From Candidatus Moraniibacteriota bacterium (GTDB lineage Bacteria > Patescibacteriota > Minisyncoccia > Moranbacterales > UBA9337), in NCBI GenBank assembly GCA_026985555.1, contig JALSQF010000011.1, positions 4,571-68,570 on the forward strand: a stretch of DNA of 64,000 bases. Reading direction: 5' to 3'. The notes beneath the pieces were generated by a model that was not told the DNA's origin, did no database searches, and saw nothing but the letters and a program-made list of their open reading frames with translations. This document shows positions 1 through 64,000 of this stretch, in pieces. Numbering within the stretch: the stretch's first letter is position 1; every line of letters begins with the position of its first letter. The position numbers and the translations under genes are program-made.

Positions 1-161
1 CAGTAATATTAACTGTTCCTACTATAATTTCATCTATTTATGGAATGAATATAAAAGTTCCGCTTATGAATAGTCCCTATGCTTTTTGGGAGGTGAGTAG
101 TATAGCTATTATTAGCTCATTTATTATTTGGGCTTTATTTGCTTGGAAAGATTGGATTTAA
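1..161 (+). CDS. corA: C-terminal fragment of CorA-family Mg2+/Co2+ transporter (5' part outside window)
   Basis: Frame-3 translation ...SSIYGMNIKVPLMNSPYAFWEVSSIAIISSFIIWALFAWKDWI* carries the CorA YGMN signature plus terminal TM helix; TAA at 159-161. Confidence 0.55.
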   Translation, partial: VILTVPTIISSIYGMNIKVPLMNSPYAFWEVSSIAIISSFIIWALFAWKDWI

Positions 162-191
162 TTTTAAACTAAATTATTTTTTAAATTGAAT

Positions 192-2930
192 TTACTGAAT
201 TAATTTTTTTTGATAAAGCTTTAATTCTTTAATTTTTTTAGTAACTTCTTGTAATTTTTCTTTTTCTTTTTTAACAATTGTGGCAGGCGCTTTTTTAATA
301 AAATCTTTGTTGGCTAGTTTGGTATTTAAAATGTTTTTAAATTTTATTAGAGATTGTAATTCTTTTTCAATTCTTTTTATTTCTTCTTTAGTATTTAAAG
401 CGTTTTCTATTGCAACATAGAGAATAATTTTTCCAGTAATTGGTTGTTTTATAGTTTTTACATTTTGAGGTTGTTTTTGAATAAATTTTATTTCTTTAAC
501 ATAGGTAAATAGATTTTTTATGATTTTAGTTTCTTGAGAAATAATTTTTTTATCTTGAATATTAGCCTGAATAAAAACATCTATTTTTTTTCCAAGAGGG
601 ATATTATTTTCTTTTCTAATGCGTCTAATATTAACGATAATTTCTTTAATTAAATTGAAGTTTTTTTCAACTTCTTTTTTTGAGTAAATATTTTTTTTAT
701 TGAATGTTAAAGAAGAGTAAAGGAAATTATTTTTATTTAAAAAATCATATTTATTATTTTTAGGCCAATTGGATATCATTAAAAGTTTTTTCTTTTTTTG
801 AATTTCCCAAAGATATTCTGTAATAAAGGGAATAAAGGGGTGCCATAATTTTAATAAATCTTCTTCAATGTTTTTTAAAATAATTTTTTTTACATTTTTG
901 TTTCTTTCAATTTTAGCAATTTCTAAATACCAATCCGCTAATGAATGTTTAGTGAAATTATATAATTTTTCTCCAGCCAAAGAGAAATTATAAATTTTTA
1001 ATAATTTAGTAACTTCTTGAATTAAATTTTTAAATTCATATATTATCCACTGGTCAGATAATGTAAGCTGATAATAGGTAGTGTCTATTTTCTTTATTTT
1101 TTCAGTGTCATTATTGATTAAAAGTAAAGAAAATTTAATTATATTCCATAGTTTATTAGTGAAATTACGAAAACTAGCTATTTTATCTTCAGAAAGACGA
1201 ATATCATTTCCGGGAGTATTTCCAATCAATAAAGATAAACGAACTGCATCAGTGTTATATTTTTTAATCATATCTAAAGGATCAATGCCATTTCCTTTAG
1301 ATTTACTCATTTTTTTTCCATTTTCATCTAAAATCATTCCATGTAAATATACTTTTTCAAAAGGTATTTCTTGTAAAGCAAATAAACTCATCATAATCAT
1401 TCTAGAGACCCATAAAGTTAAAATTTCATATCCTGTTTCTAACATTTGAGTGGGATGAAAATATTTTAAATCGTTTAATTTTTTTCCGTTTTTAAAATTT
1501 TCAGGCCAACCAAGAGTAGAAAATGTCCACATTCCAGATGAAAACCAAGTATCTAAAACATCAGGATCTTGTTTCCAGTTCTGAATATCTTTAGGAGGAT
1601 GAATATTAACATAAATTTTATTTTTATTTTTACGATGATACCAAACAGGAATTCTATGTCCAAACCAAATTTGACGCGAGATACACCAATCATGTAAATT
1701 TTCCATCCAATAAAAATAACGTTTTCTAAAACGGGAAGGAATAAATTGAATTTTATTTTTTTGAACCATTTCTATAGACTTTTCTTTTAATGATTTTCCA
1801 CCCAGTTTTTTTAGAGGTTTATCAACTGATACAAACCATTGTTTTGATGGAAGTGGTTCAATACTTGTTCCACATCTATAACAAAGCGATAAATTATTTT
1901 CAATTTCTTCTTTTTTTTCTAATAATCCTTTTTGTTCTAATTCTTCAATTATTTTTTTTCTAGCTTCTTGACTGGAAAGATGTTTGAATTTTTTATAAAA
2001 AGAATGAATTTCTCCTTTTTCATTAATTACTTTTTTAATTTCTAATTTATGTTTTTCTCCTAATTCCCAATCAATGGTAGAGTGGGCTGGTGTAACGCCA
2101 ACCGCGCCTGTCCCAAAATTTTTATCAATTTTTTTGTCAGCAATAATTTTTATTTCTAGAAAATTTCCACAAAAATTTCCTTTATAAATCTTTCCAATGT
2201 ATTTTTTATAACGTTTATCTTGAGGATGAACTGCTACAGCTATATCACCCAGCTTGGTTTCGGGACGAGTGGTAGCTATAGGGATAGGAAAATTTTTCCA
2301 ATAACGAAAAGTATAAAGAAATGTTTTTTGCGGTTTATATTCAATTTCATCGTCAGCCAGAGTAGAATGACAACGGGGACACCAATTAACCAATCTTTCT
2401 CCTTGATAAATGATTCCTTCTTGATACATATCTACAAACATTTGAGCAACTGCTTTTTGACGTTGCTTATCTAAAGTAAAGGCTTCTCTAGACCAATCTA
2501 AACTAGCCCCCATTTTACGGGTTTGATGTAAAATCGTTTTTTGAGTTTTGTTTAAAAAACTCCAAACTTCTTGAAGAAATTTTTCTCTACCAAGATCATG
2601 ACGAGTTAATCCTTTTTCTTGTAATAATTTTTTTTCCACAACATTTTGAGTAGCAATGGCAGCATGATCAGTGCCTGGCACCCAAAGTGTGCGATAACCT
2701 CGCATACGATGAAAGCGAATGATTAAGTCTTCAATAGCTAGCATAGAAGCGTGTCCCATATGTAATTTGTCAGTAATATTAGGAGGAGGAAGAACCATGG
2801 TGAAGTTAGGTGATTGAGGTGGTAAGTTTAAATTATCAGGATTAAATTTTCCTGATTTTTCCCATTTTTGATAAATTTTATCTTCAATTTTTTCTGCTTG
2901 ATAAGTTTTAGGTAATTTATGTGAAAGCAT
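192..2930 (-). CDS. valS: valyl-tRNA synthetase
   Basis: 912-aa ORF; class I aaRS HIGH-type motif (LHMGHA) and KMSKS (KMSKSKGN); C-terminal coiled-coil tail typical of ValS. Confidence 0.93.
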   Translation of the reverse strand: MLSHKLPKTYQAEKIEDKIYQKWEKSGKFNPDNLNLPPQSPNFTMVLPPPNITDKLHMGHASMLAIEDLIIRFHRMRGYRTLWVPGTDHAAIATQNVVEKKLLQEKGLTRHDLGREKFLQEVWSFLNKTQKTILHQTRKMGASLDWSREAFTLDKQRQKAVAQMFVDMYQEGIIYQGERLVNWCPRCHSTLADDEIEYKPQKTFLYTFRYWKNFPIPIATTRPETKLGDIAVAVHPQDKRYKKYIGKIYKGNFCGNFLEIKIIADKKIDKNFGTGAVGVTPAHSTIDWELGEKHKLEIKKVINEKGEIHSFYKKFKHLSSQEARKKIIEELEQKGLLEKKEEIENNLSLCYRCGTSIEPLPSKQWFVSVDKPLKKLGGKSLKEKSIEMVQKNKIQFIPSRFRKRYFYWMENLHDWCISRQIWFGHRIPVWYHRKNKNKIYVNIHPPKDIQNWKQDPDVLDTWFSSGMWTFSTLGWPENFKNGKKLNDLKYFHPTQMLETGYEILTLWVSRMIMMSLFALQEIPFEKVYLHGMILDENGKKMSKSKGNGIDPLDMIKKYNTDAVRLSLLIGNTPGNDIRLSEDKIASFRNFTNKLWNIIKFSLLLINNDTEKIKKIDTTYYQLTLSDQWIIYEFKNLIQEVTKLLKIYNFSLAGEKLYNFTKHSLADWYLEIAKIERNKNVKKIILKNIEEDLLKLWHPFIPFITEYLWEIQKKKKLLMISNWPKNNKYDFLNKNNFLYSSLTFNKKNIYSKKEVEKNFNLIKEIIVNIRRIRKENNIPLGKKIDVFIQANIQDKKIISQETKIIKNLFTYVKEIKFIQKQPQNVKTIKQPITGKIILYVAIENALNTKEEIKRIEKELQSLIKFKNILNTKLANKDFIKKAPATIVKKEKEKLQEVTKKIKELKLYQKKLIQ

Positions 2931-2993
2931 ATTTTTTAAATAAAAGAATAGTTTTATTGTAACAATATCTATTTTTTTTTCAAGAAAGATTAA

Positions 2994-4064
2994 TTATAAT
3001 TTTAGATTTGCTTCGGTTTTTAATTTTTTCCAATTTTGAAAAAGTGTTTTTCTTTTTGAAGTGGGTAAACTTTTCCAACGATAAAAAGCCGCGCTAGCAA
3101 TCATACTGGCATTATCTCCGGTATATTGCAAGGAAGGAAAAAAAATTCTAATGGAGGGAAATTCTTGAGAAATTTTTTCTTTTAAATTTTTTCTTAAATA
3201 TTTATTAGCGCTAACGCCACCAGCTAATAAAAAACTTTTAACAGAATATTTCCTAAGTGCTTTTAGTGTTTTTTGAACAAGAACATCAACAGCTGCTTCT
3301 TGGAATTTGTAAGCCAAAAGAGGTTGTAATGAAGAAATAGAAACATTTTCTTTTTCTAATTTTTTAACTTGATAAAGAACAGCTGTTTTTAAGCCAGAAA
3401 AAGAAAAATTAAAATTATTGGAATGTAGCATAGGACGAGGAAATTCTATTGAATGTTGAGACAATTCTTTTCTTTTTGAAAATTCTTGAGCTTTTTGAGA
3501 AATAATTGGTCCTCCAGGATATCCTAGATTTAAAATACGAGCTACTTTGTCAAAAGCTTCTCCTACAGCATCATCTTGTGTTTCTCCAATAATTTGATAT
3601 TGAAAATGGTCAGACATTAAAATTAGTTGAGTATGTCCCCCAGAAACAACTAGAGCTAAAAGAGGAAATTTTATTTCACAATTTTTTGTATCTAAAAAAT
3701 TAGCATAAATGTGTCCTTCTATATGATGAATACCTAAAAGAGGTTTTTGCCAATAGTAAGCCAATGTTTTAGCAGTGCTTGTTCCGATAAGCAAGGCAGG
3801 AATAAGTCCTGGACCATGAGTAACACTAATTAAATCAATTTCTGGAAGATTTTTTTTTGCTTTTTTTAGGGCTTTTTTTAAAACAGGAAGAATATTTTTC
3901 AAGTGTTCTCGCGCAGCTAAATTAGGAACAACTCCTCCCCATTGCGCATGAAGTTTTATCTGAGAAGAAATTATATTAGATAATACTTTGATAGTTTTAT
4001 TTTTAGTTTCTACAATAGAAATAGCTGTTTCATCACAAGAAGTTTCTATGCTGAGAATATACAT
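2994..4064 (-). CDS. tsaD: tRNA N6-adenosine threonylcarbamoyltransferase TsaD (Kae1/Gcp family)
   Basis: 356 aa; N-term MYILSIETSCDETAISIV and HxxGH-type metal site (GIHHIEGH) typical of TsaD. Confidence 0.9.
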   Translation of the reverse strand: MYILSIETSCDETAISIVETKNKTIKVLSNIISSQIKLHAQWGGVVPNLAAREHLKNILPVLKKALKKAKKNLPEIDLISVTHGPGLIPALLIGTSTAKTLAYYWQKPLLGIHHIEGHIYANFLDTKNCEIKFPLLALVVSGGHTQLILMSDHFQYQIIGETQDDAVGEAFDKVARILNLGYPGGPIISQKAQEFSKRKELSQHSIEFPRPMLHSNNFNFSFSGLKTAVLYQVKKLEKENVSISSLQPLLAYKFQEAAVDVLVQKTLKALRKYSVKSFLLAGGVSANKYLRKNLKEKISQEFPSIRIFFPSLQYTGDNASMIASAAFYRWKSLPTSKRKTLFQNWKKLKTEANLKL

Positions 4065-4191
4065 GTTTTTAAATGCAATAATTATCTTTTTAATTTAATA
4101 TAAACATATTAAAATTTAAAAATCAACTGCTATTTAGTTGTTTTCTTGTTTAAAATATGTTATAAAACAAAGAGATTTAATTTGAAAAAAT

Positions 4192-5442
4192 ATGAAACAA
4201 TCACAACTTTTTACCAAAACTCAGAAATTTGCTCCTAAAGACGAAGTAAGCAAAAATGCTCAACTTTTAATTCGTGCAGGATATATTTACAAAGAAATGG
4301 CTGGGGTTTATTCTTTTTTGCCTTTAGGCTTGAGAGTAATTGAAAAAATTAGTCAAATTATAAAAGATGAAATGGATTCCATAGGTGGAATACAAATGAA
4401 AAATTCTCTTTTACAAAAGCAAGAAACTTGGGAAAAAACAAATCGTTGGGATGATAATATTGTAGATAATTGGTTTAAAACTAAATTAAAAAATGGAGTA
4501 GAAGTGGGACTAGCTTTTACGCACGAAGAAGCAATAACTAACCTAATGAAAACTTATATTGCTTCTTATAAAGATTTACCCGTTTATCCTTACGATATTA
4601 GAACAATTTTTCGTAACGAAGCTAGATCTAAATCGGGTTTGATGCGAGGAAGAGAATTTTATTGGAAAGCGCTTTATTCTTTTTCTAAGGATGAGTCAGA
4701 ACATCAAAAATTTTACGAAAAAATAAAAGAAGCTTATTTAAATATATATAAAAAAGTAGGTTTGGAAAAAATTACTTATTTAACTTTTGCTAGCGGAGGA
4801 ACATTTTCTAAATATTCTCATGAGTTTCAAACTTTATCTGAAGCAGGAGAGGATATAATTTACATTGATAAAGAAAAACAAATTGCTATCAACCAAGAAG
4901 TTTTAAATCAAGAAATTTTAAAAGATTTAGGTGTGCGGAGGGAAAAATTAAAAAAAGCAAAAGCTATTGAAGTTGGTAATATTTTTACGTTGGGAGATAA
5001 ATTTTCTAAACCGATAGGATTAAACTATAAAAATAAAAATGGTCAGAAAATAAATGTTTTTATGGGTTCTTATGGAATTGGAATTAGTCGTTTAATGGGG
5101 ACAATAGTAGAAGTTTTTGCTGATAGAAAAGGTATTATATGGCCAGAAGCAATTGCGCCATTTAAAGCTCATATTTTATTTTTAGGAAATAATAAAAAAA
5201 CAAAAGAAAAGGCCGAAAGATTATATAAAAAATTACAAAATAATAAAATAGAGGCCTTATTAGATGATCGTGATATTTATCCAGGACAAAAATTTAATGA
5301 TAGTGACTTATTAGGAATTCCTTATAGACTAGTTGTTTCTGAACGTTCTTTAGAAAAGGGTGGAATAGAATTTAAAAAACGAACAGAAGATACGAATATT
5401 ATTAAAACAGAAGAGGAGATTATTCAATTATTAAAAAAATAA
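4192..5442 (+). CDS. proS: prolyl-tRNA synthetase (short form without editing domain)
   Basis: 416 aa; class II aaRS ProS-like N-terminus (FTKTQKFAPKDEVSKNAQLLIRAGYI) and C-terminal anticodon-binding region. Confidence 0.8.
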   Translation: MKQSQLFTKTQKFAPKDEVSKNAQLLIRAGYIYKEMAGVYSFLPLGLRVIEKISQIIKDEMDSIGGIQMKNSLLQKQETWEKTNRWDDNIVDNWFKTKLKNGVEVGLAFTHEEAITNLMKTYIASYKDLPVYPYDIRTIFRNEARSKSGLMRGREFYWKALYSFSKDESEHQKFYEKIKEAYLNIYKKVGLEKITYLTFASGGTFSKYSHEFQTLSEAGEDIIYIDKEKQIAINQEVLNQEILKDLGVRREKLKKAKAIEVGNIFTLGDKFSKPIGLNYKNKNGQKINVFMGSYGIGISRLMGTIVEVFADRKGIIWPEAIAPFKAHILFLGNNKKTKEKAERLYKKLQNNKIEALLDDRDIYPGQKFNDSDLLGIPYRLVVSERSLEKGGIEFKKRTEDTNIIKTEEEIIQLLKK

Positions 5443-5460
5443 TTAATAATTAATAAAAAA

Positions 5461-6567
5461 ATGGAGAATATATTAAAAAAAATCATACAACATCAATCTT
5501 GGTCACATTATTTTAATTGGAATTTATGGGGAAATAGTGGAATAAATTACTTGCAATCTCTTTTATTATTTTTAGTACTTGCTTTTACTTTTAAAATTTT
5601 TCAAGTTATAATCTTGCATCGTTTAGAAAAATTATCACAAAAAACGGATACAGATATTGATGATTTTTTAGTTGGTTTAGTAAAAAGTGTTAAACCTCCC
5701 CTTTATTTTTTGTTAGCTTTATTTTTGTCAATTAAATCTCTTCATTTTTCTAATGAGTGGGAAAGAATAATTACGATTATATTGTTTATTATAATAGCTT
5801 ATCAAACTATCATATTAATTTCTCAGGCAATTGATTATGTTGTTTATAAATTAAGCACAGGAACGAAAGAAGATGAAAAAAATAAAGAAATAATTAAATT
5901 ATTAGGTAGAATTGCTAAAGGAGCTGTTTGGGTAGTGGCTATTTTAATTATTTTAGACAATATGGGTGTTAATGTAACCTCTGCTATTGCTGGCTTAGGA
6001 ATTGGGGGCATCGCTATTGCTATGGCAGTAAAAGATCTGTTAAGTGATATGATTGCCTCTTTATCCATTTTTATGGATAAACCTTTTAGAGTAGGTGAAA
6101 CAGTTAAAATAGGGACAGATAGAGGGAAAGTAGAAAGTGTGGGTATTAAAACTACTCGCATTAGAACTATAGGAGGTGAGCAGTTAATTATTCCTAATAA
6201 AGATTTAGCTGAAGCCAGAATTAGAAATATGAAACGAATGGAAAAAAGACGTGTAAAATTTACATTAGGAGTGGTTTATGGTTTATCCGCTAATATCATA
6301 GAAAAAATTCCTAATATTATACAAGAAATTATAGAAAAAGAGGGAGGAGAAGAAGTAGAATTTAATCGTTCTCATTTTGCTACTTATGGTGATTATAGTT
6401 TAAACTTTGAAACTGTTTATCACATCAAAAGTAATGAATATACTAAATATATGGACATACAACAAAAAATAAATCTAGCTATTTACAAAAAATTTGAAGA
6501 AGAAAAAATAGAATTTGCTTATCCAACGCAAGTTGTTTATTTAAATAAAGATAATAACGCAGATTAA
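5461..6567 (+). CDS. MscS-family small-conductance mechanosensitive channel
   Basis: 368 aa; N-terminal TM helices then MscS core (GAVWVVAILIILDNMGVNVTSAIAGLGIGGIAIAMA...FRVGETVKIG...GKVESVGIKTTRIRT). Confidence 0.8.
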   Translation: MENILKKIIQHQSWSHYFNWNLWGNSGINYLQSLLLFLVLAFTFKIFQVIILHRLEKLSQKTDTDIDDFLVGLVKSVKPPLYFLLALFLSIKSLHFSNEWERIITIILFIIIAYQTIILISQAIDYVVYKLSTGTKEDEKNKEIIKLLGRIAKGAVWVVAILIILDNMGVNVTSAIAGLGIGGIAIAMAVKDLLSDMIASLSIFMDKPFRVGETVKIGTDRGKVESVGIKTTRIRTIGGEQLIIPNKDLAEARIRNMKRMEKRRVKFTLGVVYGLSANIIEKIPNIIQEIIEKEGGEEVEFNRSHFATYGDYSLNFETVYHIKSNEYTKYMDIQQKINLAIYKKFEEEKIEFAYPTQVVYLNKDNNAD

Positions 6568-6865
6568 TTATTAAGATTAAAATTTAATTGAAATCTTGAG
6601 TTTATAAAACATATAAAATCAACCTAAAGATCATGCTAAAAGTCAAAACTAACCAAAATGACACAATACAACCTAACCCTTAAACTACAAACACTATGCC
6701 ATCATCATTATCACCTGAATGTTTAAAACAGGTCCAAAAATACCAAAAACTCAAAGAACTTCTTAATGATTTCTAAGTCCAATGGGAAAAAGCCAAAGAA
6801 ACAGGTAAACTACCTCCCCATCTTTTTAGTTTTAAAAGAAGAAATAGAGAAAAAAAAGAGGAAAC

Positions 6866-7114
6866 TTGGGAGTATATAGAGAGTATGTTAAATGGGAAGT
6901 TGATATTTCTGAGTTTGACAAGGTTGGAGATCCCCAAGACATAGGAGGTCAGATAGTTTTTCGGGCTAAGAAAAACGGAAGATGGTTCGTTATCCTGGAA
7001 CCTAATAAAGAAGTCTTTTCCACTTCAGGAAAAATTTATCAATTTGATGCCCAAAGAAAAAGAGTTATTTACAAAGAAGGTTCAAAATACATCTCAGAAA
7101 GAATAGAAATTTAA
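6866..7114 (+). CDS. small hypothetical protein (TTG start, atypical composition)
   Basis: 82-aa ORF with in-frame stop at 6845 just upstream; AAGAGG SD-like 10 nt upstream; no recognisable motif. Confidence 0.3.
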   Translation: MGVYREYVKWEVDISEFDKVGDPQDIGGQIVFRAKKNGRWFVILEPNKEVFSTSGKIYQFDAQRKRVIYKEGSKYISERIEI

Positions 7115-7383
7115 GCAGAAGCGTTTTTTGAGTTTATTTTTGTTATTTTTAAAATTTATCTTTTAAATATTTAATTTTGAAATTGAATATTTATATAATA
7201 TTTATCTAAAGAAATTTAGTTGTAATAATATTATTATATAGTTAAATAAAAATAGAAAATTTATTTAATTTACTCAAAAATAAAAATAACAGATACTAAT
7301 TTTAATAATAAAAGTTAACAGAAACAAGTCTAATAAGATTAAAGTTTATTTGTTTTTTATTGAAGTTGTAGTAGTAAATAAAA

Positions 7384-8430
7384 TTAATAAATAGGTTTAA
7401 ATAAGTCGTTAGGATTGTAGTTATTTTCTCTAACATTATCATGAATATTATTAATATAATTTCCATATGATTTTCCATTTTCTTTTTGAATATTTTCTTG
7501 AATATGACCAATTCCATCTCTAATTATAGAAGAACTGATACGCGTTACTAATCCAACTACTACTTCTTGCAAATAGGTTGCATTAGATAACATATCAAAA
7601 CTCATTCCTTGAGCTTTAGATTGCAAATCTTTAATATTAATACCAGGAGTTACAACAAAACCGTTTTTATTTTTAGATTTATATCCTTGATAAGCAATAG
7701 CTTTTATTGTAGCCTCTTTTTCTAATTGATTTGTAATATTCATAGCAATTCTTTGAGTATTTAAATAATAGCCAAAAGGATTATTAGCGTCATTATTAAT
7801 AAAAGCAAAATATGGTCTCCAAGATCCGTTAGCAAACATATTGTTAATATCTCCATTAATATATTCTTGAATATCTGGTTTTGTTTGAATTGGATCAAAC
7901 AAATAAGAACGGGCACCATTAATTAATTGTTGAATGTAATTTCCTCCTAATCTTTCACCATGCACTCCCAATATTTCTTCCGTCACATTATTTTCTGCTT
8001 CTTCTGGTAAATAAGGATTAGTTCGTAAAGTTTTGTAATCAACAATACTTCCTCTTCCACGAACAGAATTAGTAAAAAAATCATTCATAATTAAAGTCGT
8101 TTCTCTGGCTGGTTTTAAAAAAAGTTCATCTTTCCAATCAACGATAAAAAGAGCAGAGGAACTAGAATTACCTGAAATTTCTGAACTAACATTTTCTAAA
8201 ATAGCTTTAGCAGCTATTTGTTTAAGGGTAGACAACATAAAGCCATAAATTCGTTCATGAGTAATTCTTAAATTATGAGCCACAATTGCTCCTGTTGTTC
8301 CATCTCCCCAAAAACCAACCATAGCAGAAGTTTTGTTTACAATTGCTGTATTTAAAAAAACCAAAATCAAAATCAAAACAATGAATTTATTTTTAGCTAA
8401 TTTATTTTTATTGAATAGCATCTTCTTCAT
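7384..8430 (-). CDS. secreted hypothetical protein (N-terminal signal peptide)
   Basis: 348 aa; signal-peptide-like N-terminus (KFIVLILILVFLNTAIVNKTSA); N/G/Y-rich mature region; forms a gene pair with 8466-9494. Confidence 0.55.
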   Translation of the reverse strand: MKKMLFNKNKLAKNKFIVLILILVFLNTAIVNKTSAMVGFWGDGTTGAIVAHNLRITHERIYGFMLSTLKQIAAKAILENVSSEISGNSSSSALFIVDWKDELFLKPARETTLIMNDFFTNSVRGRGSIVDYKTLRTNPYLPEEAENNVTEEILGVHGERLGGNYIQQLINGARSYLFDPIQTKPDIQEYINGDINNMFANGSWRPYFAFINNDANNPFGYYLNTQRIAMNITNQLEKEATIKAIAYQGYKSKNKNGFVVTPGINIKDLQSKAQGMSFDMLSNATYLQEVVVGLVTRISSSIIRDGIGHIQENIQKENGKSYGNYINNIHDNVRENNYNPNDLFKPIY

Positions 8431-8465
8431 ATATAAATTGATGAATTATTATAATTATTTTGATT

Positions 8466-9494
8466 TTATTGTTCCAATCCCATTAAAGGATCAATTTCTT
8501 TATCAGATATTCCTATTTTTTCTAATTTTATTTCTATATCGTTAGAAAAATTTATTAATAGACTTATAAATCCTTGAACTTTGGATAAGCTAACAATAGT
8601 AGCTAAAGGATCATTTTTATTGGAGCGAGGTTCGTTTTTTAAATTAATTCCATATTTTAAAATTTTTAATCCTTTAACGTGAATATCTAACATATCTTCT
8701 GGAACTTCTAATTTTTCTACCTCTTTAAGTGTTTTTTCTCCAATTTTTATAAAATTACGAAAGTAAGAATCATCAAAGGAATCAGAAAAAGATGAGATTT
8801 GCATTAGTATTTCTTTGCTAAAATTACTTATATCTTTTTGTGATGTAATTTGTTTAGGAGAATTATTAATTAATATATAAGAAATAGCAGTTAAATATTC
8901 TAAGTTGTCTCTTTTTTTCTTTTCTTTACACTTTTCTTGATCTAATTTTTTGCAATTAGTTTTCTTTATTTTAATTTCCTTTTCATCTATTTCAGGAAGA
9001 TCATCATAATTTATTTTAGGATTAATAGTTTCTTCTATTAAAGAATTCAAATCATCTAGCGTGATAGATTCTTTATCGGGGTCAGGATTTTCTAAAAGAG
9101 CAACTAGTTTATTAGAAATTTCTTCAGTTAAGTTTTCGCCATTGGAATTATTTTCATTTTCTTGTTTAGTGTTTTTATCAGAACCTTTCTCTTTTTTTAA
9201 ACTATCTTTTTTATGAGAAACTAATTTATCGCCAGGAGCTGGTTTAAGTGGATCATAACCGCTTTTTATTTCTGCTCCATCATTATAACCATCACCATCT
9301 GTATCAGCTTTATGAGGATCAGTTCCATAAGCTTTCTCTTCTTCATCTGATAGTCCGTCTTGATCAGTGTCTATGAAAATATTTTTAGCATCAGAGGTCT
9401 TATCTTTAGCTAATGTTATCCAAGTAAAACTAAAAACAATTAAACTTAAAAAAATGACTAGAGTTAAACGTAAGTTTTGTATTTGTATTTTCAT
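8466..9494 (-). CDS. secreted protein with thrombospondin-type-3-like Ca-binding repeats
   Basis: 342 aa; signal peptide (LTLVIFLSLIVFSFTWITLA); DxDxDGxxDxxE repeats (DTDQDGLSDEEE, DTDGDGYNDGAE); acidic low-complexity linker. Confidence 0.6.
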   Translation of the reverse strand: MKIQIQNLRLTLVIFLSLIVFSFTWITLAKDKTSDAKNIFIDTDQDGLSDEEEKAYGTDPHKADTDGDGYNDGAEIKSGYDPLKPAPGDKLVSHKKDSLKKEKGSDKNTKQENENNSNGENLTEEISNKLVALLENPDPDKESITLDDLNSLIEETINPKINYDDLPEIDEKEIKIKKTNCKKLDQEKCKEKKKRDNLEYLTAISYILINNSPKQITSQKDISNFSKEILMQISSFSDSFDDSYFRNFIKIGEKTLKEVEKLEVPEDMLDIHVKGLKILKYGINLKNEPRSNKNDPLATIVSLSKVQGFISLLINFSNDIEIKLEKIGISDKEIDPLMGLEQ

Positions 9495-9602
9495 ATTAAA
9501 TATAATTCAATTAATTTAAGTTGTTTTTGATAATTTTCTATGTATAATTAGTTATAATACATTATAACATAATCTTAATAATTATTTTTATTTTATAACA
9601 AA

Positions 9603-11237
9603 ATGTTACAAATAGCAAATAAATTTATTAGTAAAATAGAAAACGTTTCAGCATCTCTATCTCAAATATTAATAACTTTTACCGCTTTAGTAACCATAAG
9701 AGTATTAATTGAGAACTGGTTGAATCATTTTAAAAGTTTTTCTGGTGAATATCTTTTTTATGAATGGAGCCATCTTTTTTTATCTTTAGGATTAACTTTT
9801 TTATTGTTTCTATTATTTTTTCACTGGACATTTAAAATTTCTCTTTTTAAATTATTAAATGTATTATCACTAGGTTTTTTAATAATTTGGACTCCCCCTC
9901 TTACAGATTATTTGGTTTCTCATTTTTTATTAAACGGTCAAAAGATATGGAGTTACTATGAATTAGGTAGTTTAAGTCAGCTAAAAAATGATTTTTTGAC
10001 CTTTTTTTCTCGTGATTATGCTCAGGGAACTACTTATGGAGTTTGTTTGGAAATCGCTTTAGCTATTATTTTTCTATCAATTTATGTGGGATTAAAACGA
10101 GGTTTTTTAAAAGCTTTGTTGGCTTTTTTAATAAGTTATTTTATTTTTTTTATTTTAGGAACGCTTCCTTCTTGGCCAGCTATTTTAGTTTTAGGTTGGC
10201 CTTCTCATTTTTTACAAGTGACAGAAATAGATGTAGCTAAATTTTTTTTAACTCCTGCTCAATTATTTTCTTTTCCTATAAAAAATTTAATTACTTCTTT
10301 GAGTTTTAAAATGAATTTATGGTTGTCTGTAGTTGATTTCATTTTATTAATAATTTTGCTATATCAAATAGAAAAGAAAAAATTTTTTGCTTGGCTAAAA
10401 AATGGACGTTGGCCTCAAATAATTTATCATGAAGGACTTTTTTTGTTGGGGATAGCTTTAGCTTTAATATTTAATACAGTTAATTGGTGGTGGGATTTTT
10501 TTAATTTTTTTGCTTTATTAGTAGCAATGCAAGCTATCTTATTAGCTTGGTGGGCATCTGTAACTATTAATGATATTTTTGATAAAAAAATTGATAGTAT
10601 TTCTAATTCACGGCGTCCCTATATAAAGAATATTTTTTCTAAAAATAATCTTATTGCTTTATTTTGGTTTTTCTTTTTTTTCTCTTCTTTTTTAGGCGCT
10701 CTTTTAAGTTGGAAAATTTTAGGTTTATTATTAGCTTATCAATCTCTAGCTTGGCTCTATTCAGCTTCTCCTTTGCGATTAAAAAGAATTCCCATAGTAG
10801 CTAGTTTTATTAGCGCTTTAGCCTCGTTACTAATTTTATTTATCGGATATATTTTAGTTTCTCCTTATCAAAACTTAGAAAACTTGCCATCAGAATTAAT
10901 TATTTTATTATTAGTATCTTATACCTTATCATTGCCACTCAAAGATCTTAAAGATATTAAAGGAGATAAACAAGATAAAATTTGGACTATACCAGTGATT
11001 TTTGGAGATTATTGGGGGAGAATAATAATAGCTAGTGGAATATTTTTTTCTTTTATATTAAGTGTGATTGTATTAAATGAATATTCTTTGCTTTGGTGGG
11101 CAATATTAGCGGGAAGTTTATCTTTTTGGGTAATCAATAACAAAAAAATTAACCCACGTTGGTTGTCAGGATATATTTTAGTTATTATAATATTGTATGG
11201 ATTAATTATTGTAAAAACTATTTCCCACCTTTTTTAA
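9603..11237 (+). CDS. UbiA-family prenyltransferase fused to a ~300-aa N-terminal polytopic membrane domain
   Basis: 544 aa, all-membrane; C-terminal half has both UbiA Asp-rich motifs NDIFDKKID (NDxxDxxxD) and DLKDIKGD (DxxDxxxD). Confidence 0.65.
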   Translation: MLQIANKFISKIENVSASLSQILITFTALVTIRVLIENWLNHFKSFSGEYLFYEWSHLFLSLGLTFLLFLLFFHWTFKISLFKLLNVLSLGFLIIWTPPLTDYLVSHFLLNGQKIWSYYELGSLSQLKNDFLTFFSRDYAQGTTYGVCLEIALAIIFLSIYVGLKRGFLKALLAFLISYFIFFILGTLPSWPAILVLGWPSHFLQVTEIDVAKFFLTPAQLFSFPIKNLITSLSFKMNLWLSVVDFILLIILLYQIEKKKFFAWLKNGRWPQIIYHEGLFLLGIALALIFNTVNWWWDFFNFFALLVAMQAILLAWWASVTINDIFDKKIDSISNSRRPYIKNIFSKNNLIALFWFFFFFSSFLGALLSWKILGLLLAYQSLAWLYSASPLRLKRIPIVASFISALASLLILFIGYILVSPYQNLENLPSELIILLLVSYTLSLPLKDLKDIKGDKQDKIWTIPVIFGDYWGRIIIASGIFFSFILSVIVLNEYSLLWWAILAGSLSFWVINNKKINPRWLSGYILVIIILYGLIIVKTISHLF

Positions 11238-11247
11238 AAGTGTTTAT

Positions 11248-11276
11248 TTGACATAAATCTATAAATATGTTATAAT
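11248..11276 (+). promoter_or_regulatory. sigma70-type promoter (TTGACA-17-TATAAT) upstream of RNase P RNA
   Basis: Perfect -35 TTGACA (11248-11253), 17-nt spacer, perfect -10 TATAAT (11271-11276), about 40 nt upstream of rnpB 5' end. Confidence 0.55.
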
Positions 11277-11316
11277 CAAGGGTTTTAAAAGAAAAAGTTT
11301 TTTTAAAATTAATTAA

Positions 11317-11650
11317 GGGATAGTTAAGCAATGGCTCTACGGAGAGGAAAGTCCGGACATTCCCTTTATCAATTGATAAAGGAGCAGGGTAGTGGGTAAC
11401 GCCCATCTATTGTAAAATACGAGGTGCGAACAGAGACGCTGGAAGCGCAAGCGGAAGGCATCCTATTTTTTTAGGATGAGTTCTCTTATAATCCTTTTAA
11501 GGTGAAATAGAGAAGTGAAACGGCTAAATCCTTACCTGAATGCAAGACCGTGCTTTGCTAATAGCAAAGAGTGTCGCAAAGATTGAGTTCAGTAATGAAC
11601 CAACAAGACAAATCATTGCTCTAGACAGAATCCGGCTTATCAACTATCCC
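11317..11650 (+). ncRNA. rnpB: RNase P RNA (bacterial type A)
   Basis: Conserved P4/CR-I GAGGAAAGUCCGGAC, CR-II/III-like GGAGCAGGGUAGUGGGUAACGCCCAUC, 3' P4 strand ACAGAAUCCGGCUUAUC; P1 helix GGGAUAGUU/AACUAUCCC closes the molecule. Confidence 0.9.
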
Positions 11651-11673
11651 TTAATTAACTTTAAAATAAATAT

Positions 11674-13092
11674 ATGAAAAGATCAGAATTATTTTTTAGC
11701 GCTATTCAAGTTCCAGTGGATTTTTTAATGATAGTTTTAGCCGCTATTTCTGCTTTTTTAGTTCGTGATATTCCTCAGATTATTGCTTTAAAACCTAAGT
11801 TGTATAATTTTCCCATAGAACAATATTTAAAAATAGTTTTATTAGTAACTCCCTTTTTTCTTTTGATTTATGCTTTAGAAGGTTTATATGATATTAGAGC
11901 TACTCGTCGTTTTTGGAAGGAAACTCTTAAGGTGTTTTCTGCAACATCTATAGGCTTAGTCATAATTATTGTAACTATATTTTTAAAACGTGAATGGTTT
12001 TCTTCTCGTTTTATTATTCTTTCCGCTTGGGCATTAACAGTGTTTTATGTAGTTATGGGACGTTGGTTTTTGCAATTAATACAAAAATGGTTGCTACGTT
12101 ATAAAAAAATAGGAGTGCATAGAGTATTATTAATCGGGCGTAATGGAAAAATAAAAAAAATTTCTCAATTTATTAACAGAAAACCAGGTTTGGGATACAA
12201 AATAATAGCTAAAAGTGATACGGCGCGCTTAAAAAAAATTAAAGAAATTAAACAAAAAAAAGGTATTGACGAAATTATTTTATGTGATTCTACTATTCCT
12301 GACTCAGATATTGCTAAACTCGTTGATTTTTGTGCCATTAACAACATTGTTTATCGTTTTATTCCTACTACTTTTCAAACCACACGTTTTAATTTAGGTG
12401 TTTTTGGTGGAGAACCCATTGTAGAAATTAATCATACCCCTTTAGATGGCTGGGGAAGAATTATTAAAGCCGTCTTTGATTGGTTGGCAGCTATTTTTTT
12501 AATTATTTTTTTGTCTCCAATTTTATTAATAGTAGCTTTGTTGATAAAAAAAGAGGATCCCGATGGACCTATTATTTATAAAAATAAAAGAATAGGAGTA
12601 GATGGAAAAAATATCAATGTTTTTAAATTTCGTTATATGCAGTGGAAATATTGTATTGATAAAAAAAATCCTCATTTTAAAGAAGCTTTAAAACTGGAAA
12701 AAGAGTTAATCAAAAAACAAAGTGTAAGACAAGGGCCATTATATAAAATTAAAAATGATCCTAGAAAAATGAAAGTAGGGAAATGGATAGAAAAATTTTC
12801 TTTAGATGAATTGCCTCAGTTGTTTAATGTGATTAAAGGAGATATGAGTTTAGTAGGACCACGCCCTCATCAAAAAAGGGAAGTAGAAAAATACAAAGAA
12901 TATCATCGTCGTTTACTAACCATAAAGCCAGGGATAACAGGAATGGCCCAAGTTTCAGGAAGATCTGATTTAGATTTTGAAGATGAATATAAATTAGATT
13001 TATATTATATTGAAAACTGGTCACTTTGGTTGGATTTTTTAATTTTATTCAAAACTTTAAAAGTTCTATTTAAAAAAAGAAAAAACAACTAA
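11674..13092 (+). CDS. polyprenyl-phosphate glycosyl-1-phosphate transferase (bacterial sugar transferase, WbaP/WcaJ-like)
   Basis: 472 aa; N-terminal TM helices; C-terminal bacterial sugar transferase domain with DELPQLFNVIKGDMSLVGPRP motif. Confidence 0.8.
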   Translation: MKRSELFFSAIQVPVDFLMIVLAAISAFLVRDIPQIIALKPKLYNFPIEQYLKIVLLVTPFFLLIYALEGLYDIRATRRFWKETLKVFSATSIGLVIIIVTIFLKREWFSSRFIILSAWALTVFYVVMGRWFLQLIQKWLLRYKKIGVHRVLLIGRNGKIKKISQFINRKPGLGYKIIAKSDTARLKKIKEIKQKKGIDEIILCDSTIPDSDIAKLVDFCAINNIVYRFIPTTFQTTRFNLGVFGGEPIVEINHTPLDGWGRIIKAVFDWLAAIFLIIFLSPILLIVALLIKKEDPDGPIIYKNKRIGVDGKNINVFKFRYMQWKYCIDKKNPHFKEALKLEKELIKKQSVRQGPLYKIKNDPRKMKVGKWIEKFSLDELPQLFNVIKGDMSLVGPRPHQKREVEKYKEYHRRLLTIKPGITGMAQVSGRSDLDFEDEYKLDLYYIENWSLWLDFLILFKTLKVLFKKRKNN

Positions 13093-13247
13093 TCATTATT
13101 TAGAATAAAATATATCAAAACACTTTTGAAAATAAATAGTAAGTGAAAGATTTTTTAGGAGAAAAATTCCCTAAGCTCAATTTTCAGAAAATTTATAAGA
13201 CAATAATTTGTTGATTTTATTAGTTAAATATGATAAGATAAAAAACC

Positions 13248-13838
13248 ATGGAATTAAAAAAAGTAGTTAAAATATTTCAACAAGAAAAAAAGATATTTTT
13301 TTTAGTTTTATTGTTTAGTTTAACTCTAGGCGTTCTTTTTTATTTTGTTCAACCTCATTTTTATAAGGTAAATTTAATGCTTAATGTTACTAGGCAGGGA
13401 ACACAAAAAACTTCTGATTATAGTTTTGATGAATTTTATCGTTTACAAGCGGATGAGAAGTTTGCTGATACTATAGTGCGCTGGTTAGAATCTCCGCGAA
13501 TTCAAGAAGATATTTGTCATCAAGTAAAACAAGATTGTAGTCGTAAAATAAAAGCGAAAAGATTATCTTCTCAATATGTAGAAATAATTTATTTTATAAA
13601 TAAACCAGAAACAGGAAAAAAAGAAGCTAAAGCCATTGCACAAGTATTACAAAATGAAACGAAAAAATTAAACCTAAAGCAAAAAAATAAAAATTGGTTT
13701 TTTTTAGTAGTTGATGATCCTGTGATAAAATTAAATCATTGGAATATAAGAAAAATTTTAGGAATAAGTGTTTTACTTGGTTTATTAATAGGTTTTTGGT
13801 CGGTTTTAATAAAGTATTATTGGAAAAAGGAGGATTAA
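13248..13838 (+). CDS. small bitopic membrane protein, possible Wzz-like chain-length determinant
   Basis: 196 aa; N- and C-terminal TM helices flanking a soluble domain; sits between phosphotransferase and GT4 genes. Confidence 0.4.
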   Translation: MELKKVVKIFQQEKKIFFLVLLFSLTLGVLFYFVQPHFYKVNLMLNVTRQGTQKTSDYSFDEFYRLQADEKFADTIVRWLESPRIQEDICHQVKQDCSRKIKAKRLSSQYVEIIYFINKPETGKKEAKAIAQVLQNETKKLNLKQKNKNWFFLVVDDPVIKLNHWNIRKILGISVLLGLLIGFWSVLIKYYWKKED

Positions 13839-13850
13839 TTTGAAATCATT

Positions 13851-15002
13851 ATGAAAATTGGAATTGATGCGCGTTGCCTTTTAAGTGGAAAAAAAAGTGG
13901 AGTTGAAGAATATACTTATCAAATTATTAAAAATGTTTTAAAACAAGATAAAAAAAATCAATACATTCTTTTTTTGAATTCGGGAAAAAAGAAACCTTTA
14001 AATTGGAAATGGATTGATGATTTTTCTAATGTAAAGATAAAATTCTTTCGTTGGCCCAACAGGCTTCTTAATTTTTTATTTTGGTATTTTAGGTTTCCTT
14101 TTATAGATAAAATGTTAGGAGGTATAGACGTTTTTTGGGCTCCTAATTTAAATTTTTGGGGATTATCTAAATCTGTTAAATTTGTTTTAACTCTTCATGA
14201 TCTTTCCTTTGAATATTATCCAGAGACTTTTCATTGGAAAAGAAGGTTGTGGCGTTTTTTTATTAATCCACGTTCTAGCGTTTGTAAAGCTGATAAGATT
14301 ATTGTTGTCTCTCAATCTACTAAAGATGATCTAGTTAATTTTTATAAAGTGCCTTCTCAAAAAATAAAAGTTATTCCTAGTGGAATTGATACTAAATATA
14401 AAGTGCTAGATAGAAATGATTTTCAATTAATTAAAATTAAAGAAAAATATCAAATACCCTTTAATTTTATTTTCTTCTTAGGGACCATTGAACCAAGAAA
14501 GAATATAGAGAGTATTATTAAAGCCTATGAACTTTTACGTCAAGAAAAAAATTCTGAATTAGATAAGTACAAATTAGTAATTGCTGGTAATTCAGGATGG
14601 AAAGCAAAAAAAATATTTAAAACTATTCAAAATTCTGTTTATAAACGAGATATTTTTTTTATAGGAGAAGTTGATGAAAAAGATAAGATTTATCTTTATA
14701 ATTTAGCTAGTCTATTTATTTTTCCTTCTTTTTTAGAAGGATTTGGTTTTCCTCCTTTAGAAGCAATGAGTTGTGGAACTCCAGTTATTACCTCTTTTAA
14801 TACTTCTTTTCCTGAAACAGTAGGTGATGCAGTTATTATGGTTGATCCTAATAAAGAACAAGAAATTAAAGAGGCTATGCAAATGATTCTATTAAATAAA
14901 AAACTGCAAAAAAAGTTAATTCAAAAAGGTTTACAGCAAGTTCAAAAATTTAATTGGGAAATATCAGCCAGAGAACATAAAAAAGTGTGGACATCAATTT
15001 AA
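13851..15002 (+). CDS. family 4 (GT-B) glycosyltransferase
   Basis: 383 aa; glycos_transf_1 signature EGFGFPPLEAMSCGTPVITS. Confidence 0.8.
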   Translation: MKIGIDARCLLSGKKSGVEEYTYQIIKNVLKQDKKNQYILFLNSGKKKPLNWKWIDDFSNVKIKFFRWPNRLLNFLFWYFRFPFIDKMLGGIDVFWAPNLNFWGLSKSVKFVLTLHDLSFEYYPETFHWKRRLWRFFINPRSSVCKADKIIVVSQSTKDDLVNFYKVPSQKIKVIPSGIDTKYKVLDRNDFQLIKIKEKYQIPFNFIFFLGTIEPRKNIESIIKAYELLRQEKNSELDKYKLVIAGNSGWKAKKIFKTIQNSVYKRDIFFIGEVDEKDKIYLYNLASLFIFPSFLEGFGFPPLEAMSCGTPVITSFNTSFPETVGDAVIMVDPNKEQEIKEAMQMILLNKKLQKKLIQKGLQQVQKFNWEISAREHKKVWTSI

Positions 15003-15139
15003 TTAAATCAAAAAATATATTGTATTAAGTTTGTATAACTTTATATTGTAATAGTAATTTAATGTTTAGTAAGTTGTTATTCCTGAAAAAATATTATATA
15101 ATGATTTTAGCTTAACTAATAAATTTTAAAAACAAAAAT

Positions 15140-16150
15140 ATGATTAAAGTGGCTATTAATGGTTTTGGTCGTATTGGTCGGCCAGTTTTAAAAATTATTC
15201 AAGAAAAAGAGGATATGGAAGTGGTGGCTATTAATGATTTAAGTAGTTTGGAAAATTTAGTTTATTTATTAAAATATGACACAGCTTATGGAATATATAA
15301 AAATGAAGTTTCATGGGAAGAAGGTAAAATAAAAATAGGAGATAAAGAAATTAAAGTTTTAGCTGAGCCTGATCCAGAAAAATTACCTTGGAAAGAAATG
15401 GGTATAGATGTAGTTTTAGAGTGCACAGGATTTTTTACCAATAGAGAGGGTGCTGAAAAACACTTAAAAGCGGGTGCAAAAAAAGTTGTTATTTCTGCAC
15501 CTACCAAAGATGAAAGTATTAAAACTTTTGTTTTAGGTGTAAATGCTGATGAAATTAAAGAAGAAGATGATATTATTTCTAATGCTTCTTGTACTACTAA
15601 TTCTTTAGCTCCAATGATGAAAGTATTAGATGATAACTTTGGAGTGGAAAAATCTTTAATGTCAACGATTCATAGTTATACATCTACTCAATCTTTAGTG
15701 GACGGAATTTCTAAAAAAGATATGCGCAGAGGAAGAGCAGCAGCGCAAAATATTATTCCTTCTACGACAGGAGCGGCTATTGCTACCGTAAAAACATTAC
15801 CTCAATTAGAAAATCGTTTTGATGGCATGGCTTTTAGAGTTCCTACGCTAGTTGGATCTGTAAGTGATTTAACTGTTTTATTAAAACAGGAGACAACCAA
15901 AGAAGATATTTTTCAAGCTTTCATAGATGCTTCTAATAATGAATTAAAAAATATATTGGAAGTTACAGAAGAACCTTTAGTAAGTCATGATATTGTAGGT
16001 AATCCTCATTCAGTAATAGTGCAAGCTGATTTAATAAAAGTAACGGATAAAAATTTAGTGAAAGTAATAGGTTGGTATGATAATGAATGGGGTTATAGCA
16101 ATCGTTTAGTAGAGATGGCTCATTATTTAATAAAAAAATTTCAAAAATAA
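15140..16150 (+). CDS. gap: glyceraldehyde-3-phosphate dehydrogenase
   Basis: 336 aa; NAD-binding INGFGRIGR and active site ASCTTNSLAP. Confidence 0.95.
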   Translation: MIKVAINGFGRIGRPVLKIIQEKEDMEVVAINDLSSLENLVYLLKYDTAYGIYKNEVSWEEGKIKIGDKEIKVLAEPDPEKLPWKEMGIDVVLECTGFFTNREGAEKHLKAGAKKVVISAPTKDESIKTFVLGVNADEIKEEDDIISNASCTTNSLAPMMKVLDDNFGVEKSLMSTIHSYTSTQSLVDGISKKDMRRGRAAAQNIIPSTTGAAIATVKTLPQLENRFDGMAFRVPTLVGSVSDLTVLLKQETTKEDIFQAFIDASNNELKNILEVTEEPLVSHDIVGNPHSVIVQADLIKVTDKNLVKVIGWYDNEWGYSNRLVEMAHYLIKKFQK

Positions 16151-16173
16151 AAAATAATCTTTTATTTTAAAAA

Positions 16174-17748
16174 ATGTTGGATCTTATTATAAAAAACGGA
16201 GTTGTTATTGATGGTACAGGAAAAAATATGTTTAGAAACGATATTGGTATTGTTGGTGATAGAATTAAAAAGATGGGAAATTTGGAAAAAGAAGAGGCGA
16301 AGAAGGTTATTGATGCAGAAGGTTATTATGTAACACCAGGTTTTATTGATGTCAATAATCATTCGGATACTTACTGGAGAATTTTTATTAATCCAGATTT
16401 AGAAAGTCTTTTATATCAAGGTGTTACCACAATTGTAGGTGGAAATTGTGGCTCGTCTTTGGCGCCAATTTTAAATGAAGATATGTTTCGTTCTATTCAA
16501 AAATGGATAGATATTAGTTCTCTTAATTTAAACTGGTTAACGGTTAAAGATTTTTTTAATGAAATCAGTAAAATTAAATTAGCTACTAATTTTGCCACTT
16601 TAGTAGGTCACGCCACATTAAGAAGAGGTATTAAAGGAGATAATAGAGGAGAATTAACAGAAGGAGAGATGAATGTTATGTTGAAAATTTTACGTAAAGC
16701 GTTGAAAGAGGGAGCCCTAGGTGTTTCCTTTGGTTTAGTTTATACCCATGCGCAATTAGCTTCCCAGTGGGAATTATTTGAAGTAGCAAAAGTAGTAGCT
16801 AAAGAAAAAAAAATTCTAGCTGTTCATATTAGAGAAGAGAGTGAAAGAATATTATCTTCTATTCAAGAAGTTTTAGATATAGCTTCTAATACAGGAGTAA
16901 ATTTACAAATATCTCATCTTAAAATAATGGGAGAAGATAATTGGAAGATGATGGATGAGGTATTACAAATGATTGCTGAGGCCTATAGAAAGGGAATTAA
17001 AGTAGCTTTTGATATGTATCCATATACAATGACTGGATCAGTGTTGTATGCTTTATTACCTAAATGGGTAGCAGAAGGAGGTAGAAAAATGATGTTAAAA
17101 AGATTGAGAGATCCTTTTATGCGTTCCCGAGTAGTAAGAGAAATGATGAATAATAGTATTGATTATTCTAATATTATAATTTCTATTTCTCCTTTAAATA
17201 AATCTTTAACCAAGAGGAAAGTGAGTGAAATTGCTGATGCGCAAAGAAAATCTGTGGAAGAGGCAATTATAGACATTCTTTTAGCTAGTAACGGGAGAGT
17301 AATTACAATGATGAATGTTTTAAGTGAAAACAACATTCAAAAAGAGTTAGTATGCCCCTTATCAATTATTTCTTCCAATGGAGCTGGATATAATGAAAAA
17401 CATAAAAGTAGTGGTGAATTAGTTCATCCACGTTCTTTTGGTACTTTTCCTAGAATATTAAACAAATATGTAAGAAATCAAGAATTATTAACCTGGGAAG
17501 AAGCTGTTTTTAAAATGTCAGGATTTCCAGCAAAAAAATATGATATTCATCAAAGAGGAACATTGAAGAAAAACAATTTTGCCGATATAGTAATTTGGGA
17601 TCCTAATAGGATAGAAGACTTAGCTATGCCTAATGATCCTTATCATTATTCTAAAGGAGTGGAATATTTGTTAGTTAATGGTAAAATAGTAATTGCTAAA
17701 AGAAAATATCTTTCTAGACGAGAAGGAAAAATTATCACAAAAACTTAA
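16174..17748 (+). CDS. amidohydrolase, N-acyl-D-amino-acid deacylase (D-aminoacylase) family
   Basis: 524 aa; N-terminus MLDLIIKNGVVIDGTG...VTPGFIDVNNHSD (metal-binding HxH-like) typical of D-aminoacylases. Confidence 0.7.
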   Translation: MLDLIIKNGVVIDGTGKNMFRNDIGIVGDRIKKMGNLEKEEAKKVIDAEGYYVTPGFIDVNNHSDTYWRIFINPDLESLLYQGVTTIVGGNCGSSLAPILNEDMFRSIQKWIDISSLNLNWLTVKDFFNEISKIKLATNFATLVGHATLRRGIKGDNRGELTEGEMNVMLKILRKALKEGALGVSFGLVYTHAQLASQWELFEVAKVVAKEKKILAVHIREESERILSSIQEVLDIASNTGVNLQISHLKIMGEDNWKMMDEVLQMIAEAYRKGIKVAFDMYPYTMTGSVLYALLPKWVAEGGRKMMLKRLRDPFMRSRVVREMMNNSIDYSNIIISISPLNKSLTKRKVSEIADAQRKSVEEAIIDILLASNGRVITMMNVLSENNIQKELVCPLSIISSNGAGYNEKHKSSGELVHPRSFGTFPRILNKYVRNQELLTWEEAVFKMSGFPAKKYDIHQRGTLKKNNFADIVIWDPNRIEDLAMPNDPYHYSKGVEYLLVNGKIVIAKRKYLSRREGKIITKT

Positions 17749-17752
17749 TTTT

Positions 17753-19165
17753 ATGATGAATAAAAGTTTTCTAAAAGGAAAAACTGTTACAGTTTTTGGT
17801 TTGGGATTGCATGGAGGAGGAATAGGCACTGTAAAATTTTTAGCTACGCAGGAAGTAAAAAAAATTATTGTAACAGATCTTAAATCAAAAAATCAACTGC
17901 GACCATCCTTACAACAATTAGCTGATATTAAAAATATAGAGTATGTTTTAGGGCAACATAGAAAAGAAGATTTTATTCAAACTGATATGGTAATTAAAAC
18001 TCCAGTTATATCTTGGAATAATAAGTATATAAAAATTGCTTTAAAAAACAATGTTGTAGTAGAAACTGATTCCAGTCTTTTTTTTCAATTATGTAAAATT
18101 CCGATAATTGGTGTTACTGGTAGCAAAGGTAAAACTTCGGTAGCTACTATGATAAGTGATATTTTAAGGGCAACAGGAAAAAAAGTAGTGTCAGTGGGGA
18201 TAAGTCAAATTTCTGTATTAGATAAATTATTAGAAACCGAAAAAGCGGAATGGGTTGTCTTTGAATTGTCCAGTTGGAGATTATCTGCTTTAAAAAAAAT
18301 AAAACGAAGTCCTCACATTTCTATTATTACCAATATTTTTCCAGATCATTTAAATTATTATAAAAACATGGAAGAATATATAGCAGATAAAAAAAATATT
18401 TTTTTATATCAAAATTCTCAAGATTGGTTAATTTACAATGAAGATAATCAATTAGTAAAAGAAATGGTTAAGGAAGCCGACTCAAAGCTAATAGCTTTTT
18501 CTCTTTATAAAAAGGGACAATTTATTAGTGTTTTTAAAGAAAAAGATTTTGCTTATCTGAATAATGGGATAGACGAAAAGAAAATAATTCAATTTTCAAA
18601 AATAAATATAAAAGAAAAGCATAATCAAGCTAATTTATTAGCGGTTATTGGAGCTGTTTATGCTGCAGGTATTCCTCTTTCTCTCATTAAAAAGGCAGTT
18701 AGAAAAATTAAAAAAATTCCTGATCGTTTAGAATTAGTAAAGGAAATTAAAGGAGTAAAATACTACAATGATTCAACTGCTACTATTCCAGAGGCAGTTC
18801 AAGTTGCTTTGCGTTCTTTTTCAGAAAAAATAATTTTAATTACGGGAGGAACTGATAAGAATTTAAACTTTGATAATTTAGCTAAAGATATTATAGAAAA
18901 AACTAAAGGAGTAATTTTTTTGAAGGGAACAGCCACAGATAAATTAATCTTATCTATTAAAAAAATATTACAAGAAAAAGATAAAGAATTTGAAGTGGTT
19001 GATACAATGGATAAAGCCGTAGAATTAGCTTCGCGTATTGCAGATAAAGGAGATGTGGTTTTGTTGTCTCCAGGAGCAGCTAGTTTTGGATTGTTTAACA
19101 ATGAATTTCACAGAGGAGCTAAATTTAGAGAAGCAGTCAAAAAATTAAATACATTTATTTTCTAA
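17753..19165 (+). CDS. murD: UDP-N-acetylmuramoylalanine--D-glutamate ligase
   Basis: Mur ligase: N-term GKTVTVFGLGLHGGG, ATP site GVTGSKGKTS; start taken at ATG 17753 (track ORF begins 17693, overlapping upstream gene). Confidence 0.85.
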   Translation: MMNKSFLKGKTVTVFGLGLHGGGIGTVKFLATQEVKKIIVTDLKSKNQLRPSLQQLADIKNIEYVLGQHRKEDFIQTDMVIKTPVISWNNKYIKIALKNNVVVETDSSLFFQLCKIPIIGVTGSKGKTSVATMISDILRATGKKVVSVGISQISVLDKLLETEKAEWVVFELSSWRLSALKKIKRSPHISIITNIFPDHLNYYKNMEEYIADKKNIFLYQNSQDWLIYNEDNQLVKEMVKEADSKLIAFSLYKKGQFISVFKEKDFAYLNNGIDEKKIIQFSKINIKEKHNQANLLAVIGAVYAAGIPLSLIKKAVRKIKKIPDRLELVKEIKGVKYYNDSTATIPEAVQVALRSFSEKIILITGGTDKNLNFDNLAKDIIEKTKGVIFLKGTATDKLILSIKKILQEKDKEFEVVDTMDKAVELASRIADKGDVVLLSPGAASFGLFNNEFHRGAKFREAVKKLNTFIF

Positions 19166-19202
19166 ATAAAACATAAAAAAATATTCTTATATTTCCTATT
19201 AG

Positions 19203-19230
19203 TTCTTCGGCTATTTAAATAGCCAGAAGG
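19203..19230. repeat. palindromic intergenic element, copy 1 (short, imperfect)
   Basis: TTCTTCGGCTATTTAAATAGCCAGAAGG; shares GGCTATTTAAATAGCCAGAA core with copies at 30975, 40061, 45433. Confidence 0.7.
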
Positions 19231-19233
19231 TTT

Positions 19234-19271
19234 TAGATTAATTTTTTCTTTTAAAAATTAATCTAATTTTA
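19234..19271 (+). terminator. hairpin downstream of murD (possible terminator)
   Basis: 13-nt inverted repeat TTAGATTAATTTT...AAAATTAATCTAA followed by T-rich tract. Confidence 0.4.
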
Positions 19272-19325
19272 ATATAATTAACAAGAATTATTAAATAGAT
19301 TTTGTTATATATGCTTCTACAATAT

Positions 19326-19353
19326 TTGACAAATATTAGATAATTGATACAAT
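19326..19353 (+). promoter_or_regulatory. candidate promoter for the GT2 synthase operon
   Basis: TTGACA (19326-19331), 16-nt spacer, TACAAT; about 170 nt upstream of 19527. Confidence 0.3.
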
Positions 19354-19526
19354 TTTACATTGATTTTTTAAATATTATTAAAATTAAAATATATGTTTGA
19401 ATTAATAAGTGATTATATTTATATTTTTTTTGGAGCAATGATTTTTATTATCAATGTATCATATTTATCAAGTCGTTTGATTATTTTTTCTTTAAAAAAA
19501 ATAAAAAATAATCAAAAGTTTTAAAT

Positions 19527-22500
19527 ATGCAAAAGAAATTTTTTTTATTATTTTTATTTTATATTTTAACAATAATCATAATATATTTATCATTCCGCCC
19601 TTTTTACTTTAAGGAAAGCAATAATTTTATTTTGGCAAAAGTTATACTCTTTGTTGTGTTATTTGTTTTATTAAGACAAACTATATATATTTCTTTAGCT
19701 TTTTTCTTTGATGTTTATCATTATATTCGTGGTTTAAAATTTTCTAATAAAAAGTATTATCCTTTAGTTTCTGTAATTATTCCTGCTTGGAATGAAGAAA
19801 AAGGAATTATTGGAACAATTGAAAGTGTTTTGAAAAGTACTTATAATAATTTAGAAATTATTATAGTAAACGATGGTTCAACGGATAAAACCCATGAAAT
19901 TGTTTTGAATTTTCTAGATATTTTTAATAAAACGAATGTTACTTCAAAGAAAATATTATATATAAAACAAAAAAATAGCGGTAAAGGGGCAGCCTTAAAT
20001 AGTGGAATTAAAAAATCTTCAGGAGAAATCATTATGACTCTTGATGCCGATTCTTTAATAGATAAACAAGCTATAGAAAAAGCTGTAGAAATATTTAAAG
20101 ATCCTAAAATAAGTGCTGCGGCCGGTTATATTCAAATAGGAAACACCAATACTTTTTTTGGATTAATTCAATATTTTGAATATCTGATAAGTTTTATGTT
20201 TAAAAAGGCAGATGATATATTGAATAGTTTATATGTAGTCGGTGGCGCTAATGCTTTTTTTAGAAGAGAGGTTTTTAAAAAGGTAGGGCTGTTTAAGACA
20301 AACACTTTAACAGAAGATATAGAAATGTCAGTTCGCATTCAAAAAAAAGGAATGAAAATAACTTATTTACCTGATGTTTTAGTTACAACTGAGGGAGCGC
20401 AAACTTTTTCTTCATTAGTAAAACAGAGAATAAGATGGAGGAGGGGGAGATATCAAGTTATTTTTCATCTCCATAAGGATTTATTTTTTAACAGAAAAAT
20501 AAAACAAAATAAATTTTTATCATGGATATCTCTGCCTTATTCGGTTTTTATGGAAATCACTCTTTTTTTTGAGCCGTTTTTTTTGGCTTTTCTTTTATTT
20601 TTTAGCTTTATGAGTGGAAATTTTTTATCTTTTTTATTATTAATTATTGTTTCTTCTTGTTTTTTTATTTTTGCTATTTTTACTTCCATAAAAACAGATA
20701 AAAAGAATATTTTGGTTTTTTTATATTTTCCTGTTGCCTGGATGATGTATTATAGCATGTCTTTAATAGAATACATTGCTTTAGTAAAATCTCTTTATGG
20801 GTCTTTTTTAGGCAAGGAGGAGAAATGGCAAAAATGGAAAAGAAGCGGTCTTGTTAAACAGGATATTTTTTCACAGAAAGAAAAAAGTAATTATTATACT
20901 AAAAAAACAAAAATAAAAACTCAAAAATATGTTTTTTATGTGCTTCCTATAAGAACTAAATATTTTCAAAAAGCTCTTTTTAAATTATTAGACGATCTTA
21001 ATTCTTCTTTTTTTGTAAGAGAAGTGTTTGTTACTCATAAAGAAAAGAAATATTTAAATATTAACTATTGTTGTTATGAAATTTTTGTTTCCACTAAAAC
21101 AGAACACGGATATTTTTTGTTTAAAAATTTTTTAAAGAATAATTATCTTTTTGAAAGATTAATTTGGATCTCTTCCTTTTTTAAACACCAGCAAAATTAT
21201 AATTTTTTAAAAACCAAAAAACAAAAAGCAATAAATTCGTGCAATTTATGTAAAAATGAATCTTTAAACAAAAAGAAATCTTTAAATAAAAATTTTTTGT
21301 TTAAAGATTTTATACAAAATAAAATTTTGTCTTCTTTTATTTTTTTATTTCTTATAACTCTAGTTTTTTTGTTCTATTTTAACATATATGTTTCTAATAC
21401 AAAAAATATTCATACTCTCCTGACAATTATTTTATTCGTTATGACTACCGATGGTTTAATGCTTTTCTTGAATATTTTTAGAAGAAAAAAGAAGAATTTT
21501 ATTAACAAAAACTTAAAATCAAATTTAAAGTTAGTAACTTGTGTTATTGCTTGTTATAACGGAGAAAAAGTTATTAAAAAAACTTTAGAACAAGCTAAAA
21601 CTAAGTTTTCTCCTGAACAAATAATTGTTGTTTCTGATAAATCAACAGATAAAACGGCGGAAATTGCTAAAAAAATGGGGGTAAGAGTGATAGAAAATAA
21701 AATAAACCTAAATAAAGCTTTTAGTATTAGTAAAGCTGTTAACCATGTAAAAACTCCTTTAGTATTAATTATGGATGATGATGTTTATATAAAGGATTTA
21801 TTTATTCCCACTGATTTAATAACAGAAAAAAAATATAGAGCAGTAGCTTTTAATGTGATGCCTAATAAAACTGGTAGTTTAATAAATAAACTTCAGATAT
21901 TTGAATATAGAAAAAGTATGTTTTTCAGTAAGGCTTTAAGAAGTAAAGTGGGAGCCGTTTCTAATGTTTCTGGAGCAATCGGACTTTTCTTAAAAGAAGA
22001 TATTGATATACAAAAATCATTTCATTCTGGTCAGTTTGGTGGAGAGGACCAACAAAGAACCATGCTTGTTCATTTACTTAATAAATATAAAGAAAAAAAG
22101 AATAATGGATTAGTTACTTTTTATCCTTCTACTGTTCACACGGATGTTCCTAATTCTTGGAAAAGTCTTTTCAAGCAAAGATCTTTTAGCTGGGGAATGG
22201 CTACTCATGAAAATCTTTTTTTATTTTTTAAAAGTATTTTTTTACCCAAAGCTCATTTTGTTTTAAAAGTTGACAGGGCCTATTTAATTTTTATTTTTTT
22301 AACTGAACCATTGCGCATGTTTTTAACTCCTTATCTCTTTCTTCATACTTCGGTTTTATTTTTTCTATTTTTGTTGTATTTTATATTAGAGAACATTTCT
22401 TGGATAAGGACAGGAAGAAAAGATTCTTATTATATTGTTGTTTTATCTCCTTTTTATAATTTCTTTAAACTAATTACTAGATTTATTGCTTATTTTTATT

Positions 22501-22640
22501 GGTTTAAAGTGAAATATCTGTATATTAAAAAAGATATGCATAAATTGGTTCTTTCTAGAAATCTTATAAAAGAGTATTTAGTTGTTTTATTAATAATTTT
22601 AATGTTTTTTTCTTTTTCTTTTTATTTAATCATTGCTTGA
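19527..22640 (+). CDS. integral-membrane tandem double GT2 processive glycosyltransferase (cellulose/chitin/PNAG-synthase-like)
   Basis: 1037 aa; domain 1 VSVIIPAWNEE...IVNDGSTDKT, DAD, QRIRWRRG (QxxRW); domain 2 VTCVIACYNGE...VVSDKSTDKT, DDD, QRSFSW; multiple TM blocks after each domain. Confidence 0.8.
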   Translation: MQKKFFLLFLFYILTIIIIYLSFRPFYFKESNNFILAKVILFVVLFVLLRQTIYISLAFFFDVYHYIRGLKFSNKKYYPLVSVIIPAWNEEKGIIGTIESVLKSTYNNLEIIIVNDGSTDKTHEIVLNFLDIFNKTNVTSKKILYIKQKNSGKGAALNSGIKKSSGEIIMTLDADSLIDKQAIEKAVEIFKDPKISAAAGYIQIGNTNTFFGLIQYFEYLISFMFKKADDILNSLYVVGGANAFFRREVFKKVGLFKTNTLTEDIEMSVRIQKKGMKITYLPDVLVTTEGAQTFSSLVKQRIRWRRGRYQVIFHLHKDLFFNRKIKQNKFLSWISLPYSVFMEITLFFEPFFLAFLLFFSFMSGNFLSFLLLIIVSSCFFIFAIFTSIKTDKKNILVFLYFPVAWMMYYSMSLIEYIALVKSLYGSFLGKEEKWQKWKRSGLVKQDIFSQKEKSNYYTKKTKIKTQKYVFYVLPIRTKYFQKALFKLLDDLNSSFFVREVFVTHKEKKYLNINYCCYEIFVSTKTEHGYFLFKNFLKNNYLFERLIWISSFFKHQQNYNFLKTKKQKAINSCNLCKNESLNKKKSLNKNFLFKDFIQNKILSSFIFLFLITLVFLFYFNIYVSNTKNIHTLLTIILFVMTTDGLMLFLNIFRRKKKNFINKNLKSNLKLVTCVIACYNGEKVIKKTLEQAKTKFSPEQIIVVSDKSTDKTAEIAKKMGVRVIENKINLNKAFSISKAVNHVKTPLVLIMDDDVYIKDLFIPTDLITEKKYRAVAFNVMPNKTGSLINKLQIFEYRKSMFFSKALRSKVGAVSNVSGAIGLFLKEDIDIQKSFHSGQFGGEDQQRTMLVHLLNKYKEKKNNGLVTFYPSTVHTDVPNSWKSLFKQRSFSWGMATHENLFLFFKSIFLPKAHFVLKVDRAYLIFIFLTEPLRMFLTPYLFLHTSVLFFLFLLYFILENISWIRTGRKDSYYIVVLSPFYNFFKLITRFIAYFYWFKVKYLYIKKDMHKLVLSRNLIKEYLVVLLIILMFFSFSFYLIIA

Positions 22641-23776
22641 TTTTTATAAACTCTAAAACAATGGATAAGACAAAAATATTTTTTTTCTTTATTTTTTTTC
22701 TCTTTTTATTTTTTTTTATTTTTACTCTAAAAGAAAATTTTTTCGTTTTTGAAAAGAAAAAAAATATTTCTTCAAAAGATAATAATTTTAAAGTTTCTAA
22801 TATTAATAATGATTTTATCTATGGAATATGGATATGGCAAGAGTATTTTTATGATTCAGAAAATGTAAAACTGGTAATTGATTTTGCGAAAAAAAAGAAA
22901 ATAAGGACTTTTTTTGTAAGAGTAGATAATTTTTTAGATGCTTATGAAGCTGGCGATATTCAAAAACAAGAAAATATTTTTGAAAATTTAAATTATTTTG
23001 TAAAAATAGCTCACCAAAATAATATTAAAGTAGAAGCTCTTTTTGGTGGACCGCAATGGTCAAATCCTTCTCATCGTTATTTAGTTAATATAATATTAGA
23101 TTTTATATTGAATGGATTAAATAATAAAAGAATTAATTTTGATGGGATACATATTGATATTGAACCTTATCAACAAGATAATTTTTCTTTAAATTCAGCA
23201 AGATATTATGAATATTATCTAACTACTATAGAGGAGATAAAACAAAAGTTATTAAATAAAAAATATACAGGAACATTATCTATAGATATTCCATATTGGT
23301 TTGGAAAAAATAATATTAGAGAAAATATATTTTACAATAAAAAAAAGAAAAATATTTTTAAACATTTATTAGATATTTTAGAAGAATATCCAAAATCTTA
23401 TTTAGTAATAATGGCGTATCGTAATTACGCTTTTGGTAATAATGGAGTTATTAATATTTTAGAAAGAGAATTATCCTTATTAAACCAAGAAAAAAAATAT
23501 TTAAAATTTATCCCTTTTTTAGTTATTGGTCAAGAAATTACAGAACAAAAAAATAGCAAGACAACCAGCTATTATGGTTATAATTGGCAGTATATTTATA
23601 CAGAATTATTTAAAATAGATAATTTTTTTAGAAAAAATTCAGAGTACAAAAAATTCTACAAAGGAATAGCTTTACATGATTTTTATATCTATTGGTGCAC
23701 TTCAGAAGAAGAAAAAAATATTTGTCGTAAAAACAATTTAAAAATAAAAAAGAATTTAAATACTAACAAAGAATAA
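22637..23776 (+). CDS. membrane-anchored hypothetical protein, possible GH-like TIM-barrel polysaccharide hydrolase
   Basis: 379 aa; start overlaps synthase stop (ATGA); N-terminal TM; motif FDGIHIDIEPY resembles the GxHxDYxRY-type motif of DUF187/GHL families. Confidence 0.4.
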   Translation: MIFINSKTMDKTKIFFFFIFFLFLFFFIFTLKENFFVFEKKKNISSKDNNFKVSNINNDFIYGIWIWQEYFYDSENVKLVIDFAKKKKIRTFFVRVDNFLDAYEAGDIQKQENIFENLNYFVKIAHQNNIKVEALFGGPQWSNPSHRYLVNIILDFILNGLNNKRINFDGIHIDIEPYQQDNFSLNSARYYEYYLTTIEEIKQKLLNKKYTGTLSIDIPYWFGKNNIRENIFYNKKKKNIFKHLLDILEEYPKSYLVIMAYRNYAFGNNGVINILERELSLLNQEKKYLKFIPFLVIGQEITEQKNSKTTSYYGYNWQYIYTELFKIDNFFRKNSEYKKFYKGIALHDFYIYWCTSEEEKNICRKNNLKIKKNLNTNKE

Positions 23777-24034
23777 GTAGTTTTATAAATAAAACAATAC
23801 TTTATTTTCATTTAAATTTGTAAATATTATTTATAATTTTTTTAATCCATAAAACTATTTTTTGATTGTTTTTTAATATAAATAAATATTACTAATTTTT
23901 ATTTTTAATGTGTTTTTATAATACTAGATGTTTTTTATATGTAATGTAATGCGCAAACTATTGACAAAAAAATAAAATCTGTTAAGCTAATCATAATTGT
24001 CAAAAAACAATAAAGAGTAAATTTCATTTTAAAA

Positions 24035-24105
24035 TAGAGGTGATATTATTGAGCTTCAAGAATTAGGAATAGATTAGAAGTAAGCTCCTCTATTTTTGTG
24101 TTGTT
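24035..24105 (+). promoter_or_regulatory. leader hairpin plus U-tract upstream of infA (terminator/attenuator-like)
   Basis: TAGAGG..GAGCTT / AAGCTC..CCTCTA inverted repeats followed by TTTTTGTGTTGTTT, 12 nt before the infA ATG. Confidence 0.3.
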
Positions 24106-24117
24106 TAAGGTAAAATT

Positions 24118-24333
24118 ATGTCCAATAAAGAAATAATCAAATTAGAAGGAACTATTGTAGAAACTTTACCTAGCACTACATTTAAAGTAAAATTGGAAAA
24201 TGGACATGAAATTTTAGCTCATATTTCAGGCAAAATGAGAGTTAATTATATTCGTCTTTTGCCAGGAGATAAAGTTTTATTAGAGATGAGTCCTTATGAT
24301 TTAACTAAAGGTCGCATCACTCAACGTTTATAA
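24118..24333 (+). CDS. infA: translation initiation factor IF-1
   Basis: 71 aa; S1-like IF-1 sequence conserved end to end. Confidence 0.95.
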
Positions 24334-24349
24334 TTTTTATTTAGATATT

Positions 24350-24463
24350 ATGAAAGTAAGAGCTTCAGTAAAAAAAATTTGTTCACAGTGTAAGATTGTA
24401 AAAAGAAGAGGTAAACTCTATGTAATTTGTTCTAATCCAAAACATAAGCAAAGACAAGGTTAA
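24350..24463 (+). CDS. rpmJ: 50S ribosomal protein L36
   Basis: Not in ORF track (<60 aa): [37 protein letters not shown] with zinc-ribbon CxxC...C...H. Confidence 0.9.
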
Positions 24464-24481
24464 TTCTAATTTATTTTTATT

Positions 24482-25066
24482 ATGACACAAGAAAAAAAGA
24501 ATACAACAAAAAAAACTAGCGCTAATAATATCTCTGCTTCTCAAGCAGAAGAAAAAGATGAAAAGAAAGAAAATACTTCTACTGATGAAATGAAAAAACA
24601 AGAAAAAATTGATGATGATAAAGCAAAAAATGATATGGAAGCAAAGCAAGAAAAAGAGGTTGATAATAGTACGGTTGCTAATAAAGGTAAAAGTAAAAAA
24701 AGAGGAAAAAGAAAAAGACAAGTTTTAAAAGGAGAAGCCCATATTCAATGTACTTATAATAATACAATTATAACGCTCACTGATATAAATGGAAATGTTT
24801 TGGCTTGGTCTAGCGCAGGTATGTTAGGATTTAAAGGCGCTAAAAAATCTACTCCTTATGCAGCTACACAAGTGGCTAATGATGTAACTGAAAAAGTAAA
24901 AAAATATGGATTACAAGAAGTAAATGTCTATATTAAAGGTGTTGGAGGAGGAAGGGAGGCATCTATTCGTGGTTTAGCTAATTGCAGTTTAAATATCCTT
25001 TCTATTAAAGATATTACTCCTCATCCGCATAATGGGTGTCGCCCAAGGAAACCCAGAAGAGTTTAA
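24482..25066 (+). CDS. rpsK: 30S ribosomal protein S11 with ~65-aa K/E-rich N-terminal extension
   Basis: C-terminal 125 aa match S11 (NNTIITLTD...[17 protein letters not shown]); N-terminus is low-complexity lysine/glutamate-rich. Confidence 0.9.
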
Positions 25067-25120
25067 ATTAAATTATTGTTTATTTTAAATTTAAAATTAA
25101 GAATTAAATAAAAGAAAATA

Positions 25121-25510
25121 ATGGCAAGAATTGCTGGGGTAAATATTCCCGACAACAAAAGAATAGAAATCTCTCTAACTTATATTTATGGTATAGGTCG
25201 TTCTACTAGTAATAAAATTTTAGATAAATTAGCTATTAACAAAGATAAGCGCGCTAAAGACTTAACTAATCAAGAAATCAATCAGCTAAGAGATGAAATT
25301 GAAAAAAAATATAGAGTGGAAGGCGAATTAAAGCATATTATTAAAATGAATATTAAACGTTTAAAGGAAATAGGTAGTTATAGAGGAAGTCGTCATCAAA
25401 AAGGATTACCCGCAAGAGGACAAAGAACTAAAACTAATACAAGGACAGTGAGAGGAAATGTGAGGCGAACAATGGGAAGTGGAAGACGTCCTGCAGCTGA
25501 AAAAACTTAA
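25121..25510 (+). CDS. rpsM: 30S ribosomal protein S13
   Basis: [10 protein letters not shown]...[15 protein letters not shown] conserved S13. Confidence 0.95.
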
Positions 25511-25614
25511 AATTTATAATTTTTTATAATTTATAATATTATTAAAACAAGTAACAAGTAAGTTAAGTATAAAGTAAATAAAATAATAAAAAGATTTAAT
25601 TGTATTTTATATCT

Positions 25615-26247
25615 ATGGCTAGAGATTTAGATTCAAAATGTAAACGTTGCAGAAGAGCAGGGGAAAAACTCTTTTTAAAAGGAGAGCGTTGTTTTAGCCC
25701 TAAATGTGCGATGGTAAGAAAAAATTATCCACCAGGAGTGCATGGAAAAAAGGTTGCACGTAATTTGAGTGAATATGGTCGTCAATTAGCTGTTAAACAA
25801 AAAGTGAAAAGAATTTATGGTGTTTTAGAAAAACAATTCAAGAAACATTTTGACGAAGTAATGACACGAGAGGGAGTTACAGGAGATTTATTAATGCAAC
25901 GCTTAGAAATGAGATTAGATAATGTGATTTACAGAGCAGGTTGGGCTGATTCTCGTAGTCAAGCAAGGCAATTAGTTAGCCATAATTTTTTTACTGTAAA
26001 CAATAAAAAAATGAATATTCCTTCTTATGAAGTTAAAGAAGGTGATATGATTAAAGTTAAGAAAAACAAAGAACAGAAAAAATTTATTAAAAGTCGTCAA
26101 GAATTCATACAGAATAAAAAAGATTTACCGGCTTGGATGGTTTATGATGAAAGTAAAAATGAAGTAAAAATATTAAAAAAGCCTAACATTGATGATATTG
26201 GCATCAAAGTTGACGCTCAATTAATAGTAGAATTCTATTCAAGATAA
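25615..26247 (+). CDS. rpsD: 30S ribosomal protein S4
   Basis: MARDLDSKCKRCRRAGEKLFLKGERCFSPKC zinc-ribbon start then S4 domain; ATG 25615 preferred over TTG 25600 of the track. Confidence 0.9.
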   Translation: MARDLDSKCKRCRRAGEKLFLKGERCFSPKCAMVRKNYPPGVHGKKVARNLSEYGRQLAVKQKVKRIYGVLEKQFKKHFDEVMTREGVTGDLLMQRLEMRLDNVIYRAGWADSRSQARQLVSHNFFTVNNKKMNIPSYEVKEGDMIKVKKNKEQKKFIKSRQEFIQNKKDLPAWMVYDESKNEVKILKKPNIDDIGIKVDAQLIVEFYSR

Positions 26248-26320
26248 TTAATTTAGATAATTGGACACAGATTTTTACAAGTGATTAAAATTAATCTGGG
26301 TACAACTTATCTCAACTATT

Positions 26321-27310
26321 ATGGAGGTATCACTTCCCAAAAAAATTAAAACTATTTCCACAGGAGAAAACACCGGAGAATTTATTATAGAAGGATGTTA
26401 TCCTGGTTATGGAACTACCTTAGGAAATAGCTTAAGAAGAGTATTGTTATCTTCTTTAGAGGGTGTAGCCATTACTGCTGTAAAAATTAAAGGAGTGCAA
26501 CATGAATTTTCTACATTAAAAGGAGTAATGGAAGATGTAGTTCAAATAATTCTTAATCTTAAAAAAGTAAGATTATCTGTTGAAAATTCTGATGAAACCT
26601 GGGAAGCTAGCCTTAAATTTAAAGGAGAAGGAGTAGTAACAGCTAAAGATTTTAAATTACCAAGCGGAATTAAAGTAGTTAATCCGGAACAAGTTATTGC
26701 CACCTTAACAGATAAAAAAGCAGAATTAGAAATGGATGTAAAAATTACAAGAGGGTTAGGATATATGCCAGTAGAACAACAAGAAAAGAAGGAAAAAGAA
26801 ATTGGTGTTATAGAGATTGATGCGATTTATACTCCCATTAAAAGAGTAAATTATCAAGTAAGCAATATGCGTGTAGGAAAAAGAACGGATTATGATAAAA
26901 TAAAGCTAGAAATTGTTACTGATGGTAGTATTAATCCGGAGGATGCTTTTAATAAAGCAGTAGATATTTTAGTTCAGCAATTTTCTGCTTTAAAAGAAAT
27001 AAATGTAGCTGATGATTTAGTGGAAGAAGATATGGAGCAGACTCTTTTAGAAGAAAAAGAGCATCAAAATAAAAAAGAAAAAGATAATCAACAACAGGAA
27101 AAAGATGCTCTAGAAACATTAGTGGTTGATTTGAAAAATATTTCTAAAAGAACACTTAATATATTAGAAATAGCTAAAATTAAAAAAGTAAAAGACTTAG
27201 TTGCTATGACAGAAAATGATTTAAAACAAATAGAAGGCATAGGTGATAAAGGAGTAAAAGAAATTCGTAAAGCTATTGGTATATTTGGTTTTACTTTAAA
27301 GCAAGAATAA
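26321..27310 (+). CDS. rpoA: DNA-directed RNA polymerase alpha subunit
   Basis: 329 aa; NTD (GYGTTLGNSLRRVLLSS) and alpha-CTD helix-hairpin-helix region. Confidence 0.95.
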   Translation: MEVSLPKKIKTISTGENTGEFIIEGCYPGYGTTLGNSLRRVLLSSLEGVAITAVKIKGVQHEFSTLKGVMEDVVQIILNLKKVRLSVENSDETWEASLKFKGEGVVTAKDFKLPSGIKVVNPEQVIATLTDKKAELEMDVKITRGLGYMPVEQQEKKEKEIGVIEIDAIYTPIKRVNYQVSNMRVGKRTDYDKIKLEIVTDGSINPEDAFNKAVDILVQQFSALKEINVADDLVEEDMEQTLLEEKEHQNKKEKDNQQQEKDALETLVVDLKNISKRTLNILEIAKIKKVKDLVAMTENDLKQIEGIGDKGVKEIRKAIGIFGFTLKQE

Positions 27311-27362
27311 AATAATTAGTTTATATTAATGTTTTGAAATTCTAATAAGTAAGAAAAGTTTT

Positions 27363-27731
27363 ATGCAACATTTAAGAAAAGGAAGAAAACTAGGTCGTGT
27401 TCGCCGACAAAGAGTTGCTCTAAAGAGAACTTTGTTGACTAGTTTAATAATGGAAGAAAAAATTATAACTACAGAAGCTAAAGCTAAAGAAATAAAACCA
27501 CTTTTTGATAAGTTAGTAACAAAAGTAAAGCAATATCAAGAATTTCCAGATAAAAGAGTGATAATTATAAGAAATTTAAGAAACAAAGTAGCCACTAAAG
27601 CTGTGAAAAAACTTATGGATGATAAGTTTAATCAGAGATTTAAAAAACGTTCTAGTGGATATACTAGAATAGTAAAATTAGTTCCTCGGAGAAGCGATTC
27701 TGCTAAAATGGCTATGTTAGAAATTTTATAA
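27363..27731 (+). CDS. rplQ: 50S ribosomal protein L17
   Basis: MQHLRKGRKLGR...conserved L17. Confidence 0.95.
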   Translation: MQHLRKGRKLGRVRRQRVALKRTLLTSLIMEEKIITTEAKAKEIKPLFDKLVTKVKQYQEFPDKRVIIIRNLRNKVATKAVKKLMDDKFNQRFKKRSSGYTRIVKLVPRRSDSAKMAMLEIL

Positions 27732-27742
27732 TTTAAAAATCT

Positions 27743-28132
27743 ATGAAAAGAAAATTTTATCAATTTGATGTTCAAGGGAAAATTTTAGGAAGAGTAGCTG
27801 TGGAAATTGCTCAAGTTTTGAGTGGTCGCCAAAAAGTTGATTTTACTCCCAACGAAGATAAAGGAGATTGGGTTGTAGTAATTAATTCTGATAAAGTAAG
27901 GGTAACAGGTAATAAAGAGAAAGGTAAGAAATATTACCATTATAGCGGTTATCCTGGAGGATTAAAAGAAGTTACTTTCCGTGATCAATTAAAAAATGAT
28001 TCTAGGAAGATTATTGAAAAAGCAGTGAAAGGAATGTTGCCAAAAAATAAATTGCAGGCGAAGTTTTTAAAAAGATTATTGATTTATAAAAATGAACAGC
28101 ATCCTCATAAGATTGATAAAAAAATAAGTTAA
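27743..28132 (+). CDS. rplM: 50S ribosomal protein L13
   Basis: 129 aa; L13 family (ILGRVAVEIAQVLSGRQK...GMLPKNKL). Confidence 0.93.
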   Translation: MKRKFYQFDVQGKILGRVAVEIAQVLSGRQKVDFTPNEDKGDWVVVINSDKVRVTGNKEKGKKYYHYSGYPGGLKEVTFRDQLKNDSRKIIEKAVKGMLPKNKLQAKFLKRLLIYKNEQHPHKIDKKIS

Positions 28133-28142
28133 CTAAAATTTT

Positions 28143-28604
28143 ATGAAAGAGAAAAAAATAACTAAGAAAGAAAAAGAGAAAAAAAAAGTTAAGTCAACTG
28201 AAAATAAGAAGAAAGAATACTTTTATGGACTAGGAAGAAGAAAAACAGCAGTTGCGCAAGTAAGAATTTATTTTTCAGAAAAAAAATCAGAATTTTTAGT
28301 AAATAAAAGAGAAATGAAAGAATATTTTACTCTTTTATCATATCAAAATATTTTTCAAGATCCTCTACGAGTAACAGGATTATTAGAAAAAGTTAAAGTA
28401 GATGCGAAAGTAAAAGGGGGTGGTCTTAGAGGTCAAGTTGAAGCTATTCGTTTAGGTATAGCTAGGGCTTTAGTGAAGTATGATGATAATTTCAAAAAGG
28501 TATTAAGAGCAGAGGGCTTTCTTACCAGAGATGCGCGTAAAGTGGAAAGAAAAAAAGCTGGTCTCAAAAAAGCTCGTCGTGCTCCTCAGTGGGCTAAAAG
28601 ATAA
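28143..28604 (+). CDS. rpsI: 30S ribosomal protein S9 with K-rich N-terminal extension
   Basis: YFYGLGRRKTAVAQVRI...GGGLRGQVEAIRLGIARAL...KKAGLKKARRAPQWAKR typical S9; about 25 extra N-terminal residues. Confidence 0.9.
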   Translation: MKEKKITKKEKEKKKVKSTENKKKEYFYGLGRRKTAVAQVRIYFSEKKSEFLVNKREMKEYFTLLSYQNIFQDPLRVTGLLEKVKVDAKVKGGGLRGQVEAIRLGIARALVKYDDNFKKVLRAEGFLTRDARKVERKKAGLKKARRAPQWAKR

Positions 28605-28640
28605 TCTTGTTTTTCAAAAATAAAATTTTAATTTTAAAAT

Positions 28641-29915
28641 ATGTGGGAAAAAATTGCTTTAGTTTTTAAAGTAAAAGAACTAAGAAAAAAAATATTTTTT
28701 GTATTATTTCTTTTAGTAATTTTTCGTTTAGCGGCTAACATTCCATTGCCAGGAGTAAATCTAGAACAATTAAAAAGATTATTTGAAGGAAATCAATTTT
28801 TGGGATTGTTAAATATGTTTTCAGGCGGAGGATTAAAAAGTATTTCCATTGTGCTTTTAGGTGTTGGACCTTATATTACTGCTTCTATCATTATGCAAAT
28901 TTTAACTATGGTAATTCCAGCTTTAGATAAATTAAACAGGGAAGAGGGAGAAGCAGGACGAGAAAAATTTAATATGTGGACACGTTGGCTAACTGTTCCT
29001 TTAGCTATTATTCAAACCTTTGGAATGATTACCTTATTAAAAACTCAACATGTTTTAGGTCTTTTATCTTTAATGCAAACTACGGAAATTATAATTATTG
29101 CAACAGCGGGAACAGTTTTTTTAACTTGGTTAGGAGAACTAATTACCGAAAAAGAGATAGGTAACGGAGTTTCTTTAATAATTTTCGCGGGTATTGTAGC
29201 TGGATTGCCTAGTGGAATTTCTCGTTTAATGAGCACTTTTGATTCCACAGAAGTTTTTAGTTATATTCTTTTTTTAATGATTGCTATTGCTACAGTAATA
29301 GGTGTAGTAATTGTTAATGAAGGACAAAGAGATATTCCAGTTTCTTATGCTAAAAGAGTACATGGCTCACAAATGAGCGGGGGAACTAGCACCCATCTAC
29401 CCTTAAGAGTTAATCAAGCTGGTGTTATTCCAATTATTTTTGCTATTTCCATTATGCTTTTTCCGGGAGTAATTGCTAATTTTTTGTCTCATGCGCATAA
29501 TCCCACTGTAGCTCATTTAGCGCAATCCATAGGTAATCTGTTTCAAAATAAGTTATTTTATGGCACGATGTACTTTTTATTAGTGGTAGCCTTTACTTAT
29601 TTTTATACAGCTGTAGTTTTTGATCCACAGAAAATAGCTGAAAATTTACAGAAACAGGGAGGATATATTCCTGGAATTAGACCAGGAGAACCAACAGAAG
29701 AATATCTTAATAAGATTATGAATCGTATCACGCTTTCTGGATCTATTTTTTTAGGCGCCATAGCTGTGTTGCCCTTAATAGTCCAATCTATTACTAATAT
29801 TGGCAATGTAATGACGGTAGGAGGAACAAGTATTTTAATAGTTGTAGCTGTTGTAATTGAAATTATCAAACAGATAGAAAGTCATATGGTTATGCGTAAT
29901 TATGAGGGCTTTTAG
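28641..29915 (+). CDS. secY: preprotein translocase subunit SecY
   Basis: 424 aa, 10 TM; conserved SecY blocks (GVGPYITASIIMQIL, GREKFN, QRDIPVSYAKR). Confidence 0.95.
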   Translation: MWEKIALVFKVKELRKKIFFVLFLLVIFRLAANIPLPGVNLEQLKRLFEGNQFLGLLNMFSGGGLKSISIVLLGVGPYITASIIMQILTMVIPALDKLNREEGEAGREKFNMWTRWLTVPLAIIQTFGMITLLKTQHVLGLLSLMQTTEIIIIATAGTVFLTWLGELITEKEIGNGVSLIIFAGIVAGLPSGISRLMSTFDSTEVFSYILFLMIAIATVIGVVIVNEGQRDIPVSYAKRVHGSQMSGGTSTHLPLRVNQAGVIPIIFAISIMLFPGVIANFLSHAHNPTVAHLAQSIGNLFQNKLFYGTMYFLLVVAFTYFYTAVVFDPQKIAENLQKQGGYIPGIRPGEPTEEYLNKIMNRITLSGSIFLGAIAVLPLIVQSITNIGNVMTVGGTSILIVVAVVIEIIKQIESHMVMRNYEGF

Positions 29916-29994
29916 TTAATACAAATTATACTTATAATTAATTTTAATTAATTTTTAATCATACTGAAAACCTAAGCACTATTTTTTTATTTTT

Positions 29995-30603
29995 ATGTTA
30001 CTAAGAGCAGAAAAAATAAAAACGAAACATCTTATTAAACACGAAACAAAAAGAAAAGCGCTTTTAAAATTTTCATTGGTTATTTTAATTTTCATTGGTT
30101 ATTTCTTTTTTATTTCCTGGAAATATGGCTATCAACAAGGACTAATTATTACCATTTTAAGTTGGTCCTTTTTTGTTTTATGCACTCCAGTTGCTGACGC
30201 GGGTTTTTTAATTGATTTTCCCTTAAGATTAATTTTAAAAATAAGGATGATAGTTGTGGAAAGTGTAGTGTGGTTAATAGCAATTAGCTTAAATTTTTAT
30301 TTTTTCTTTTTTCATTCAGAATTTTATTTAAAAACTAAATTGTTAGATTTTTTTTATTATATTTTAAGTAATCCCGTTCCTTTTTGGATTATTATTTTTC
30401 TTTCGGCTATAGGAACTTTTGTTTCTGTGCAATTTGGAGATGAGTTAATGGACAAAATTCAAAATCAAGATAGAATTATACATAAGAAACATAGAAAAAA
30501 ATTCCGTTGGATTGTTTCGTTAAGTTTATTTATCTTAACTTTTATAGTTTATAAATTTGTGTTAGAAAAGATGGGTGTGAATATCAATAGTTATTTGCAA
30601 TAG
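29995..30603 (+). CDS. polytopic membrane protein, unknown function
   Basis: 202 aa, 5-6 predicted TM helices, no motif recognised. Confidence 0.5.
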   Translation: MLLRAEKIKTKHLIKHETKRKALLKFSLVILIFIGYFFFISWKYGYQQGLIITILSWSFFVLCTPVADAGFLIDFPLRLILKIRMIVVESVVWLIAISLNFYFFFFHSEFYLKTKLLDFFYYILSNPVPFWIIIFLSAIGTFVSVQFGDELMDKIQNQDRIIHKKHRKKFRWIVSLSLFILTFIVYKFVLEKMGVNINSYLQ

Positions 30604-30683
30604 TAAGATAACAATAAGACAGAAGGTTTTACAAGGATTCTTTAGTTTTTTAAAAAACTAAAAAACAAAAGAAAGGAGGAAAA

Positions 30684-30881
30684 ATGAGAAGTTGGCATAA
30701 GAATTATGCTGACAAGCATTATCAAATTCAAAAAAGAAAAAAAAGGAGGTTAAGATGGATCTTGTTTCAGTTTCAAAAAAACTTATTTGTTTCAAATTCA
30801 AAAAACAAAAAGTGGTTTATGAAAGGAGGTGATCCATCATCTAAGGTAGCATATCTTTTTATTGCTACCGCCAAGGGCTAA
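30684..30881 (+). CDS. small highly basic hypothetical protein, uncertain
   Basis: 65 aa, K/R-rich; AAAGGAGG 8 nt upstream of ATG; two further internal SD-like motifs including GAAAGGAGGTGATCC; terminator hairpin downstream. Confidence 0.3.
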   Translation: MRSWHKNYADKHYQIQKRKKRRLRWILFQFQKNLFVSNSKNKKWFMKGGDPSSKVAYLFIATAKG

Positions 30882-30919
30882 TCCCCCTTGTGTAATTTTC
30901 TTTTTAAATAAAATAAGAT

Positions 30920-30955
30920 AAGAAGAGAAGGCAATCCTTCTCTTCTTTTAATATT
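30920..30955 (+). terminator. Rho-independent (bidirectional) terminator hairpin
   Basis: 12-bp stem AAGAAGAGAAGG-CAAT-CCTTCTCTTCTT flanked by A-run upstream and T-rich run downstream. Confidence 0.6.
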
Positions 30956-30974
30956 TTCTTTAATGATAAATTTT

Positions 30975-31016
30975 TTCTTCTGGCTATTTAAATGGATATT
31001 TAAATAGCCAGAAGAA
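30975..31016. repeat. palindromic intergenic element, copy 2 (19-bp arms, GGAT spacer)
   Basis: TTCTTCTGGCTATTTAAAT-GGAT-ATTTAAATAGCCAGAAGAA perfect inverted repeat. Confidence 0.8.
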
Positions 31017-31183
31017 AAATAGGTTTTGAAAAATAAAAAATATTTTTGAAAAATTAAGTTTTAAGTTAAAAGTTTAATAAGGATATCTGCAATCTGCAAA
31101 GTGATTATTTTATACACAATATTATGTTTATTTTTCTAAGAAAATAGTGTAAAATGAAATTGTTTTTCTAAAAATATTAAATT

Positions 31184-33463
31184 ATGTTTCTCAAAAAGAT
31201 AGAACTTAATGGTTTTAAGTCTTTTGCAAATAAAACTAGTTTAATTTTTTCTTTGCAGAATAATCAAAAACGGCCATCCCTTACAGCTATTGTTGGTCCT
31301 AATGGATCAGGAAAATCTAATATAGCAGATGCTTTACGTTGGGTGATGGGTGAACAATCTTTAAAAAAAATTAGAGGAAAAAGTTCTCAAGATATAATTT
31401 TTGCTGGTTCTAACGGTAAGACATCTAAAAATGTAGCAGAAGTTACTTTATATTTAGATAATCAAGATAAAAAAATTCCTTTAAATTTTAAAGAAATAAT
31501 TATTTCACGGAAACTTTTTCGTTCTGGTGAAGCGGAATATTTTATTAATAAAAGCAGATCGCGTCTTTTAGATGTTGTGGATTTATTAGCTAAAGCGGGA
31601 ATAGGAAAGGGAAATTATTCAGTTATGAATCAAGGAATGACAGATGCTATTCTGAATGCTACCCCATGGGAAAGAAAAAATATATTAGAAGAAGCTGCTG
31701 GCGTAAAACAATTTCAAATCAAAAAAGAAAGAGCTGAAAAAAAATTAGAAGATAGCTTGTTTAATTTATTAAGAATAGAAGATCTGCTTAAAGAAATCAA
31801 ACCACGACTTTCTCACTTAAAAAAACAGAATAAAAAACTGGAAGAAAAAGAAAAGATTTCAAAAGAATTAAAAATTTTACAAGAAAAATTATTTAGTTAT
31901 CGTTGGAAAAAATTATATTTAGAAAAAAAACAATATTTAGAAAAAAAACAAATAGCTAGTAGCGTTTTAATGAATAAACAACGAGAAGTAGATAAAATTA
32001 GTGATGATTTAAAATCATTGTCTCAAGAATATAAGCAAGATACTTTAGAAGAAAAACTAAAAAAAGAAGAAAAAATTTTTCAACAAAAACTTAATGAAGC
32101 TGAAAGAGATTTAATGATAAGTGAAGGTAAAATAGATTTAATCAAGGAAAAAATAAATAACTATTCTCAAAAAACTATTATTCCAGCGGATTTAAGTTAT
32201 TTTAAAAAACGTTGGAACGATTTTTTTCAAAAACAACAGACTTTTTTTCAAAAAATAAAAGAAGCTAAAAATGAGAAAGATTGGAATAATTTAAAAGAGG
32301 AAGCTAAAAAAATTGAAAAGGAAATGCAGAGTATATTGTCAGAACTTAAGGAAGGAAAAAGGGAAATAGATTTAGAAACGGAAAACTTAGAAGAGATTAA
32401 TAAATTGAAACAGATTTTAAATAATTGGAAGAAAAAGCAAAAAGTTTTTTCTCAAAATATTTTAGATAACAGAAAAAAAATAGAAAAAATAAGAAAAGAA
32501 ATAAGAGAAAAAGAAGAATTAATTCAAAAACAACGTCAGCAATTTTTCGTGTTAGAAGAAAAGTTTTATCAAGAACAAGGAGAATTGCGACAATTAAAAG
32601 ATGATTTTAATGACTTAAAAATTTCTTTAGCTCGTTTAGACGTGAAAGAAGAAGATTTAAAAAAAGAAATTCAAAGAGAATTAGGCAAAAGTCCTCAAAA
32701 TCTTATAAATATTTTAGAAAAAATAAATGAAGAAAATTTAGAAAGAAAAGTTTTTCAACTAAAAATCAAAAAAGAAAAAATAGGAGAAATAAATCATTCC
32801 ATTAAAGCAGAATATGAAGAAACCGAAAAACGTTTTAACTTTCTTTTTAAAGAGAAAGAGGACATTGAAAAAGCAGTTAGTTCTTTAAGGGAAGTAATTA
32901 AAGAAATGGATGAAAAAATAAACAAAACTTTCCAAGAAACTTTTCAAAAAGTTAATCAAGAATTTAATAAATATTTTAGAATTATTTTTGGAAGCGGAAA
33001 AGCTCAATTAGTATTAGTGCAGAAAAAAAATAAACCAGATTTAAATGACAATGAAAGTAAAAATAGTGATGAAGAAAAAAAATATTTTCAAGAAAAAAAT
33101 AACAATCAAAAGAAAAAAATTAAACCAGAAACAGGAATTGAAATAGAGGTTTTTCCTCCTCAAAAGAAAATCAAACATCTTTCTATGTTATCAGGAGGAG
33201 AACGATCTCTAACTTCTATCGCGCTTCTTTTTGCTATCATTGCTTACAATCCACCTCCTTTTGTAGTGTTAGATGAAGTGGAAGCAGCTTTAGATGAATC
33301 AAATTCTCGTCGTTTTGGTAAGATCTTAAAAGAACTTTCTTCTAAAACACAATTTATTGCTATTACACACAATAGAGAAACTATGGAGCAAGCAGATTTT
33401 ATTTATGGAGTTACTATGAAAAATAATGGGGTTTCTAAATTACTTTCTCTTAAACTAGAATAA
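31184..33463 (+). CDS. smc: short SMC-family chromosome segregation ATPase
   Basis: 759 aa; Walker A GPNGSGKSN, long coiled coils, C-terminal ABC signature LSGGERSLTSIALLFAI and Walker B VLDEVEAALDE. Confidence 0.75.
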   Translation: MFLKKIELNGFKSFANKTSLIFSLQNNQKRPSLTAIVGPNGSGKSNIADALRWVMGEQSLKKIRGKSSQDIIFAGSNGKTSKNVAEVTLYLDNQDKKIPLNFKEIIISRKLFRSGEAEYFINKSRSRLLDVVDLLAKAGIGKGNYSVMNQGMTDAILNATPWERKNILEEAAGVKQFQIKKERAEKKLEDSLFNLLRIEDLLKEIKPRLSHLKKQNKKLEEKEKISKELKILQEKLFSYRWKKLYLEKKQYLEKKQIASSVLMNKQREVDKISDDLKSLSQEYKQDTLEEKLKKEEKIFQQKLNEAERDLMISEGKIDLIKEKINNYSQKTIIPADLSYFKKRWNDFFQKQQTFFQKIKEAKNEKDWNNLKEEAKKIEKEMQSILSELKEGKREIDLETENLEEINKLKQILNNWKKKQKVFSQNILDNRKKIEKIRKEIREKEELIQKQRQQFFVLEEKFYQEQGELRQLKDDFNDLKISLARLDVKEEDLKKEIQRELGKSPQNLINILEKINEENLERKVFQLKIKKEKIGEINHSIKAEYEETEKRFNFLFKEKEDIEKAVSSLREVIKEMDEKINKTFQETFQKVNQEFNKYFRIIFGSGKAQLVLVQKKNKPDLNDNESKNSDEEKKYFQEKNNNQKKKIKPETGIEIEVFPPQKKIKHLSMLSGGERSLTSIALLFAIIAYNPPPFVVLDEVEAALDESNSRRFGKILKELSSKTQFIAITHNRETMEQADFIYGVTMKNNGVSKLLSLKLE

Positions 33464-33581
33464 TTTATATAAAATAATAAAAGTATTTATTGTCGTTGAC
33501 AAAATGAGTGTTTTTTGCAACAATTTTAATGGTTTTTTGTAAAATAAATATTATTAAACATTATTAAGGAGGTTGTATTAG

Positions 33582-33929
33582 ATGGCGCAAAAAAGAATTT
33601 TGTTTGTAGACGATGATAGTATTTGGAGGGAATTTGCCGAGATACTTTTAGGTGAATTTGAGTTGTTCTTTGCTGAAAATGGCAAAGAAGCTTTGGATAA
33701 AATTAAAGAGGATAGTTTTGATTTGATCATAACAGATACAGAGATGCCTGTTATGAACGGAAAAGAGCTAATTATATACTTAAAAGCTCATTTTCCAGAA
33801 ATGTCCATTATAATGATCAGTTCCTTAGATCATTATAAAAATTGGGCTGATGGCCAGGGAATTTGTTTTATTTCTAAAGAATTTTTTATCTCCTTATTAC
33901 CTATGGAGGTTAAAAAAATTTTAAATTGA
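33582..33929 (+). CDS. stand-alone response-regulator receiver (CheY-like) domain protein
   Basis: 115 aa; acidic pocket FVDDD, phospho-acceptor DLIITDTEMP, conserved S/T and K; AAGGAGG SD. Confidence 0.75.
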   Translation: MAQKRILFVDDDSIWREFAEILLGEFELFFAENGKEALDKIKEDSFDLIITDTEMPVMNGKELIIYLKAHFPEMSIIMISSLDHYKNWADGQGICFISKEFFISLLPMEVKKILN

Positions 33930-33989
33930 TTATTATTGCTTCCTTTAGGCAGAGTTATTAAAACTAACTTTGCTGAAAAGGAAGTTTTT

Positions 33990-35339
33990 TTATTGAGTAA
34001 CAATTTTTAAAATTTCTTTTTTTTTTCTTTCCATAAGATCCTTGTTGTCAGCTTCTAAATTTAATCTTAATATAGGCTCTGTATTGGAAGGGCGGACATT
34101 AAACCACCAACGTTGTCCTTGCGGTTGTTTCCAAAAACTAACTTTAATACCATCTAAAAAACTAATTTTTCCAGTGGAATATTTTTTTTCTAAAGTTTTT
34201 AAAACCTTATCTTTATTTTTAACTTTATTATTAATTTCTCCTGTGTGGTAATAACGATGATAAGCATCAACTAATTGTGAAATGGTTTTCTTAGTTTTTG
34301 ACATTAAATTAAACAAATAAGATATAACTAAAGGTGTGGCTTCTGCATTATAATTTTCTTGAAAATAATAATGTCCTGATAATTCTCCCGCAAAAATAGC
34401 TTTTTCTTCCCGCATTTGTTTTTTAATAAAAGCATGTCCTACCCTACATTCTATGGCTTGTCCACCATTTTCTTCAATTATTTCTTTTACTGCCATGGAA
34501 GAACGTAAATCATAAAGTATTTTAGCGTGAGGATTTTTTTCTAATATTATTTTAGCTACAAGAGCAGTTATGGCATCCATAGGAATAATTTCTCCTTTTT
34601 CATCTACAAACCCAACTCTATCAGCATCTCCATCATAAGCGATACCTAGATCAGATTTATTTTTTATTACCTCTTTTTGTAAATCGTGAAGCGTTTCTGT
34701 TTTTAATGGATTAGCTTCGTGATGAGGAAATTTCCCATCTAAATTAGCGTAAATAGTTTGAACTTTAAAATTTTGAGGAAAACGTTGGTAGAATTCTAAT
34801 TCTAAAATACCCATTGCATTAGCTGGATCAATGGAAAGATTGAATAATTGATTGTGTATTTTTAAAAAAGAAGAAAAATAATTAAAATATTCTTCTTTGA
34901 TGTCATAAGAAACAATTTTTCCTTTCTGGACGGAATTATTATTAAAATTATTTTCTAAAACCATTTTCTCAATTTCTTGTAAACCACTTTCCGCTCCGAT
35001 AGGAATAGCTTTTTTACGACAAAATTTCATTCCGTTATATTGGGCAGGATTATGAGAAGCAGTAATCATAATAGCTCCTTCCACATCTAATTTTCCTGAA
35101 GCAAAATAAAGCATAGGCGTAGTAATAAGTCCTAAATCGTAAACATTAACTCCTTCTTGATTTATCCCTCTAACTAAATGTTTAAAAAGCTGAGGGCTAC
35201 TTTTTCTAATATCTCTACCCACGGCTATTTTTTTGGCTTTTAGAAATTGTGCTGTAGCTCTTCCTATTAAATAAGCTAATTTTTCATTAATTTCTTGCGG
35301 ATAAATACCACGTACATCGTAAGCTTTAAAAATATTCAT
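33990..35339 (-). CDS. phosphohexomutase (phosphoglucosamine mutase / phosphomannomutase family)
   Basis: 449 aa; active-site serine loop IMITASHNPAQYNGMKF, Mg site GIAYDGDADRVGFVDE; length typical of GlmM. Confidence 0.8.
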   Translation of the reverse strand: MNIFKAYDVRGIYPQEINEKLAYLIGRATAQFLKAKKIAVGRDIRKSSPQLFKHLVRGINQEGVNVYDLGLITTPMLYFASGKLDVEGAIMITASHNPAQYNGMKFCRKKAIPIGAESGLQEIEKMVLENNFNNNSVQKGKIVSYDIKEEYFNYFSSFLKIHNQLFNLSIDPANAMGILELEFYQRFPQNFKVQTIYANLDGKFPHHEANPLKTETLHDLQKEVIKNKSDLGIAYDGDADRVGFVDEKGEIIPMDAITALVAKIILEKNPHAKILYDLRSSMAVKEIIEENGGQAIECRVGHAFIKKQMREEKAIFAGELSGHYYFQENYNAEATPLVISYLFNLMSKTKKTISQLVDAYHRYYHTGEINNKVKNKDKVLKTLEKKYSTGKISFLDGIKVSFWKQPQGQRWWFNVRPSNTEPILRLNLEADNKDLMERKKKEILKIVTQ

Positions 35340-35365
35340 AGTTTTTATTTAAATTATTAAAAAAC

Positions 35366-35406
35366 AGAAACAAAAAAATCTGCTTTAGGCAGATTTTTTT
35401 GTTTCT
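35366..35406 (-). terminator. terminator hairpin overlapping ybaB-like stop codon
   Basis: Perfect 18-bp inverted repeat AGAAACAAAAAAATCTGC-TTTAG-GCAGATTTTTTTGTTTCT with flanking A/T runs. Confidence 0.5.
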
Positions 35407-35659
35407 AGAATAAATTAGGAACATTTCCTTCTTTCATTTCTTTTTGTAATTTCTTTTGTATATTTTTAGTAGCTCTATTAATAGCTTTACGAAGATTTTT
35501 TTCTAAGTCTGAGGATTGTTTAGCTTGATCACTGATTTCTATATTTATTATTTGCATAGCTCCGTTAACGGTTATCTTAATACCTTTATAATCTTCAGTG
35601 GCTGTAATATTTTCCATCATTTTTTTCATTTGATAAATTTGTTTCATTTTGTCAAACAT
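35405..35659 (-). CDS. YbaB/EbfC-family nucleoid-associated protein
   Basis: 84 aa; MFDKMKQIYQMKKMMENI...GIKITVNGAMQIINIEI resembles YbaB (MFGKGGLGNLMKQAQQMQ...VKVTINGAHN). Confidence 0.65.
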   Translation of the reverse strand: MFDKMKQIYQMKKMMENITATEDYKGIKITVNGAMQIINIEISDQAKQSSDLEKNLRKAINRATKNIQKKLQKEMKEGNVPNLF

Positions 35660-35744
35660 AAAATATATTTCTAGAATTAAAATTATTTAGATTAAGTTTT
35701 AAGGATTTTGATATTTTTTATTTTTTGAAAAGGATTCCCAAAAT

Positions 35745-36293
35745 CTAAAAACCACGCACTTGAATTTTTTTAGTTTGATCTTTAGCCGCTTTGGGTAATT
35801 TAATAGTGAGAATTCCGTTTTTTAGAGAGGCCTCAGCCTTGTCAGCTAATATATCTGTAGGTAAAACAACAGAACGAGAAAAAGCTCCCCAATAACATTC
35901 TTGATAATAATAATCGTCTTGTGAAACTTCTTCTTCTAATTTTCGTTCTCCTTTTATTGTTACCATATCGTTATTTATGGATACATCTAAATCTTCTGGT
36001 TTGACACCAGCGATAGTTGATTTAATAATAATGTCTTCAGGAGTTTGATAAACATCAATAGTTAGTTGTCCTTCTCCATCATTATCATCTTCTTCTAATT
36101 CTTCTTTTAATTCGTTTTTGTTTTTCCATTGATTGTTTTCTTCTATCGTAGTTTCTTCTTCTGGAATAGTTACTTCTGTTTCCTCATCTTCAGAAAAAAT
36201 ATCCATACTTTCCATTTCTTCTAAAGTTTCATCATCTTCTATTTTTTTACTGCCAGTTAATTTTTCAAAAAATGATCTCTTTGTTTTTGTCAT
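35745..36293 (-). CDS. small heat-shock protein, Hsp20/alpha-crystallin family
   Basis: 182 aa; acidic N-terminus, ACD core, C-terminal GILTIKLPK signature. Confidence 0.85.
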   Translation of the reverse strand: MTKTKRSFFEKLTGSKKIEDDETLEEMESMDIFSEDEETEVTIPEEETTIEENNQWKNKNELKEELEEDDNDGEGQLTIDVYQTPEDIIIKSTIAGVKPEDLDVSINNDMVTIKGERKLEEEVSQDDYYYQECYWGAFSRSVVLPTDILADKAEASLKNGILTIKLPKAAKDQTKKIQVRGF

Positions 36294-36449
36294 ATGTTTA
36301 GATTTCTGTATTTGTTTTTTTACAGAAATATTAATTATATAATTTACTTACTTTTTTAAATTTAAAGCTTAATTTAATTTTATTATAATTTAAAAATTAA
36401 AGCAAGTAAATAAAATTTAATGTGGATAATTTTGATGATTATTTCAATG

Positions 36450-36935
36450 TTAAAAATAAAAAATTATTAAATTATAAACAGAATGAATGAGTAGAGTAAT
36501 AATCAATGCTTTGATTATTTCAGTTAAATTTTGTTTTTGCCTCAAAAAAAAGATAGCTACTGAGAAAGTAATAATATGAACAAAATAAATAGATATAAGA
36601 GGAAAAAATGTAATGGTTGTATTTTTATAATACAATAAAATTGTTTCTAAAAAAGCAAAACCTATCCCACTCAAGAAACTAGCGGAAAAAACAGGCAATT
36701 TGTTTTTCTGATGTGTTTTTAAATAAAGATAAACAAAAATAATTTTAGTAATTTCCTCTATGAAAATAGAAAAAAAGAAGAAAAAATTTAAAAAATTGAA
36801 TTGGATTATGTTTTCTATTTCTGAAGTTTTGTAAAAAATATTCAAAAAAATAATTTCACTAATAAATCCTAATATGGCTGAAAAAATACCAATAAAAAAC
36901 CAATCAAACCAAGAATGTAGTTTTATTTTATACAT
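36450..36935 (-). CDS. polytopic membrane protein (possible CPBP/Abi-like), unknown function
   Basis: 161 aa, about 5 TM helices; C-terminal HSVYN (HxxxN) is the only CPBP-like motif. Confidence 0.45.
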   Translation of the reverse strand: MYKIKLHSWFDWFFIGIFSAILGFISEIIFLNIFYKTSEIENIIQFNFLNFFFFFSIFIEEITKIIFVYLYLKTHQKNKLPVFSASFLSGIGFAFLETILLYYKNTTITFFPLISIYFVHIITFSVAIFFLRQKQNLTEIIKALIITLLIHSVYNLIIFYF

Positions 36936-37085
36936 AAATTAAATAAAGTATTATAATAAAAGTATATCACAACAACTAGCTTTTCTCAAAAAAACTGCTA
37001 TAATACATTAATGAAATAAATTAATTAAATGTTGTTATTAATTTATTGCTAATTAATTTTTTGATAAGTTTTTATAGTTATAATT

Positions 37086-37757
37086 ATGAACATACAATAT
37101 TATGGCCATTCTTGTTTTAAGATAACAACTAAACCAGAGGGTAGGGCCACACAAGAAGTTGTAATTTTTTTAGATCCTTTTGAGAAAAGTATTGGTTTAA
37201 GACCGCCCACAGGAAAAGCTGATTTAGTTTTATGCACTCATAAGCACTATGATCATCACAATGTTTCAGCAATTAAACCTAAAGAAAAAAATGATAAATT
37301 GTTGGTATTAGATACTCCTGGAGAGTATTCCGTAAAAAAAGTTGATATCATCGGAATAGATAGTTTTCATGATAAAGAAAATGGAAAGGAAAGAGGCAGG
37401 AACACTATATTTGTTTTAAACACAGAAAATATAAAATTAGTTCATTTGGGAGATTTGGGAACAGATTTATCTACAGAGCAAAGAGAAAAGTTAGGGGAGG
37501 TAGATGTTCTTATGGTACCTATTGGAGGTAAATATACTATTGACGGAAAAGAAGCCAGTATGCTAATTCGTAAAGTTGAACCACATCTTATCATTCCTAT
37601 GCATTATAAGGTTAAGGGATTAAAGATTGACATTGCTGACGAAAAAGAATTTTGTGGAGAAATGGGTAATTGTCCTCAAGAAAAAGTTAATAAAATTAGT
37701 TTAAAGAAAAAAGATTTAGCAGAAAAAAATATGGAGATAGTATTAATGAGAGCTTAA
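37086..37757 (+). CDS. metallo-beta-lactamase-fold metal-dependent hydrolase (UPF0173-like)
   Basis: 223 aa; MNIQYYGHSCFKI...CTHKHYDHH, LVHLGDLG, HY motifs of MBL fold. Confidence 0.75.
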   Translation: MNIQYYGHSCFKITTKPEGRATQEVVIFLDPFEKSIGLRPPTGKADLVLCTHKHYDHHNVSAIKPKEKNDKLLVLDTPGEYSVKKVDIIGIDSFHDKENGKERGRNTIFVLNTENIKLVHLGDLGTDLSTEQREKLGEVDVLMVPIGGKYTIDGKEASMLIRKVEPHLIIPMHYKVKGLKIDIADEKEFCGEMGNCPQEKVNKISLKKKDLAEKNMEIVLMRA

Positions 37758-37766
37758 AATAAAATT

Positions 37767-38054
37767 ATGGGAATTAGTAAAAAAATAGAAGAAATTCGTC
37801 AGAAGCCAGAACACATTAGATTGAGATATGTTTATGGAGCAGTGGCTATATCAATGATAATAATTATAATTATCTGGATTTTTTCTTTAAAATTAGAATT
37901 AGGAGAAATAAACGATGTTTCTGTTGAAAATAAAGACAATGTTACAAGGGTAAATGAAATAAATAGTTTAGTGCGTCCTCCTTTTCAAGATTATCAAAAA
38001 AATACTCAGAATAAGAATGATAAAAATTTTGAAAATTATCAAAGAGGGGAATAA
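37767..38054 (+). CDS. small single-pass membrane protein
   Basis: 95 aa, one TM (AVAISMIIIIIIWIFSL), polar C-terminus. Confidence 0.4.
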   Translation: MGISKKIEEIRQKPEHIRLRYVYGAVAISMIIIIIIWIFSLKLELGEINDVSVENKDNVTRVNEINSLVRPPFQDYQKNTQNKNDKNFENYQRGE

Positions 38055-38181
38055 AAATAAAAAGTTGACAAGTATTACGTTTTTTTTATAATTATATTAG
38101 TCGTAAAATTTTATATATAACATGTAAATGTAAATTGAATATAATACTTTAAGTAAGTAATTAAAAATAAAAACAAAAAAT

Positions 38182-38559
38182 ATGGAATTTTTAAAGGGCA
38201 GCATTACAGCTAATAAAAAAAATTTTTTTATAGCTGTTTTAATTATTGTCATAGCTATAATAGCTTTTTCTATTTTTTTGGTTGTTTTTAAAAAAGGAGC
38301 GAGTGAATATTTACAAACAAAAGAAATTATTCAGAGAAAACAAATGAAAAATGTTAATAAAATCTCAAATGAAAAAACGGAAAATAATTCAAAAACTACA
38401 GAAAATAATACTAGTGATAATGGTATAGATGAAGAAACACAAAAACTATTGAATGAAAAAACGGAAAATAATTCAAAAACTACAGAAAATAATACTAGTG
38501 ATAATGGTATAGATGAAGAAACACAAAAACTATTGAATGAAAAATTTAAAAATGAATAA
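38182..38559 (+). CDS. single-pass membrane protein with duplicated 28-aa module
   Basis: 125 aa; TM (FFIAVLIIVIAIIAFSIFLVVF) then NEKTENNSKTTENNTSDNGIDEETQKLL twice. Confidence 0.5.
   Translation: MEFLKGSITANKKNFFIAVLIIVIAIIAFSIFLVVFKKGASEYLQTKEIIQRKQMKNVNKISNEKTENNSKTTENNTSDNGIDEETQKLLNEKTENNSKTTENNTSDNGIDEETQKLLNEKFKNE
38371..38538. repeat. perfect 2 x 84-bp tandem direct repeat inside the coding sequence
   Basis: aatgaaaaaacggaaaataattcaaaaactacagaaaataatactagtgataatggtatagatgaagaaacacaaaaactattg repeated exactly (38371-38454 and 38455-38538). Confidence 0.9.
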
Positions 38560-38610
38560 TATTTATTCTTTATTATTTAGTTTTATAAATTAATTTAAAT
38601 AAAAAAAAGT

Positions 38611-39639
38611 ATGAAAAAAATTAAAAGAAAAATCAAATATTGGGGAGGAGTGATAATTATAGGGATAATGCTTGGAATTTCAATCCAGTTTGTAGTAGCT
38701 TGGACAGAACCTTCTTTAGATCCTCCTACGAGTAATCTATTGGCACCCATTAATATAAGTAACAATAGTCAATATAAAGAAGGTAGTCTTTATTTAAATT
38801 CGTCAGGAGCTTATGTTAATGGATTAATAGTAAGGAATAATGCTATAATTAGAAATTTAAATGGAGGAACAACTAGTTTGTATGTGGGATATAATCATGC
38901 GACTGGTAATAATTCTAATGACGGAAGAATAATTCTTTTTGGAGAACATAATAATCATATTTATACAGCAACAATAACTCAAGGAAGCTCTAATTTGTTT
39001 ATTAGCACGCCAGGTCATGTGATGTCTAGTTCTCCTTTGGATATTGTATCAGGAAATCAGCTCTTAGTTAGAAGTAGCAGTAATAATAATATAGGGTATA
39101 TACGTCATAATGGTAGCAATTTTCAATTATATACTAATCATGGAAACATTCAAATAGGTGATAACAATGATAATGTTGGAATAGGAACATCTTCTCCTAG
39201 TAAGAAATTGGATGTAGCTGGAGCAGTAAAAGGTGATCAGTTATGTATTGGTAGTGATTGTCGCAGTAGTTGGCCTACTCCAGGTGGTTCGGGAAAATTA
39301 ATACGAAATATTAGATATTCCAATAGAATTACAGTTGTAAGAAACACATATAACGTTGATGCTGGTTATGTTTATTGCCATTCTGATGAAATATTAGTAA
39401 ATTGTGCTTATTATTCAGGAAATTTAAATAGAATTGTAACGTATAGTGATATAAATGTTAATTCTGCTTATTATTATGATAAGTATCCTAATAGTAACTG
39501 GGAAAGAGATAATGTACTTCAAGTTAGAATGACACCTGATCATAATGGTTGTTATATTCATTATTGTGATGATGATCCTTATCATAAGTTTAATAATTAT
39601 TATCTTTGGACAGTGGCTATTTGTCTGAGAGTGCAGTAA
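38611..39639 (+). CDS. N-terminally anchored, Cys-rich surface protein with tail-fibre-like motif
   Basis: 342 aa; N-terminal TM (GGVIIIGIMLGISIQFVVAW); G/N/S-rich beta-like region; VGIGTSSPSKKLDVAG motif; 8 Cys in last 130 aa. Confidence 0.5.
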   Translation: MKKIKRKIKYWGGVIIIGIMLGISIQFVVAWTEPSLDPPTSNLLAPINISNNSQYKEGSLYLNSSGAYVNGLIVRNNAIIRNLNGGTTSLYVGYNHATGNNSNDGRIILFGEHNNHIYTATITQGSSNLFISTPGHVMSSSPLDIVSGNQLLVRSSSNNNIGYIRHNGSNFQLYTNHGNIQIGDNNDNVGIGTSSPSKKLDVAGAVKGDQLCIGSDCRSSWPTPGGSGKLIRNIRYSNRITVVRNTYNVDAGYVYCHSDEILVNCAYYSGNLNRIVTYSDINVNSAYYYDKYPNSNWERDNVLQVRMTPDHNGCYIHYCDDDPYHKFNNYYLWTVAICLRVQ

Positions 39640-39696
39640 AAATTAGTAGAAAATCAAATTTCATAAATAAGTAATTAAATTAAAAAATAAAAAAAT

Positions 39697-39912
39697 ATGA
39701 ATATAAATAAAGCTGTTATAAGTCTGATTTTATCTCTAGTAAACTTATTATTAATAATGGTATTGTTTTTTATTTTGTATAATAATGGAAATTTAGAAAA
39801 CGCAATTAAGCATAGTAAACCTAAACCGCCAGCAGTTTTAGAATCAAGTAAAAATAACGAAGTAATTCCACCTATGCCAGTAGATTCTAATTTGGATTCA
39901 AACAAAAAATAA
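39697..39912 (+). CDS. small single-pass membrane protein
   Basis: 71 aa; one TM then Pro/Lys-rich tail. Confidence 0.4.
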   Translation: MNINKAVISLILSLVNLLLIMVLFFILYNNGNLENAIKHSKPKPPAVLESSKNNEVIPPMPVDSNLDSNKK

Positions 39913-40060
39913 CAATAAGAAAAATTTATATTTGTTTTAATTTTTAATTTTTAATAATTCAATAAAAAATGATAAAACACATTATAATTTTTTTATTAGG
40001 ATTTACCAAAATTAATAATTTAAATGAAAATTAAAAATAAGTTAAATAATAAGCAAGTTT

Positions 40061-40096
40061 TTCTGGCTATTTAAATATCCATTTAAATAGCCAGAA
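40061..40096. repeat. palindromic intergenic element, copy 3 (ATCC spacer, opposite orientation to copy 2)
   Basis: TTCTGGCTATTTAAAT-ATCC-ATTTAAATAGCCAGAA. Confidence 0.8.
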
Positions 40097-40499
40097 GAGA
40101 TTTTAAAAAAATATAAGTTTATAGTTTATAGTTTTTTAAAGTTTTAACTACTTATTTTAATTCTAATAAAATTAATGTTTTTTTATAAAAATAGGATTAG
40201 TATCCTGATTTTTTGTTTTATAAACTTTAATTAAAATGAGATGTGTATAGTTTTTTAAAAAATAAATAACAAACTAAAAACTACTTGAAAAGAAAAAATT
40301 CTCATAATTCAATCTTTCTTTGAAAAATTTTAAAGTTGAATTTAGGGAAATCAACTGAAAGTTTAGTAGAGCTATCTATATAAAGTAATTGTTTTATGTT
40401 AACTCTTTATTTTTAAAGAAAATTGTGTTAAACTTATTTAGTAAAAGCTAATTAAATGAAAGAATACTAATAATTTATGTATCAAATAATTTAAAGAAA

Positions 40500-42950
40500 A
40501 TGAAAAGTGATATAAACAATACAAAAGAAAATATTCAAATTCGTCCTATAACTAAAGAAGTGCAACAATCTTATTTAGATTATGCTATGAGTGTTATTGT
40601 GGCACGTGCTTTGCCAGATGTGAGAGATGGCCTTAAACCGGTGCATCGCAGAATTTTATATTCTATGTGGAAAACGGGATTAAAATCTAATGCAAAATTT
40701 CGTAAGTCGGCTACAGTGGTGGGGGAAGTATTAGGAAAATATCATCCTCATGGAGATATGGCAGTTTATGATTCTATGGTGCGTTTAGCTCAAGATTTTT
40801 CTTTACGTTACCCTTTAATTTGGGGACAAGGAAATTTTGGATCTATGGATGGAGATAGCGCAGCGGCATATCGTTACACAGAGGCCAAATTGCAAAAAAT
40901 AGCGGAAGAAATGTTGTTAGATATTGAAAAAGATACAGTTGATTTTGTTCCTAATTTTGACGGAACTCACCAAGAACCTTCTGTTTTACCTGCTAAACTT
41001 CCCCAGTTATTATTAAATGGAACTATGGGAATTGCCGTAGGTATGGCTACTAATATACCACCTCATAATTTAAATGAATTGGTAGATGCTATAGTATATC
41101 TTATTGATCATTCGGAGGCGACAGTGGAGGAAATAATGCAATTTATTAAAGGTCCTGATTTTCCTACGGGAGGAATTATTTATAATCAAAAGGATATTTT
41201 AGAGGCTTATGCCACAGGCAAAGGAAGAATTGTTACACGAGCAAAAGCTGAAATTATAGAAAATAAAAAAGGAAAGTTTCAAATTATTGTAACGGAAATG
41301 ACTTATGCTACTAACAAAGCCTCTCTTTTAGAAAAGATTGCTTTTTTAGTTAAAGAGGGAAAAATAAAAGGAATTAGAAATTTAAGAGATGAATCTGACA
41401 AAGAGGGAATACGGATCGTGATTGACCTAAAAAAGGACGCATTTCCTCAAAAAGTGTTAAATAGACTTTATTCTTTAACAGATTTGCAGAAAAATTTTAA
41501 TGTTAATATGTTAGCCTTGGTAGATGGAATTGAACCGCAAATTTTAAATTTAAAATCCGTTTTAGATTATTACATAAAACATAGAAAGGTAGTTGTAACA
41601 CGAAGAACAAAATATGAACTACAAAAAGCGAAAGATAGAGCGCATATTTTAGAGGGATTAAAAAAAGCCTTAGACCATATTGATGAAGTGATTAGTGTAA
41701 TCAAAAAATCTAAAACAAAAGAGATTGCTCATCAGAATTTAGTTAAAAAATTTAAATTTTCTGATAAACAGACAGAAGCAATTTTAGAAATGAAGTTGCA
41801 AACTTTAGCAGGATTAGAAAGAAAAAAAATAGAGGAAGAATTAAAAGAAAAATTAAAATTAATTGCAGAATTAGAAAGTATTTTAAAAAATCCTCAAAAG
41901 CTTTTAAATATTATTAAAAAAGAGTTAAAAGAGCTAAAAGAAAAATATGGCGACAAAAGAAAAACAAAGGTAATTAAGAGTAAGGTAGGAGAATTTAAAC
42001 AAGAAGATTTAGTTCCCAATGAAGAAGCCATTATTACTATATCTTACAAAGGATATATAAAAAGAATGAATCCTGGAGTTTATAAGCTACAGAAAAGGGG
42101 AGGGAAAGGTGTCATCGGCGCTACTACCAAAGAAGATGATTTTATTCAACAGATGGATGCAGTGATGACGCATGATAATTTATTATTTTTCACAGATTCA
42201 GGGAAAGTATTTCGTACTCAAGCTTATGAAATTCCGGAGTCAACTAGAACAGCTAAGGGACAGGCTTTAGTTAATTTTTTACAACTAGGAACAGAGGAGA
42301 AAGTGACAGAAATGATTGCTTTTAATCAAAACGACAATTATCGTTATTTTCTTATGATTACAGAAAAGGGAATTATTAAAAAGGTAAAACTAGCTGAATT
42401 TGATAATGTTAGGAGAAGTGGTTTAATTGCAATTAAATTAAATAAAAATGATAAATTAAGATGGGTAAAACCAACCACAGGTTCTGATGAAGTTGTTATA
42501 ACTACTGCTTTAGGACAAGCTATTCATTTTAAAGAAAAAGATATTCGCAGTATGGGTAGATCTGCTGCTGGAGTAAGAGGAATTCGTCTTAAAAAAGATG
42601 ATAAAGTTGTAGGTATGGATGTAATTTTAGCTAAACAGAAAGGAAATCAACTAATGATTATAACAGAAAATGGATATGGAAAAAGGACTGATTTAAAATT
42701 TTATAAAATTCAAAAAAGAGGAGGGTCGGGAATTAAAACAGCTAAAATTACCAGTAAAACGGGAAAAATTATAGGAGCTAATCTAGTTAATTTAGATGAT
42801 TTAGAAAGAGATTTGATTATTACTTCAGCTAAAGGTCAAATTATTAGAATTCCTTTAGAGAGTATTCCTACATTAAGTAGAGCTACACAAGGAGTAAGAG
42901 TAATGAAACCGAAAACAGGAGATAAAGTAAGCGCTATGACAATATTATAA
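40500..42950 (+). CDS. gyrA: DNA gyrase subunit A
   Basis: 816 aa; catalytic Tyr region ([11 protein letters not shown]), QRDR-like ([20 protein letters not shown]), C-terminal beta-pinwheel repeats. Confidence 0.95.
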
Positions 42951-43087
42951 TTCTAGTAAAAAGAAAATAAGTCTTGTCAATAAAAAAATAAAATGTTATC
43001 TTTAAAAATATTAATTTTTAATTAGCTAATATTGGTCTTATTAAATTTAAAGTAAATAAAGACGAGTATTCAGCTGTAAATAAAAAT

Positions 43088-43357
43088 ATGGCATTAACTA
43101 AAAAGCAAAAAGAAATAGTTACTCAAAATGTAAAAAGGCACAACAAAGATACAGGATCTCCAGAATATCAAATTGCTCTTTTTACAGAAAAAATTAAAAA
43201 ACTAACCGATCATTTAAAGAAAAATAAAAAAGATTTTCATTCTCGCAGAGGGCTTTTAAAAATGGTGGCTAAAAGGAAAAAGTTAATGAATTATTTAGAA
43301 AAAACTAATAAGAAAGCTTATAAAGCTTTAATTAAAAAACTAAAATTAAAAGGTTAA
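43088..43357 (+). CDS. rpsO: 30S ribosomal protein S15
   Basis: 89 aa; ...TGSPEYQIALFTEKIKKLTDHLKKNKKDFHSRRGLLKMV typical S15. Confidence 0.93.
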   Translation: MALTKKQKEIVTQNVKRHNKDTGSPEYQIALFTEKIKKLTDHLKKNKKDFHSRRGLLKMVAKRKKLMNYLEKTNKKAYKALIKKLKLKG

Positions 43358-43404
43358 AATTTTTTAATAATTCTTTTTGAATTATTTTTAATAAATAAAA
43401 ATCA

Positions 43405-43911
43405 ATGTCTAATTTTTCTCAATTCAAGGAGCAAAGAGTAGCCGTTTTAGTGGATATTCAAAATCTTTATTATAGCGCTAGAGTTTTATATAATAAAAAA
43501 GTAAATTTTAAAAATATCTTATTGGAAGGAGTAGCTAGGAGAAAATTAATTAGAGCCATAGCTTATGGAATAACTACCTTAGAAGGTTCGGAGGAAAAAT
43601 TTTTAGAAGCGTTAGTTAAACACGGATTTGAGGTAAAAACTAAAGATTTGCAAATATTTCCTGGAGGAGCCAAAAAAGGAGATTGGGATGTGGGTATTGC
43701 AGTAGATGCCATTAAATTATCTAAAAATTTAGATGTGATTGTTTTAATTTCGGGAGATGGTGATTATTTACCGATGGTTACTTATGTGCAAAATACTACT
43801 GGTTGTCGGGTTGAAGTGATGGCTTTTAGCGAATCGGCTAACGGAAAGTTAATAGAGCAGGCAGATAATTTTATTAATCTTTCAGAAAATAGAAAAAAAT
43901 TTTTAATTTAA
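43405..43911 (+). CDS. NYN/LabA-like (PIN-fold) protein
   Basis: 168 aa; RVAVLVDIQNLYYSAR...DWDVGIAVDAI...VIVLISGDGDYLPMV acidic residues of LabA/NYN. Confidence 0.8.
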   Translation: MSNFSQFKEQRVAVLVDIQNLYYSARVLYNKKVNFKNILLEGVARRKLIRAIAYGITTLEGSEEKFLEALVKHGFEVKTKDLQIFPGGAKKGDWDVGIAVDAIKLSKNLDVIVLISGDGDYLPMVTYVQNTTGCRVEVMAFSESANGKLIEQADNFINLSENRKKFLI

Positions 43912-43995
43912 ATATTTAAAAATTGAAAACAAATTATATTTTATTTAAAAATATAAAAAACCGACTATATTTAGATAGTCGGTTTTGTTTTTTAA

Positions 43996-44235
43996 TTAAG
44001 GGCAAGGAGACAATTTTTTTTTCCATTTACCTCCGTTAAAACATCCTTCCCATTCATTTGTTCTAATGATTAAAACAAATGAATAAGGGCGAAGATTAGA
44101 ATTTTCCTCCCTTATTTCTTCATAATTTTCATCATATTTGCTTTCCTCCCAATTTTTGTGGCAAAAACAAATTTTTTTTGGGTTGTAAATACTTAAAAAA
44201 GCGCCACAAATTTCACATCTCCTTTTCTTTTGCAT
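43996..44235 (-). CDS. small Cys-rich (zinc-ribbon-like) hypothetical protein
   Basis: 79 aa; CEICG...CFCH...C...C; lies at the distal end of the minus-strand tRNA cluster. Confidence 0.35.
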   Translation of the reverse strand: MQKKRRCEICGAFLSIYNPKKICFCHKNWEESKYDENYEEIREENSNLRPYSFVLIIRTNEWEGCFNGGKWKKKLSPCP

Positions 44236-44313
44236 AATAGAATAGCCCTCCTTTTTGTAATAAATTAAAAATTAAAAAATGAAAAAGAACTAAAAACAAA
44301 TCTAACTTTCCAG

Positions 44314-44386
44314 TGCATCCAGAGGGATTCGAACCCCCGACCGTCTGGTTAAGAGCCAGCTGCTCTACCAACTGAGCTATGGATGC
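44314..44386 (-). tRNA. tRNA-Lys (anticodon CUU)
   Basis: Cloverleaf GCATCCA-TA-GCTC..GAGC-A-GCTGG-CTCTTAA-CCAGA-CGGTC-GGGGG-TTCGAAT-CCCTC-TGGATGC-A; CCA not encoded. Confidence 0.85.
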
Positions 44387-44402
44387 TTTATAAAATATAT
44401 TG

Positions 44403-44473
44403 TTCCGAGGTAGGGACTCGAACCCCAATTAGCAGAGCCAGAATCTGCTGTCCTACCATTAGACGACCTCGGA
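44403..44473 (-). tRNA. tRNA-Gln (anticodon CUG)
   Basis: TCCGAGG-TC-GTCT..GGAC-A-GCAGA-TTCTGGC-TCTGC-TAAT-TGGGG-TTCGAGT-CCCTA-CCTCGGA-A; 4-nt variable loop; CCA not encoded. Confidence 0.75.
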
Positions 44474-44488
44474 GCAAATTTTTAAAAG

Positions 44489-44571
44489 TGCCGCGGGAGA
44501 GACTCGAACTCTCATGGGACAAGCCCACTAGTTCCTAAGACTAGCGTGTCTACCAATTCCACCACCGCGGC
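44489..44571 (-). tRNA. tRNA-Leu (anticodon UAG), class II with long variable arm
   Basis: GCCGCGG-TG-GTGGAATTGGTAGACAC-G-CTAGT-CTTAGGA-ACTAG-[TGGGCTTGTCCCA]-TGAGAG-TTCGAGT-CTCTC-CCGCGGC-A. Confidence 0.85.
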
Positions 44572-44587
44572 AGTTAACTAGTATAAG

Positions 44588-44661
44588 TAGCAGGGGTGAG
44601 AATTGAACTCACGACCTTGGGCTTATGAGTCCCACGCTCTAACCAACTGAGCTACCCTGCC
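44588..44661 (-). tRNA. tRNA-Met (anticodon CAU; could be elongator Met or lysidine-modified Ile2)
   Basis: GGCAGGG-TA-GCTC-AGTTGGTTA-GAGC-G-TGGGA-CTCATAA-GCCCA-AGGTC-GTGAG-TTCAATT-CTCAC-CCCTGCT-A; G1.U72 wobble; A31.G39 mismatch; CCA not encoded. Confidence 0.75.
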
Positions 44662-44734
44662 TTTCTAAAAATTTTTTTAAAAAATCTAAAAATATTCCAA
44701 CACTTTTGCATTATCCTATATTTTTTAAGAAAAA

Positions 44735-45040
44735 TCAAGAGTTAGATTTGAAGAAAAGTTTAATTCTTTCAATTTCTTTTTTTAAAATATCTTCATTTTT
44801 GTATTCACCATGATGACGAGTAGTTTTTCCGTAAGTATACTTTTTTTGATCTAAATGAATATTGAAGATAAGATTATTTTCAAGAAGAGTTAAGTAAATA
44901 TGAAAACGAGGAAAACCACTTTGGCTTAACGGATAAATAAAACTCATTTGATTATTACTAGTATGATGTTGAAATTGATAACCTAATTGTCTTAATAGAT
45001 TAGTGGGATTTTTTTGAAAATCTTTCAAAATTATTTTCAT
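44735..45040 (-). CDS. hypothetical protein embedded in the tRNA cluster
   Basis: 101-aa ORF between tRNA-Ala and tRNA-Met on the same strand; no motif recognised. Confidence 0.4.
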   Translation of the reverse strand: MKIILKDFQKNPTNLLRQLGYQFQHHTSNNQMSFIYPLSQSGFPRFHIYLTLLENNLIFNIHLDQKKYTYGKTTRHHGEYKNEDILKKEIERIKLFFKSNS

Positions 45041-45087
45041 TTTAGATAGAAATATTATTAATTTATAGAATAGTAACTAATAAAAAG

Positions 45088-45160
45088 TGGACTATGCCGG
45101 ACTTGAACCGGCCACCTCATCCATGCCATGGATGCGCTCTGCCAGATGAGCTAATAGCCC
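45088..45160 (-). tRNA. tRNA-Ala (anticodon GGC)
   Basis: GGGCTAT-TA-GCTC-ATCTGGC-AGAGC-G-CATCC-ATGGCAT-GGATG-AGGTG-GCCGG-TTCAAGT-CCGGC-ATAGTCC-A; G3.U70 identity pair; CCA not encoded. Confidence 0.85.
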
Positions 45161-45270
45161 TTATATATGATTTATATTACTATATCATAGCAAACTTTAC
45201 TCTAGATTTCAAGAAAAATATAGTATATATTAAAAAAGTTACTTTTAGTTTGCAAAAAAGCTAATAGAAA

Positions 45271-45359
45271 GGAGAAGTGCCAGAGTGGTTGAATGGGGCG
45301 CTCTCGAAAAGCGTTGTTCCTATAAGGAACCGGGGGTTCAAATCCCTCCTTCTCCGCCA
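45271..45359 (+). tRNA. tRNA-Ser (anticodon CGA), class II; CCA encoded
   Basis: GGAGAAG-TG-CCAGAGTGGTTGAATGG-GGCGCT-CTCGAAA-AGCGT-[TGTTCCTATAAGGAACC]-GGGGG-TTCAAAT-CCCTC-CTTCTCC-G-CCA. Confidence 0.85.
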
Positions 45360-45432
45360 ATTGAAATTTTATATTGTGAAAATATAAAAATTGTATTTCA
45401 TAATTATTTATTTTTTAAAAAACAAATTTATT

Positions 45433-45484
45433 CTTTCTGGCTATTTAAATATCCATTTAAATGGATATTTAAATAGCCAGAAAG
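45433..45484. repeat. palindromic intergenic element, copy 4 (extended 52-bp perfect palindrome)
   Basis: CTTTCTGGCTATTTAAAT-ATCC-ATTTAAAT-GGAT-ATTTAAATAGCCAGAAAG equals its own reverse complement. Confidence 0.85.
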
Positions 45485-45542
45485 AGTTTGATAGGTTTAT
45501 ATAAATATTGAGAATAATTTTCTAAAATAATTTTAATTTAAA

Positions 45543-46286
45543 ATGGAATTAAAAAATTTAATCAGAGCAAAACTTATTAAAAGATACAAAAGATTTTTAA
45601 TGAAAGTTAAATTTAAAAATCAAACAATTACTGCTTATACTCCTAACACTGGAACAATGAAAACTTTATTGGACGAAGAAAATTTTGTTTATTTAGAAAA
45701 TAGTCAAAACCTTAAAAGAAAATTAAAATATACTACTAAAATTATTGAATTGGTAAAAAAAGAAAAAAATAATCAAAAATTTTTTACAATGATTGATACT
45801 CATTTAGCTAATAGAATTGTTGAAGAGTGGATTAAAAATAAAGAAATTCCAGAATTAAAAAAATATCAAAAAATTGAAAGGGAGGTGAAATATGGCAAAA
45901 ATCAAAAAAGTAGAATTGATATTTTGTTAAGTCATAAAAATAAAAAGAAAACTTTTATTGAAATTAAAAATGCCACTTTGAAATTAGAAAAAAATACGAT
46001 TGCTTTTCCAGATGCAATTACGGAAAGAGGAAAAAAACATTTAGAAGAATTAATTTTAGAAGTTGAGCAAGGAAATCAAGCAATAGTTTTTTTTCTTGTT
46101 TCTCGAAATGATGGAAAGAAATTTAGAGTGGCAAAAGAGATTGATGAAAAATTTTATGAAACTTTTTTAAAAGCCAAGAAAAAAGGAGTGCAATTTTTAG
46201 CTTATCAAATTGATTTTGAGTTAAAAGAAAAAGAAGGGAAATATAATTTTCAATTAACTCGCGGTCCAAAGATTAAAATTATTTAG
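45543..46286 (+). CDS. sfsA: sugar fermentation stimulation protein A homologue (SfsA family, nuclease-fold DNA-binding protein)
   Basis: 247 aa; LIKRYKRFLMKV...AYTPNTGTM...SRIDILL...FIEIKNATL...AFPDAITERGKKHLEEL parallels E. coli SfsA along its length. Confidence 0.8.
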   Translation: MELKNLIRAKLIKRYKRFLMKVKFKNQTITAYTPNTGTMKTLLDEENFVYLENSQNLKRKLKYTTKIIELVKKEKNNQKFFTMIDTHLANRIVEEWIKNKEIPELKKYQKIEREVKYGKNQKSRIDILLSHKNKKKTFIEIKNATLKLEKNTIAFPDAITERGKKHLEELILEVEQGNQAIVFFLVSRNDGKKFRVAKEIDEKFYETFLKAKKKGVQFLAYQIDFELKEKEGKYNFQLTRGPKIKII

Positions 46287-46425
46287 TGAGATAACGACGT
46301 TATTAGAAAAAGATAAAAAGACGGTAACTTGTGGAATAGATCATTGCTGTAATGCTATAATTATTAAAAAGTTTAAAGAAGTAAAAATTTTCCAAATTAG
46401 CTTTAAAATGTGGTAGAATAAAAGC

Positions 46426-49400
46426 ATGAAAATAGATAAAAAAATAACTCAAACTTTTTCTTATGGTGTGATTTATATCTATTCTATTCCACTTGATAGT
46501 CATAAAGGTAGATTGAAGATAGGTAGCACTACCATTAATTTGCAAAATCCGACACAGGCAGAAATGAAAGCCGTAGCAGACAATAGAATAAAACAACAGA
46601 CTAAAACCGCTGATATACCGTATAAATTGGAATATACAGTACTTGCGATTGATGAACAAAATAACTATTTTTCAGATTATGATGTTCATAATGTTTTGAT
46701 TCGTTCCGGATATAAAAGAAAATCGGAGAATGTTAAAAATATTCATTCAGAATGGTTTGAGGTAAGTTTAGATATTGCAAAAAAAGCCATTCAGGCAGTT
46801 AAAGAAGGACGAAAAGCTTTAACAACCGAAGAAAAGATTTCTAAATCTCAAGAAATAGTATTTTCTTTTCGTCCTAACCAACTTGATGCTATAGAAAAAA
46901 CTACTAAAGCTATTAAGAGAAATAAAAAACATTTTTTGTGGAATGCTAAAATGCGTTTCGGTAAAACAGCGGCGGCAATGCAGGTTGCTAAAGAAAATGA
47001 AATGCAAAAAGTGCTAATTGCTACGCATCGTCCTAGCGTTAAAGTTGATTGGTATGATGATTTCAATAAAATTTTAGCCAGTGCTGATTATCAATATGCC
47101 TCTAAGGATAGAGGTGAACATATTAAAACCTTATTAAAAGAAAATAAAAAATTTGTTTACTTTGTTTCGTTGCATGATTTGCGTGGCTCAAAGCGAGTAG
47201 TTGAAGATGAAGCAGCACATTCTCAGGCGGTAGGTTTTGAAAAAAATGAAGAAATTTTTGACACTGAGTGGGATATGTTTATTGTGGATGAAGCACATGA
47301 AGGAACACAAAGTAATTTAGGGAAAACCGTTTTTAGTAAGATAGTAACGAAGTTTACATTGCAACTTTCTGGTACTCCTTTTAATATTTTACACAAATAC
47401 GAAGAGGAAAATGTTTATACCTGGGATTATGTAATGGAGCAAGAAGCAAAATTAAATTGGGAAAAAAATAACCCCGGTGTTCCTAATCCTTATGCTGAAT
47501 TACCAGAATTAAATATTTTTACTTATGATATAGATCAGTTCTCAGCCCATATTGGAAATTTTGGAGGCAAATTTCATAGTGTTATGGATGGGGCATTTAA
47601 ATTTCACGAATTTTTCCGTGTAAAAAAGAATGATCAAGGCGAAGAGATTGCGGAATTTGAACATCAAGAAATGGTGAAAAAATTTTTAGACCTTTTAGTA
47701 AATGATAAGTTAAAAACAAAATTTCCATATGCTACTAAGGAATATCGTAATTACAATAAACATTCCCTTTGGCTTTTACCAAATCGTGTTAAAGTTATTG
47801 AAGCAATGGAAAAATTATTGCAAGAACATCCAGTGTTTGGATCTGGTGCTTTTGGTATTGTAAATATTTCAGGTAATGCTCCAGATTATAGTGAAGATAA
47901 AGATGCTAAGGAAAGAGTAGTTAAGGCAATTAAGGAAAATGAGTACACAATAACTTTAACAGGGCAAAGACTAACAACAGGTGCTTCTATAAAAGAATGG
48001 ACTGCTGTTTTTATGATGTCAGATACTAGTTCTGCGACCACATATCTGCAAACTGCTTTTCGTTGTCAAACACCAGCAAGAATTGATGGGAAGTTAAAAA
48101 CTAAGGGTTATGTTTTTGATTTTGCTCCTGACCGTACTTTAAAACTCATTGCTGAAGCTGTAGAGCTTAATCATAAGTCTGGCTCTATAAATTCATCGGA
48201 ACAAAAAGAAGCAATGCAAAAATTTTTAAATTTCTGTCCAATCTTAGCTGCCGAAGGAGGAAAAATGGTGCCATATGATGTGGGTGGGATGCTTAAACAA
48301 CTTAAAAAAGCTATTATCCAAAGAGTGCAACGAAATGGATTTGATGACCCAAAATTATACAACGACAATTTATTGCAATTGGACGAAATGGATGTTAGCA
48401 AATTCAATGAATTAAAAAAGATTGTTGGTGCTTCCAAATCTACACAGATAAAAGAAATAGAAATCAATAAATTGGGAATGGATGATTTGCAAAAAGCAGA
48501 ATCGGCAAGGAAAAAGAAACAGCAAGAGAGGTCATTAACAGAAGAAGAAAAGGAAGCTCTTAAAAAACTAAGGAAAGCCAGAGAAGAAAAGAAAAAAGCA
48601 ATTAATATTTTGCGAGCAGTGAGTATTAGAATGCCAATGTTGGTTTATGGTGCGGATATTTCTTTTAAAAAAGATATTTCTTTGCAAGATTTTATAGAGT
48701 TAGTTGATGATGAGTCTTGGGTAGAATTTATGCCGGATGGACTTACCAAAGAAAAGTTTAATGATTTTGTGAAATATTATGATGAAGATGTTTTTAAGGG
48801 GGTAGCGAGATCTATCCGTGCTCAAGCCCAGGATTGTGATAATCTCCCACCTACAGAAAGAGTTGAATCACTGGCAGAAATTTTTGCTACTTTTAAAAAT
48901 CCAGATAAGGAAACAGTGCTTACACCGTGGAAGGTAGTTAATATGCACATTACAGGAGTTTTTGGCGGACATAATTTTGTTAGTGGTATAAAAGACAAAA
49001 CAGGAAAGCCAATGTGGCAAAGCGGTGAAGTGGGTGAAAATATTTGGGAAAAAGATGATGTTAAAATTTTAGAAATCAATTCTAAATCGGGGCTTTATCC
49101 ACTTTTATGCGCTTATAATGTTTATACTCGTAAACTTAAAAAAGATAAAAAACTTAAAAAATCAGAAGATAAAGTTTACAAAAAAGTTTGGGATGAGGTT
49201 TTGAAAAATAATATTTATGTTTTGTGTAAAAGTCCGATGGCAAAAAGCATTACTCAAAGAACTTTAGCTGGTTATACAAATGTCAAAACAAATATTATTT
49301 ACATAAAAGATTTAATTGATAAAATGAAACAAAATGATGGCTACAAAGATTATAATTTACCTCAAGAATTATTAACCAAATTTAATTTAGATAAAAATAT

Positions 49401-50436
49401 GAAATTTACAGCAATTGTGGGAAATCCACCGTATCAAGGTGAAAACCATCAACAAATTTATCCATACTTTTATTTGCTTTCAAGAAAACTTGGAGAAAAT
49501 GTTTCTCTTATTTTTCCTACAGGTTGGCAAGAACCGAAAAATGGGAATAACTTAAGGTTACTTAATAAAAAAGAAATTAAAGAAGACCCGCAAATTGTTT
49601 TTATCAACAATAAACAAAATGTTTTTCCTGGTATTCCTGGTGCTGAATGGACTAATATTATTTTATGGAAAAAAAGATATAATAATGGACTAGACGGAAA
49701 ACAAAAAATTTACATAGAAGGGAAAGATGAAAAAATAATAAAACTTCAAACAGAAAAAAATCATGATAATAAACCAAAAGAGATTGTGGAGATGGGAAAA
49801 ATTGTTATGTCGCGAGATGATTTTATATCTATGCAAACTATCACATCAAGTTTAAAACCATATGGATTAAGAACAGATTTTTTTAATGATCCATCAAAGT
49901 ATGGTTTGCCACCAATTAAAGATAAGAAAGAACATAATGATGATATTACTATTTTTGGCTCAAAAGATAGAAATAGGAAGGTCGTGTATGCTGATAAAGA
50001 TTATCCGGTGCCCAAAAAAACCAAAGCATTTGATAAATGCAAGGTTTTTGTGCCTTATGCATGGGGTGGTGGTGATATTAGCGATTCATATTCAGATATT
50101 GTTATAGCTAAACCTTATGAAATATGCACAGAGACTTACCAGGAACAGGGGTGTTATGACGATTTTGCAATGACTCAAAAGCACGCAAAATATATCATGA
50201 CAAAATTTGCTCGCGCATTATTATATTTAAATAAGCATTCTCAACACTCAACTACCGCTTGGGGGGCGGTCCCAATTCAAAACTTTGCAGAAAAATGGTG
50301 GGATAAGAGTATAAAGGAAATTGATGAAGAATTAATGAAAAAATATAAAATACCACAAAATATAAAAGATTTCGTAATGAAAAATATTCAAGAAAAAACA
50401 GAAAAGAATATTATGAATTACAAAAATAATAGATAA
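46426..50436 (+). CDS. single-polypeptide T5orf172/GIY-YIG-like + SF2 DEAH helicase + gamma-class N6-adenine methyltransferase + C-terminal domain (Type ISP-like RM-type enzyme)
   Basis: 1336 aa. aa 13-115 GVIYIYSIPLDSHKGRLKIGSTT...EWFEV (T5orf172-like); Walker A NAKMRFGKT (aa 174-182), DEAH (288-291), SGTP (315-318), motif VI-like QTAFRCQTP; coiled-coil linker; MTase motif I ILEINSKSGLYPL (about aa 881) and motif IV IVGNPPYQG (NPPY at aa 1000-1003); about 330-aa C-terminal tail. Confidence 0.8.
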   Translation: MKIDKKITQTFSYGVIYIYSIPLDSHKGRLKIGSTTINLQNPTQAEMKAVADNRIKQQTKTADIPYKLEYTVLAIDEQNNYFSDYDVHNVLIRSGYKRKSENVKNIHSEWFEVSLDIAKKAIQAVKEGRKALTTEEKISKSQEIVFSFRPNQLDAIEKTTKAIKRNKKHFLWNAKMRFGKTAAAMQVAKENEMQKVLIATHRPSVKVDWYDDFNKILASADYQYASKDRGEHIKTLLKENKKFVYFVSLHDLRGSKRVVEDEAAHSQAVGFEKNEEIFDTEWDMFIVDEAHEGTQSNLGKTVFSKIVTKFTLQLSGTPFNILHKYEEENVYTWDYVMEQEAKLNWEKNNPGVPNPYAELPELNIFTYDIDQFSAHIGNFGGKFHSVMDGAFKFHEFFRVKKNDQGEEIAEFEHQEMVKKFLDLLVNDKLKTKFPYATKEYRNYNKHSLWLLPNRVKVIEAMEKLLQEHPVFGSGAFGIVNISGNAPDYSEDKDAKERVVKAIKENEYTITLTGQRLTTGASIKEWTAVFMMSDTSSATTYLQTAFRCQTPARIDGKLKTKGYVFDFAPDRTLKLIAEAVELNHKSGSINSSEQKEAMQKFLNFCPILAAEGGKMVPYDVGGMLKQLKKAIIQRVQRNGFDDPKLYNDNLLQLDEMDVSKFNELKKIVGASKSTQIKEIEINKLGMDDLQKAESARKKKQQERSLTEEEKEALKKLRKAREEKKKAINILRAVSIRMPMLVYGADISFKKDISLQDFIELVDDESWVEFMPDGLTKEKFNDFVKYYDEDVFKGVARSIRAQAQDCDNLPPTERVESLAEIFATFKNPDKETVLTPWKVVNMHITGVFGGHNFVSGIKDKTGKPMWQSGEVGENIWEKDDVKILEINSKSGLYPLLCAYNVYTRKLKKDKKLKKSEDKVYKKVWDEVLKNNIYVLCKSPMAKSITQRTLAGYTNVKTNIIYIKDLIDKMKQNDGYKDYNLPQELLTKFNLDKNMKFTAIVGNPPYQGENHQQIYPYFYLLSRKLGENVSLIFPTGWQEPKNGNNLRLLNKKEIKEDPQIVFINNKQNVFPGIPGAEWTNIILWKKRYNNGLDGKQKIYIEGKDEKIIKLQTEKNHDNKPKEIVEMGKIVMSRDDFISMQTITSSLKPYGLRTDFFNDPSKYGLPPIKDKKEHNDDITIFGSKDRNRKVVYADKDYPVPKKTKAFDKCKVFVPYAWGGGDISDSYSDIVIAKPYEICTETYQEQGCYDDFAMTQKHAKYIMTKFARALLYLNKHSQHSTTAWGAVPIQNFAEKWWDKSIKEIDEELMKKYKIPQNIKDFVMKNIQEKTEKNIMNYKNNR

Positions 50437-50596
50437 CTATGAATAGACAACTTTACAAAAAATACAATCTCACACAAAGAGAGATTGATTATATAGAATC
50501 AATGGTGAGGGAGATGGAGTAAATTAATTATAATAAAAATAAAAATGGCAAAAAAAAACTAAATTTTTTATTCCTATACTTTTACAAAATAAAGAT

Positions 50597-51330
50597 TTGA
50601 AAAAAATAAAATTAAACGAAGATATTATTCTGAGGCCTATAACAAAAAAAGAACAGAAAATATTTTTTGGTATAGAAGATGTTAAATTTAATTTTGTTGG
50701 TAGAGGAACTTGTATAATAGATAAAATAACAGTTTCAAAAAATAGAGGTTTATATGATTATAAATCATGGTTTCGGCATGAAATGTTGGAAAGTGACGGT
50801 GCTTTTTTTGCATCTAATTATGTTATAGAATGCAAAGACGAAAATATTGAAGATATTTTTTATGATTTAAATATAGCTTTTAATTTATTAAGTGTTACTA
50901 GTACAAAGTGTTTTATATACTTTACAGATACTAAAAATAGTGTTTCTTTTTTACATAGTGATATGATTTATGGTGGTGGTAGAAATTTTGGTTATTTAAA
51001 AATAGGTACTCAGGAATTTCATGATTTACCAATTATTTATCAGAAAATAAAAACTTTAAAAAAAATGAAAAATTAAAATTAAAATTATTCATGTTAGGAT
51101 TACACAGTGCCACAACTGATGAGCTAAAATTTTTATCATTTGTTACAGCGTTAGAAAATATGTATTTACCAAATATAAAAAATGAATTGAATTTTAGATT
51201 TGCATTAAGAATAGCACATGTTTTAGATGGTAAGATAACTAAAAAAAATAAAGAAGAATTATTTAAATTGGCAAAAAAATATATAATGAAAGAAGTAATA
51301 TTGTTCATGGAAACACAAAAAATAATATAA
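50597..51330 (+). pseudogene. hypothetical gene split by a frameshift at an A8 homopolymer (ORFs 50597-51076 and 51091-51330)
   Basis: Adding one A to the run at 51058-51065 (TTA AAA AAA ATG, i.e. A_AAA_AAA) fuses the two ORFs into one open frame of about 245 aa; downstream part has an Rx6H (RFALRIAH) motif. Confidence 0.45.
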
Positions 51331-51442
51331 ATGAAATATATGGAGAAACAGTAAATTTACTGTGGGTTTCTTTACTAGAATGGATAAATCATCCAGAAAA
51401 ATTTACGGAATCTTATTTTCAAAAAATGATATTAAAATAATT

Positions 51443-52018
51443 ATGAAAAAATACCTCTACATAATAACAAACATCTCAATGCCTGGAATTTGCAAGGTTG
51501 GGATTACTAATGATATCGAAAAGCGGTTGAGAGATTTAAATAAAACTGGCTTGCCGACACGATTTCAAGTATATGAAAAATTTGATTTACCAAATGCAGA
51601 AATTTTAGAGCAGATGATTTTGCAACATTTTGCAGAAGATAGAATTAACCGCAAGCGTGAATTTTTAAAAATTCATCCAGAAAGAATTTGTGATTTTGTT
51701 TTTGATAATAAAAATGTAAAAAATGAAAAAGAAAGTCAAGTGAAAAGTAAATTTGTAAAATTGGGTATAGAAAAAGGGGCAATTTTAAATTTTAAAGTAG
51801 GAGATGAAATTTACCATAGTATTACGGCTGAAGTAATTGATCCAAAGTCAATTCGTCCGATTAAATATAAAAATAGACAAGTTTCTCTTTCTGTTGCGGC
51901 TAAAGATATTTTGAAAGAAAAGTTTGATAAAAAATGGAAAGCAGTACAGGGAACAATCTTTTGGACATATAAAGGAAAAACAATTCGTGAATTGATGGAT
52001 AATAATGATATAATCTAA
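51443..52018 (+). CDS. T5orf172 (GIY-YIG-like) domain protein with DUF4357-like C-terminal region
   Basis: KYLYIITNISMPGICKVGITNDIEKRLRDLNKTGLPTRF...EQMILQHFAEDRINRKREFLKI fits the T5orf172/MUG113 pattern; start placed at ATG 51443 (track ORF starts 51362). Confidence 0.65.
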   Translation: MKKYLYIITNISMPGICKVGITNDIEKRLRDLNKTGLPTRFQVYEKFDLPNAEILEQMILQHFAEDRINRKREFLKIHPERICDFVFDNKNVKNEKESQVKSKFVKLGIEKGAILNFKVGDEIYHSITAEVIDPKSIRPIKYKNRQVSLSVAAKDILKEKFDKKWKAVQGTIFWTYKGKTIRELMDNNDII

Positions 52019-52154
52019 ATAATTATGAGTAAATATATTCTATAAAGAATAAATATTGGGGTATCTGGAAAAATCTTTTAAATCCACTCCTTCAAATGAT
52101 AAAGTTAAAAATCAGAATATTAGTAATAATATGTATTTATTTTCTGGATTGCTT

Positions 52155-52237
52155 TATTCTAAATATTAGAATATAAAAAGTTATATTCTAATATCTATTT
52201 GTGTTTTAGAATAAAGAGTGATATAATTCTAATATAG
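52155..52237 (+). promoter_or_regulatory. operator-like repeats upstream of fic
   Basis: Inverted repeat ATTCTAA-ATA-TTAGAAT (52155-52171) plus two direct copies of ATTCTAATAT (52186-52195, 52227-52236), 15-95 nt before the Fic ATG. Confidence 0.35.
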
Positions 52238-52251
52238 TTAATTGTAAAATT

Positions 52252-53349
52252 ATGACAAAACAACCATTTATACCACCAAAATTACCACCAAAAGTTGATT
52301 ATTCAACTTTATTGATGAAAATAGTTGAAGCAAGAGACGTTGTAGCTCGCTTTGATGAGGCTGTCAAAAAGTTGCCAAATCCTGAAATTATTCAAAGATC
52401 AATTAGAACAAAAGAGGCGGTTTTGAGTTCTCGTATTGAAGGGACGCAGGTTACTTTAAACGAAGTATTCTTTCTTGATGCTAAAGATGAGCTTAATGAA
52501 AAAACACAACAACAAATGGATTATCGTGAGGTAATAAATTATAGAAAAGCGATTGCTGTTGGAAAAAATTTATTAAAAGAAAGACCGCTTACCGAGAATA
52601 TTATTAAAGAGCTACATAAAATTTTATTAGATTCTGTAAGAGGTAAAAATAAAAATCCCGGACAGTTTCGCCGTGAGCAAGTTTATATAGGAAAGCCGGG
52701 GGTGAGTATCAATCAGGCATCTTTTATTCCTGTGCCACCGCAAGTAATCAGTGATCTTTTTTCGGATTTAGAAAAATTTTTGCATTTAGAAAAAAATATT
52801 GATCCGATTGTTCAGATTGCCATTGCACATTATCAATTTGAAGCAATACATCCGTTTGCAGATGGGAACGGGAGAGTTGGGCGTTTGATGATACCACTTT
52901 TTCTCTATGAGAAGAAAGTTACAAGTTATCCAAATATTTTTGTTAGTGAATATTTAGAAGAGCATAGGGAGGAATATTATTTACGATTAAAGAATGTGAG
53001 TGAAAAAGGCGAGTGGGTTGAATGGATTGAATTTCTTTTGGGTGCTATTATTGATCAAACAAGAAAAACACGCGGTGTGGTTCATGAGATAGAGAATCTT
53101 TATAGAGAATTGCATGATAATTCACATAAGTTTAACTCAATTTATACCGGTGCATTGATTGATGCTATATTCCAGGCTCCTCATTTTACAGTACGGAAAA
53201 TTAAAAAGATATCCGGAATTAAAAATAATCAGACGCTTTATAATTTGATTGATAAGTTTGTTGATGATGGAATTTTGGTAGACACTCTTCCTGATATTAG
53301 TCGAAATAAAATCTATAAGTTTGAAAAAATAATGCAAATTATCGCATAA
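52252..53349 (+). CDS. fic: Fic-family protein (canonical active-site motif; N-terminal inhibitory SxxxEG helix; C-terminal wHTH-like region)
   Basis: 365 aa; HPFADGNGRVGRLM matches HxFx(D/E)GNGRxxR; upstream SSRIEGTQ matches the (S/T)xxxE(G/N) inhibitory motif. Confidence 0.85.
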   Translation: MTKQPFIPPKLPPKVDYSTLLMKIVEARDVVARFDEAVKKLPNPEIIQRSIRTKEAVLSSRIEGTQVTLNEVFFLDAKDELNEKTQQQMDYREVINYRKAIAVGKNLLKERPLTENIIKELHKILLDSVRGKNKNPGQFRREQVYIGKPGVSINQASFIPVPPQVISDLFSDLEKFLHLEKNIDPIVQIAIAHYQFEAIHPFADGNGRVGRLMIPLFLYEKKVTSYPNIFVSEYLEEHREEYYLRLKNVSEKGEWVEWIEFLLGAIIDQTRKTRGVVHEIENLYRELHDNSHKFNSIYTGALIDAIFQAPHFTVRKIKKISGIKNNQTLYNLIDKFVDDGILVDTLPDISRNKIYKFEKIMQIIA

Positions 53350-53353
53350 GAAT

Positions 53354-54271
53354 ATGAAAAAATCTAATAAAAATATAGATGTTAGTGAAAATTTATTGCG
53401 TCGCACAGGAAAGATTTTGGATATTTTACTGACTGACAGGACAACGGGAAAAAGAATTATCTGGGCAACAGATTCTTATCTATATCTTGGTCCTAAATAT
53501 GCACCTGACAAAAGGATAACACCCTCGTTAATAACAGGTGGATTTAGAAAAGTTATACAACCAAGAGCGGCAAAGAGTTTGGAGGAACAGAGAAGAAGAA
53601 CTAAAGATAAGGCGGAAGTTTTTACACCTTTAAAAATAGTAGAACAAATTAATAATTTAGTAGATAAAAAACCAAATACAAAAAATTGGCAAAAATATGT
53701 ACAAGAATTAAAAATGGAAATTACTTGTGGAGAAGGTCCATTTATTTCCAGTCGTTATAACCCTACTGCACATACAAAAAAAGTCATTGCAATTAAAAAT
53801 AGAGTTGGTTTTTTGGATAAAAAATTACAAGTTGTTTCTAAATTTTGTACAAATAAAAAAGAGTGGATGTTTTGGGCAAAAGAAGCCTTTAAAGCAAGTT
53901 ATGGATTTGATTGGCAGGGTGATAATGTTTTACTTACAAGAGAGAATTTGCTTTATACATTTATTGATTTCTACGAAGACAAGTTTAGTAAGAAACCAAG
54001 TTTGAAAGAAAGGGAAGAGATAGCTAAAATTATTAGTTGGAATATTTTTCAAATGGATGGCTTAAAGTATGTGGTACCTATGAGTTGTAAAAACGAGAAG
54101 AAGATAATAAAAGGTGCAGAAACACTATTTGGAAAAGAAGAAGATAGGATTGAAGAAAAAATATGCGAAGGATGTCTTAAAAATAATTTTAAAAGACATA
54201 ATGGAACTTATGTAAAAATAAAAGATTGGAAAGAAAATAAAATTGTAAGATTTGTAGATCTTATTTTATAA
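53354..54271 (+). CDS. hypothetical protein, likely co-transcribed with fic
   Basis: 305-aa ORF starting 4 nt after fic stop; no family recognised. Confidence 0.5.
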   Translation: MKKSNKNIDVSENLLRRTGKILDILLTDRTTGKRIIWATDSYLYLGPKYAPDKRITPSLITGGFRKVIQPRAAKSLEEQRRRTKDKAEVFTPLKIVEQINNLVDKKPNTKNWQKYVQELKMEITCGEGPFISSRYNPTAHTKKVIAIKNRVGFLDKKLQVVSKFCTNKKEWMFWAKEAFKASYGFDWQGDNVLLTRENLLYTFIDFYEDKFSKKPSLKEREEIAKIISWNIFQMDGLKYVVPMSCKNEKKIIKGAETLFGKEEDRIEEKICEGCLKNNFKRHNGTYVKIKDWKENKIVRFVDLIL

Positions 54272-54298
54272 AATAAAAAAAGTTGATCTAATAATAAA

Positions 54299-55072
54299 AT
54301 GAAAAACAAAGAAGGAATTATAAAAACTAAATATTTCAATAATATAATAGAAATTTTAGAGCTATTTATGCAACTAGATAGCATAGAAGCGACTTCTAGC
54401 ATTATCAATGAAGGAAAAAAAAGAAAAGAAGTTGTTTTGATAGGCATATTATCTAGTATTGGTTTAGTATTAAAAGAGATAAAAAATTCATATAATTTGA
54501 ATAATTTATCTATTTTTTTATTAATTAGGTATATTTACGAAAGTTGCATTACTTTTCAATATATATTTATTATAGAGCCAAAAAAAACAAGAGAAAAAGT
54601 TGATGCTTTTTTTTGGTATTCAATTATGGAACATAAGAATATACTTGAAGAGGACTATTTTAATGAAAATAGCCAATGGAAAAATGCAATCAATTTTAAA
54701 AAAGGGAGGGATAAAAAAACATGGTCTGGGAAAAGTCTTTATGATATGTATAGAAAAATTGAAAAAAATTTTAAGAAAAAGTCAGGAGCAAAATATCATA
54801 AAATAATTTATAAACACTTGAGTGTGTTTTCTCACCCGACTTTATTTCAGATGGAAATTTTATTTGGTGATAATATAAAAAATAAAAAATTAATTGATAT
54901 AAATATACAATTATCTTGTGCATATATTACAGAGATATTGTATCAATTTTTTGTTGAAAGAAACGAAACAATAAAATCAGTTAAATTAACAAACAAAACA
55001 AAAGAAAAAATCATAAATACCCGTAGTCAAATACTAAAAGATTTAAAAAAATACCAGAACATCCAAGAATAA
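54299..55072 (+). CDS. hypothetical protein
   Basis: 257-aa ORF, no family recognised. Confidence 0.5.
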   Translation: MKNKEGIIKTKYFNNIIEILELFMQLDSIEATSSIINEGKKRKEVVLIGILSSIGLVLKEIKNSYNLNNLSIFLLIRYIYESCITFQYIFIIEPKKTREKVDAFFWYSIMEHKNILEEDYFNENSQWKNAINFKKGRDKKTWSGKSLYDMYRKIEKNFKKKSGAKYHKIIYKHLSVFSHPTLFQMEILFGDNIKNKKLIDINIQLSCAYITEILYQFFVERNETIKSVKLTNKTKEKIINTRSQILKDLKKYQNIQE

Positions 55073-55120
55073 ATTTTATTATATTGAATGATTTTTAAAG
55101 AAATGTTACACTAAAAATAT

Positions 55121-55846
55121 ATGAAGAAATTAATTATAACTATTATTATTTTGTTATTTACAGTGGCGGGTGGGTATTATTATTTTAATTGTCAAAAAGC
55201 AGATAAAGCTATGCAAATTTCTCCACCAAAAGCAAAGGAAAAAACTTTACCAAAACAAAATGTACCACAGGCGAATAAGACTATTCAAAAAAACATTAAA
55301 CAAACGAGCGAACAAGAATCAAATCAAAATGAGTTTCTTGTATATCAAGATGCAGATATTACCTTTAAATATCCTAAAAAAATTATAAGCACTAAACCAC
55401 AGGACAATTTTGAAATAAAAGAAGGAGCGAAATGGAAAGTTATGCGCAAGGGAGATATAATTTATATCCTTGCACCTTTTGAAGATAAAAACAAAATTAG
55501 CGATTACACTTCTTTTATGATTAAGATTTTTAACAATGCATGGGATGCGCAAAAAGAGTTTAATAAAATAGTTCCTTTATATAAAGAAAACCATAATGTT
55601 CCAGTGCCACAGTGGGGTAATAAGATGTATTCAATGACATCAGCAGGATATTATGTCGGTATATTGTCAAAGGTTGGGATTGACATGGGAATTGTAGATG
55701 ATGTATATTTTTTGGTTCCAGGAGGATTAAGTGTTCACGCACAATCTAAAAAACCAAATGAAGAACATTTTGTAGTGTATGCTCGGAGTGATATATATGC
55801 TGATTACATAAAAAATATTTTGCTTCCAAGCATAAAGAATCGGTAA
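55121..55846 (+). CDS. N-terminally anchored or secreted hypothetical protein
   Basis: 241 aa; N-terminal hydrophobic helix (LIITIIILLFTVAGGYYYF) then basic/polar linker and globular domain. Confidence 0.5.
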   Translation: MKKLIITIIILLFTVAGGYYYFNCQKADKAMQISPPKAKEKTLPKQNVPQANKTIQKNIKQTSEQESNQNEFLVYQDADITFKYPKKIISTKPQDNFEIKEGAKWKVMRKGDIIYILAPFEDKNKISDYTSFMIKIFNNAWDAQKEFNKIVPLYKENHNVPVPQWGNKMYSMTSAGYYVGILSKVGIDMGIVDDVYFLVPGGLSVHAQSKKPNEEHFVVYARSDIYADYIKNILLPSIKNR

Positions 55847-55880
55847 TTGAAAAAGACATGGTTTATGAATTTAAAAATTT

Positions 55881-56057
55881 ATGAAAAAATTATTTAGAAT
55901 TTTAGCTGTAATTATTTTTATTTTAAGCCTTATTTTGTTAATCTTTGGTTTTGGTGAAAATGGTTTTGCTATTTTACATGAATGTAGCTTTTGGGTAGTA
56001 ATTAATGCATTTTGGACTCTTGTTATTTTATTTTTACTGATAGACAGAAACTTATAA
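55881..56057 (+). CDS. small membrane protein (not in ORF track)
   Basis: 58-aa ORF MKKLFRILAVIIFILSLILLIFGFGENGFAILHECSFWVVINAFWTLVILFLLIDRNL, two hydrophobic helices. Confidence 0.3.
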   Translation: MKKLFRILAVIIFILSLILLIFGFGENGFAILHECSFWVVINAFWTLVILFLLIDRNL

Positions 56058-56111
56058 TAAGTAAAGATATAAGTTAATTTTTTGTATCTTAAAAAAAGAT
56101 AAAATAAAAAT

Positions 56112-56555
56112 ATGAAATTATATAATATAAAACTTGCAGAAAGATTTTTATGGGGAACTATTTTAGGTATTATTTTTGGTTTATTTTGTTTTGTTAGTTT
56201 TTCTTCTCAACCAAATATGCCCGCAGATTTATCCCAGTGGCAAAAGTGGTCCTGGAATAATGTTTGGATGTGGAGAACGATTTTTAATAGAATGATTTTA
56301 GGATTAGTAGTAGCTATAGCTGGATTAATAACAAGATGTCCAATTTTTGGCATTAAAATTCCTATTTGGTTACGAGGAATAAAAGTAGGTTTTATTATTT
56401 CTTTACCAATGGCTATGAGTTCTTTACAAAATTCAAATATGGAAATAGCTTGGAATGGATTTTGGATAGTGCTTATTTTGGGAAGTGTTATTGGAGCGCT
56501 AATTGATATAATTATTACCAGGTTTACAGGTGAAGGAAAAATTTTATTGAAATAA
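56112..56555 (+). CDS. polytopic membrane protein
   Basis: 147 aa, 4 predicted TM helices. Confidence 0.5.
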   Translation: MKLYNIKLAERFLWGTILGIIFGLFCFVSFSSQPNMPADLSQWQKWSWNNVWMWRTIFNRMILGLVVAIAGLITRCPIFGIKIPIWLRGIKVGFIISLPMAMSSLQNSNMEIAWNGFWIVLILGSVIGALIDIIITRFTGEGKILLK

Positions 56556-56589
56556 TCTAATTTAAAAAAGTATATAAAAAACTAAAACT

Positions 56590-57054
56590 ATGAATAAGGT
56601 TACGGAAATTATTAAAAACTTAATTAATTTAATTGGAGTGACAGTTGGAATTGTTATTATGTCCATAGGAGCTATTATGCTAATATCTTCCTTTTTGAAA
56701 GTGTATGTTTTTCATATTGAATATAATGGCTATGATGATTTTTCTTATAAGTGCGAACAGTTTGATGTAGATTTTATAGAAGCGAATAGATTAAGGGGTA
56801 ATAATTTTGGTTCTAAGCCAGCAATAATGAATTCAGAGAATGAAAAACAGGTTGCAAAATTAACTGAAGCAGAAAGAGAAAAATTAAGAAAGAAATATAA
56901 GGAATGTAAAAAAGAAGCTCAACAAGAAGCTCATAAAAAATTTTTAGTTCAAGAAAAAATACACTTAGCTACGGGGATAGCTTTTGTGGTAGTGGGAATT
57001 CCTTTACTAATTTACTATCAAAAAAGAAGTCGGAAAGAAAAAAAGAAAGAATAA
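56590..57054 (+). CDS. bitopic membrane protein with central coiled-coil
   Basis: 154 aa; TM near each end, charged helical middle (KLTEAEREKLRKKYKECKKEAQQEAHKK). Confidence 0.5.
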   Translation: MNKVTEIIKNLINLIGVTVGIVIMSIGAIMLISSFLKVYVFHIEYNGYDDFSYKCEQFDVDFIEANRLRGNNFGSKPAIMNSENEKQVAKLTEAEREKLRKKYKECKKEAQQEAHKKFLVQEKIHLATGIAFVVVGIPLLIYYQKRSRKEKKKE

Positions 57055-57060
57055 AATATT

Positions 57061-60000
57061 ATGCCATCCTTAAAAAAAAATCAAAAAAAAGAAATTGAAA
57101 AAAATTTTAATCAAATTTATCAAAGATTAAATCAAAAGCAAAAAGAAGCGGTGGATACCATTGAAGGTCCAGTAATGGTGGTAGCTGGTCCCGGAACAGG
57201 AAAAACACAAATTTTGACTTTACGCATTGCTAATATTTTACGCCGGGCTGGAGCGGGGATAGAACCAGAAAATATTTTAGCTTTAACTTTTACCAATACA
57301 GGTGTTTTTGCAATGCGAGAACGGTTAGCGGAATTTGTGGGCGTGGAACAGGCCTATGAGGTTAATATTTTCACTTTTCATTCTTTTGCTGAATATCAAA
57401 TTAAACATAATCCAGAAATTTTTTCTCAATTTTTATTTGCGCGTCCTATTACTGAAATTGAAAGAATTCAAATTGTAGAAAAAATTTTAGAAGAAAAAGA
57501 TTTTCAAAAATTAAAAAATTTTTCTGGCTATTTTGAATTTTATGCACTAAGTATTTTAGGGGCTATTAACGATTTAAAATCCGAGGCAATTTCTCCAGAA
57601 AAATTTGAGAAAAGCTTAGCAGGTATTAAACAAAGAATTTTAGCAGAAGAAGGAGAAAATGCCTATTTGAAAAGAAAGTCTGGTAACCGACAGAAGGGTG
57701 ATTTAAAAAAAGCAGTAGAAGATAAAATAAAAAATCAAATTGAAAAGCAAACAGAATTATTGAAAATATATCGTCTTTATCAAGAAATATTAAGGAAACG
57801 TCGGTTATATGATTTTTCAGATATGATTTTAGCGGTAGTAGAGGAAGCCGAAAAAAATAAAGACTATTTATCTTTATTGCAAGAACAATATCAGTATATT
57901 TTAGTAGATGAACATCAAGATACTAATGCGGCTCAAAATAAAATAATTGAATTAATTGCAGAAGCTCCAGTCAATGAAGGTCGGCCAAATATTTTTACTG
58001 TGGGAGATGAAAAACAAGCTATTTATGCTTTTCAAGGCGCCAGTTTGGAAAATTTTTTAAAATTTCAAAAAAAATATCGGGATGTAAAAATAATTAATTT
58101 AGAAGATAATTATCGTTCTAGTCAGTATATTCTAAATTCAGCCCATTCAATTTTAGCGGGGGAAAAAGCTCTTAAAGCTAGCAATCAAAAAGTAGCTAAT
58201 TTAAAACATAAAATAGGTGTCGCTCAATTTGATAATTATAAGGAAGAGTTAATTTGGTTAGCTGAAGATATTCAAAAACAAATTAAACAAGGAGTAGCAT
58301 CTAAAAATATAGCTATAATTTATCGTCAAAATAAAAATTTATCCGAGATAAAAAATATTTTAGATAAATTTGGTATAGCCTATCAAATTTTTTCCAAAGA
58401 AAATGTTTTAGATAATAAGGAAATAAAAAAACTTATTTTATTTTTACAAGCGGTAGAAGATCCATATAATGACGAAGTATTATCTAAATTATTGTTTGTA
58501 AATTTTTTAAAATTAGATGTTTTTGATATTTTAAAAATCCTACGTTTAATGGATTATCGGAGAGGAAAAATTAAAAATAAATCCATTTTAAAAATTATTT
58601 CATCTCCCGATCTTTTGGAAAAAATAGAAGTAAGGCGACCGATTGAATTTATGGGATTAGCTACCAGAATAGAAAAATTCAAAGAGCAATCAAAAGAAAA
58701 AGAATTTTTAGAATTTTTTGAAGAATTTTTAAGAGAGTCGGGTTTTCTAAAATATATTTTTAGTTTGAAAAATTCAGCTGTTATTTTGCAGAGAATAGAA
58801 AAAATTTTTGATGAAGTTAAAAAACAAACTTTAAATAAAAAAAACTATACTTTAAAAGATTTTTTAAATTATATTGAGATTTTAGAAAAATATAATATTT
58901 CTTTAGATTTAATTCCGAATATGGCAGAGGATGGGGTGCGTTTAATGACAGCGCATCGTTCTAAGGGCTTGGAATTTGAACAGGTTTATATTACAAATTT
59001 TGTTGATGGTATTTGGCCTAGTAAACAACAGGGAGATAGTTTTAAGTTGCCCATCAAAAAAAACGCAGGGAGTATTGAAGATGAGAAAAGATTGTTTTAT
59101 GTGGCTTTAACTAGAGGTCAACATCGGGTAACTTTAACTTTTTCTAAGTTTGATATGGAAGGTCGGGAAAGAAAGGAATCTAGATTTTTAAGTGAAATAG
59201 ATGAGCAATATAAGAAAAAAATGAAATTAAAAAAAGAAAGTTTAGAAGATAAAGCGCAAAAATATTTTCAATCAAGAAAAAAACAAACTTTATCAGTTTT
59301 TGATTTGAAGTATATCCAAGAACAATTCTTAAAAAATCATCTATCAGTATCAGCTTTAAATAACTATATGCAATCGCCCTTAAAATACTTTTTTCGTAAC
59401 TTACTGCGTTTACCGAGTATGCCTGGAAAGTCAATGATTTTTGGAAATATTATTCATAAAGCTTTAGAAGATTTCTTTATAGCGGCAAAGAAAGAGAAAA
59501 AGGTTTTGGCAGAAAAGGAACTGCTTAAATATTTTTACAAGTCTTTAGATAGTGCTGTATTCTTAGAAAAATATTATAATGAGTTTAAAAAACGAGGTGA
59601 GCAAATATTAAAAGATTATTATCAAAATTATTATCAGGATTTTTCTATAGATCTGGAAACAGAAAAAAAAGTTAGTTCTGCTCTAACTTTACGAAATGGT
59701 CAACTTTTGAGATTGTATGGAATCGTGGATAAAATTGAAAAGTTAGGGCCAAATAAGATTAGGGTAATAGATTATAAAACTGGCAAGACTTATTCTGAAA
59801 AAAACAAAGAAGAAAAAGAAAATCTTAATCGGCAGTTAGTTTTTTATAAATTTCTTTTAGAAAAATATTATGCAGGAAGAGGAAAACCAGAAATCAAAGT
59901 AGAAGAATGTGTTTTAGATTTTGTGGAGCGAAACAGAAAAACAGGCAAATATGAAAAGAAAATTATGCATATTTCTCAAACAGATGTGCGAAACTTAAAA

Positions 60001-60114
60001 AAAGATATTTTGGATTTCGCTGATGATATTTTAAGTGGAAAATTTCTTCAAAAGAAGTATGAACTTAATCATCATACAAAAGATTTTTTTGATTTTTGGG
60101 AATTAAGGAATTAG
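57061..60114 (+). CDS. UvrD/PcrA-type SF1 helicase fused to a C-terminal RecB-family PD-(D/E)xK nuclease (AddA/AdnB-like)
   Basis: 1017 aa; UvrD motifs QKEAVDTIEGPVMVVAGPGTGKTQ, ILVDEHQDTN, ...RSKGLEFEQVYI; C-terminal nuclease motifs GIVDKIEK and RVIDYKTGK. Confidence 0.85.
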   Translation: MPSLKKNQKKEIEKNFNQIYQRLNQKQKEAVDTIEGPVMVVAGPGTGKTQILTLRIANILRRAGAGIEPENILALTFTNTGVFAMRERLAEFVGVEQAYEVNIFTFHSFAEYQIKHNPEIFSQFLFARPITEIERIQIVEKILEEKDFQKLKNFSGYFEFYALSILGAINDLKSEAISPEKFEKSLAGIKQRILAEEGENAYLKRKSGNRQKGDLKKAVEDKIKNQIEKQTELLKIYRLYQEILRKRRLYDFSDMILAVVEEAEKNKDYLSLLQEQYQYILVDEHQDTNAAQNKIIELIAEAPVNEGRPNIFTVGDEKQAIYAFQGASLENFLKFQKKYRDVKIINLEDNYRSSQYILNSAHSILAGEKALKASNQKVANLKHKIGVAQFDNYKEELIWLAEDIQKQIKQGVASKNIAIIYRQNKNLSEIKNILDKFGIAYQIFSKENVLDNKEIKKLILFLQAVEDPYNDEVLSKLLFVNFLKLDVFDILKILRLMDYRRGKIKNKSILKIISSPDLLEKIEVRRPIEFMGLATRIEKFKEQSKEKEFLEFFEEFLRESGFLKYIFSLKNSAVILQRIEKIFDEVKKQTLNKKNYTLKDFLNYIEILEKYNISLDLIPNMAEDGVRLMTAHRSKGLEFEQVYITNFVDGIWPSKQQGDSFKLPIKKNAGSIEDEKRLFYVALTRGQHRVTLTFSKFDMEGRERKESRFLSEIDEQYKKKMKLKKESLEDKAQKYFQSRKKQTLSVFDLKYIQEQFLKNHLSVSALNNYMQSPLKYFFRNLLRLPSMPGKSMIFGNIIHKALEDFFIAAKKEKKVLAEKELLKYFYKSLDSAVFLEKYYNEFKKRGEQILKDYYQNYYQDFSIDLETEKKVSSALTLRNGQLLRLYGIVDKIEKLGPNKIRVIDYKTGKTYSEKNKEEKENLNRQLVFYKFLLEKYYAGRGKPEIKVEECVLDFVERNRKTGKYEKKIMHISQTDVRNLKKDILDFADDILSGKFLQKKYELNHHTKDFFDFWELRN

Positions 60115-60328
60115 AAAAAATAAAATACATTTTTTCCATTGGTATGGTTAGATTTTTTAGATTTTTTGAATATTTTTTAATTTTCAGTAGATATAGTTTA
60201 CTTTAATCAAAATAAAATAACTTGTATTTTAAGAAGGAGAACTTTTAAAGTTTATTTTGCAGAAAATCAGAGATGGAGTTTTAAGCCTAAGTTAAAATTT
60301 AAGTGATTTTATTTATAAAATTAAAGTA

Positions 60329-60357
60329 TTGACGCAGAATATATATTTATTTATAAT
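60329..60357 (+). promoter_or_regulatory. sigma70-type promoter (TTGACG-17-TATAAT)
   Basis: -35 TTGACG 60329-60334, 17-nt spacer, perfect TATAAT 60352-60357, about 30 nt upstream of 60389 ORF. Confidence 0.5.
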
Positions 60358-60388
60358 ACCAATTGTGTTTAAAAATTGTTTTTAAATT

Positions 60389-60949
60389 ATGGAAAAAAAG
60401 AGAATTGTTATTGGTTTAGTGGGGGCTACTGGTTCAGGAAAAGATACCGTAGCAGAATATTTAAAAGAAAAATATAAGGTTAAATTAATGCGGTTTGCTG
60501 ATCCATTAAAAGAAACTTTAGCTATTTATTTTGATAAATTTTCTAAGGAGGATCAACAATGGTTAGCGGTAGAATTTCGCAATCGCTTTGGAGATGATAT
60601 TTTATCTAGAGCCTTAAGAAAGAGAATTGATGATGGAAATGGAATATTGGTGATTAACGGAATTCGTTTTTGGGAAGATTTTCATTTTATTAAATCCTAT
60701 ACTAATAGTTATATAATTTATATTGATGTTCCTCAACGTTTGCGATGGAAAAGAACAATTAAGAGAAAAGAAAAAACAGATGACAAAGTTAGTTTTGAGA
60801 AATTTAAACAAATTGATCAAGCTGAAACAGAAAGATATGTTCCAGATATAGGAGCTAAAGCTGATTTTACCATAAAAAATGATAAAGATTTAGATAATCT
60901 TTTAAGAGAAACTGATAAAGTGATGGAAAAAATAGTAGGAAAGAAATAA
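60389..60949 (+). CDS. P-loop nucleotide kinase, dNMP-kinase-like
   Basis: 186 aa; IGLVGATGSGKDTVAEYL...FADPLKETLAIYF resembles phage T4-type deoxynucleotide monophosphate kinase N-terminus. Confidence 0.5.
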   Translation: MEKKRIVIGLVGATGSGKDTVAEYLKEKYKVKLMRFADPLKETLAIYFDKFSKEDQQWLAVEFRNRFGDDILSRALRKRIDDGNGILVINGIRFWEDFHFIKSYTNSYIIYIDVPQRLRWKRTIKRKEKTDDKVSFEKFKQIDQAETERYVPDIGAKADFTIKNDKDLDNLLRETDKVMEKIVGKK

Positions 60950-61034
60950 TTTATAGAGTATAAAATAGAAATGTAAAAACATTGACTAAAGTATAAATTA
61001 TTATTAGACTATAAATTAAATAATTATCAGAAAA

Positions 61035-61247
61035 ATGACTATTTGGGATATTTTAGAAATAATAATTTCTATATTATTAACTATAACTATTTTATTGCAG
61101 AATAAAGGTTCAGGTTTAGGAGTGGGATTTGGTGGTTCTTCAGGAGCTTATTATACTAAACGTGGAGCAGAAAAATTTTTATTTAATCTTTCTATAGTAT
61201 TAGCAGTATTTTATATATTGTTAGCTATATTTTTAGCAGTTCGCTAA
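61035..61247 (+). CDS. secG: preprotein translocase subunit SecG
   Basis: 70 aa, two TM helices with LLQNKGSGLGVGFGGSSG loop typical of SecG. Confidence 0.8.
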   Translation: MTIWDILEIIISILLTITILLQNKGSGLGVGFGGSSGAYYTKRGAEKFLFNLSIVLAVFYILLAIFLAVR

Positions 61248-61366
61248 AAGAAATAAAAATTAACTTTAAAAATATTAGTAAATTAACTTTATTTAAATTA
61301 TTAAAACCTAAGAATTGGAAATATATCAATCAAACGCTTACCTTAAAAGAAAAGATAATTTTTAGT

Positions 61367-62968
61367 ATGCTTTTTTTGATTGTAATTATTTCTTTAGTGC
61401 TTTGGAGTGGTGTATTATTTTTGAAATATACTTATTCTGTTCCTAATTATGGAGGCAGTTATACTGAAGGAATTATTGGTCAGCCATTGTATGTTAATCC
61501 AGTTTTATCAGAATCAAATGAAGTAGATGGAGCGTTGGTGAAATTAATTTATAGCAGTTTGTTTGATTATGATATTTATGGTAAAATAAAACTATCTTTA
61601 GCTGATAGATATGATATATCAGAGGATAAAAAGATATATACGGTTTATTTAAAAAAAGGAATACATTGGCATGACGGAAAAGAACTTACTGCCAAAGATG
61701 TGGTTTACACTGTTAAAATAATTCAGGATCCAGCTTATAAAAGTCCTTTACGTCAAAGTTGGCAAGGAGTTAAAGTGGAAAAAGTAGATGATTATACAAT
61801 TAAATTTATTTTAAATAAACCTTATTTTAATTTTTTAAATAATCTAACGGTAGGAATATTACCTCAACATATTTGGGAAGATGTTCCAGTAGAAAAGTTT
61901 TCTTTAGTTAAATACAATCTGGAGCCCATAGGAAGCGGACCTTATAAATTTAAAAATATTCAGAAAGATGCAGATGGAAATATATTAACTTATTATTTAG
62001 AAGCTTTTGATAATTATTTTGATTTTCCTGCTTATATTACAGATTTACAATTTAATTTTTATCCAGATCAGAATTCTTTAATAGAGGCTTACAAGAAAAA
62101 AGAAGTGCAAGGGATGGGTAACATATTGCCAGAAAAAATAGATGATTTAAAAAAATCTAATTTTACTAAAGTTTATCAAATAAGTATTCCTCACTATTTC
62201 ACAGTTTTTTTTAATCAGAGTAAAAGTGTGCCCTTATCCTATCAGGAAGTAAGAAAAGCTTTAAATTTATCTGTTAATCGAGAAGAAATAATTGATAAAG
62301 TTTTATATAAACAAGGCCGTTCTATTTGTCAACTAAGTATTAATGACGAAAAACAAGAATGTTCTTTTGATATTAAGAAAGCTAATGAAATTTTGGATAA
62401 AGAAGGATGGAAAAGGGGAAGTGATGGATACAGGGCTAAAGATAATCAAGTATTGGAATTTGAGTTAGTAACTTTTGATTGGCCAGAATTAAATCAAATT
62501 AGTAAAATTTTAGAAGAACAATGGAAGAAAATAGGAGCTAAAGTTAAAGTTAAAATTGTAAGTGTAACTGATTTACAGCAAAATTATATTCGTCCGCGTA
62601 ATTATAAAGCTTTATTATTTGGACAAGCAACGACTTTTAGTCCAGATTATTATCCCTATTGGTATTCTGCTTTCCGTAAAGATCCTGGTTTAAATTTTGC
62701 TTTATTTAAAGATGAAGAGGCTGATAAAATTTTAGAAAAAACACGTGAAGAAAATAATACGGAAAAAAGAAATAAAGAATATGTAAAATTGCGTGAAATA
62801 ATTAAAGAAAAAAATCCAGTTGTTTTTTTGTATAGTCCTTATTATCTATATGTGATTAATTCCAAAGTAAAAGGTGTAGATTTAAAAAAAATTAATGCTT
62901 TGTCTTATCGTTTTGCTAATGTTAACCATTGGTATATAAAAACTAAAAGAATTTTAAAATTGCATTAA
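61367..62968 (+). CDS. ABC transporter substrate-binding protein (family 5, oligopeptide/nickel type), membrane-anchored
   Basis: 533 aa; N-terminal TM anchor, SBP_bac_5-like organisation. Confidence 0.7.
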   Translation: MLFLIVIISLVLWSGVLFLKYTYSVPNYGGSYTEGIIGQPLYVNPVLSESNEVDGALVKLIYSSLFDYDIYGKIKLSLADRYDISEDKKIYTVYLKKGIHWHDGKELTAKDVVYTVKIIQDPAYKSPLRQSWQGVKVEKVDDYTIKFILNKPYFNFLNNLTVGILPQHIWEDVPVEKFSLVKYNLEPIGSGPYKFKNIQKDADGNILTYYLEAFDNYFDFPAYITDLQFNFYPDQNSLIEAYKKKEVQGMGNILPEKIDDLKKSNFTKVYQISIPHYFTVFFNQSKSVPLSYQEVRKALNLSVNREEIIDKVLYKQGRSICQLSINDEKQECSFDIKKANEILDKEGWKRGSDGYRAKDNQVLEFELVTFDWPELNQISKILEEQWKKIGAKVKVKIVSVTDLQQNYIRPRNYKALLFGQATTFSPDYYPYWYSAFRKDPGLNFALFKDEEADKILEKTREENNTEKRNKEYVKLREIIKEKNPVVFLYSPYYLYVINSKVKGVDLKKINALSYRFANVNHWYIKTKRILKLH

Positions 62969-63170
62969 AATTTTTTATAAAACTTAGTTGTCTATAATCT
63001 ATTTTTTATAATCCTAAACAATAAAAATAAGCTATAAAATTATAATTGATTTTTTTATTTAATATTTTCTTATAAAAAATAATAATAAAACTTATTAAAG
63101 ATTAATTAATTTAGTGTAAAAAGTATAATATTGATACTATAAATATACTAAATTTAGTTATCTAAAAAAT

Positions 63171-64000
63171 ATGAACACAATTAAAAAAATTAAAAAAAAG
63201 AAAGATAAATCTTTTCAAAACAATTTATCAAAAAAGAAAAAGACAAAAAAAAAGTTGCCAAAACGTTCTCGTAAAAAAGCCATAGATAATTCTTTAAAAA
63301 CAAGTTCCTTTGTCTTTCAGCAACCAGTTAGTGAAGGAAAAGTAAGAAAAATAGAAAAGGGAAAATTGAGAATTATTCCCTTAGGTGGACAGGAAGAGGT
63401 AGGAAGAAATATGACTGTTTTTGAATATGAAGACGATATTGTGATTGTAGATATGGGTATGCAATTTCCAGAAGAAGATATGTTAGGAATTGATTACATT
63501 GTTCCTAATATTAATTATTTAAAAGGAAAGGAAAAAAATATTAGAGGTGTTATATTTACACATGGGCATTTAGATCATATTGGTGCAGCGCCAATACTTT
63601 TAGAGCAGTTAGGTTATCCTCCTATAATTGGAAGAGATTTAACCCTAGCTTTAGTAAAAAGAAAACTTGAAGATTATGAGCCAGATTCTTCTCATAGGGT
63701 TAAGACTATTACCGTTAAATCTATTAATGATCGCATTCGTTTAGGTAATTTTCAGTTAAAATTTTTTGAAGTAGAACATTCCATTATGGATTCTATGGGA
63801 GTAGTTTTATTTACTCCAGTGGTAACAGCTATTCATATGGGAGATTGGACCTTGGACGTAGGTTCATCTTCCGAAGGGAAGTTATCTTATGAGTTTCTTT
63901 CTCGTTTACCTCAACCCACAGTCTTAATGATGGAGAGTTTAGGAGCAACCAGTAAACGTTCTTTGGTTACAGAAGAAGAAATGTGGAAAAACTTAAAAAC
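63171..64000 (+). CDS. rnj: ribonuclease J (partial, 3' end outside window)
   Basis: ATG at 63171 opens a frame to the window end; K-rich N-terminal tail then beta-lactamase/beta-CASP start LRIIPLGGQEEVGRNMTVFEY...VIFTHGHLDHIGAAP (HxHxDH). Confidence 0.8.
   Translation, partial: MNTIKKIKKKKDKSFQNNLSKKKKTKKKLPKRSRKKAIDNSLKTSSFVFQQPVSEGKVRKIEKGKLRIIPLGGQEEVGRNMTVFEYEDDIVIVDMGMQFPEEDMLGIDYIVPNINYLKGKEKNIRGVIFTHGHLDHIGAAPILLEQLGYPPIIGRDLTLALVKRKLEDYEPDSSHRVKTITVKSINDRIRLGNFQLKFFEVEHSIMDSMGVVLFTPVVTAIHMGDWTLDVGSSSEGKLSYEFLSRLPQPTVLMMESLGATSKRSLVTEEEMWKNLK

Follow-up and report, generated by a model that had tools for sequence, protein, structure and literature searches.

Four intergenic loci in a 64-kb window (the whole stretch of 64,000 nucleotides that was analysed) carry near-identical long palindromes, which raises the question of what kind of element they represent. 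An earlier note on this DNA had offered three answers: a mobile palindrome resembling REP or MITE elements, a family of bidirectional terminators, or a site bound by a dimeric regulator or nucleoid protein. The DNA comes from a Moranbacteria-like Patescibacterium. Genomes of Patescibacteria (CPR) are very small, and to our knowledge almost none of their DNA-binding factors has been characterised by experiment. In the literature that we searched, dispersed palindromic repeats are not described for Patescibacteria/CPR, and searches for the sequence of the element and for the accessions returned nothing relevant.

Architecture and position of the palindromes in the window

All four palindromes lie where the note had placed them (Table 1, which gives the maximal repeats), and they follow the pattern TTCTGGCT-ATTTAAAT-(4 nt-ATTTAAAT)0-2-AGCCAGAA. 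Elements measure 28-54 bp and hold one to three ATTTAAAT boxes per copy, with a core that is near-invariant. The opposite spacer orientations that had been described are those of the two-box copies, whose loops read GGAT at 30972 and ATCC at 40061. The three-box copy has the layout GGCT ATTTAAAT ATCC ATTTAAAT GGAT ATTTAAAT AGCC plus outer arms. It had been called self-complementary over 45433-45484, and it does equal its own reverse complement, up to the ends of the maximal repeat. The shortened, imperfect copy reported at 19203-19230 indeed has a single box, and its left arm contains a one-base bulge (TTCTTC-GGCT versus AGCCAGAAGG). GTTTTAG follows this copy, and a promoter-like sequence, TTGACA-16-TACAAT (19326-19353), is found ~100 bp beyond it. 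When read as plus-strand RNA, the copy at 40061-40096 has its stem lengthened by U.G, U-A and U.G pairs, followed by AUUUU.

Table 1. Palindrome copies in the window, with their nearest flanking features.
Copy	Positions	Strand	Sequence or arms	Feature before	Feature after
One-box, imperfect	19203-19230	.	TTCTTC-GGCT ATTTAAAT AGCC AGAAGG	murD end, 38 bp upstream	
Two-box, loop GGAT	30972-31019	.	perfect 22-bp arms TTTTTCTTCTGGCTATTTAAAT / ATTTAAATAGCCAGAAGAAAAA	canonical terminator hairpin 30920-30947, ~25 bp ahead	SMC_N/AAA ATPase gene, starting 165 bp past the copy
Two-box, loop ATCC (opposite to 30972)	40061-40096	.	perfect 16-bp arms	342-aa ORF, 422 bp upstream	gyrA, 404 bp downstream
Three-box	45432-45485	.	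perfect 54-bp palindrome, 27-bp arms, loop absent	tRNA-Ser, 73 bp upstream	sfsA, 58 bp downstream

The note had judged the family to be far beyond chance, and counts in the window bear this out. The 16-mer GGCTATTTAAATAGCC, with up to two mismatches, occurs five times versus 0.04 expected, and there are seven exact occurrences of the half-site ATTTAAATAGCCAGAA. The palindromes are the sole high-identity dispersed repeat of the window. All four loci in the 64 kb are intergenic, as had been stated, and no copies were found within genes in the window. The further description of the copies as lying just downstream of gene ends is only partly accurate; the copy at 40061 is 422 bp past the preceding ORF, and the description is therefore loose there.

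Further copies, relatives and strain variation

Seven additional copies are present on four contigs of the JGI metagenome Ga0256833, for a total of 11 with those of the window. The sequence covered amounts to ~165 kb of the genome, which gives a density of ~1 copy per 15 kb. No additional copy occurs in the ~9 kb past the end of the window. Apart from the palindromes, the Ga0256833 contigs and the window have no sequence in common.

Across the family, the core is 100% identical, with zero substitutions over ~450 bp of core in 10 copies, and 10 of the 11 palindromes are perfect. The ATCC/GGAT spacer is common to all 10 multi-box copies, and each of the six three-box copies has the order ATCC then GGAT, although the reverse order would pair equally well. 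Because expansion of a one-box copy in situ would yield AGCC, the uniform spacer and its fixed order point to a shared ancestry of the copies, not to convergent evolution of sites. The lack of core substitutions is also compatible with purifying selection acting on a functional site. Two-box copies are found in both orientations relative to transcription. Overall arm length is ~22-27 bp in nine of the 11 copies regardless of box number, and three two-box copies (W30972, L152 and L154) carry 6-9 additional complementary base pairs that differ from one copy to another. Simple cut-and-paste of a fixed element does not explain these pairs, which suggest either that stem length is under selection or that the element inserted into palindromes already present. 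The arms start YTTCTGGCT, with no GTAG-like head, and the only extension shared beyond the core is a fuzzy, purine-rich AGAARRA. A longer conserved body, such as that of a MITE, was sought in the 60-nt flanks by BLAST and pairwise scoring, which returned AT-rich low-complexity similarity near background.

In the genomes and collections searched, the family is restricted to one uncultured lineage of Patescibacteria. There is no true family match in 185,579 species-representative genomes; 19 matches among the species representatives are isolated chance occurrences in unrelated taxa, and the sequence between their arms is not that of the family. The family is absent from the phages and plasmids searched. 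Against viral contigs, a specific 24-mer has zero matches and a 14-mer half-site has only chance single matches, among the matches listed. Rfam yields no match even at E<=1.

The note had also pointed to related genomes as a place to look for the element, which was found neither among the species representatives nor in 21 kb of a relative with 80% identity, where there are zero copies. The secD-secF junction measures 19 bp in this relative (80% SecF identity) and 17 bp in a second (66%), and both junctions are palindrome-free. At L149, the junction extends over 318 bp, consisting of a 57-aa ORF and the palindrome. The match of this ORF to MazE/AbrB is sub-threshold (E=0.004). As judged from the sequences, the secD-secF site of the palindrome is derived.

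In strain GCA_054024795.1, which is 99% identical, each of the four window loci carries the element. In an empty-site comparison, all four sites are therefore occupied in this strain, and the 80% relative is empty at secD-secF, with intergenic DNA that is unalignable. The copy at 19203 is identical in the 99% strain and three other assemblies, and the copy at 30972 differs in the strain by a single T>C in the outer arm. At 45432, the window has a three-box copy and the strain a two-box copy (GGAT), a 12-bp difference that is seen between short-read assemblies. Larger differences occur nearby. Homology to the strain stops at 31034 and restarts at 31041, and the copy at 40061 is kept in the strain while 38028-39993, just upstream, is missing there. 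Over the ~21 kb of 26995-48960 that align, both large structural differences are 15-70 bp from a palindrome, and both L149 copies lie at an insertion or rearrangement junction relative to the 80% relative.

This proximity could mean that the palindromes are hot spots of recombination or integration that mark the entry of accessory DNA, either as targets of a site-specific recombinase or through homologous or cruciform-induced rearrangement. The position of the 45432 copy, ahead of sfsA and an R-M/Fic/T5orf172 island, would agree with such a role. We nonetheless regard it as quite improbable, given that breakpoints fall beside the palindromes and never inside them, that variable segments are without a second bounding copy, and that a nearby recombinase gene is absent. 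Moreover, the coincidence of breakpoints and palindromes (p ~0.04 by a rough estimate) is only suggestive, because structural variants are restricted to intergenic DNA anyway. A core site for a site-specific recombinase of the lox/dif/hix type was rejected, since the centre has no more than 4 bp of asymmetric sequence, or none, and the breakpoints in the strain fall outside the palindromes.

Assembly or amplification artefacts, the least credible explanation, are extremely improbable. Short-read de Bruijn contigs do break within palindromes (five Logan contigs of the region begin or stop inside one), and box number at one locus varies between assemblies. However, the flanks are unique syntenic gene sequence and not inverted duplications, and the same elements are recovered at 11 loci in independent NCBI, ENA and JGI assemblies, which establishes that they are real. 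Since short-read contigs break inside them, such repeats help to explain the fragmentation of these MAGs; the palindromes also offer natural markers for strain typing.

Possible roles in transcription termination and protein binding

All 11 copies are extragenic and each is upstream of at least one gene start. Eight are flanked by genes on the same strand and three by divergent genes; no copy is flanked by convergent genes, and one is situated within the secD-secF operon. The start codon of the next gene is 58-460 bp away, and the neighbouring genes include those for GT2, SMC_N ATPase, GyrA, SfsA, SecF, ABC ATPase, SLT, ThrRS/glutaredoxin, PRTase and NDK. No common function that would define a regulon emerged among the downstream genes, and no small ORF is common to the neighbourhoods of the copies. 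For four of the tandem-gene copies, a canonical terminator that is GC-rich and has a T-tract immediately precedes the palindrome (30920-30947 and its equivalents at L157, L149 and L146).

The copies are predicted to form highly stable hairpins (-22 to -38 kcal/mol, z -7 to -12 as RNA; z -8 to -12 as DNA). The proposal that they are bidirectional terminators is not supported. The purine run AGAARRA follows the stem on both strands where an intrinsic terminator would have its U-tract, and the three copies between divergent genes are not at the 3′ ends of transcription units. A terminator scan is passed by only one of the four window copies, at 30972, and its T-run is ~10 nt distant. Runs of at least four T within 14 nt past the stem occur on the sense strand in five of the eight tandem-gene copies, among them those at 19203, 40061, L157 3230 and L146, and on the antisense strand in none of the eight (background chance per site, 0.23), so that some copies may be one-directional terminators or attenuators.

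Extended to the whole family, this reasoning would make the palindromes transcription terminators or mRNA 3′-end hairpins that work as sense-strand RNA. The T-run asymmetry and the predicted stability are consistent with such a role, as is a sense-strand RNA fold that is the more stable one in six of the eight tandem-gene copies, because mismatches in the outer stem are U.G in that orientation. Yet this U.G bias is small (~7 versus 2) and is partly expected from base composition; set against a composition expectation of ~60:40, it was rejected as too weak to indicate selection at the RNA level. With three copies between divergent genes, four directly behind a separate terminator, and purines next to the conserved stem on both strands, we consider a terminator family unlikely.

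We give slightly more weight, while still viewing it as a minority possibility, to the idea that the elements are clustered sites recognised by a DNA-binding protein peculiar to this lineage, which would be either a global regulator or a factor that associates with the nucleoid or organises the chromosome. In this view, each ATTTAAAT box with its GGMT/AKCC shoulders would form a dimer site, with one to three sites bound cooperatively at 12-bp spacing. The core is constant even where pairing does not require it, namely in the loop and in the ATCC-then-GGAT order, and the elements are modular, being built from 8-bp palindromic boxes. The position of every copy ahead of a gene start, the promoter-like hexamers that flank the three copies between divergent genes, the absence of convergent placements and the failure to find a mobility signature would all suit a protein-binding role.

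Other properties are difficult to reconcile with this role. The neighbouring genes are functionally unrelated and their start codons lie at widely differing distances, identity across 36-52 bp far exceeds that of known operator sets, one copy is inside the secD-secF operon, and box number varies between 99%-identical strains. Furthermore, the element is missing from the 80% relative, where the secD-secF junction is that of a tight operon, and from all species-representative genomes searched. Conservation likewise failed when the palindromes were assessed as operator-, parS-, NBS- or matS-like sites, the motif occurring neither in the 80% relative (21 kb) nor in any of the 185,579 representatives. 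Of the earlier suggestion of a dimeric regulator or nucleoid-protein site, the constant core speaks in favour, and the mixed neighbours, start distances, box-number variation and absence from relatives speak against it. It is also conceivable, though doubtful, that the palindromes are non-selfish cis-sites of an undescribed Patescibacteria-specific system, in which a host protein would recognise the cruciform or the 12-bp-periodic ATTTAAAT array, with its constant overall arm length, between transcription units. Such sites could serve in chromosome organisation, in insulating neighbouring promoters from supercoiling, or as marks for the integration of accessory genes.

The REP-like reading and known systems

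Because they are scattered through the intergenic DNA of one lineage and absent elsewhere among the sequences searched, the palindromes appear to be a new, lineage-specific repeat of the REP kind and not a terminator or the site of an ordinary regulator. In its full form, the reading that we prefer, and to which we assign roughly an even chance, describes a young, copy-derived REP-like hairpin or cruciform repeat whose box number changes by slippage and of which some copies have probably been co-opted as attenuators consisting of a sense-strand hairpin and U-tract.

The progenitor was most likely a three-box, perfect palindrome of ~52 bp, TTCTGGCT ATTTAAAT ATCC ATTTAAAT GGAT ATTTAAAT AGCCAGAA, copies of which would have been put into many unrelated intergenic sites. 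The obvious candidate enzyme for this step is an HUH/Y1 transposase that recognises hairpins (RAYT or IS200/IS605 type). The element would fold as a 22-27-bp hairpin, in RNA or single-stranded DNA, or, where the DNA is supercoiled, be extruded as a cruciform. Its length might then change in 12-bp steps through strand slippage or template switching from one 8-bp ATTTAAAT box to another, which would leave one-box remnants, such as that at 19203, as well as two-box copies with the loop in either orientation. Both the 12-bp difference in box number between 99%-identical strains and the one-box remnant itself support slippage between boxes. Copies located inside a transcription unit that acquired a downstream T-run would probably act as one-directional attenuators or as hairpins that protect 3′ ends.

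Of the three options in the earlier note, the REP/MITE-like one agrees best with these data. The 11 near-identical copies are dispersed over unrelated loci, restricted to one lineage and absent from the orthologous secD-secF junction of the nearest relative. However, the target-site duplications that the note had suggested looking for flank none of the 11 copies, whose flanks are inverted and purine-rich outward (AGAARRA) and not direct repeats, and Pfam searches of ~70 proteins (the window and most ORFs of the metagenome loci) detected no transposase, RAYT or integrase. Mobility is therefore inferred. A cognate transposase or binding protein, if found, would be a new kind of protein able to recognise hairpins or cruciforms, and a family of perfect 50-bp palindromes would extend REP-like dynamics (spread, changes of box number by slippage, and perhaps use as RNA hairpins) to Patescibacteria.

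The closest comparison is with REP/REPIN sequences and their RAYTs in enterobacteria, Pseudomonas and Stenotrophomonas. These are also short extragenic palindromes, near-identical at unrelated loci and lineage-specific in sequence, that can occur between the genes of an operon (here secD-secF), form hairpins or cruciforms (predicted here) and may have a secondary use as RNA 3′-end structures. The three-box copy can be viewed as similar to a REPIN doublet, with an 8-bp spacer separating an imperfect 16-bp palindrome (GGCTATTTAAATATCC) from its complement in inverted arrangement. In contrast to the element described here, which is a perfect palindrome of 12-bp modules in variable number, REPs (~20-40 nt) are imperfect palindromes with a conserved GTAG-type 5′ head. 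The known system includes a RAYT gene, which is absent among the ORFs scanned by Pfam here, and its hosts differ from the present Patescibacterium, a group for which the literature searched reports no such repeats. Placement between divergent genes, seen here for three of the 11 copies, is atypical of E. coli BIMEs.

Minimal MITEs with two terminal inverted repeats (Correia/NEMIS-type, solo-TIR) are similar in having two abutting inverted arms of ~24-27 bp and an intergenic dispersal in either orientation. They differ in their direct target-site duplication, absent here, and in a parent IS, not found here; at 28-54 bp, the palindromes are also no longer than the shortest MITEs usually seen. 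Paired DUS of Neisseria or USS of Pasteurellaceae, which double as terminators, are likewise inverted conserved intergenic words, some with a sense-strand T-run. However, DUS/USS occur at ~1 per kb versus ~1 per 15 kb here, the DUS unit is 9-12 bp versus 28-54 bp, and DUS are also found inside genes, whereas unpaired intragenic single copies are absent here.

Integron attC sites are hairpin-forming intergenic sites too, and in two cases (the L149 small ORF and 38028-39993) the palindrome is located 3′ of an apparently inserted gene or genes. Nevertheless, attC hairpins are imperfect and have R''/L''-L'/R' boxes and extrahelical bases, whereas pairing is perfect here; RYYYAAC/GTTRRRY boxes and intI are absent, with no integrase found. 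Rather than forming cassette arrays, the copies are 4-12 kb apart with housekeeping genes between them (r-proteins, gyrA, murD), and none of the variable segments has a site at both ends.

Pneumococcal BOX elements (boxA-boxB(n)-boxC), which come from another phylum, have modules of 45-59 nt with no single perfect palindrome and are dissimilar in sequence. They nonetheless share with the present family a stable predicted RNA structure and a modular, dispersed organisation in which the number of internal units varies by copy and strain.

Architecture and descent of the palindromic repeats

The four intergenic palindromes of the window were located again where the earlier note had placed them (see table). 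Together with seven metagenomic copies, they share the architecture YTTCTGGCT-ATTTAAAT-(4 nt-ATTTAAAT)0-2-AGCCAGAAR, with either ATCC or GGAT as the 4-nt spacer. In the window, a search for the 16-mer core that allowed up to two mismatches gave five occurrences against 0.04 expected, the half-site ATTTAAATAGCCAGAA has seven exact occurrences, and no other high-identity dispersed repeats were found there. The palindrome family is real, with overwhelming statistics and recovery in independent assemblies; that its copies are assembly artefacts is a possibility we regard as negligible. Five Logan short-read contigs from three sequencing runs (L141-L144 and L166) end or start inside palindromes (window 30991, 40069, 40087 and 45456), and thus the element systematically fragments de Bruijn assemblies of its host.

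Ten of 11 loci share one and the same core from TTCTGG to CCAGAA, and an ATCC/GGAT spacer is common to all ten multi-box copies. Duplicating a one-box site in situ would yield AGCC, not ATCC; the copies therefore go back to a single progenitor sequence and did not evolve independently. All six three-box copies carry ATCC followed by GGAT, an order whose reverse would be equally able to pair. Deletions of 12 bp between ATTTAAAT boxes can turn the three-box form into either two-box type or into the one-box type. For the multi-box copies, the predicted RNA folds are very stable (-22 to -38 kcal/mol, z of -7 to -12), with similar values for DNA.

Perfect arms measure 22-27 bp in nine of 11 copies whatever the box number, owing to 6-9 extra complementary base pairs, which differ between copies, in three two-box copies (window 30972 and the metagenomic L152 and L154). 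Simple transposition does not explain this near-constant length, which suggests either that stem length is under selection or that the element inserted into palindromes already present. The repeated boxes could also form a cooperative protein-binding array, but we consider this unlikely; no common function was found among the neighbouring genes. Both flanks are purine-rich reading outward (AGAARRA), and neither a target-site duplication outside the core nor a longer conserved body beyond the palindrome was found.

We favor, with about even confidence, a young, lineage-specific, copy-derived palindromic repeat resembling REP/REPIN elements or minimal MITEs, with an unstable box number and with some copies probably co-opted as RNA hairpins. 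Copies would have been placed by a transposition-like process, presumably involving an enzyme, and may act at the RNA level. Membership in the REP-RAYT class is not established: the element has no GTAG head and a perfect palindrome, and no RAYT gene turned up in the sequence available. Membership among MITEs fails because the target-site duplication is absent.

Features of the palindrome family and its surroundings (window copies from a palindrome scan)
Feature	Sequence	Position	Description
Window copy	window	19203-19230	one box, one-base bulge
Window copy	window	30972-31019	maximal perfect inverted repeat, 22-bp arms, loop GGAT
Window copy	window	40061-40096	maximal perfect inverted repeat, 16-bp arms, loop ATCC
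Window copy	window	45432-45485	54 bp without loop, equal to its own reverse complement
Divergent-gene copy	L152	6655-6708	
Divergent-gene copy	L154	6484-6533	
Divergent-gene copy	L157	9571-9620	
Terminator ahead of tandem copy	window	30920-30947	
Terminator ahead of tandem copy	L157	~3170-3200	
Terminator ahead of tandem copy	L149	~7900	
Terminator ahead of tandem copy	L146		
57-aa ORF between secD and secF	L149	4137-4310	- strand, MRRKIEKRNIRKIAKRGGSYSVNLPIEMM...
Island gene	window	46426-50436	1336-aa fusion of T5orf172, ResIII helicase and Eco57I-type methylase
Island gene	window	51362-52018	T5orf172/MUG113 protein
Island gene	window	52252-53349	Fic protein
Island gene	window	54299-55072	DUF5677, sub-threshold match

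Gene context and transcription termination

Flanking genes lie on the same strand at eight of the 11 copies and diverge at the other three; none converge. The next start codon is 58-460 bp away. Just ahead of four tandem copies stands a separate canonical GC-stem/T-tract terminator, and only the 30972 copy passes a terminator scan. The bidirectional terminator family proposed in the earlier note is therefore not borne out, but its interpretation is supported in part: the REP-like reading stands, and a binding site may yet apply. Among the eight tandem copies, a T-run of at least four within 14 nt past the stem occurs five times on the sense strand and never on the antisense strand (background chance 0.23 per site), and most mismatches in the outer stem are U.G on the sense strand. 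We read this as a sign that some copies are used, partially and secondarily, as hairpin-plus-U-tract structures working in one direction, not as their defining function; that termination or an RNA hairpin is the primary function appears improbable.

Between a 202-aa ORF and the terminator and palindrome at 30972 lies a leader-like stretch (window 30640-30900) with three very strong Shine-Dalgarno sites; the site GAAAGGAGGTGATCC is presumably a full complement of the 16S rRNA 3' end. This stretch also holds an 11-bp perfect palindrome (30641-30662), a very basic 65-aa ORF (30684-30881) and a nested 25-aa ORF, and has no Pfam match.

Variation among strains and relatives

A strain of ~99% nucleotide identity (GCA_054024795.1 and a Logan contig) has a copy at each of the four window loci. 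Its 45432 copy is two-box (GGAT) versus three-box in the window, a 12-bp difference, and its 30972 copy differs by a single T>C change in the outer arm. Over ~21 kb aligned (stretch 26995-48960) there are only two large structural differences, 15-22 bp (31034/31041 break) and 68 bp (38028-39993 absence) from a palindrome. This proximity could mark a recombination or integration hot spot, which we judge very unlikely as the explanation of the family. Should the constancy of the arms and the link between palindromes and structural variation prove to reflect a dedicated host system, the palindromes would gain in significance.

At the first difference, the window has 8 bp (31034-31041) between two direct repeats TTTTGAAAAAT, and the strain has extra DNA split over two contig ends (L001 4041-4146, L163 1-167). 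At the second, 58 unrelated bp in GCA_054024795.1 replace 1,966 bp, a segment with its own TTGACA...TATAAT-like promoter-like site and two ORFs (38182-38559 and 38611-39639) that have no Pfam match; within the former lies an 84-bp tandem duplication (38359-38526, 95% identical). The tRNA cluster and sfsA are followed by what appears to be a defence or mobile island (45543-56000), which besides the genes in the table includes several ORFs of no family.

The secD-secF gap spans 19 bp in a relative with 80% SecF identity and 17 bp in one with 66%, both without a palindrome, versus 318 bp in metagenomic contig L149. The derived L149 gap holds a 57-aa ORF whose match to MazE/SpoVT-AbrB is weak (E=0.004, short of the Pfam cut-off), then a palindrome 10 bp past its stop codon. 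A second L149 copy lies at a point where gene order departs from that of the 80% relative, 21 kb of which contain neither a family copy nor a single ATTTAAAT.

Distribution and host lineage

Scanning 185,579 species-representative genomes with CTGGCTATTTAAAT-N(0-30)-AGCCAG gave 19 matches, which we take as chance hits because each is single, the taxa are unrelated and the sequence between the arms is not that of the family. A half-site scan of JGI metagenomes recovered seven true copies (five three-box, two two-box) on four contigs, all from metagenome Ga0256833, and these contigs share no similarity found with the window beyond the element. The palindrome had no match among the phages and plasmids searched, in viral contigs (specific 24-mer), in Rfam even at E<=1 or in a literature search, and ~9 kb past the window end yielded no further copies. 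Density is ~1 copy per 15 kb of sequence seen. A look-alike in an unrelated metagenome contig of 28% G+C (TTTCTGGCTATTTAAAT-AT-ATTTAAATTTAGCT; L160 4258-4300, from ERZ1034897) could be a decayed relative or a chance match.

Metagenome contig L154, with one palindrome, is richer in G+C (33.5%) than the other contigs. Over positions 1-5060 it contains a 138-bp direct repeat at 100% (1-138/1432-1569), a 161-bp repeat at 86% (1265-1425/3230-3386) and ~90-bp tandem units near 3620-3810; its final 127 bp match the end of L152 exactly.

From the shared element and shared source lists, we infer a single source organism for the window and the Ga0256833 contigs. The window (27% G+C) carries, among other housekeeping genes, murD, S11/S13/S4-rpoA-L17-L13-S9-secY, gyrA, valS, RNase P RNA and six tRNAs. 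Among 15 billion proteins, its RpoA, SecY and GyrA are each singletons at the 90% identity level, and the nearest named relatives of the SecF beside one metagenomic copy belong to Candidatus Moranbacteria/Patescibacteria (~60-65% identity), with only one lineage closer (80%); the host is thus a poorly sampled CPR bacterium. The class A RNase P RNA (window 11316-11655) scores 103 bits, barely above the Rfam gathering threshold of 100, in keeping with a divergent lineage. Ribosomal protein genes usually run S13-S11-S4, with secY upstream; the order in the window (24482-29915) is unusual, namely S11, S13, S4, rpoA, L17, L13, S9 and then secY, and its 194-aa S11 bears an N-terminal extension of ~80 aa.

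What the first reader, a model, noticed from the sequence alone, without database searches (positions are those of the whole stretch)
46426..50436. 1336-aa fused T5orf172(GIY-YIG-like)-DEAH helicase-N6A methyltransferase: a Type ISP-like single-polypeptide RM enzyme with an unusual nuclease module
The sequence shows, in N-to-C order, four modules. First is a T5orf172/MUG113-type domain (GVIYIYS..GRLKIGSTT...EWFEV). Second is a complete SF2 helicase core (GKT Walker A, DEAH, SGTP, and QTAFRCQTP as a Q..R motif VI). Third, after a K/E-rich coiled-coil linker, is a gamma-class amino-methyltransferase module: motif I ILEINSKSGLY followed about 115 aa later by IVGNPPYQG. Fourth is a roughly 330-aa C-terminal region with no motif recognised, which could be a target-recognition domain. 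The order nuclease-helicase-MTase-TRD is that of Type ISP restriction-modification enzymes (LlaGI/LlaBIII class). In those enzymes the nuclease is Mrr/PD-(D/E)xK-like, whereas here a GIY-YIG-like T5orf172 domain takes that position. The gene sits directly downstream of a six-tRNA cluster, reads as GC-richer than its surroundings, and is followed by other defence-type genes. That context is consistent with a horizontally acquired defence island.
Basis: partly seen in the sequence, partly recalled or inferred. Interest (0 to 1): 0.8.

Follow-up and report, generated by a model that had tools for sequence, protein, structure and literature searches.

The report
Two-gene helicase restriction enzyme, split methylase
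The 1336-residue nuclease-helicase-methylase gene is real, but it is one half of a very widespread, uncharacterised two-gene restriction-modification system whose small partner gene supplies the cofactor-binding half of the methylase that the big protein has lost.

Summary
The ORF (46426-50436, +, 1336 aa) and all quoted motifs are confirmed. Pfam finds T5orf172 (14-125), ResIII/SNF2 (147-321) and Eco57I (928-1067). AlphaFold (pLDDT 91) gives a complete gamma-class N6-adenine methylase fold plus a C-terminal domain. Residues ~1050-1250 are hypervariable among homologues, as a target-recognition domain would be.

"Single-polypeptide" is wrong. A conserved ~305-aa partner lies beside the big gene in every homologous locus with enough flank, including 75 of 80 genome loci. 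In this window it sits at 53354-54271, displaced by a 2.9-kb insertion carrying a SoFic gene and a stand-alone T5orf172 gene. The partner is the N-terminal, SAM-binding half of a methylase (motifs X, I, II, III; no NPPY). Other genomes fuse it directly to an NPPY/TRD half, or encode the two halves separately.

The big protein's own N-half has lost the canonical SAM-contact residues family-wide; lysine replaces the first motif-I glycine in 108 of 109 representatives. T5orf172-less relatives have an HNH gene alongside.

The family is not detectably related by sequence to LlaGI/LlaBIII. Best reading: an ATP-dependent, Type ISP-like two-component restriction-modification system. It is a new variant of a known kind, and no experimental characterisation was found.

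The parts
46426..50436 (+). Large subunit gene (1336 aa): T5orf172 nuclease, SF2 translocase, degenerate methylase N-half, catalytic NPPY half and TRD
   Evidence: ORF and translation. Pfam domains. Full-length homologues at 57-72% identity across phyla. 2146 cluster representatives with E<=1e-3.
46465..46800 (+). T5orf172 (GIY-YIG superfamily) domain, residues 14-125; putative nuclease
   Evidence: PF10544, 27.4 bits against a cut-off of 20; 30/30 homologues hit it. Y17/Y19, K31-I32-G33, R54, H88, N105 and E109 are invariant in 30 homologues and at least 90% conserved in 52 diverse ones. T5orf172 is an experimentally active nuclease domain in phage ICP1 Gp88/Odn (PMC8263062).
46864..48375 (+). 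SF2 helicase-like ATPase, residues ~147-650: Walker A GKT 179-181, DEAH 288-291, SGTP 315-318, LTGQRLTTG 511-519, QTAFRCQTP 542-550
   Evidence: ResIII 147-319, SWI2_SNF2 and SNF2-rel_dom. All motifs are invariant in 30 homologues. The second RecA-like lobe has no Pfam hit and is inferred from motifs V and VI.
48376..48912 (+). Conserved connector, residues ~651-829, including the K/E-rich segment ~680-730
   Evidence: Identity 0.61-0.80 per 50-aa window. Residues 733-829 are helical in the model. The low-complexity K/E stretch gives only spurious S19 hits. A coupler-like role is inferred, not tested.
48913..49395 (+). Cis N-half of the methylase fold with degenerate SAM motifs (residues 830-990): motif X-like ETVLTPW 829-835, beta1 ILEI 881-884 + NSKSG, beta2 IYVLC 930-934, beta3 956-959
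   Evidence: AF2 model pLDDT 91.3, strand order as in a Rossmann-like methylase. K replaces the first motif I Gly in 108/109 scorable representatives. There is no conserved acid after beta2 and no conserved Asp after beta3. hhalign to the partner aligns only motif X (E 0.028).
49396..50436 (+). Catalytic C-half (beta4 + NPPY 1000-1003) and target-recognition region (hypervariable ~1050-1250, nt 49573-50175)
   Evidence: NPPY is invariant in 52 sequences. PADLOC MTase_II matches 990-1323. Identity profile. 31% identical to the stand-alone phage PTm1 gp277, which begins MKFDIIVGNPPYQ. Foldseek: CamA 9e-16, BrxX/PglX, LlaBIII 4e-10, DrdV, TaqI, MmeI.
53354..54271 (+). Partner gene (305 aa): stand-alone SAM-binding N-half of a gamma-class methylase. 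Motif X AEVFTP 87-92, motif I EITCGEGPF 122-130, motif II YGFDW 183-187, motif III QMDGL 233-237. A Cys/His cluster is present (C245, C271, C274, H282). There is no NPPY.
   Evidence: 65% identical to the gene directly downstream of the Falkowbacteria homologue. PADLOC MTase_II PDLC03390, 5e-93. 7141 database relatives. Adjacent to the big gene in 75/80 genome loci. A lactococcal 230-aa relative hits Pfam N6_Mtase positions 20-105. It is fused to an NPPY half in phage FNU4 and in about 620-660-aa proteins.
50437..53353 (+). Intervening 2.9-kb segment, not part of the system: ORF 50597-51076 (no hits), stand-alone T5orf172/MUG113 gene 51362-52018, and Fic gene 52252-53349, whose stop lies 4 nt before the partner start
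   Evidence: Pfam. PADLOC PDC-S57 1.7e-38 and SoFic 1.4e-109. In the other loci the two system genes are mostly less than 80 nt apart. No flanking repeats were found.

Best explanation
This is a two-component, ATP-dependent restriction-modification system.

The large protein carries, in order:
- a GIY-YIG-type (T5orf172) nuclease;
- an SF2 dsDNA translocase;
- a methylase-fold reader, made of a degenerate N-half plus an NPPY catalytic half;
- a variable target-recognition domain that sets sequence specificity.

The small partner is the SAM-binding N-terminal half of the same kind of methylase. I infer that it is needed for the protective N6-adenine methylation of host sites. On unmethylated foreign sites, the large protein would hydrolyse ATP, translocate, and cut DNA with the T5orf172 domain. 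This is Type ISP-like or Type I-like logic.

Shown here: the domain set, conservation of catalytic residues, the methylase fold, the hypervariable TRD, the obligate gene pairing, the partner's identity as a methylase N-half (through natural fusions and splits), and the exchangeability of the nuclease module.

Inferred: all enzymatic activities, translocation, how cleavage is triggered, and how the partner engages the large protein.
For: - Domains.
- Catalytic-residue conservation.
- Methylase fold, pLDDT 91.3, with closest structures CamA, BrxX/PglX, LlaBIII/LlaGI, DrdV and MmeI.
- TRD-like hypervariability at ~1050-1250.
- Partner adjacency: 5/5 metagenome or genome contexts, 75/80 species genomes, and lactococcal and Lysinibacillus plasmids.
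- Partner is a methylase N-half: motifs; N6_Mtase and MmeI_Mtase hits of the lactococcal relative, which aligns to the partner.
- Natural fusion of a partner-like N-half to an NPPY half in phage FNU4 and in abundant 620-660-aa proteins.
- Natural split in phage PTm1, gp277 + gp279.
- Three-gene version with a free NPPY/TRD subunit, L100.
- Nuclease swap to HNH.
- Location in defence islands and mobile elements (integrases, TraG, CBASS, GmrSD).
Against: - There is no experimental datum for any member. I found no paper describing the family.
- The large protein's methylase fold is predicted complete on its own. The partner is therefore not structurally required to finish the fold, and how it would reach the NPPY site in the fused form is unexplained.
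- The degenerate motif I might still bind SAM.
- The partner model was poor (pLDDT 54). The partner family gives no significant profile hit to Pfam methylase models, to PDB sequences, or to the cis N-half.
- The analogous Bacillus subtilis dnmA-yeeB-yeeC cluster showed no restriction or phage defence in the tests done (PMC9973331).
Confidence: 0.62

Rival explanations
1. The large protein is a self-sufficient single-chain Type ISP-like enzyme whose unusual motif I still binds SAM. The small gene is then an accessory, for example a second hemimethylase-like helper, a regulator or an assembly factor, and not part of the catalytic methylase.
For: AF2 predicts a complete methylase fold in cis with high confidence. 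NPPY is invariant. The degenerate N-half is under strong purifying selection, with identity 0.61-0.68 and many invariant residues, so it is functional in some way.
Against: All three canonical SAM-contact positions are lost family-wide: the motif I Gly, the motif II acid and the motif III Asp. The partner keeps them. The partner co-occurs essentially always. The same partner family is demonstrably the N-half of complete methylases elsewhere and pairs with NPPY-only proteins.
Confidence: 0.2
2. It is not a restriction system. The pair would be a mobile-element or phage-borne methylase-helicase used for self-protection (anti-restriction), epigenetic control, or DNA processing during transfer. 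The T5orf172 domain would then act in recombination or DNA binding rather than restriction.
For: Relatives sit on conjugative or mobilisable plasmids, integrative elements and phage-like contigs. The partner and NPPY halves occur as plain methylases in phages. T5orf172 has been proposed to act in recombination (PMC7824862). B. subtilis DnmA behaves as an orphan methylase.
Against: A hypervariable TRD on an otherwise highly conserved protein is the signature of diversifying specificity in restriction systems. The nuclease catalytic residues and ATPase motifs are invariant. The nuclease module is replaced by HNH rather than simply lost. Neighbours are defence genes.
Confidence: 0.12
3. It is a BREX-like or other non-cleaving, methylation-based exclusion system. 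The methylase-fold reader and the ATPase would block replication of unmodified DNA without classical cutting.
For: BrxX/PglX are among the best structural matches. BREX also uses an Eco57I-type methylase.
Against: No other BREX genes (PglZ, BrxC, BrxL) are in the window or in the homologous loci. A conserved nuclease domain is present and exchangeable.
Confidence: 0.05

Closest known systems
[quoted passage not shown]
   Same: The module order is the same: nuclease, SF2 helicase-like ATPase, connector, gamma-class N6-adenine methylase, TRD. They occur on plasmids and in defence contexts. The methylase/TRD fold is similar (Foldseek 4xqk 4e-10, 5ffj 2e-9).
   Different: The nuclease is T5orf172/GIY-YIG, not Mrr/PD-(D/E)xK. 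A second, obligatory gene encodes a methylase N-half. The cis SAM motifs are degenerate. No sequence similarity is detectable, even with a 52-sequence profile. CamA is a better structural match than LlaBIII.
dnmA(yeeA)-yeeB-yeeC clusters (MmeI-like methylase + DEAD helicase + GIY-YIG/T5orf172 protein; Morgan et al. 2009, PMC2731913; Fernandez et al. 2023, PMC9973331)
   Same: The functional parts list is the same: adenine methylase with TRD, SF2 helicase, T5orf172 nuclease. Both are predicted to be helicase-dependent RM systems and both lie in defence islands.
   Different: There, three separate genes carry a complete MmeI-type methylase. Here the nuclease, helicase and methylase/TRD are fused, the methylase is Eco57I/CamA-like (no MmeI_Mtase hit), and the methylase N-half is duplicated as a separate gene. 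Homology of the helicase and T5orf172 parts to YeeB/YeeC was not tested.
CamA and other Eco57I-family gamma-class adenine methylases
   Same: CamA is the best structural match to residues 730-1336 (7lni_A, E 9e-16, TM 0.45-0.50). It has a methylase domain followed by a DNA-recognition domain and an NPPY motif.
   Different: CamA is a stand-alone orphan methylase with its own SAM site, with no nuclease or ATPase. No sequence-level hit was found.
Type I restriction-modification systems (HsdR/HsdM/HsdS)
   Same: One specificity module is shared between a methylating assembly and an ATP-driven translocating nuclease assembly. The three-gene relative L100 (free NPPY/TRD subunit, N-half subunit, nuclease-helicase subunit) is organised in this spirit.
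   Different: The split falls inside the methylase fold, between beta3 and beta4, not between M and S. The nuclease is GIY-YIG-type. The helicase protein carries a methylase-like pseudo-half.
Split DNA methyltransferases (own knowledge, not checked here: M.AquI and M.EcoHK31I alpha/beta subunits)
   Same: A DNA methylase is encoded as two polypeptides that must associate.
   Different: Those are C5-cytosine methylases split in the variable region. Here an N6-adenine gamma-class enzyme is split between motifs III and IV, and one half is fused to a helicase-nuclease that also has a degenerate copy of the other half.

Membership tests
Type ISP RM enzymes (LlaGI/LlaBIII) | All functions (R, M, S) in one polypeptide, with no partner gene | tested here: not met
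   A conserved partner gene is adjacent in 75/80 genome loci and in all other contexts with enough flank. It is present in the window at 53354-54271.
Type ISP RM enzymes (LlaGI/LlaBIII) | N-terminal Mrr-family PD-(D/E)xK nuclease | tested here: not met
   The N-terminus is T5orf172 (PF10544) in 30/30 homologues. There is no PD-(D/E)xK or Mrr hit.
Type ISP RM enzymes (LlaGI/LlaBIII) | SF2 helicase-like ATPase with intact motifs | tested here: met
   ResIII/SWI2_SNF2 hits. Walker A, DEAH, SGTP, and motifs V and VI are invariant.
Type ISP RM enzymes (LlaGI/LlaBIII) | Coupler domain linking the ATPase to the methylase | tested here: inconclusive
   A conserved segment at ~651-829 exists. No comparison with the LlaGI coupler was possible.
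Type ISP RM enzymes (LlaGI/LlaBIII) | Gamma-class N6-adenine methylase plus C-terminal TRD | tested here: met
   AF2 fold. Foldseek to 4xqk/5ffj. NPPY invariant. Hypervariable 1050-1250. Caveat: the cis SAM motifs are degenerate.
Type ISP RM enzymes (LlaGI/LlaBIII) | Detectable sequence homology to LlaGI/LlaBIII | tested here: not met
   phmmer and a 52-sequence profile against all PDB chains, which include 4xqk and 5ffj, gave no hit at E<=1.
Type ISP RM enzymes (LlaGI/LlaBIII) | ATP-driven translocation and collision-dependent cleavage | not testable with these tools
   This needs biochemistry.
T5orf172 / GIY-YIG nuclease superfamily | Pfam PF10544 match above the gathering score | tested here: met
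   27.4 bits against a cut-off of 20. 30/30 homologues at E<=0.01, best 8e-8.
T5orf172 / GIY-YIG nuclease superfamily | Conserved catalytic Arg and Glu (and Tyr of the GIY element) | tested here: met
   Y17/Y19, R54 and E109 (plus H88 and N105) are invariant or at least 90% conserved. Assignment to catalytic roles is by position in the motif order (PMC8263062), not by structural superposition.
Gamma-class (Eco57I-type) N6-adenine DNA methylases | Motif IV NPPY on a Rossmann-like fold | tested here: met
   NPPY 1000-1003 follows beta4 in the model. Eco57I PF07669, 56 bits.
Gamma-class (Eco57I-type) N6-adenine DNA methylases | Canonical SAM-binding motifs I (GxG), II (acid) and III (Asp) in the same chain | tested here: not met
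   In cis, (D/E)INSK(S/T)G has K for G in 108/109 representatives, and the motif II and III acids are not conserved. The canonical motifs are found in the partner instead.
dnmA-yeeB-yeeC type systems | MmeI-family methylase lacking its nuclease, with separate helicase and T5orf172 genes | tested here: not met
   The large protein gives no MmeI_Mtase hit at E<=1, and its modules are fused.
Type IIG/IIL single-chain RM enzymes (Eco57I, MmeI) | Nuclease + methylase + TRD without an NTPase; cleavage at a fixed distance | tested here: not met
   A 500-residue SF2 ATPase is present. The PADLOC REase_MTase_IIG model matches mainly the C-terminal region; its best stretch is 955-1323.

The most novel reading that the evidence does not exclude
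The NPPY/TRD half-methylase acts as a shared specificity and base-flipping module that can pair with either of two N-halves.
- Paired with the SAM-competent partner, it forms the protective methylase.
- Paired with the SAM-incompetent pseudo-half on the helicase-nuclease chain, it forms a reader that detects unmethylated sites but cannot methylate them.

Modification and restriction would then be physically separated while being forced to share one recognition domain. This would be a previously undescribed way of preventing a restriction complex from accidentally protecting invading DNA, and of tuning the R:M balance through partner dosage.

The architectures seen form a series consistent with this reading: single-chain methylase; split methylase; split methylase plus a separate nuclease-helicase-pseudo-half protein; and the fused form in this window.
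Probability: 0.35. Interest if true: 0.8.

Novelty: new variant of a known kind. Interest (0 to 1): 0.62.

Why it matters
The family is large. It has at least 2146 representatives at 50% clustering, and relatives in at least 594 species-representative genomes. These span Patescibacteria, Bacteroidota, Bacillota, Spirochaetota and others, including dairy Lactococcus and clinical Enterococcus plasmids.

Databases name it only generically ("Eco57I ... domain-containing protein", "restriction endonuclease subunit M"). Its pieces match only generic REBASE-derived PADLOC models (REase_MTase_IIG, MTase_II).

The literature I could search mentions helicase-containing RM enzymes with GIY-YIG nucleases only in passing, as unstudied (PMC2731913, PMC3553950).

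If the two-component reading is right, three things follow:
- Methylome-to-gene assignments for these loci need both genes.
- The system offers a natural example of a methylase split inside its catalytic fold and rewired to a translocating nuclease.

Tried and rejected
1. AlphaFold of the partner with a 26-sequence alignment gave pLDDT 54. It is unusable, so no fold search was run on it.
2. Sequence and profile searches of the large protein, the partner (two alignments) and the single-chain methylase family against all PDB chains gave nothing significant.
3. Profile-profile comparison of the partner with the large protein gave nothing with the close-homologue alignments. With diverse alignments it gave only a weak motif X match (E 0.028). 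A duplication origin of the cis N-half is therefore plausible but unproven.
4. Pfam on partner family members hit N6_Mtase only for the short lactococcal form.
5. NCBIfam has no model for either protein.
6. I looked for signs of how the 2.9-kb segment between the two genes was inserted. There are no flanking repeats. Promoter-like sites are no more frequent than in shuffles, and no convincing terminator separates the genes.
7. GC content as evidence of horizontal transfer is rejected: the gene lies about 1 sd above the ORF mean and equals gyrA.
8. The 324-aa gene downstream of distant relative P0325 is not a partner homologue. A partner-like ORF lies 2.8 kb further on.
9. Literature searches for a description of this architecture, or of lactococcal plasmid homologues, found none.
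10. A relationship of the stand-alone T5orf172 gene (51362-52018) to the N-terminal domain is rejected: no significant similarity.

Full report
**Observation.** Pfam finds T5orf172 at 14-125 (27.4 bits, cut-off 20), ResIII at 147-319, SWI2_SNF2 at 152-321, and Eco57I at 928-1067. All 30 close homologues tested hit the same three families. NCBIfam has no model for the protein. The PADLOC RM models match the C-terminal third only: MTase_II at 990-1323 and REase_MTase_IIG at 955-1323.

**Genomic context.** The context is chromosomal. In order it reads gyrA, S15, an NYN protein, six tRNA genes (44313-45359), sfsA, and then the gene. The tRNA cluster is therefore near but not adjacent. The gene's GC is 0.317. 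That is higher than its two immediate neighbours (0.23) but equal to gyrA, and only about 1 sd above the ORF mean. GC content says little here.

**The family.**
- The protein database holds at least 8000 relatives. The best 120 are all full-length and 57-72% identical, although they come from Woesebacteria, Falkowbacteria, Pacebacteria, Saprospiraceae and Parabacteroides.
- At 50% clustering there are 2146 representatives with E<=1e-3, and 639 with E<=1e-30. The architecture holds down to about 35% identity.
- A scan of one genome per species found at least 594 genomes with a relative, across many phyla.
- 88 plasmids carry one, mainly Enterococcus and Lactococcus.
- This distribution, rather than GC, is the evidence for horizontal spread.

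**Methylase fold and TRD.**
- AlphaFold on residues 730-1336 with a 52-sequence alignment gave pLDDT 91.3 and pTM 0.85.
- The model has a motif X helix (835-846), beta1 881-884, beta2 930-934, beta3 956-959, and beta4 996-999 followed by NPPY. A further alpha/beta core and a beta-rich C-terminal domain follow.
- Foldseek against the PDB ranks CamA first (E 9e-16, TM 0.45-0.50). BrxX/PglX, the Type ISP enzymes LlaBIII and LlaGI, DrdV, TaqI, MmeI and a Type I M subunit come next.
- Among 30 close homologues, mean pairwise identity per 50-residue window is 0.6-0.87 up to residue 1000. It falls to 0.39, 0.17 and 0.24 over 1051-1200, then recovers.
- A hypervariable block in an otherwise highly conserved protein is what a target-recognition domain under diversifying selection looks like.

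**The missed partner gene.**
- In five independent homologous contexts, a ~306-aa gene with no Pfam hit follows the large gene after 2-10 nt.
- The window has this gene at 53354-54271. It is 65% identical to the Falkowbacteria copy.
- It has 7141 database relatives, often on the same contigs as the large gene. NCBI names some of them "restriction endonuclease subunit M".
- tblastn over 80 species genomes found a partner homologue on the same strand next to the large gene in 75. The gap is usually under 80 nt. The other five contigs lack flank on the relevant side.
- The partner lies downstream in the window's clade and upstream in most others, including the lactococcal and Lysinibacillus plasmids.
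- In the window the pair is split by 2.9 kb. That segment carries an ORF with no hits, a stand-alone T5orf172/MUG113 gene (PADLOC PDC-S57, 1.7e-38) and a SoFic homologue (1.4e-109).
- The Fic stop is 4 nt from the partner start and everything is on one strand, so co-expression remains plausible. No flanking repeats or convincing terminators were found.

**What the partner is.**
- Its conserved blocks read as gamma-class methylase motifs: X (AEVFTP), I (LEITCGEAPF), II (YGYEW) and III (QMDGL). There is no NPPY.
- The short lactococcal version has fully canonical motifs (GEVFTP, LEPAAGDGNF, YGIEF). It hits Pfam N6_Mtase positions 20-105 above threshold, and MmeI_Mtase below its threshold, and it aligns to the window partner with E 3e-8.
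- Fusobacterium phage FNU4 gp28 is a partner-like sequence that runs straight into KFDVVIGNPPYQ and a C-half homologous to the large protein's C-terminus. The full 648-aa form, including the IIWA..Y and AEVFTP blocks, is in the databases.
- Such 620-660-aa single-chain proteins are abundant in Macrococcus, Enterococcus, Streptococcus mitis and others.
- Tenacibaculum phage PTm1 encodes the two halves as separate genes. gp277 starts MKFDIIVGNPPYQ and is 31% identical to residues ~992-1336. gp279 is 42% identical to the partner.
- Stand-alone ~355-aa NPPY halves are also common.
- The partner is therefore the SAM-binding N-half of a methylase whose catalytic/TRD half is homologous to the large protein's C-terminus.

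**The puzzle.**
- The large protein already has an N-half in cis, and AlphaFold packs it normally against the NPPY half.
- That cis N-half has lost the canonical SAM contacts throughout the family. Motif I is (D/E)INSK(S/T)G, with lysine for the first glycine in 108 of 109 scorable representatives.
- There is no conserved acid after beta2 and no conserved Asp after beta3.
- The region is nevertheless strongly conserved. Its motif X (DKETVLTPW) is the only stretch that aligns with the partner's (DKAEVFTPsW), and only weakly.
- At least five representatives of 1007-1069 aa end just before the NPPY position.
- One of these, on the phage-like contig L100, has three separate genes. They are an NPPY/TRD subunit (373 aa..FDFAMGNPPYQ), a partner (403 aa) and the nuclease-helicase-pseudo-half protein.
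- The NPPY/TRD half is thus a module found free, fused to the partner-type N-half, or fused to the pseudo-half.

**Nuclease and ATPase.**
- Y17/Y19, KIG 31-33, R54, H88, N105 and E109 are invariant in close homologues and at least 90% conserved in the diverse set. This matches the GIY-YIG catalytic pattern.
- A T5orf172 domain is a proven nuclease in phage ICP1 Gp88/Odn (PMC8263062).
- Relatives that lack the domain exist. One of them (L015) has the partner upstream and an HNH gene directly downstream. This argues that the position is a nuclease slot.
- The Walker A, DEAH and SGTP motifs, and motifs V and VI, are invariant.

**Mechanism.** The best-supported reading is a two-component, ATP-dependent RM system. 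The TRD sets specificity. Methylation requires the partner (inferred). Unmethylated sites trigger ATP-driven translocation and T5orf172 cleavage (inferred by analogy with Type ISP and Type I enzymes). The more novel reading is that the NPPY/TRD half alternates between the SAM-competent partner, acting as writer, and the SAM-incompetent cis pseudo-half, acting as reader for restriction. That reading fits the series of architectures but is untested. In the fused form it is unclear how the partner would displace the cis half.

**Comparison with known systems.**
- The system works like a Type ISP enzyme but fails three membership tests: single polypeptide, Mrr nuclease, and detectable homology.
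- It shares its parts list with the dnmA-yeeB-yeeC clusters (PMC2731913, PMC9973331). It differs in fusion state, in methylase subfamily, and in the duplicated N-half.
- Morgan et al. 2009 and Sisakova et al. 2013 mention large helicase-containing RM polypeptides and GIY-YIG variants as unstudied.
- I found no paper on this family or on the split methylase.

**Verdict.** This is a new variant of a known kind. It is widespread and uncharacterised, with an unexplained and testable twist in the bipartite methylase.

Noticed in passing
window 52252-53349 (+): A 365-aa Fic/DOC protein (Fic_N + Fic) matches the PADLOC SoFic single-gene defence model nearly end to end (1.4e-109; NCBIfam SoFic 1.6e-62, below its cut-off). 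It lies inside the insertion that separates the two genes of the RM system, and its stop is 4 nt before the partner's start.
   Followed up: partly
window 51362-52018 (+): A stand-alone T5orf172/MUG113 protein (218 aa from a GTG start; 179 aa as called in the sister assembly) matches PADLOC candidate system PDC-S57 (1.7e-38), and PD-Lambda-1 weakly. It shows no significant similarity to the T5orf172 domain of the large protein.
   Followed up: partly
window 43088-46286 compared with L002 952-4595: In the Falkowbacteria genome (L002) the homologous system also lies beside the S15 and NYN genes, with two integrase genes in between. In the window the same S15-NYN pair is followed by six tRNA genes and sfsA. 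This may be a shared integration hotspot in small-genome bacteria.
   Followed up: no
L001 (NCBI GCA_054022635.1, contig JBPMRF010000012.1), end of contig = window ~52130: An assembly carrying the identical large protein ends its contig just after the stand-alone T5orf172 gene, inside the island. The best database match to the window's partner is 98% identical (not 100%), on a different 19.6-kb contig. This could reflect strain heterogeneity or an assembly break within the insertion.
   Followed up: no
L002 12990-15469; L003 6232-7998; L004 13225-15389; L006 13537-14286: GmrSD_N (DUF262) and/or PDDEXK_1 genes recur directly beside the two-gene system in several unrelated genomes. They are absent from the window. 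They may be an optional third component or a co-travelling Type IV system.
   Followed up: no
window 54299-55846 (+): Directly after the partner come a 257-aa protein with a sub-threshold DUF5677 match and a 241-aa protein with a very weak PARP-catalytic-domain match (E 0.0078, below cut-off). No defence-library hits were found. Whether they belong to the island is unknown.
   Followed up: no
window 57061-60114 (+): A 1017-aa UvrD-helicase/PD-(D/E)xK fusion of AddA/RecB-like type. It hits many PADLOC GajB models because these are generic UvrD models, and no GajA-like gene is nearby. It is probably housekeeping repair rather than Gabija.
   Followed up: partly
L013 (Tenacibaculum phage PTm1) 3079-5511: In this jumbo phage the two methylase halves (gp277 and gp279) flank a small helix-turn-helix regulator gene. 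This resembles the C-protein control units of RM systems, yet no nuclease or helicase is present.
   Followed up: no
L100 (ENA ERZ27279223, k141_207065) 1-12002: The three-gene version of the system sits on a contig full of small genes, with Phage_YunG-like and metallophosphatase genes. The nuclease-helicase form can therefore be phage-borne.
   Followed up: partly
L010 3518-3946 (Lactococcus lactis pCV56A): The lactococcal large protein is 1452 aa. It has about 140 extra N-terminal residues with a weak DUF4145 match (E 0.0014) ahead of the region aligning with the window's N-terminus, and no T5orf172 hit at E<=0.01.
   Followed up: no
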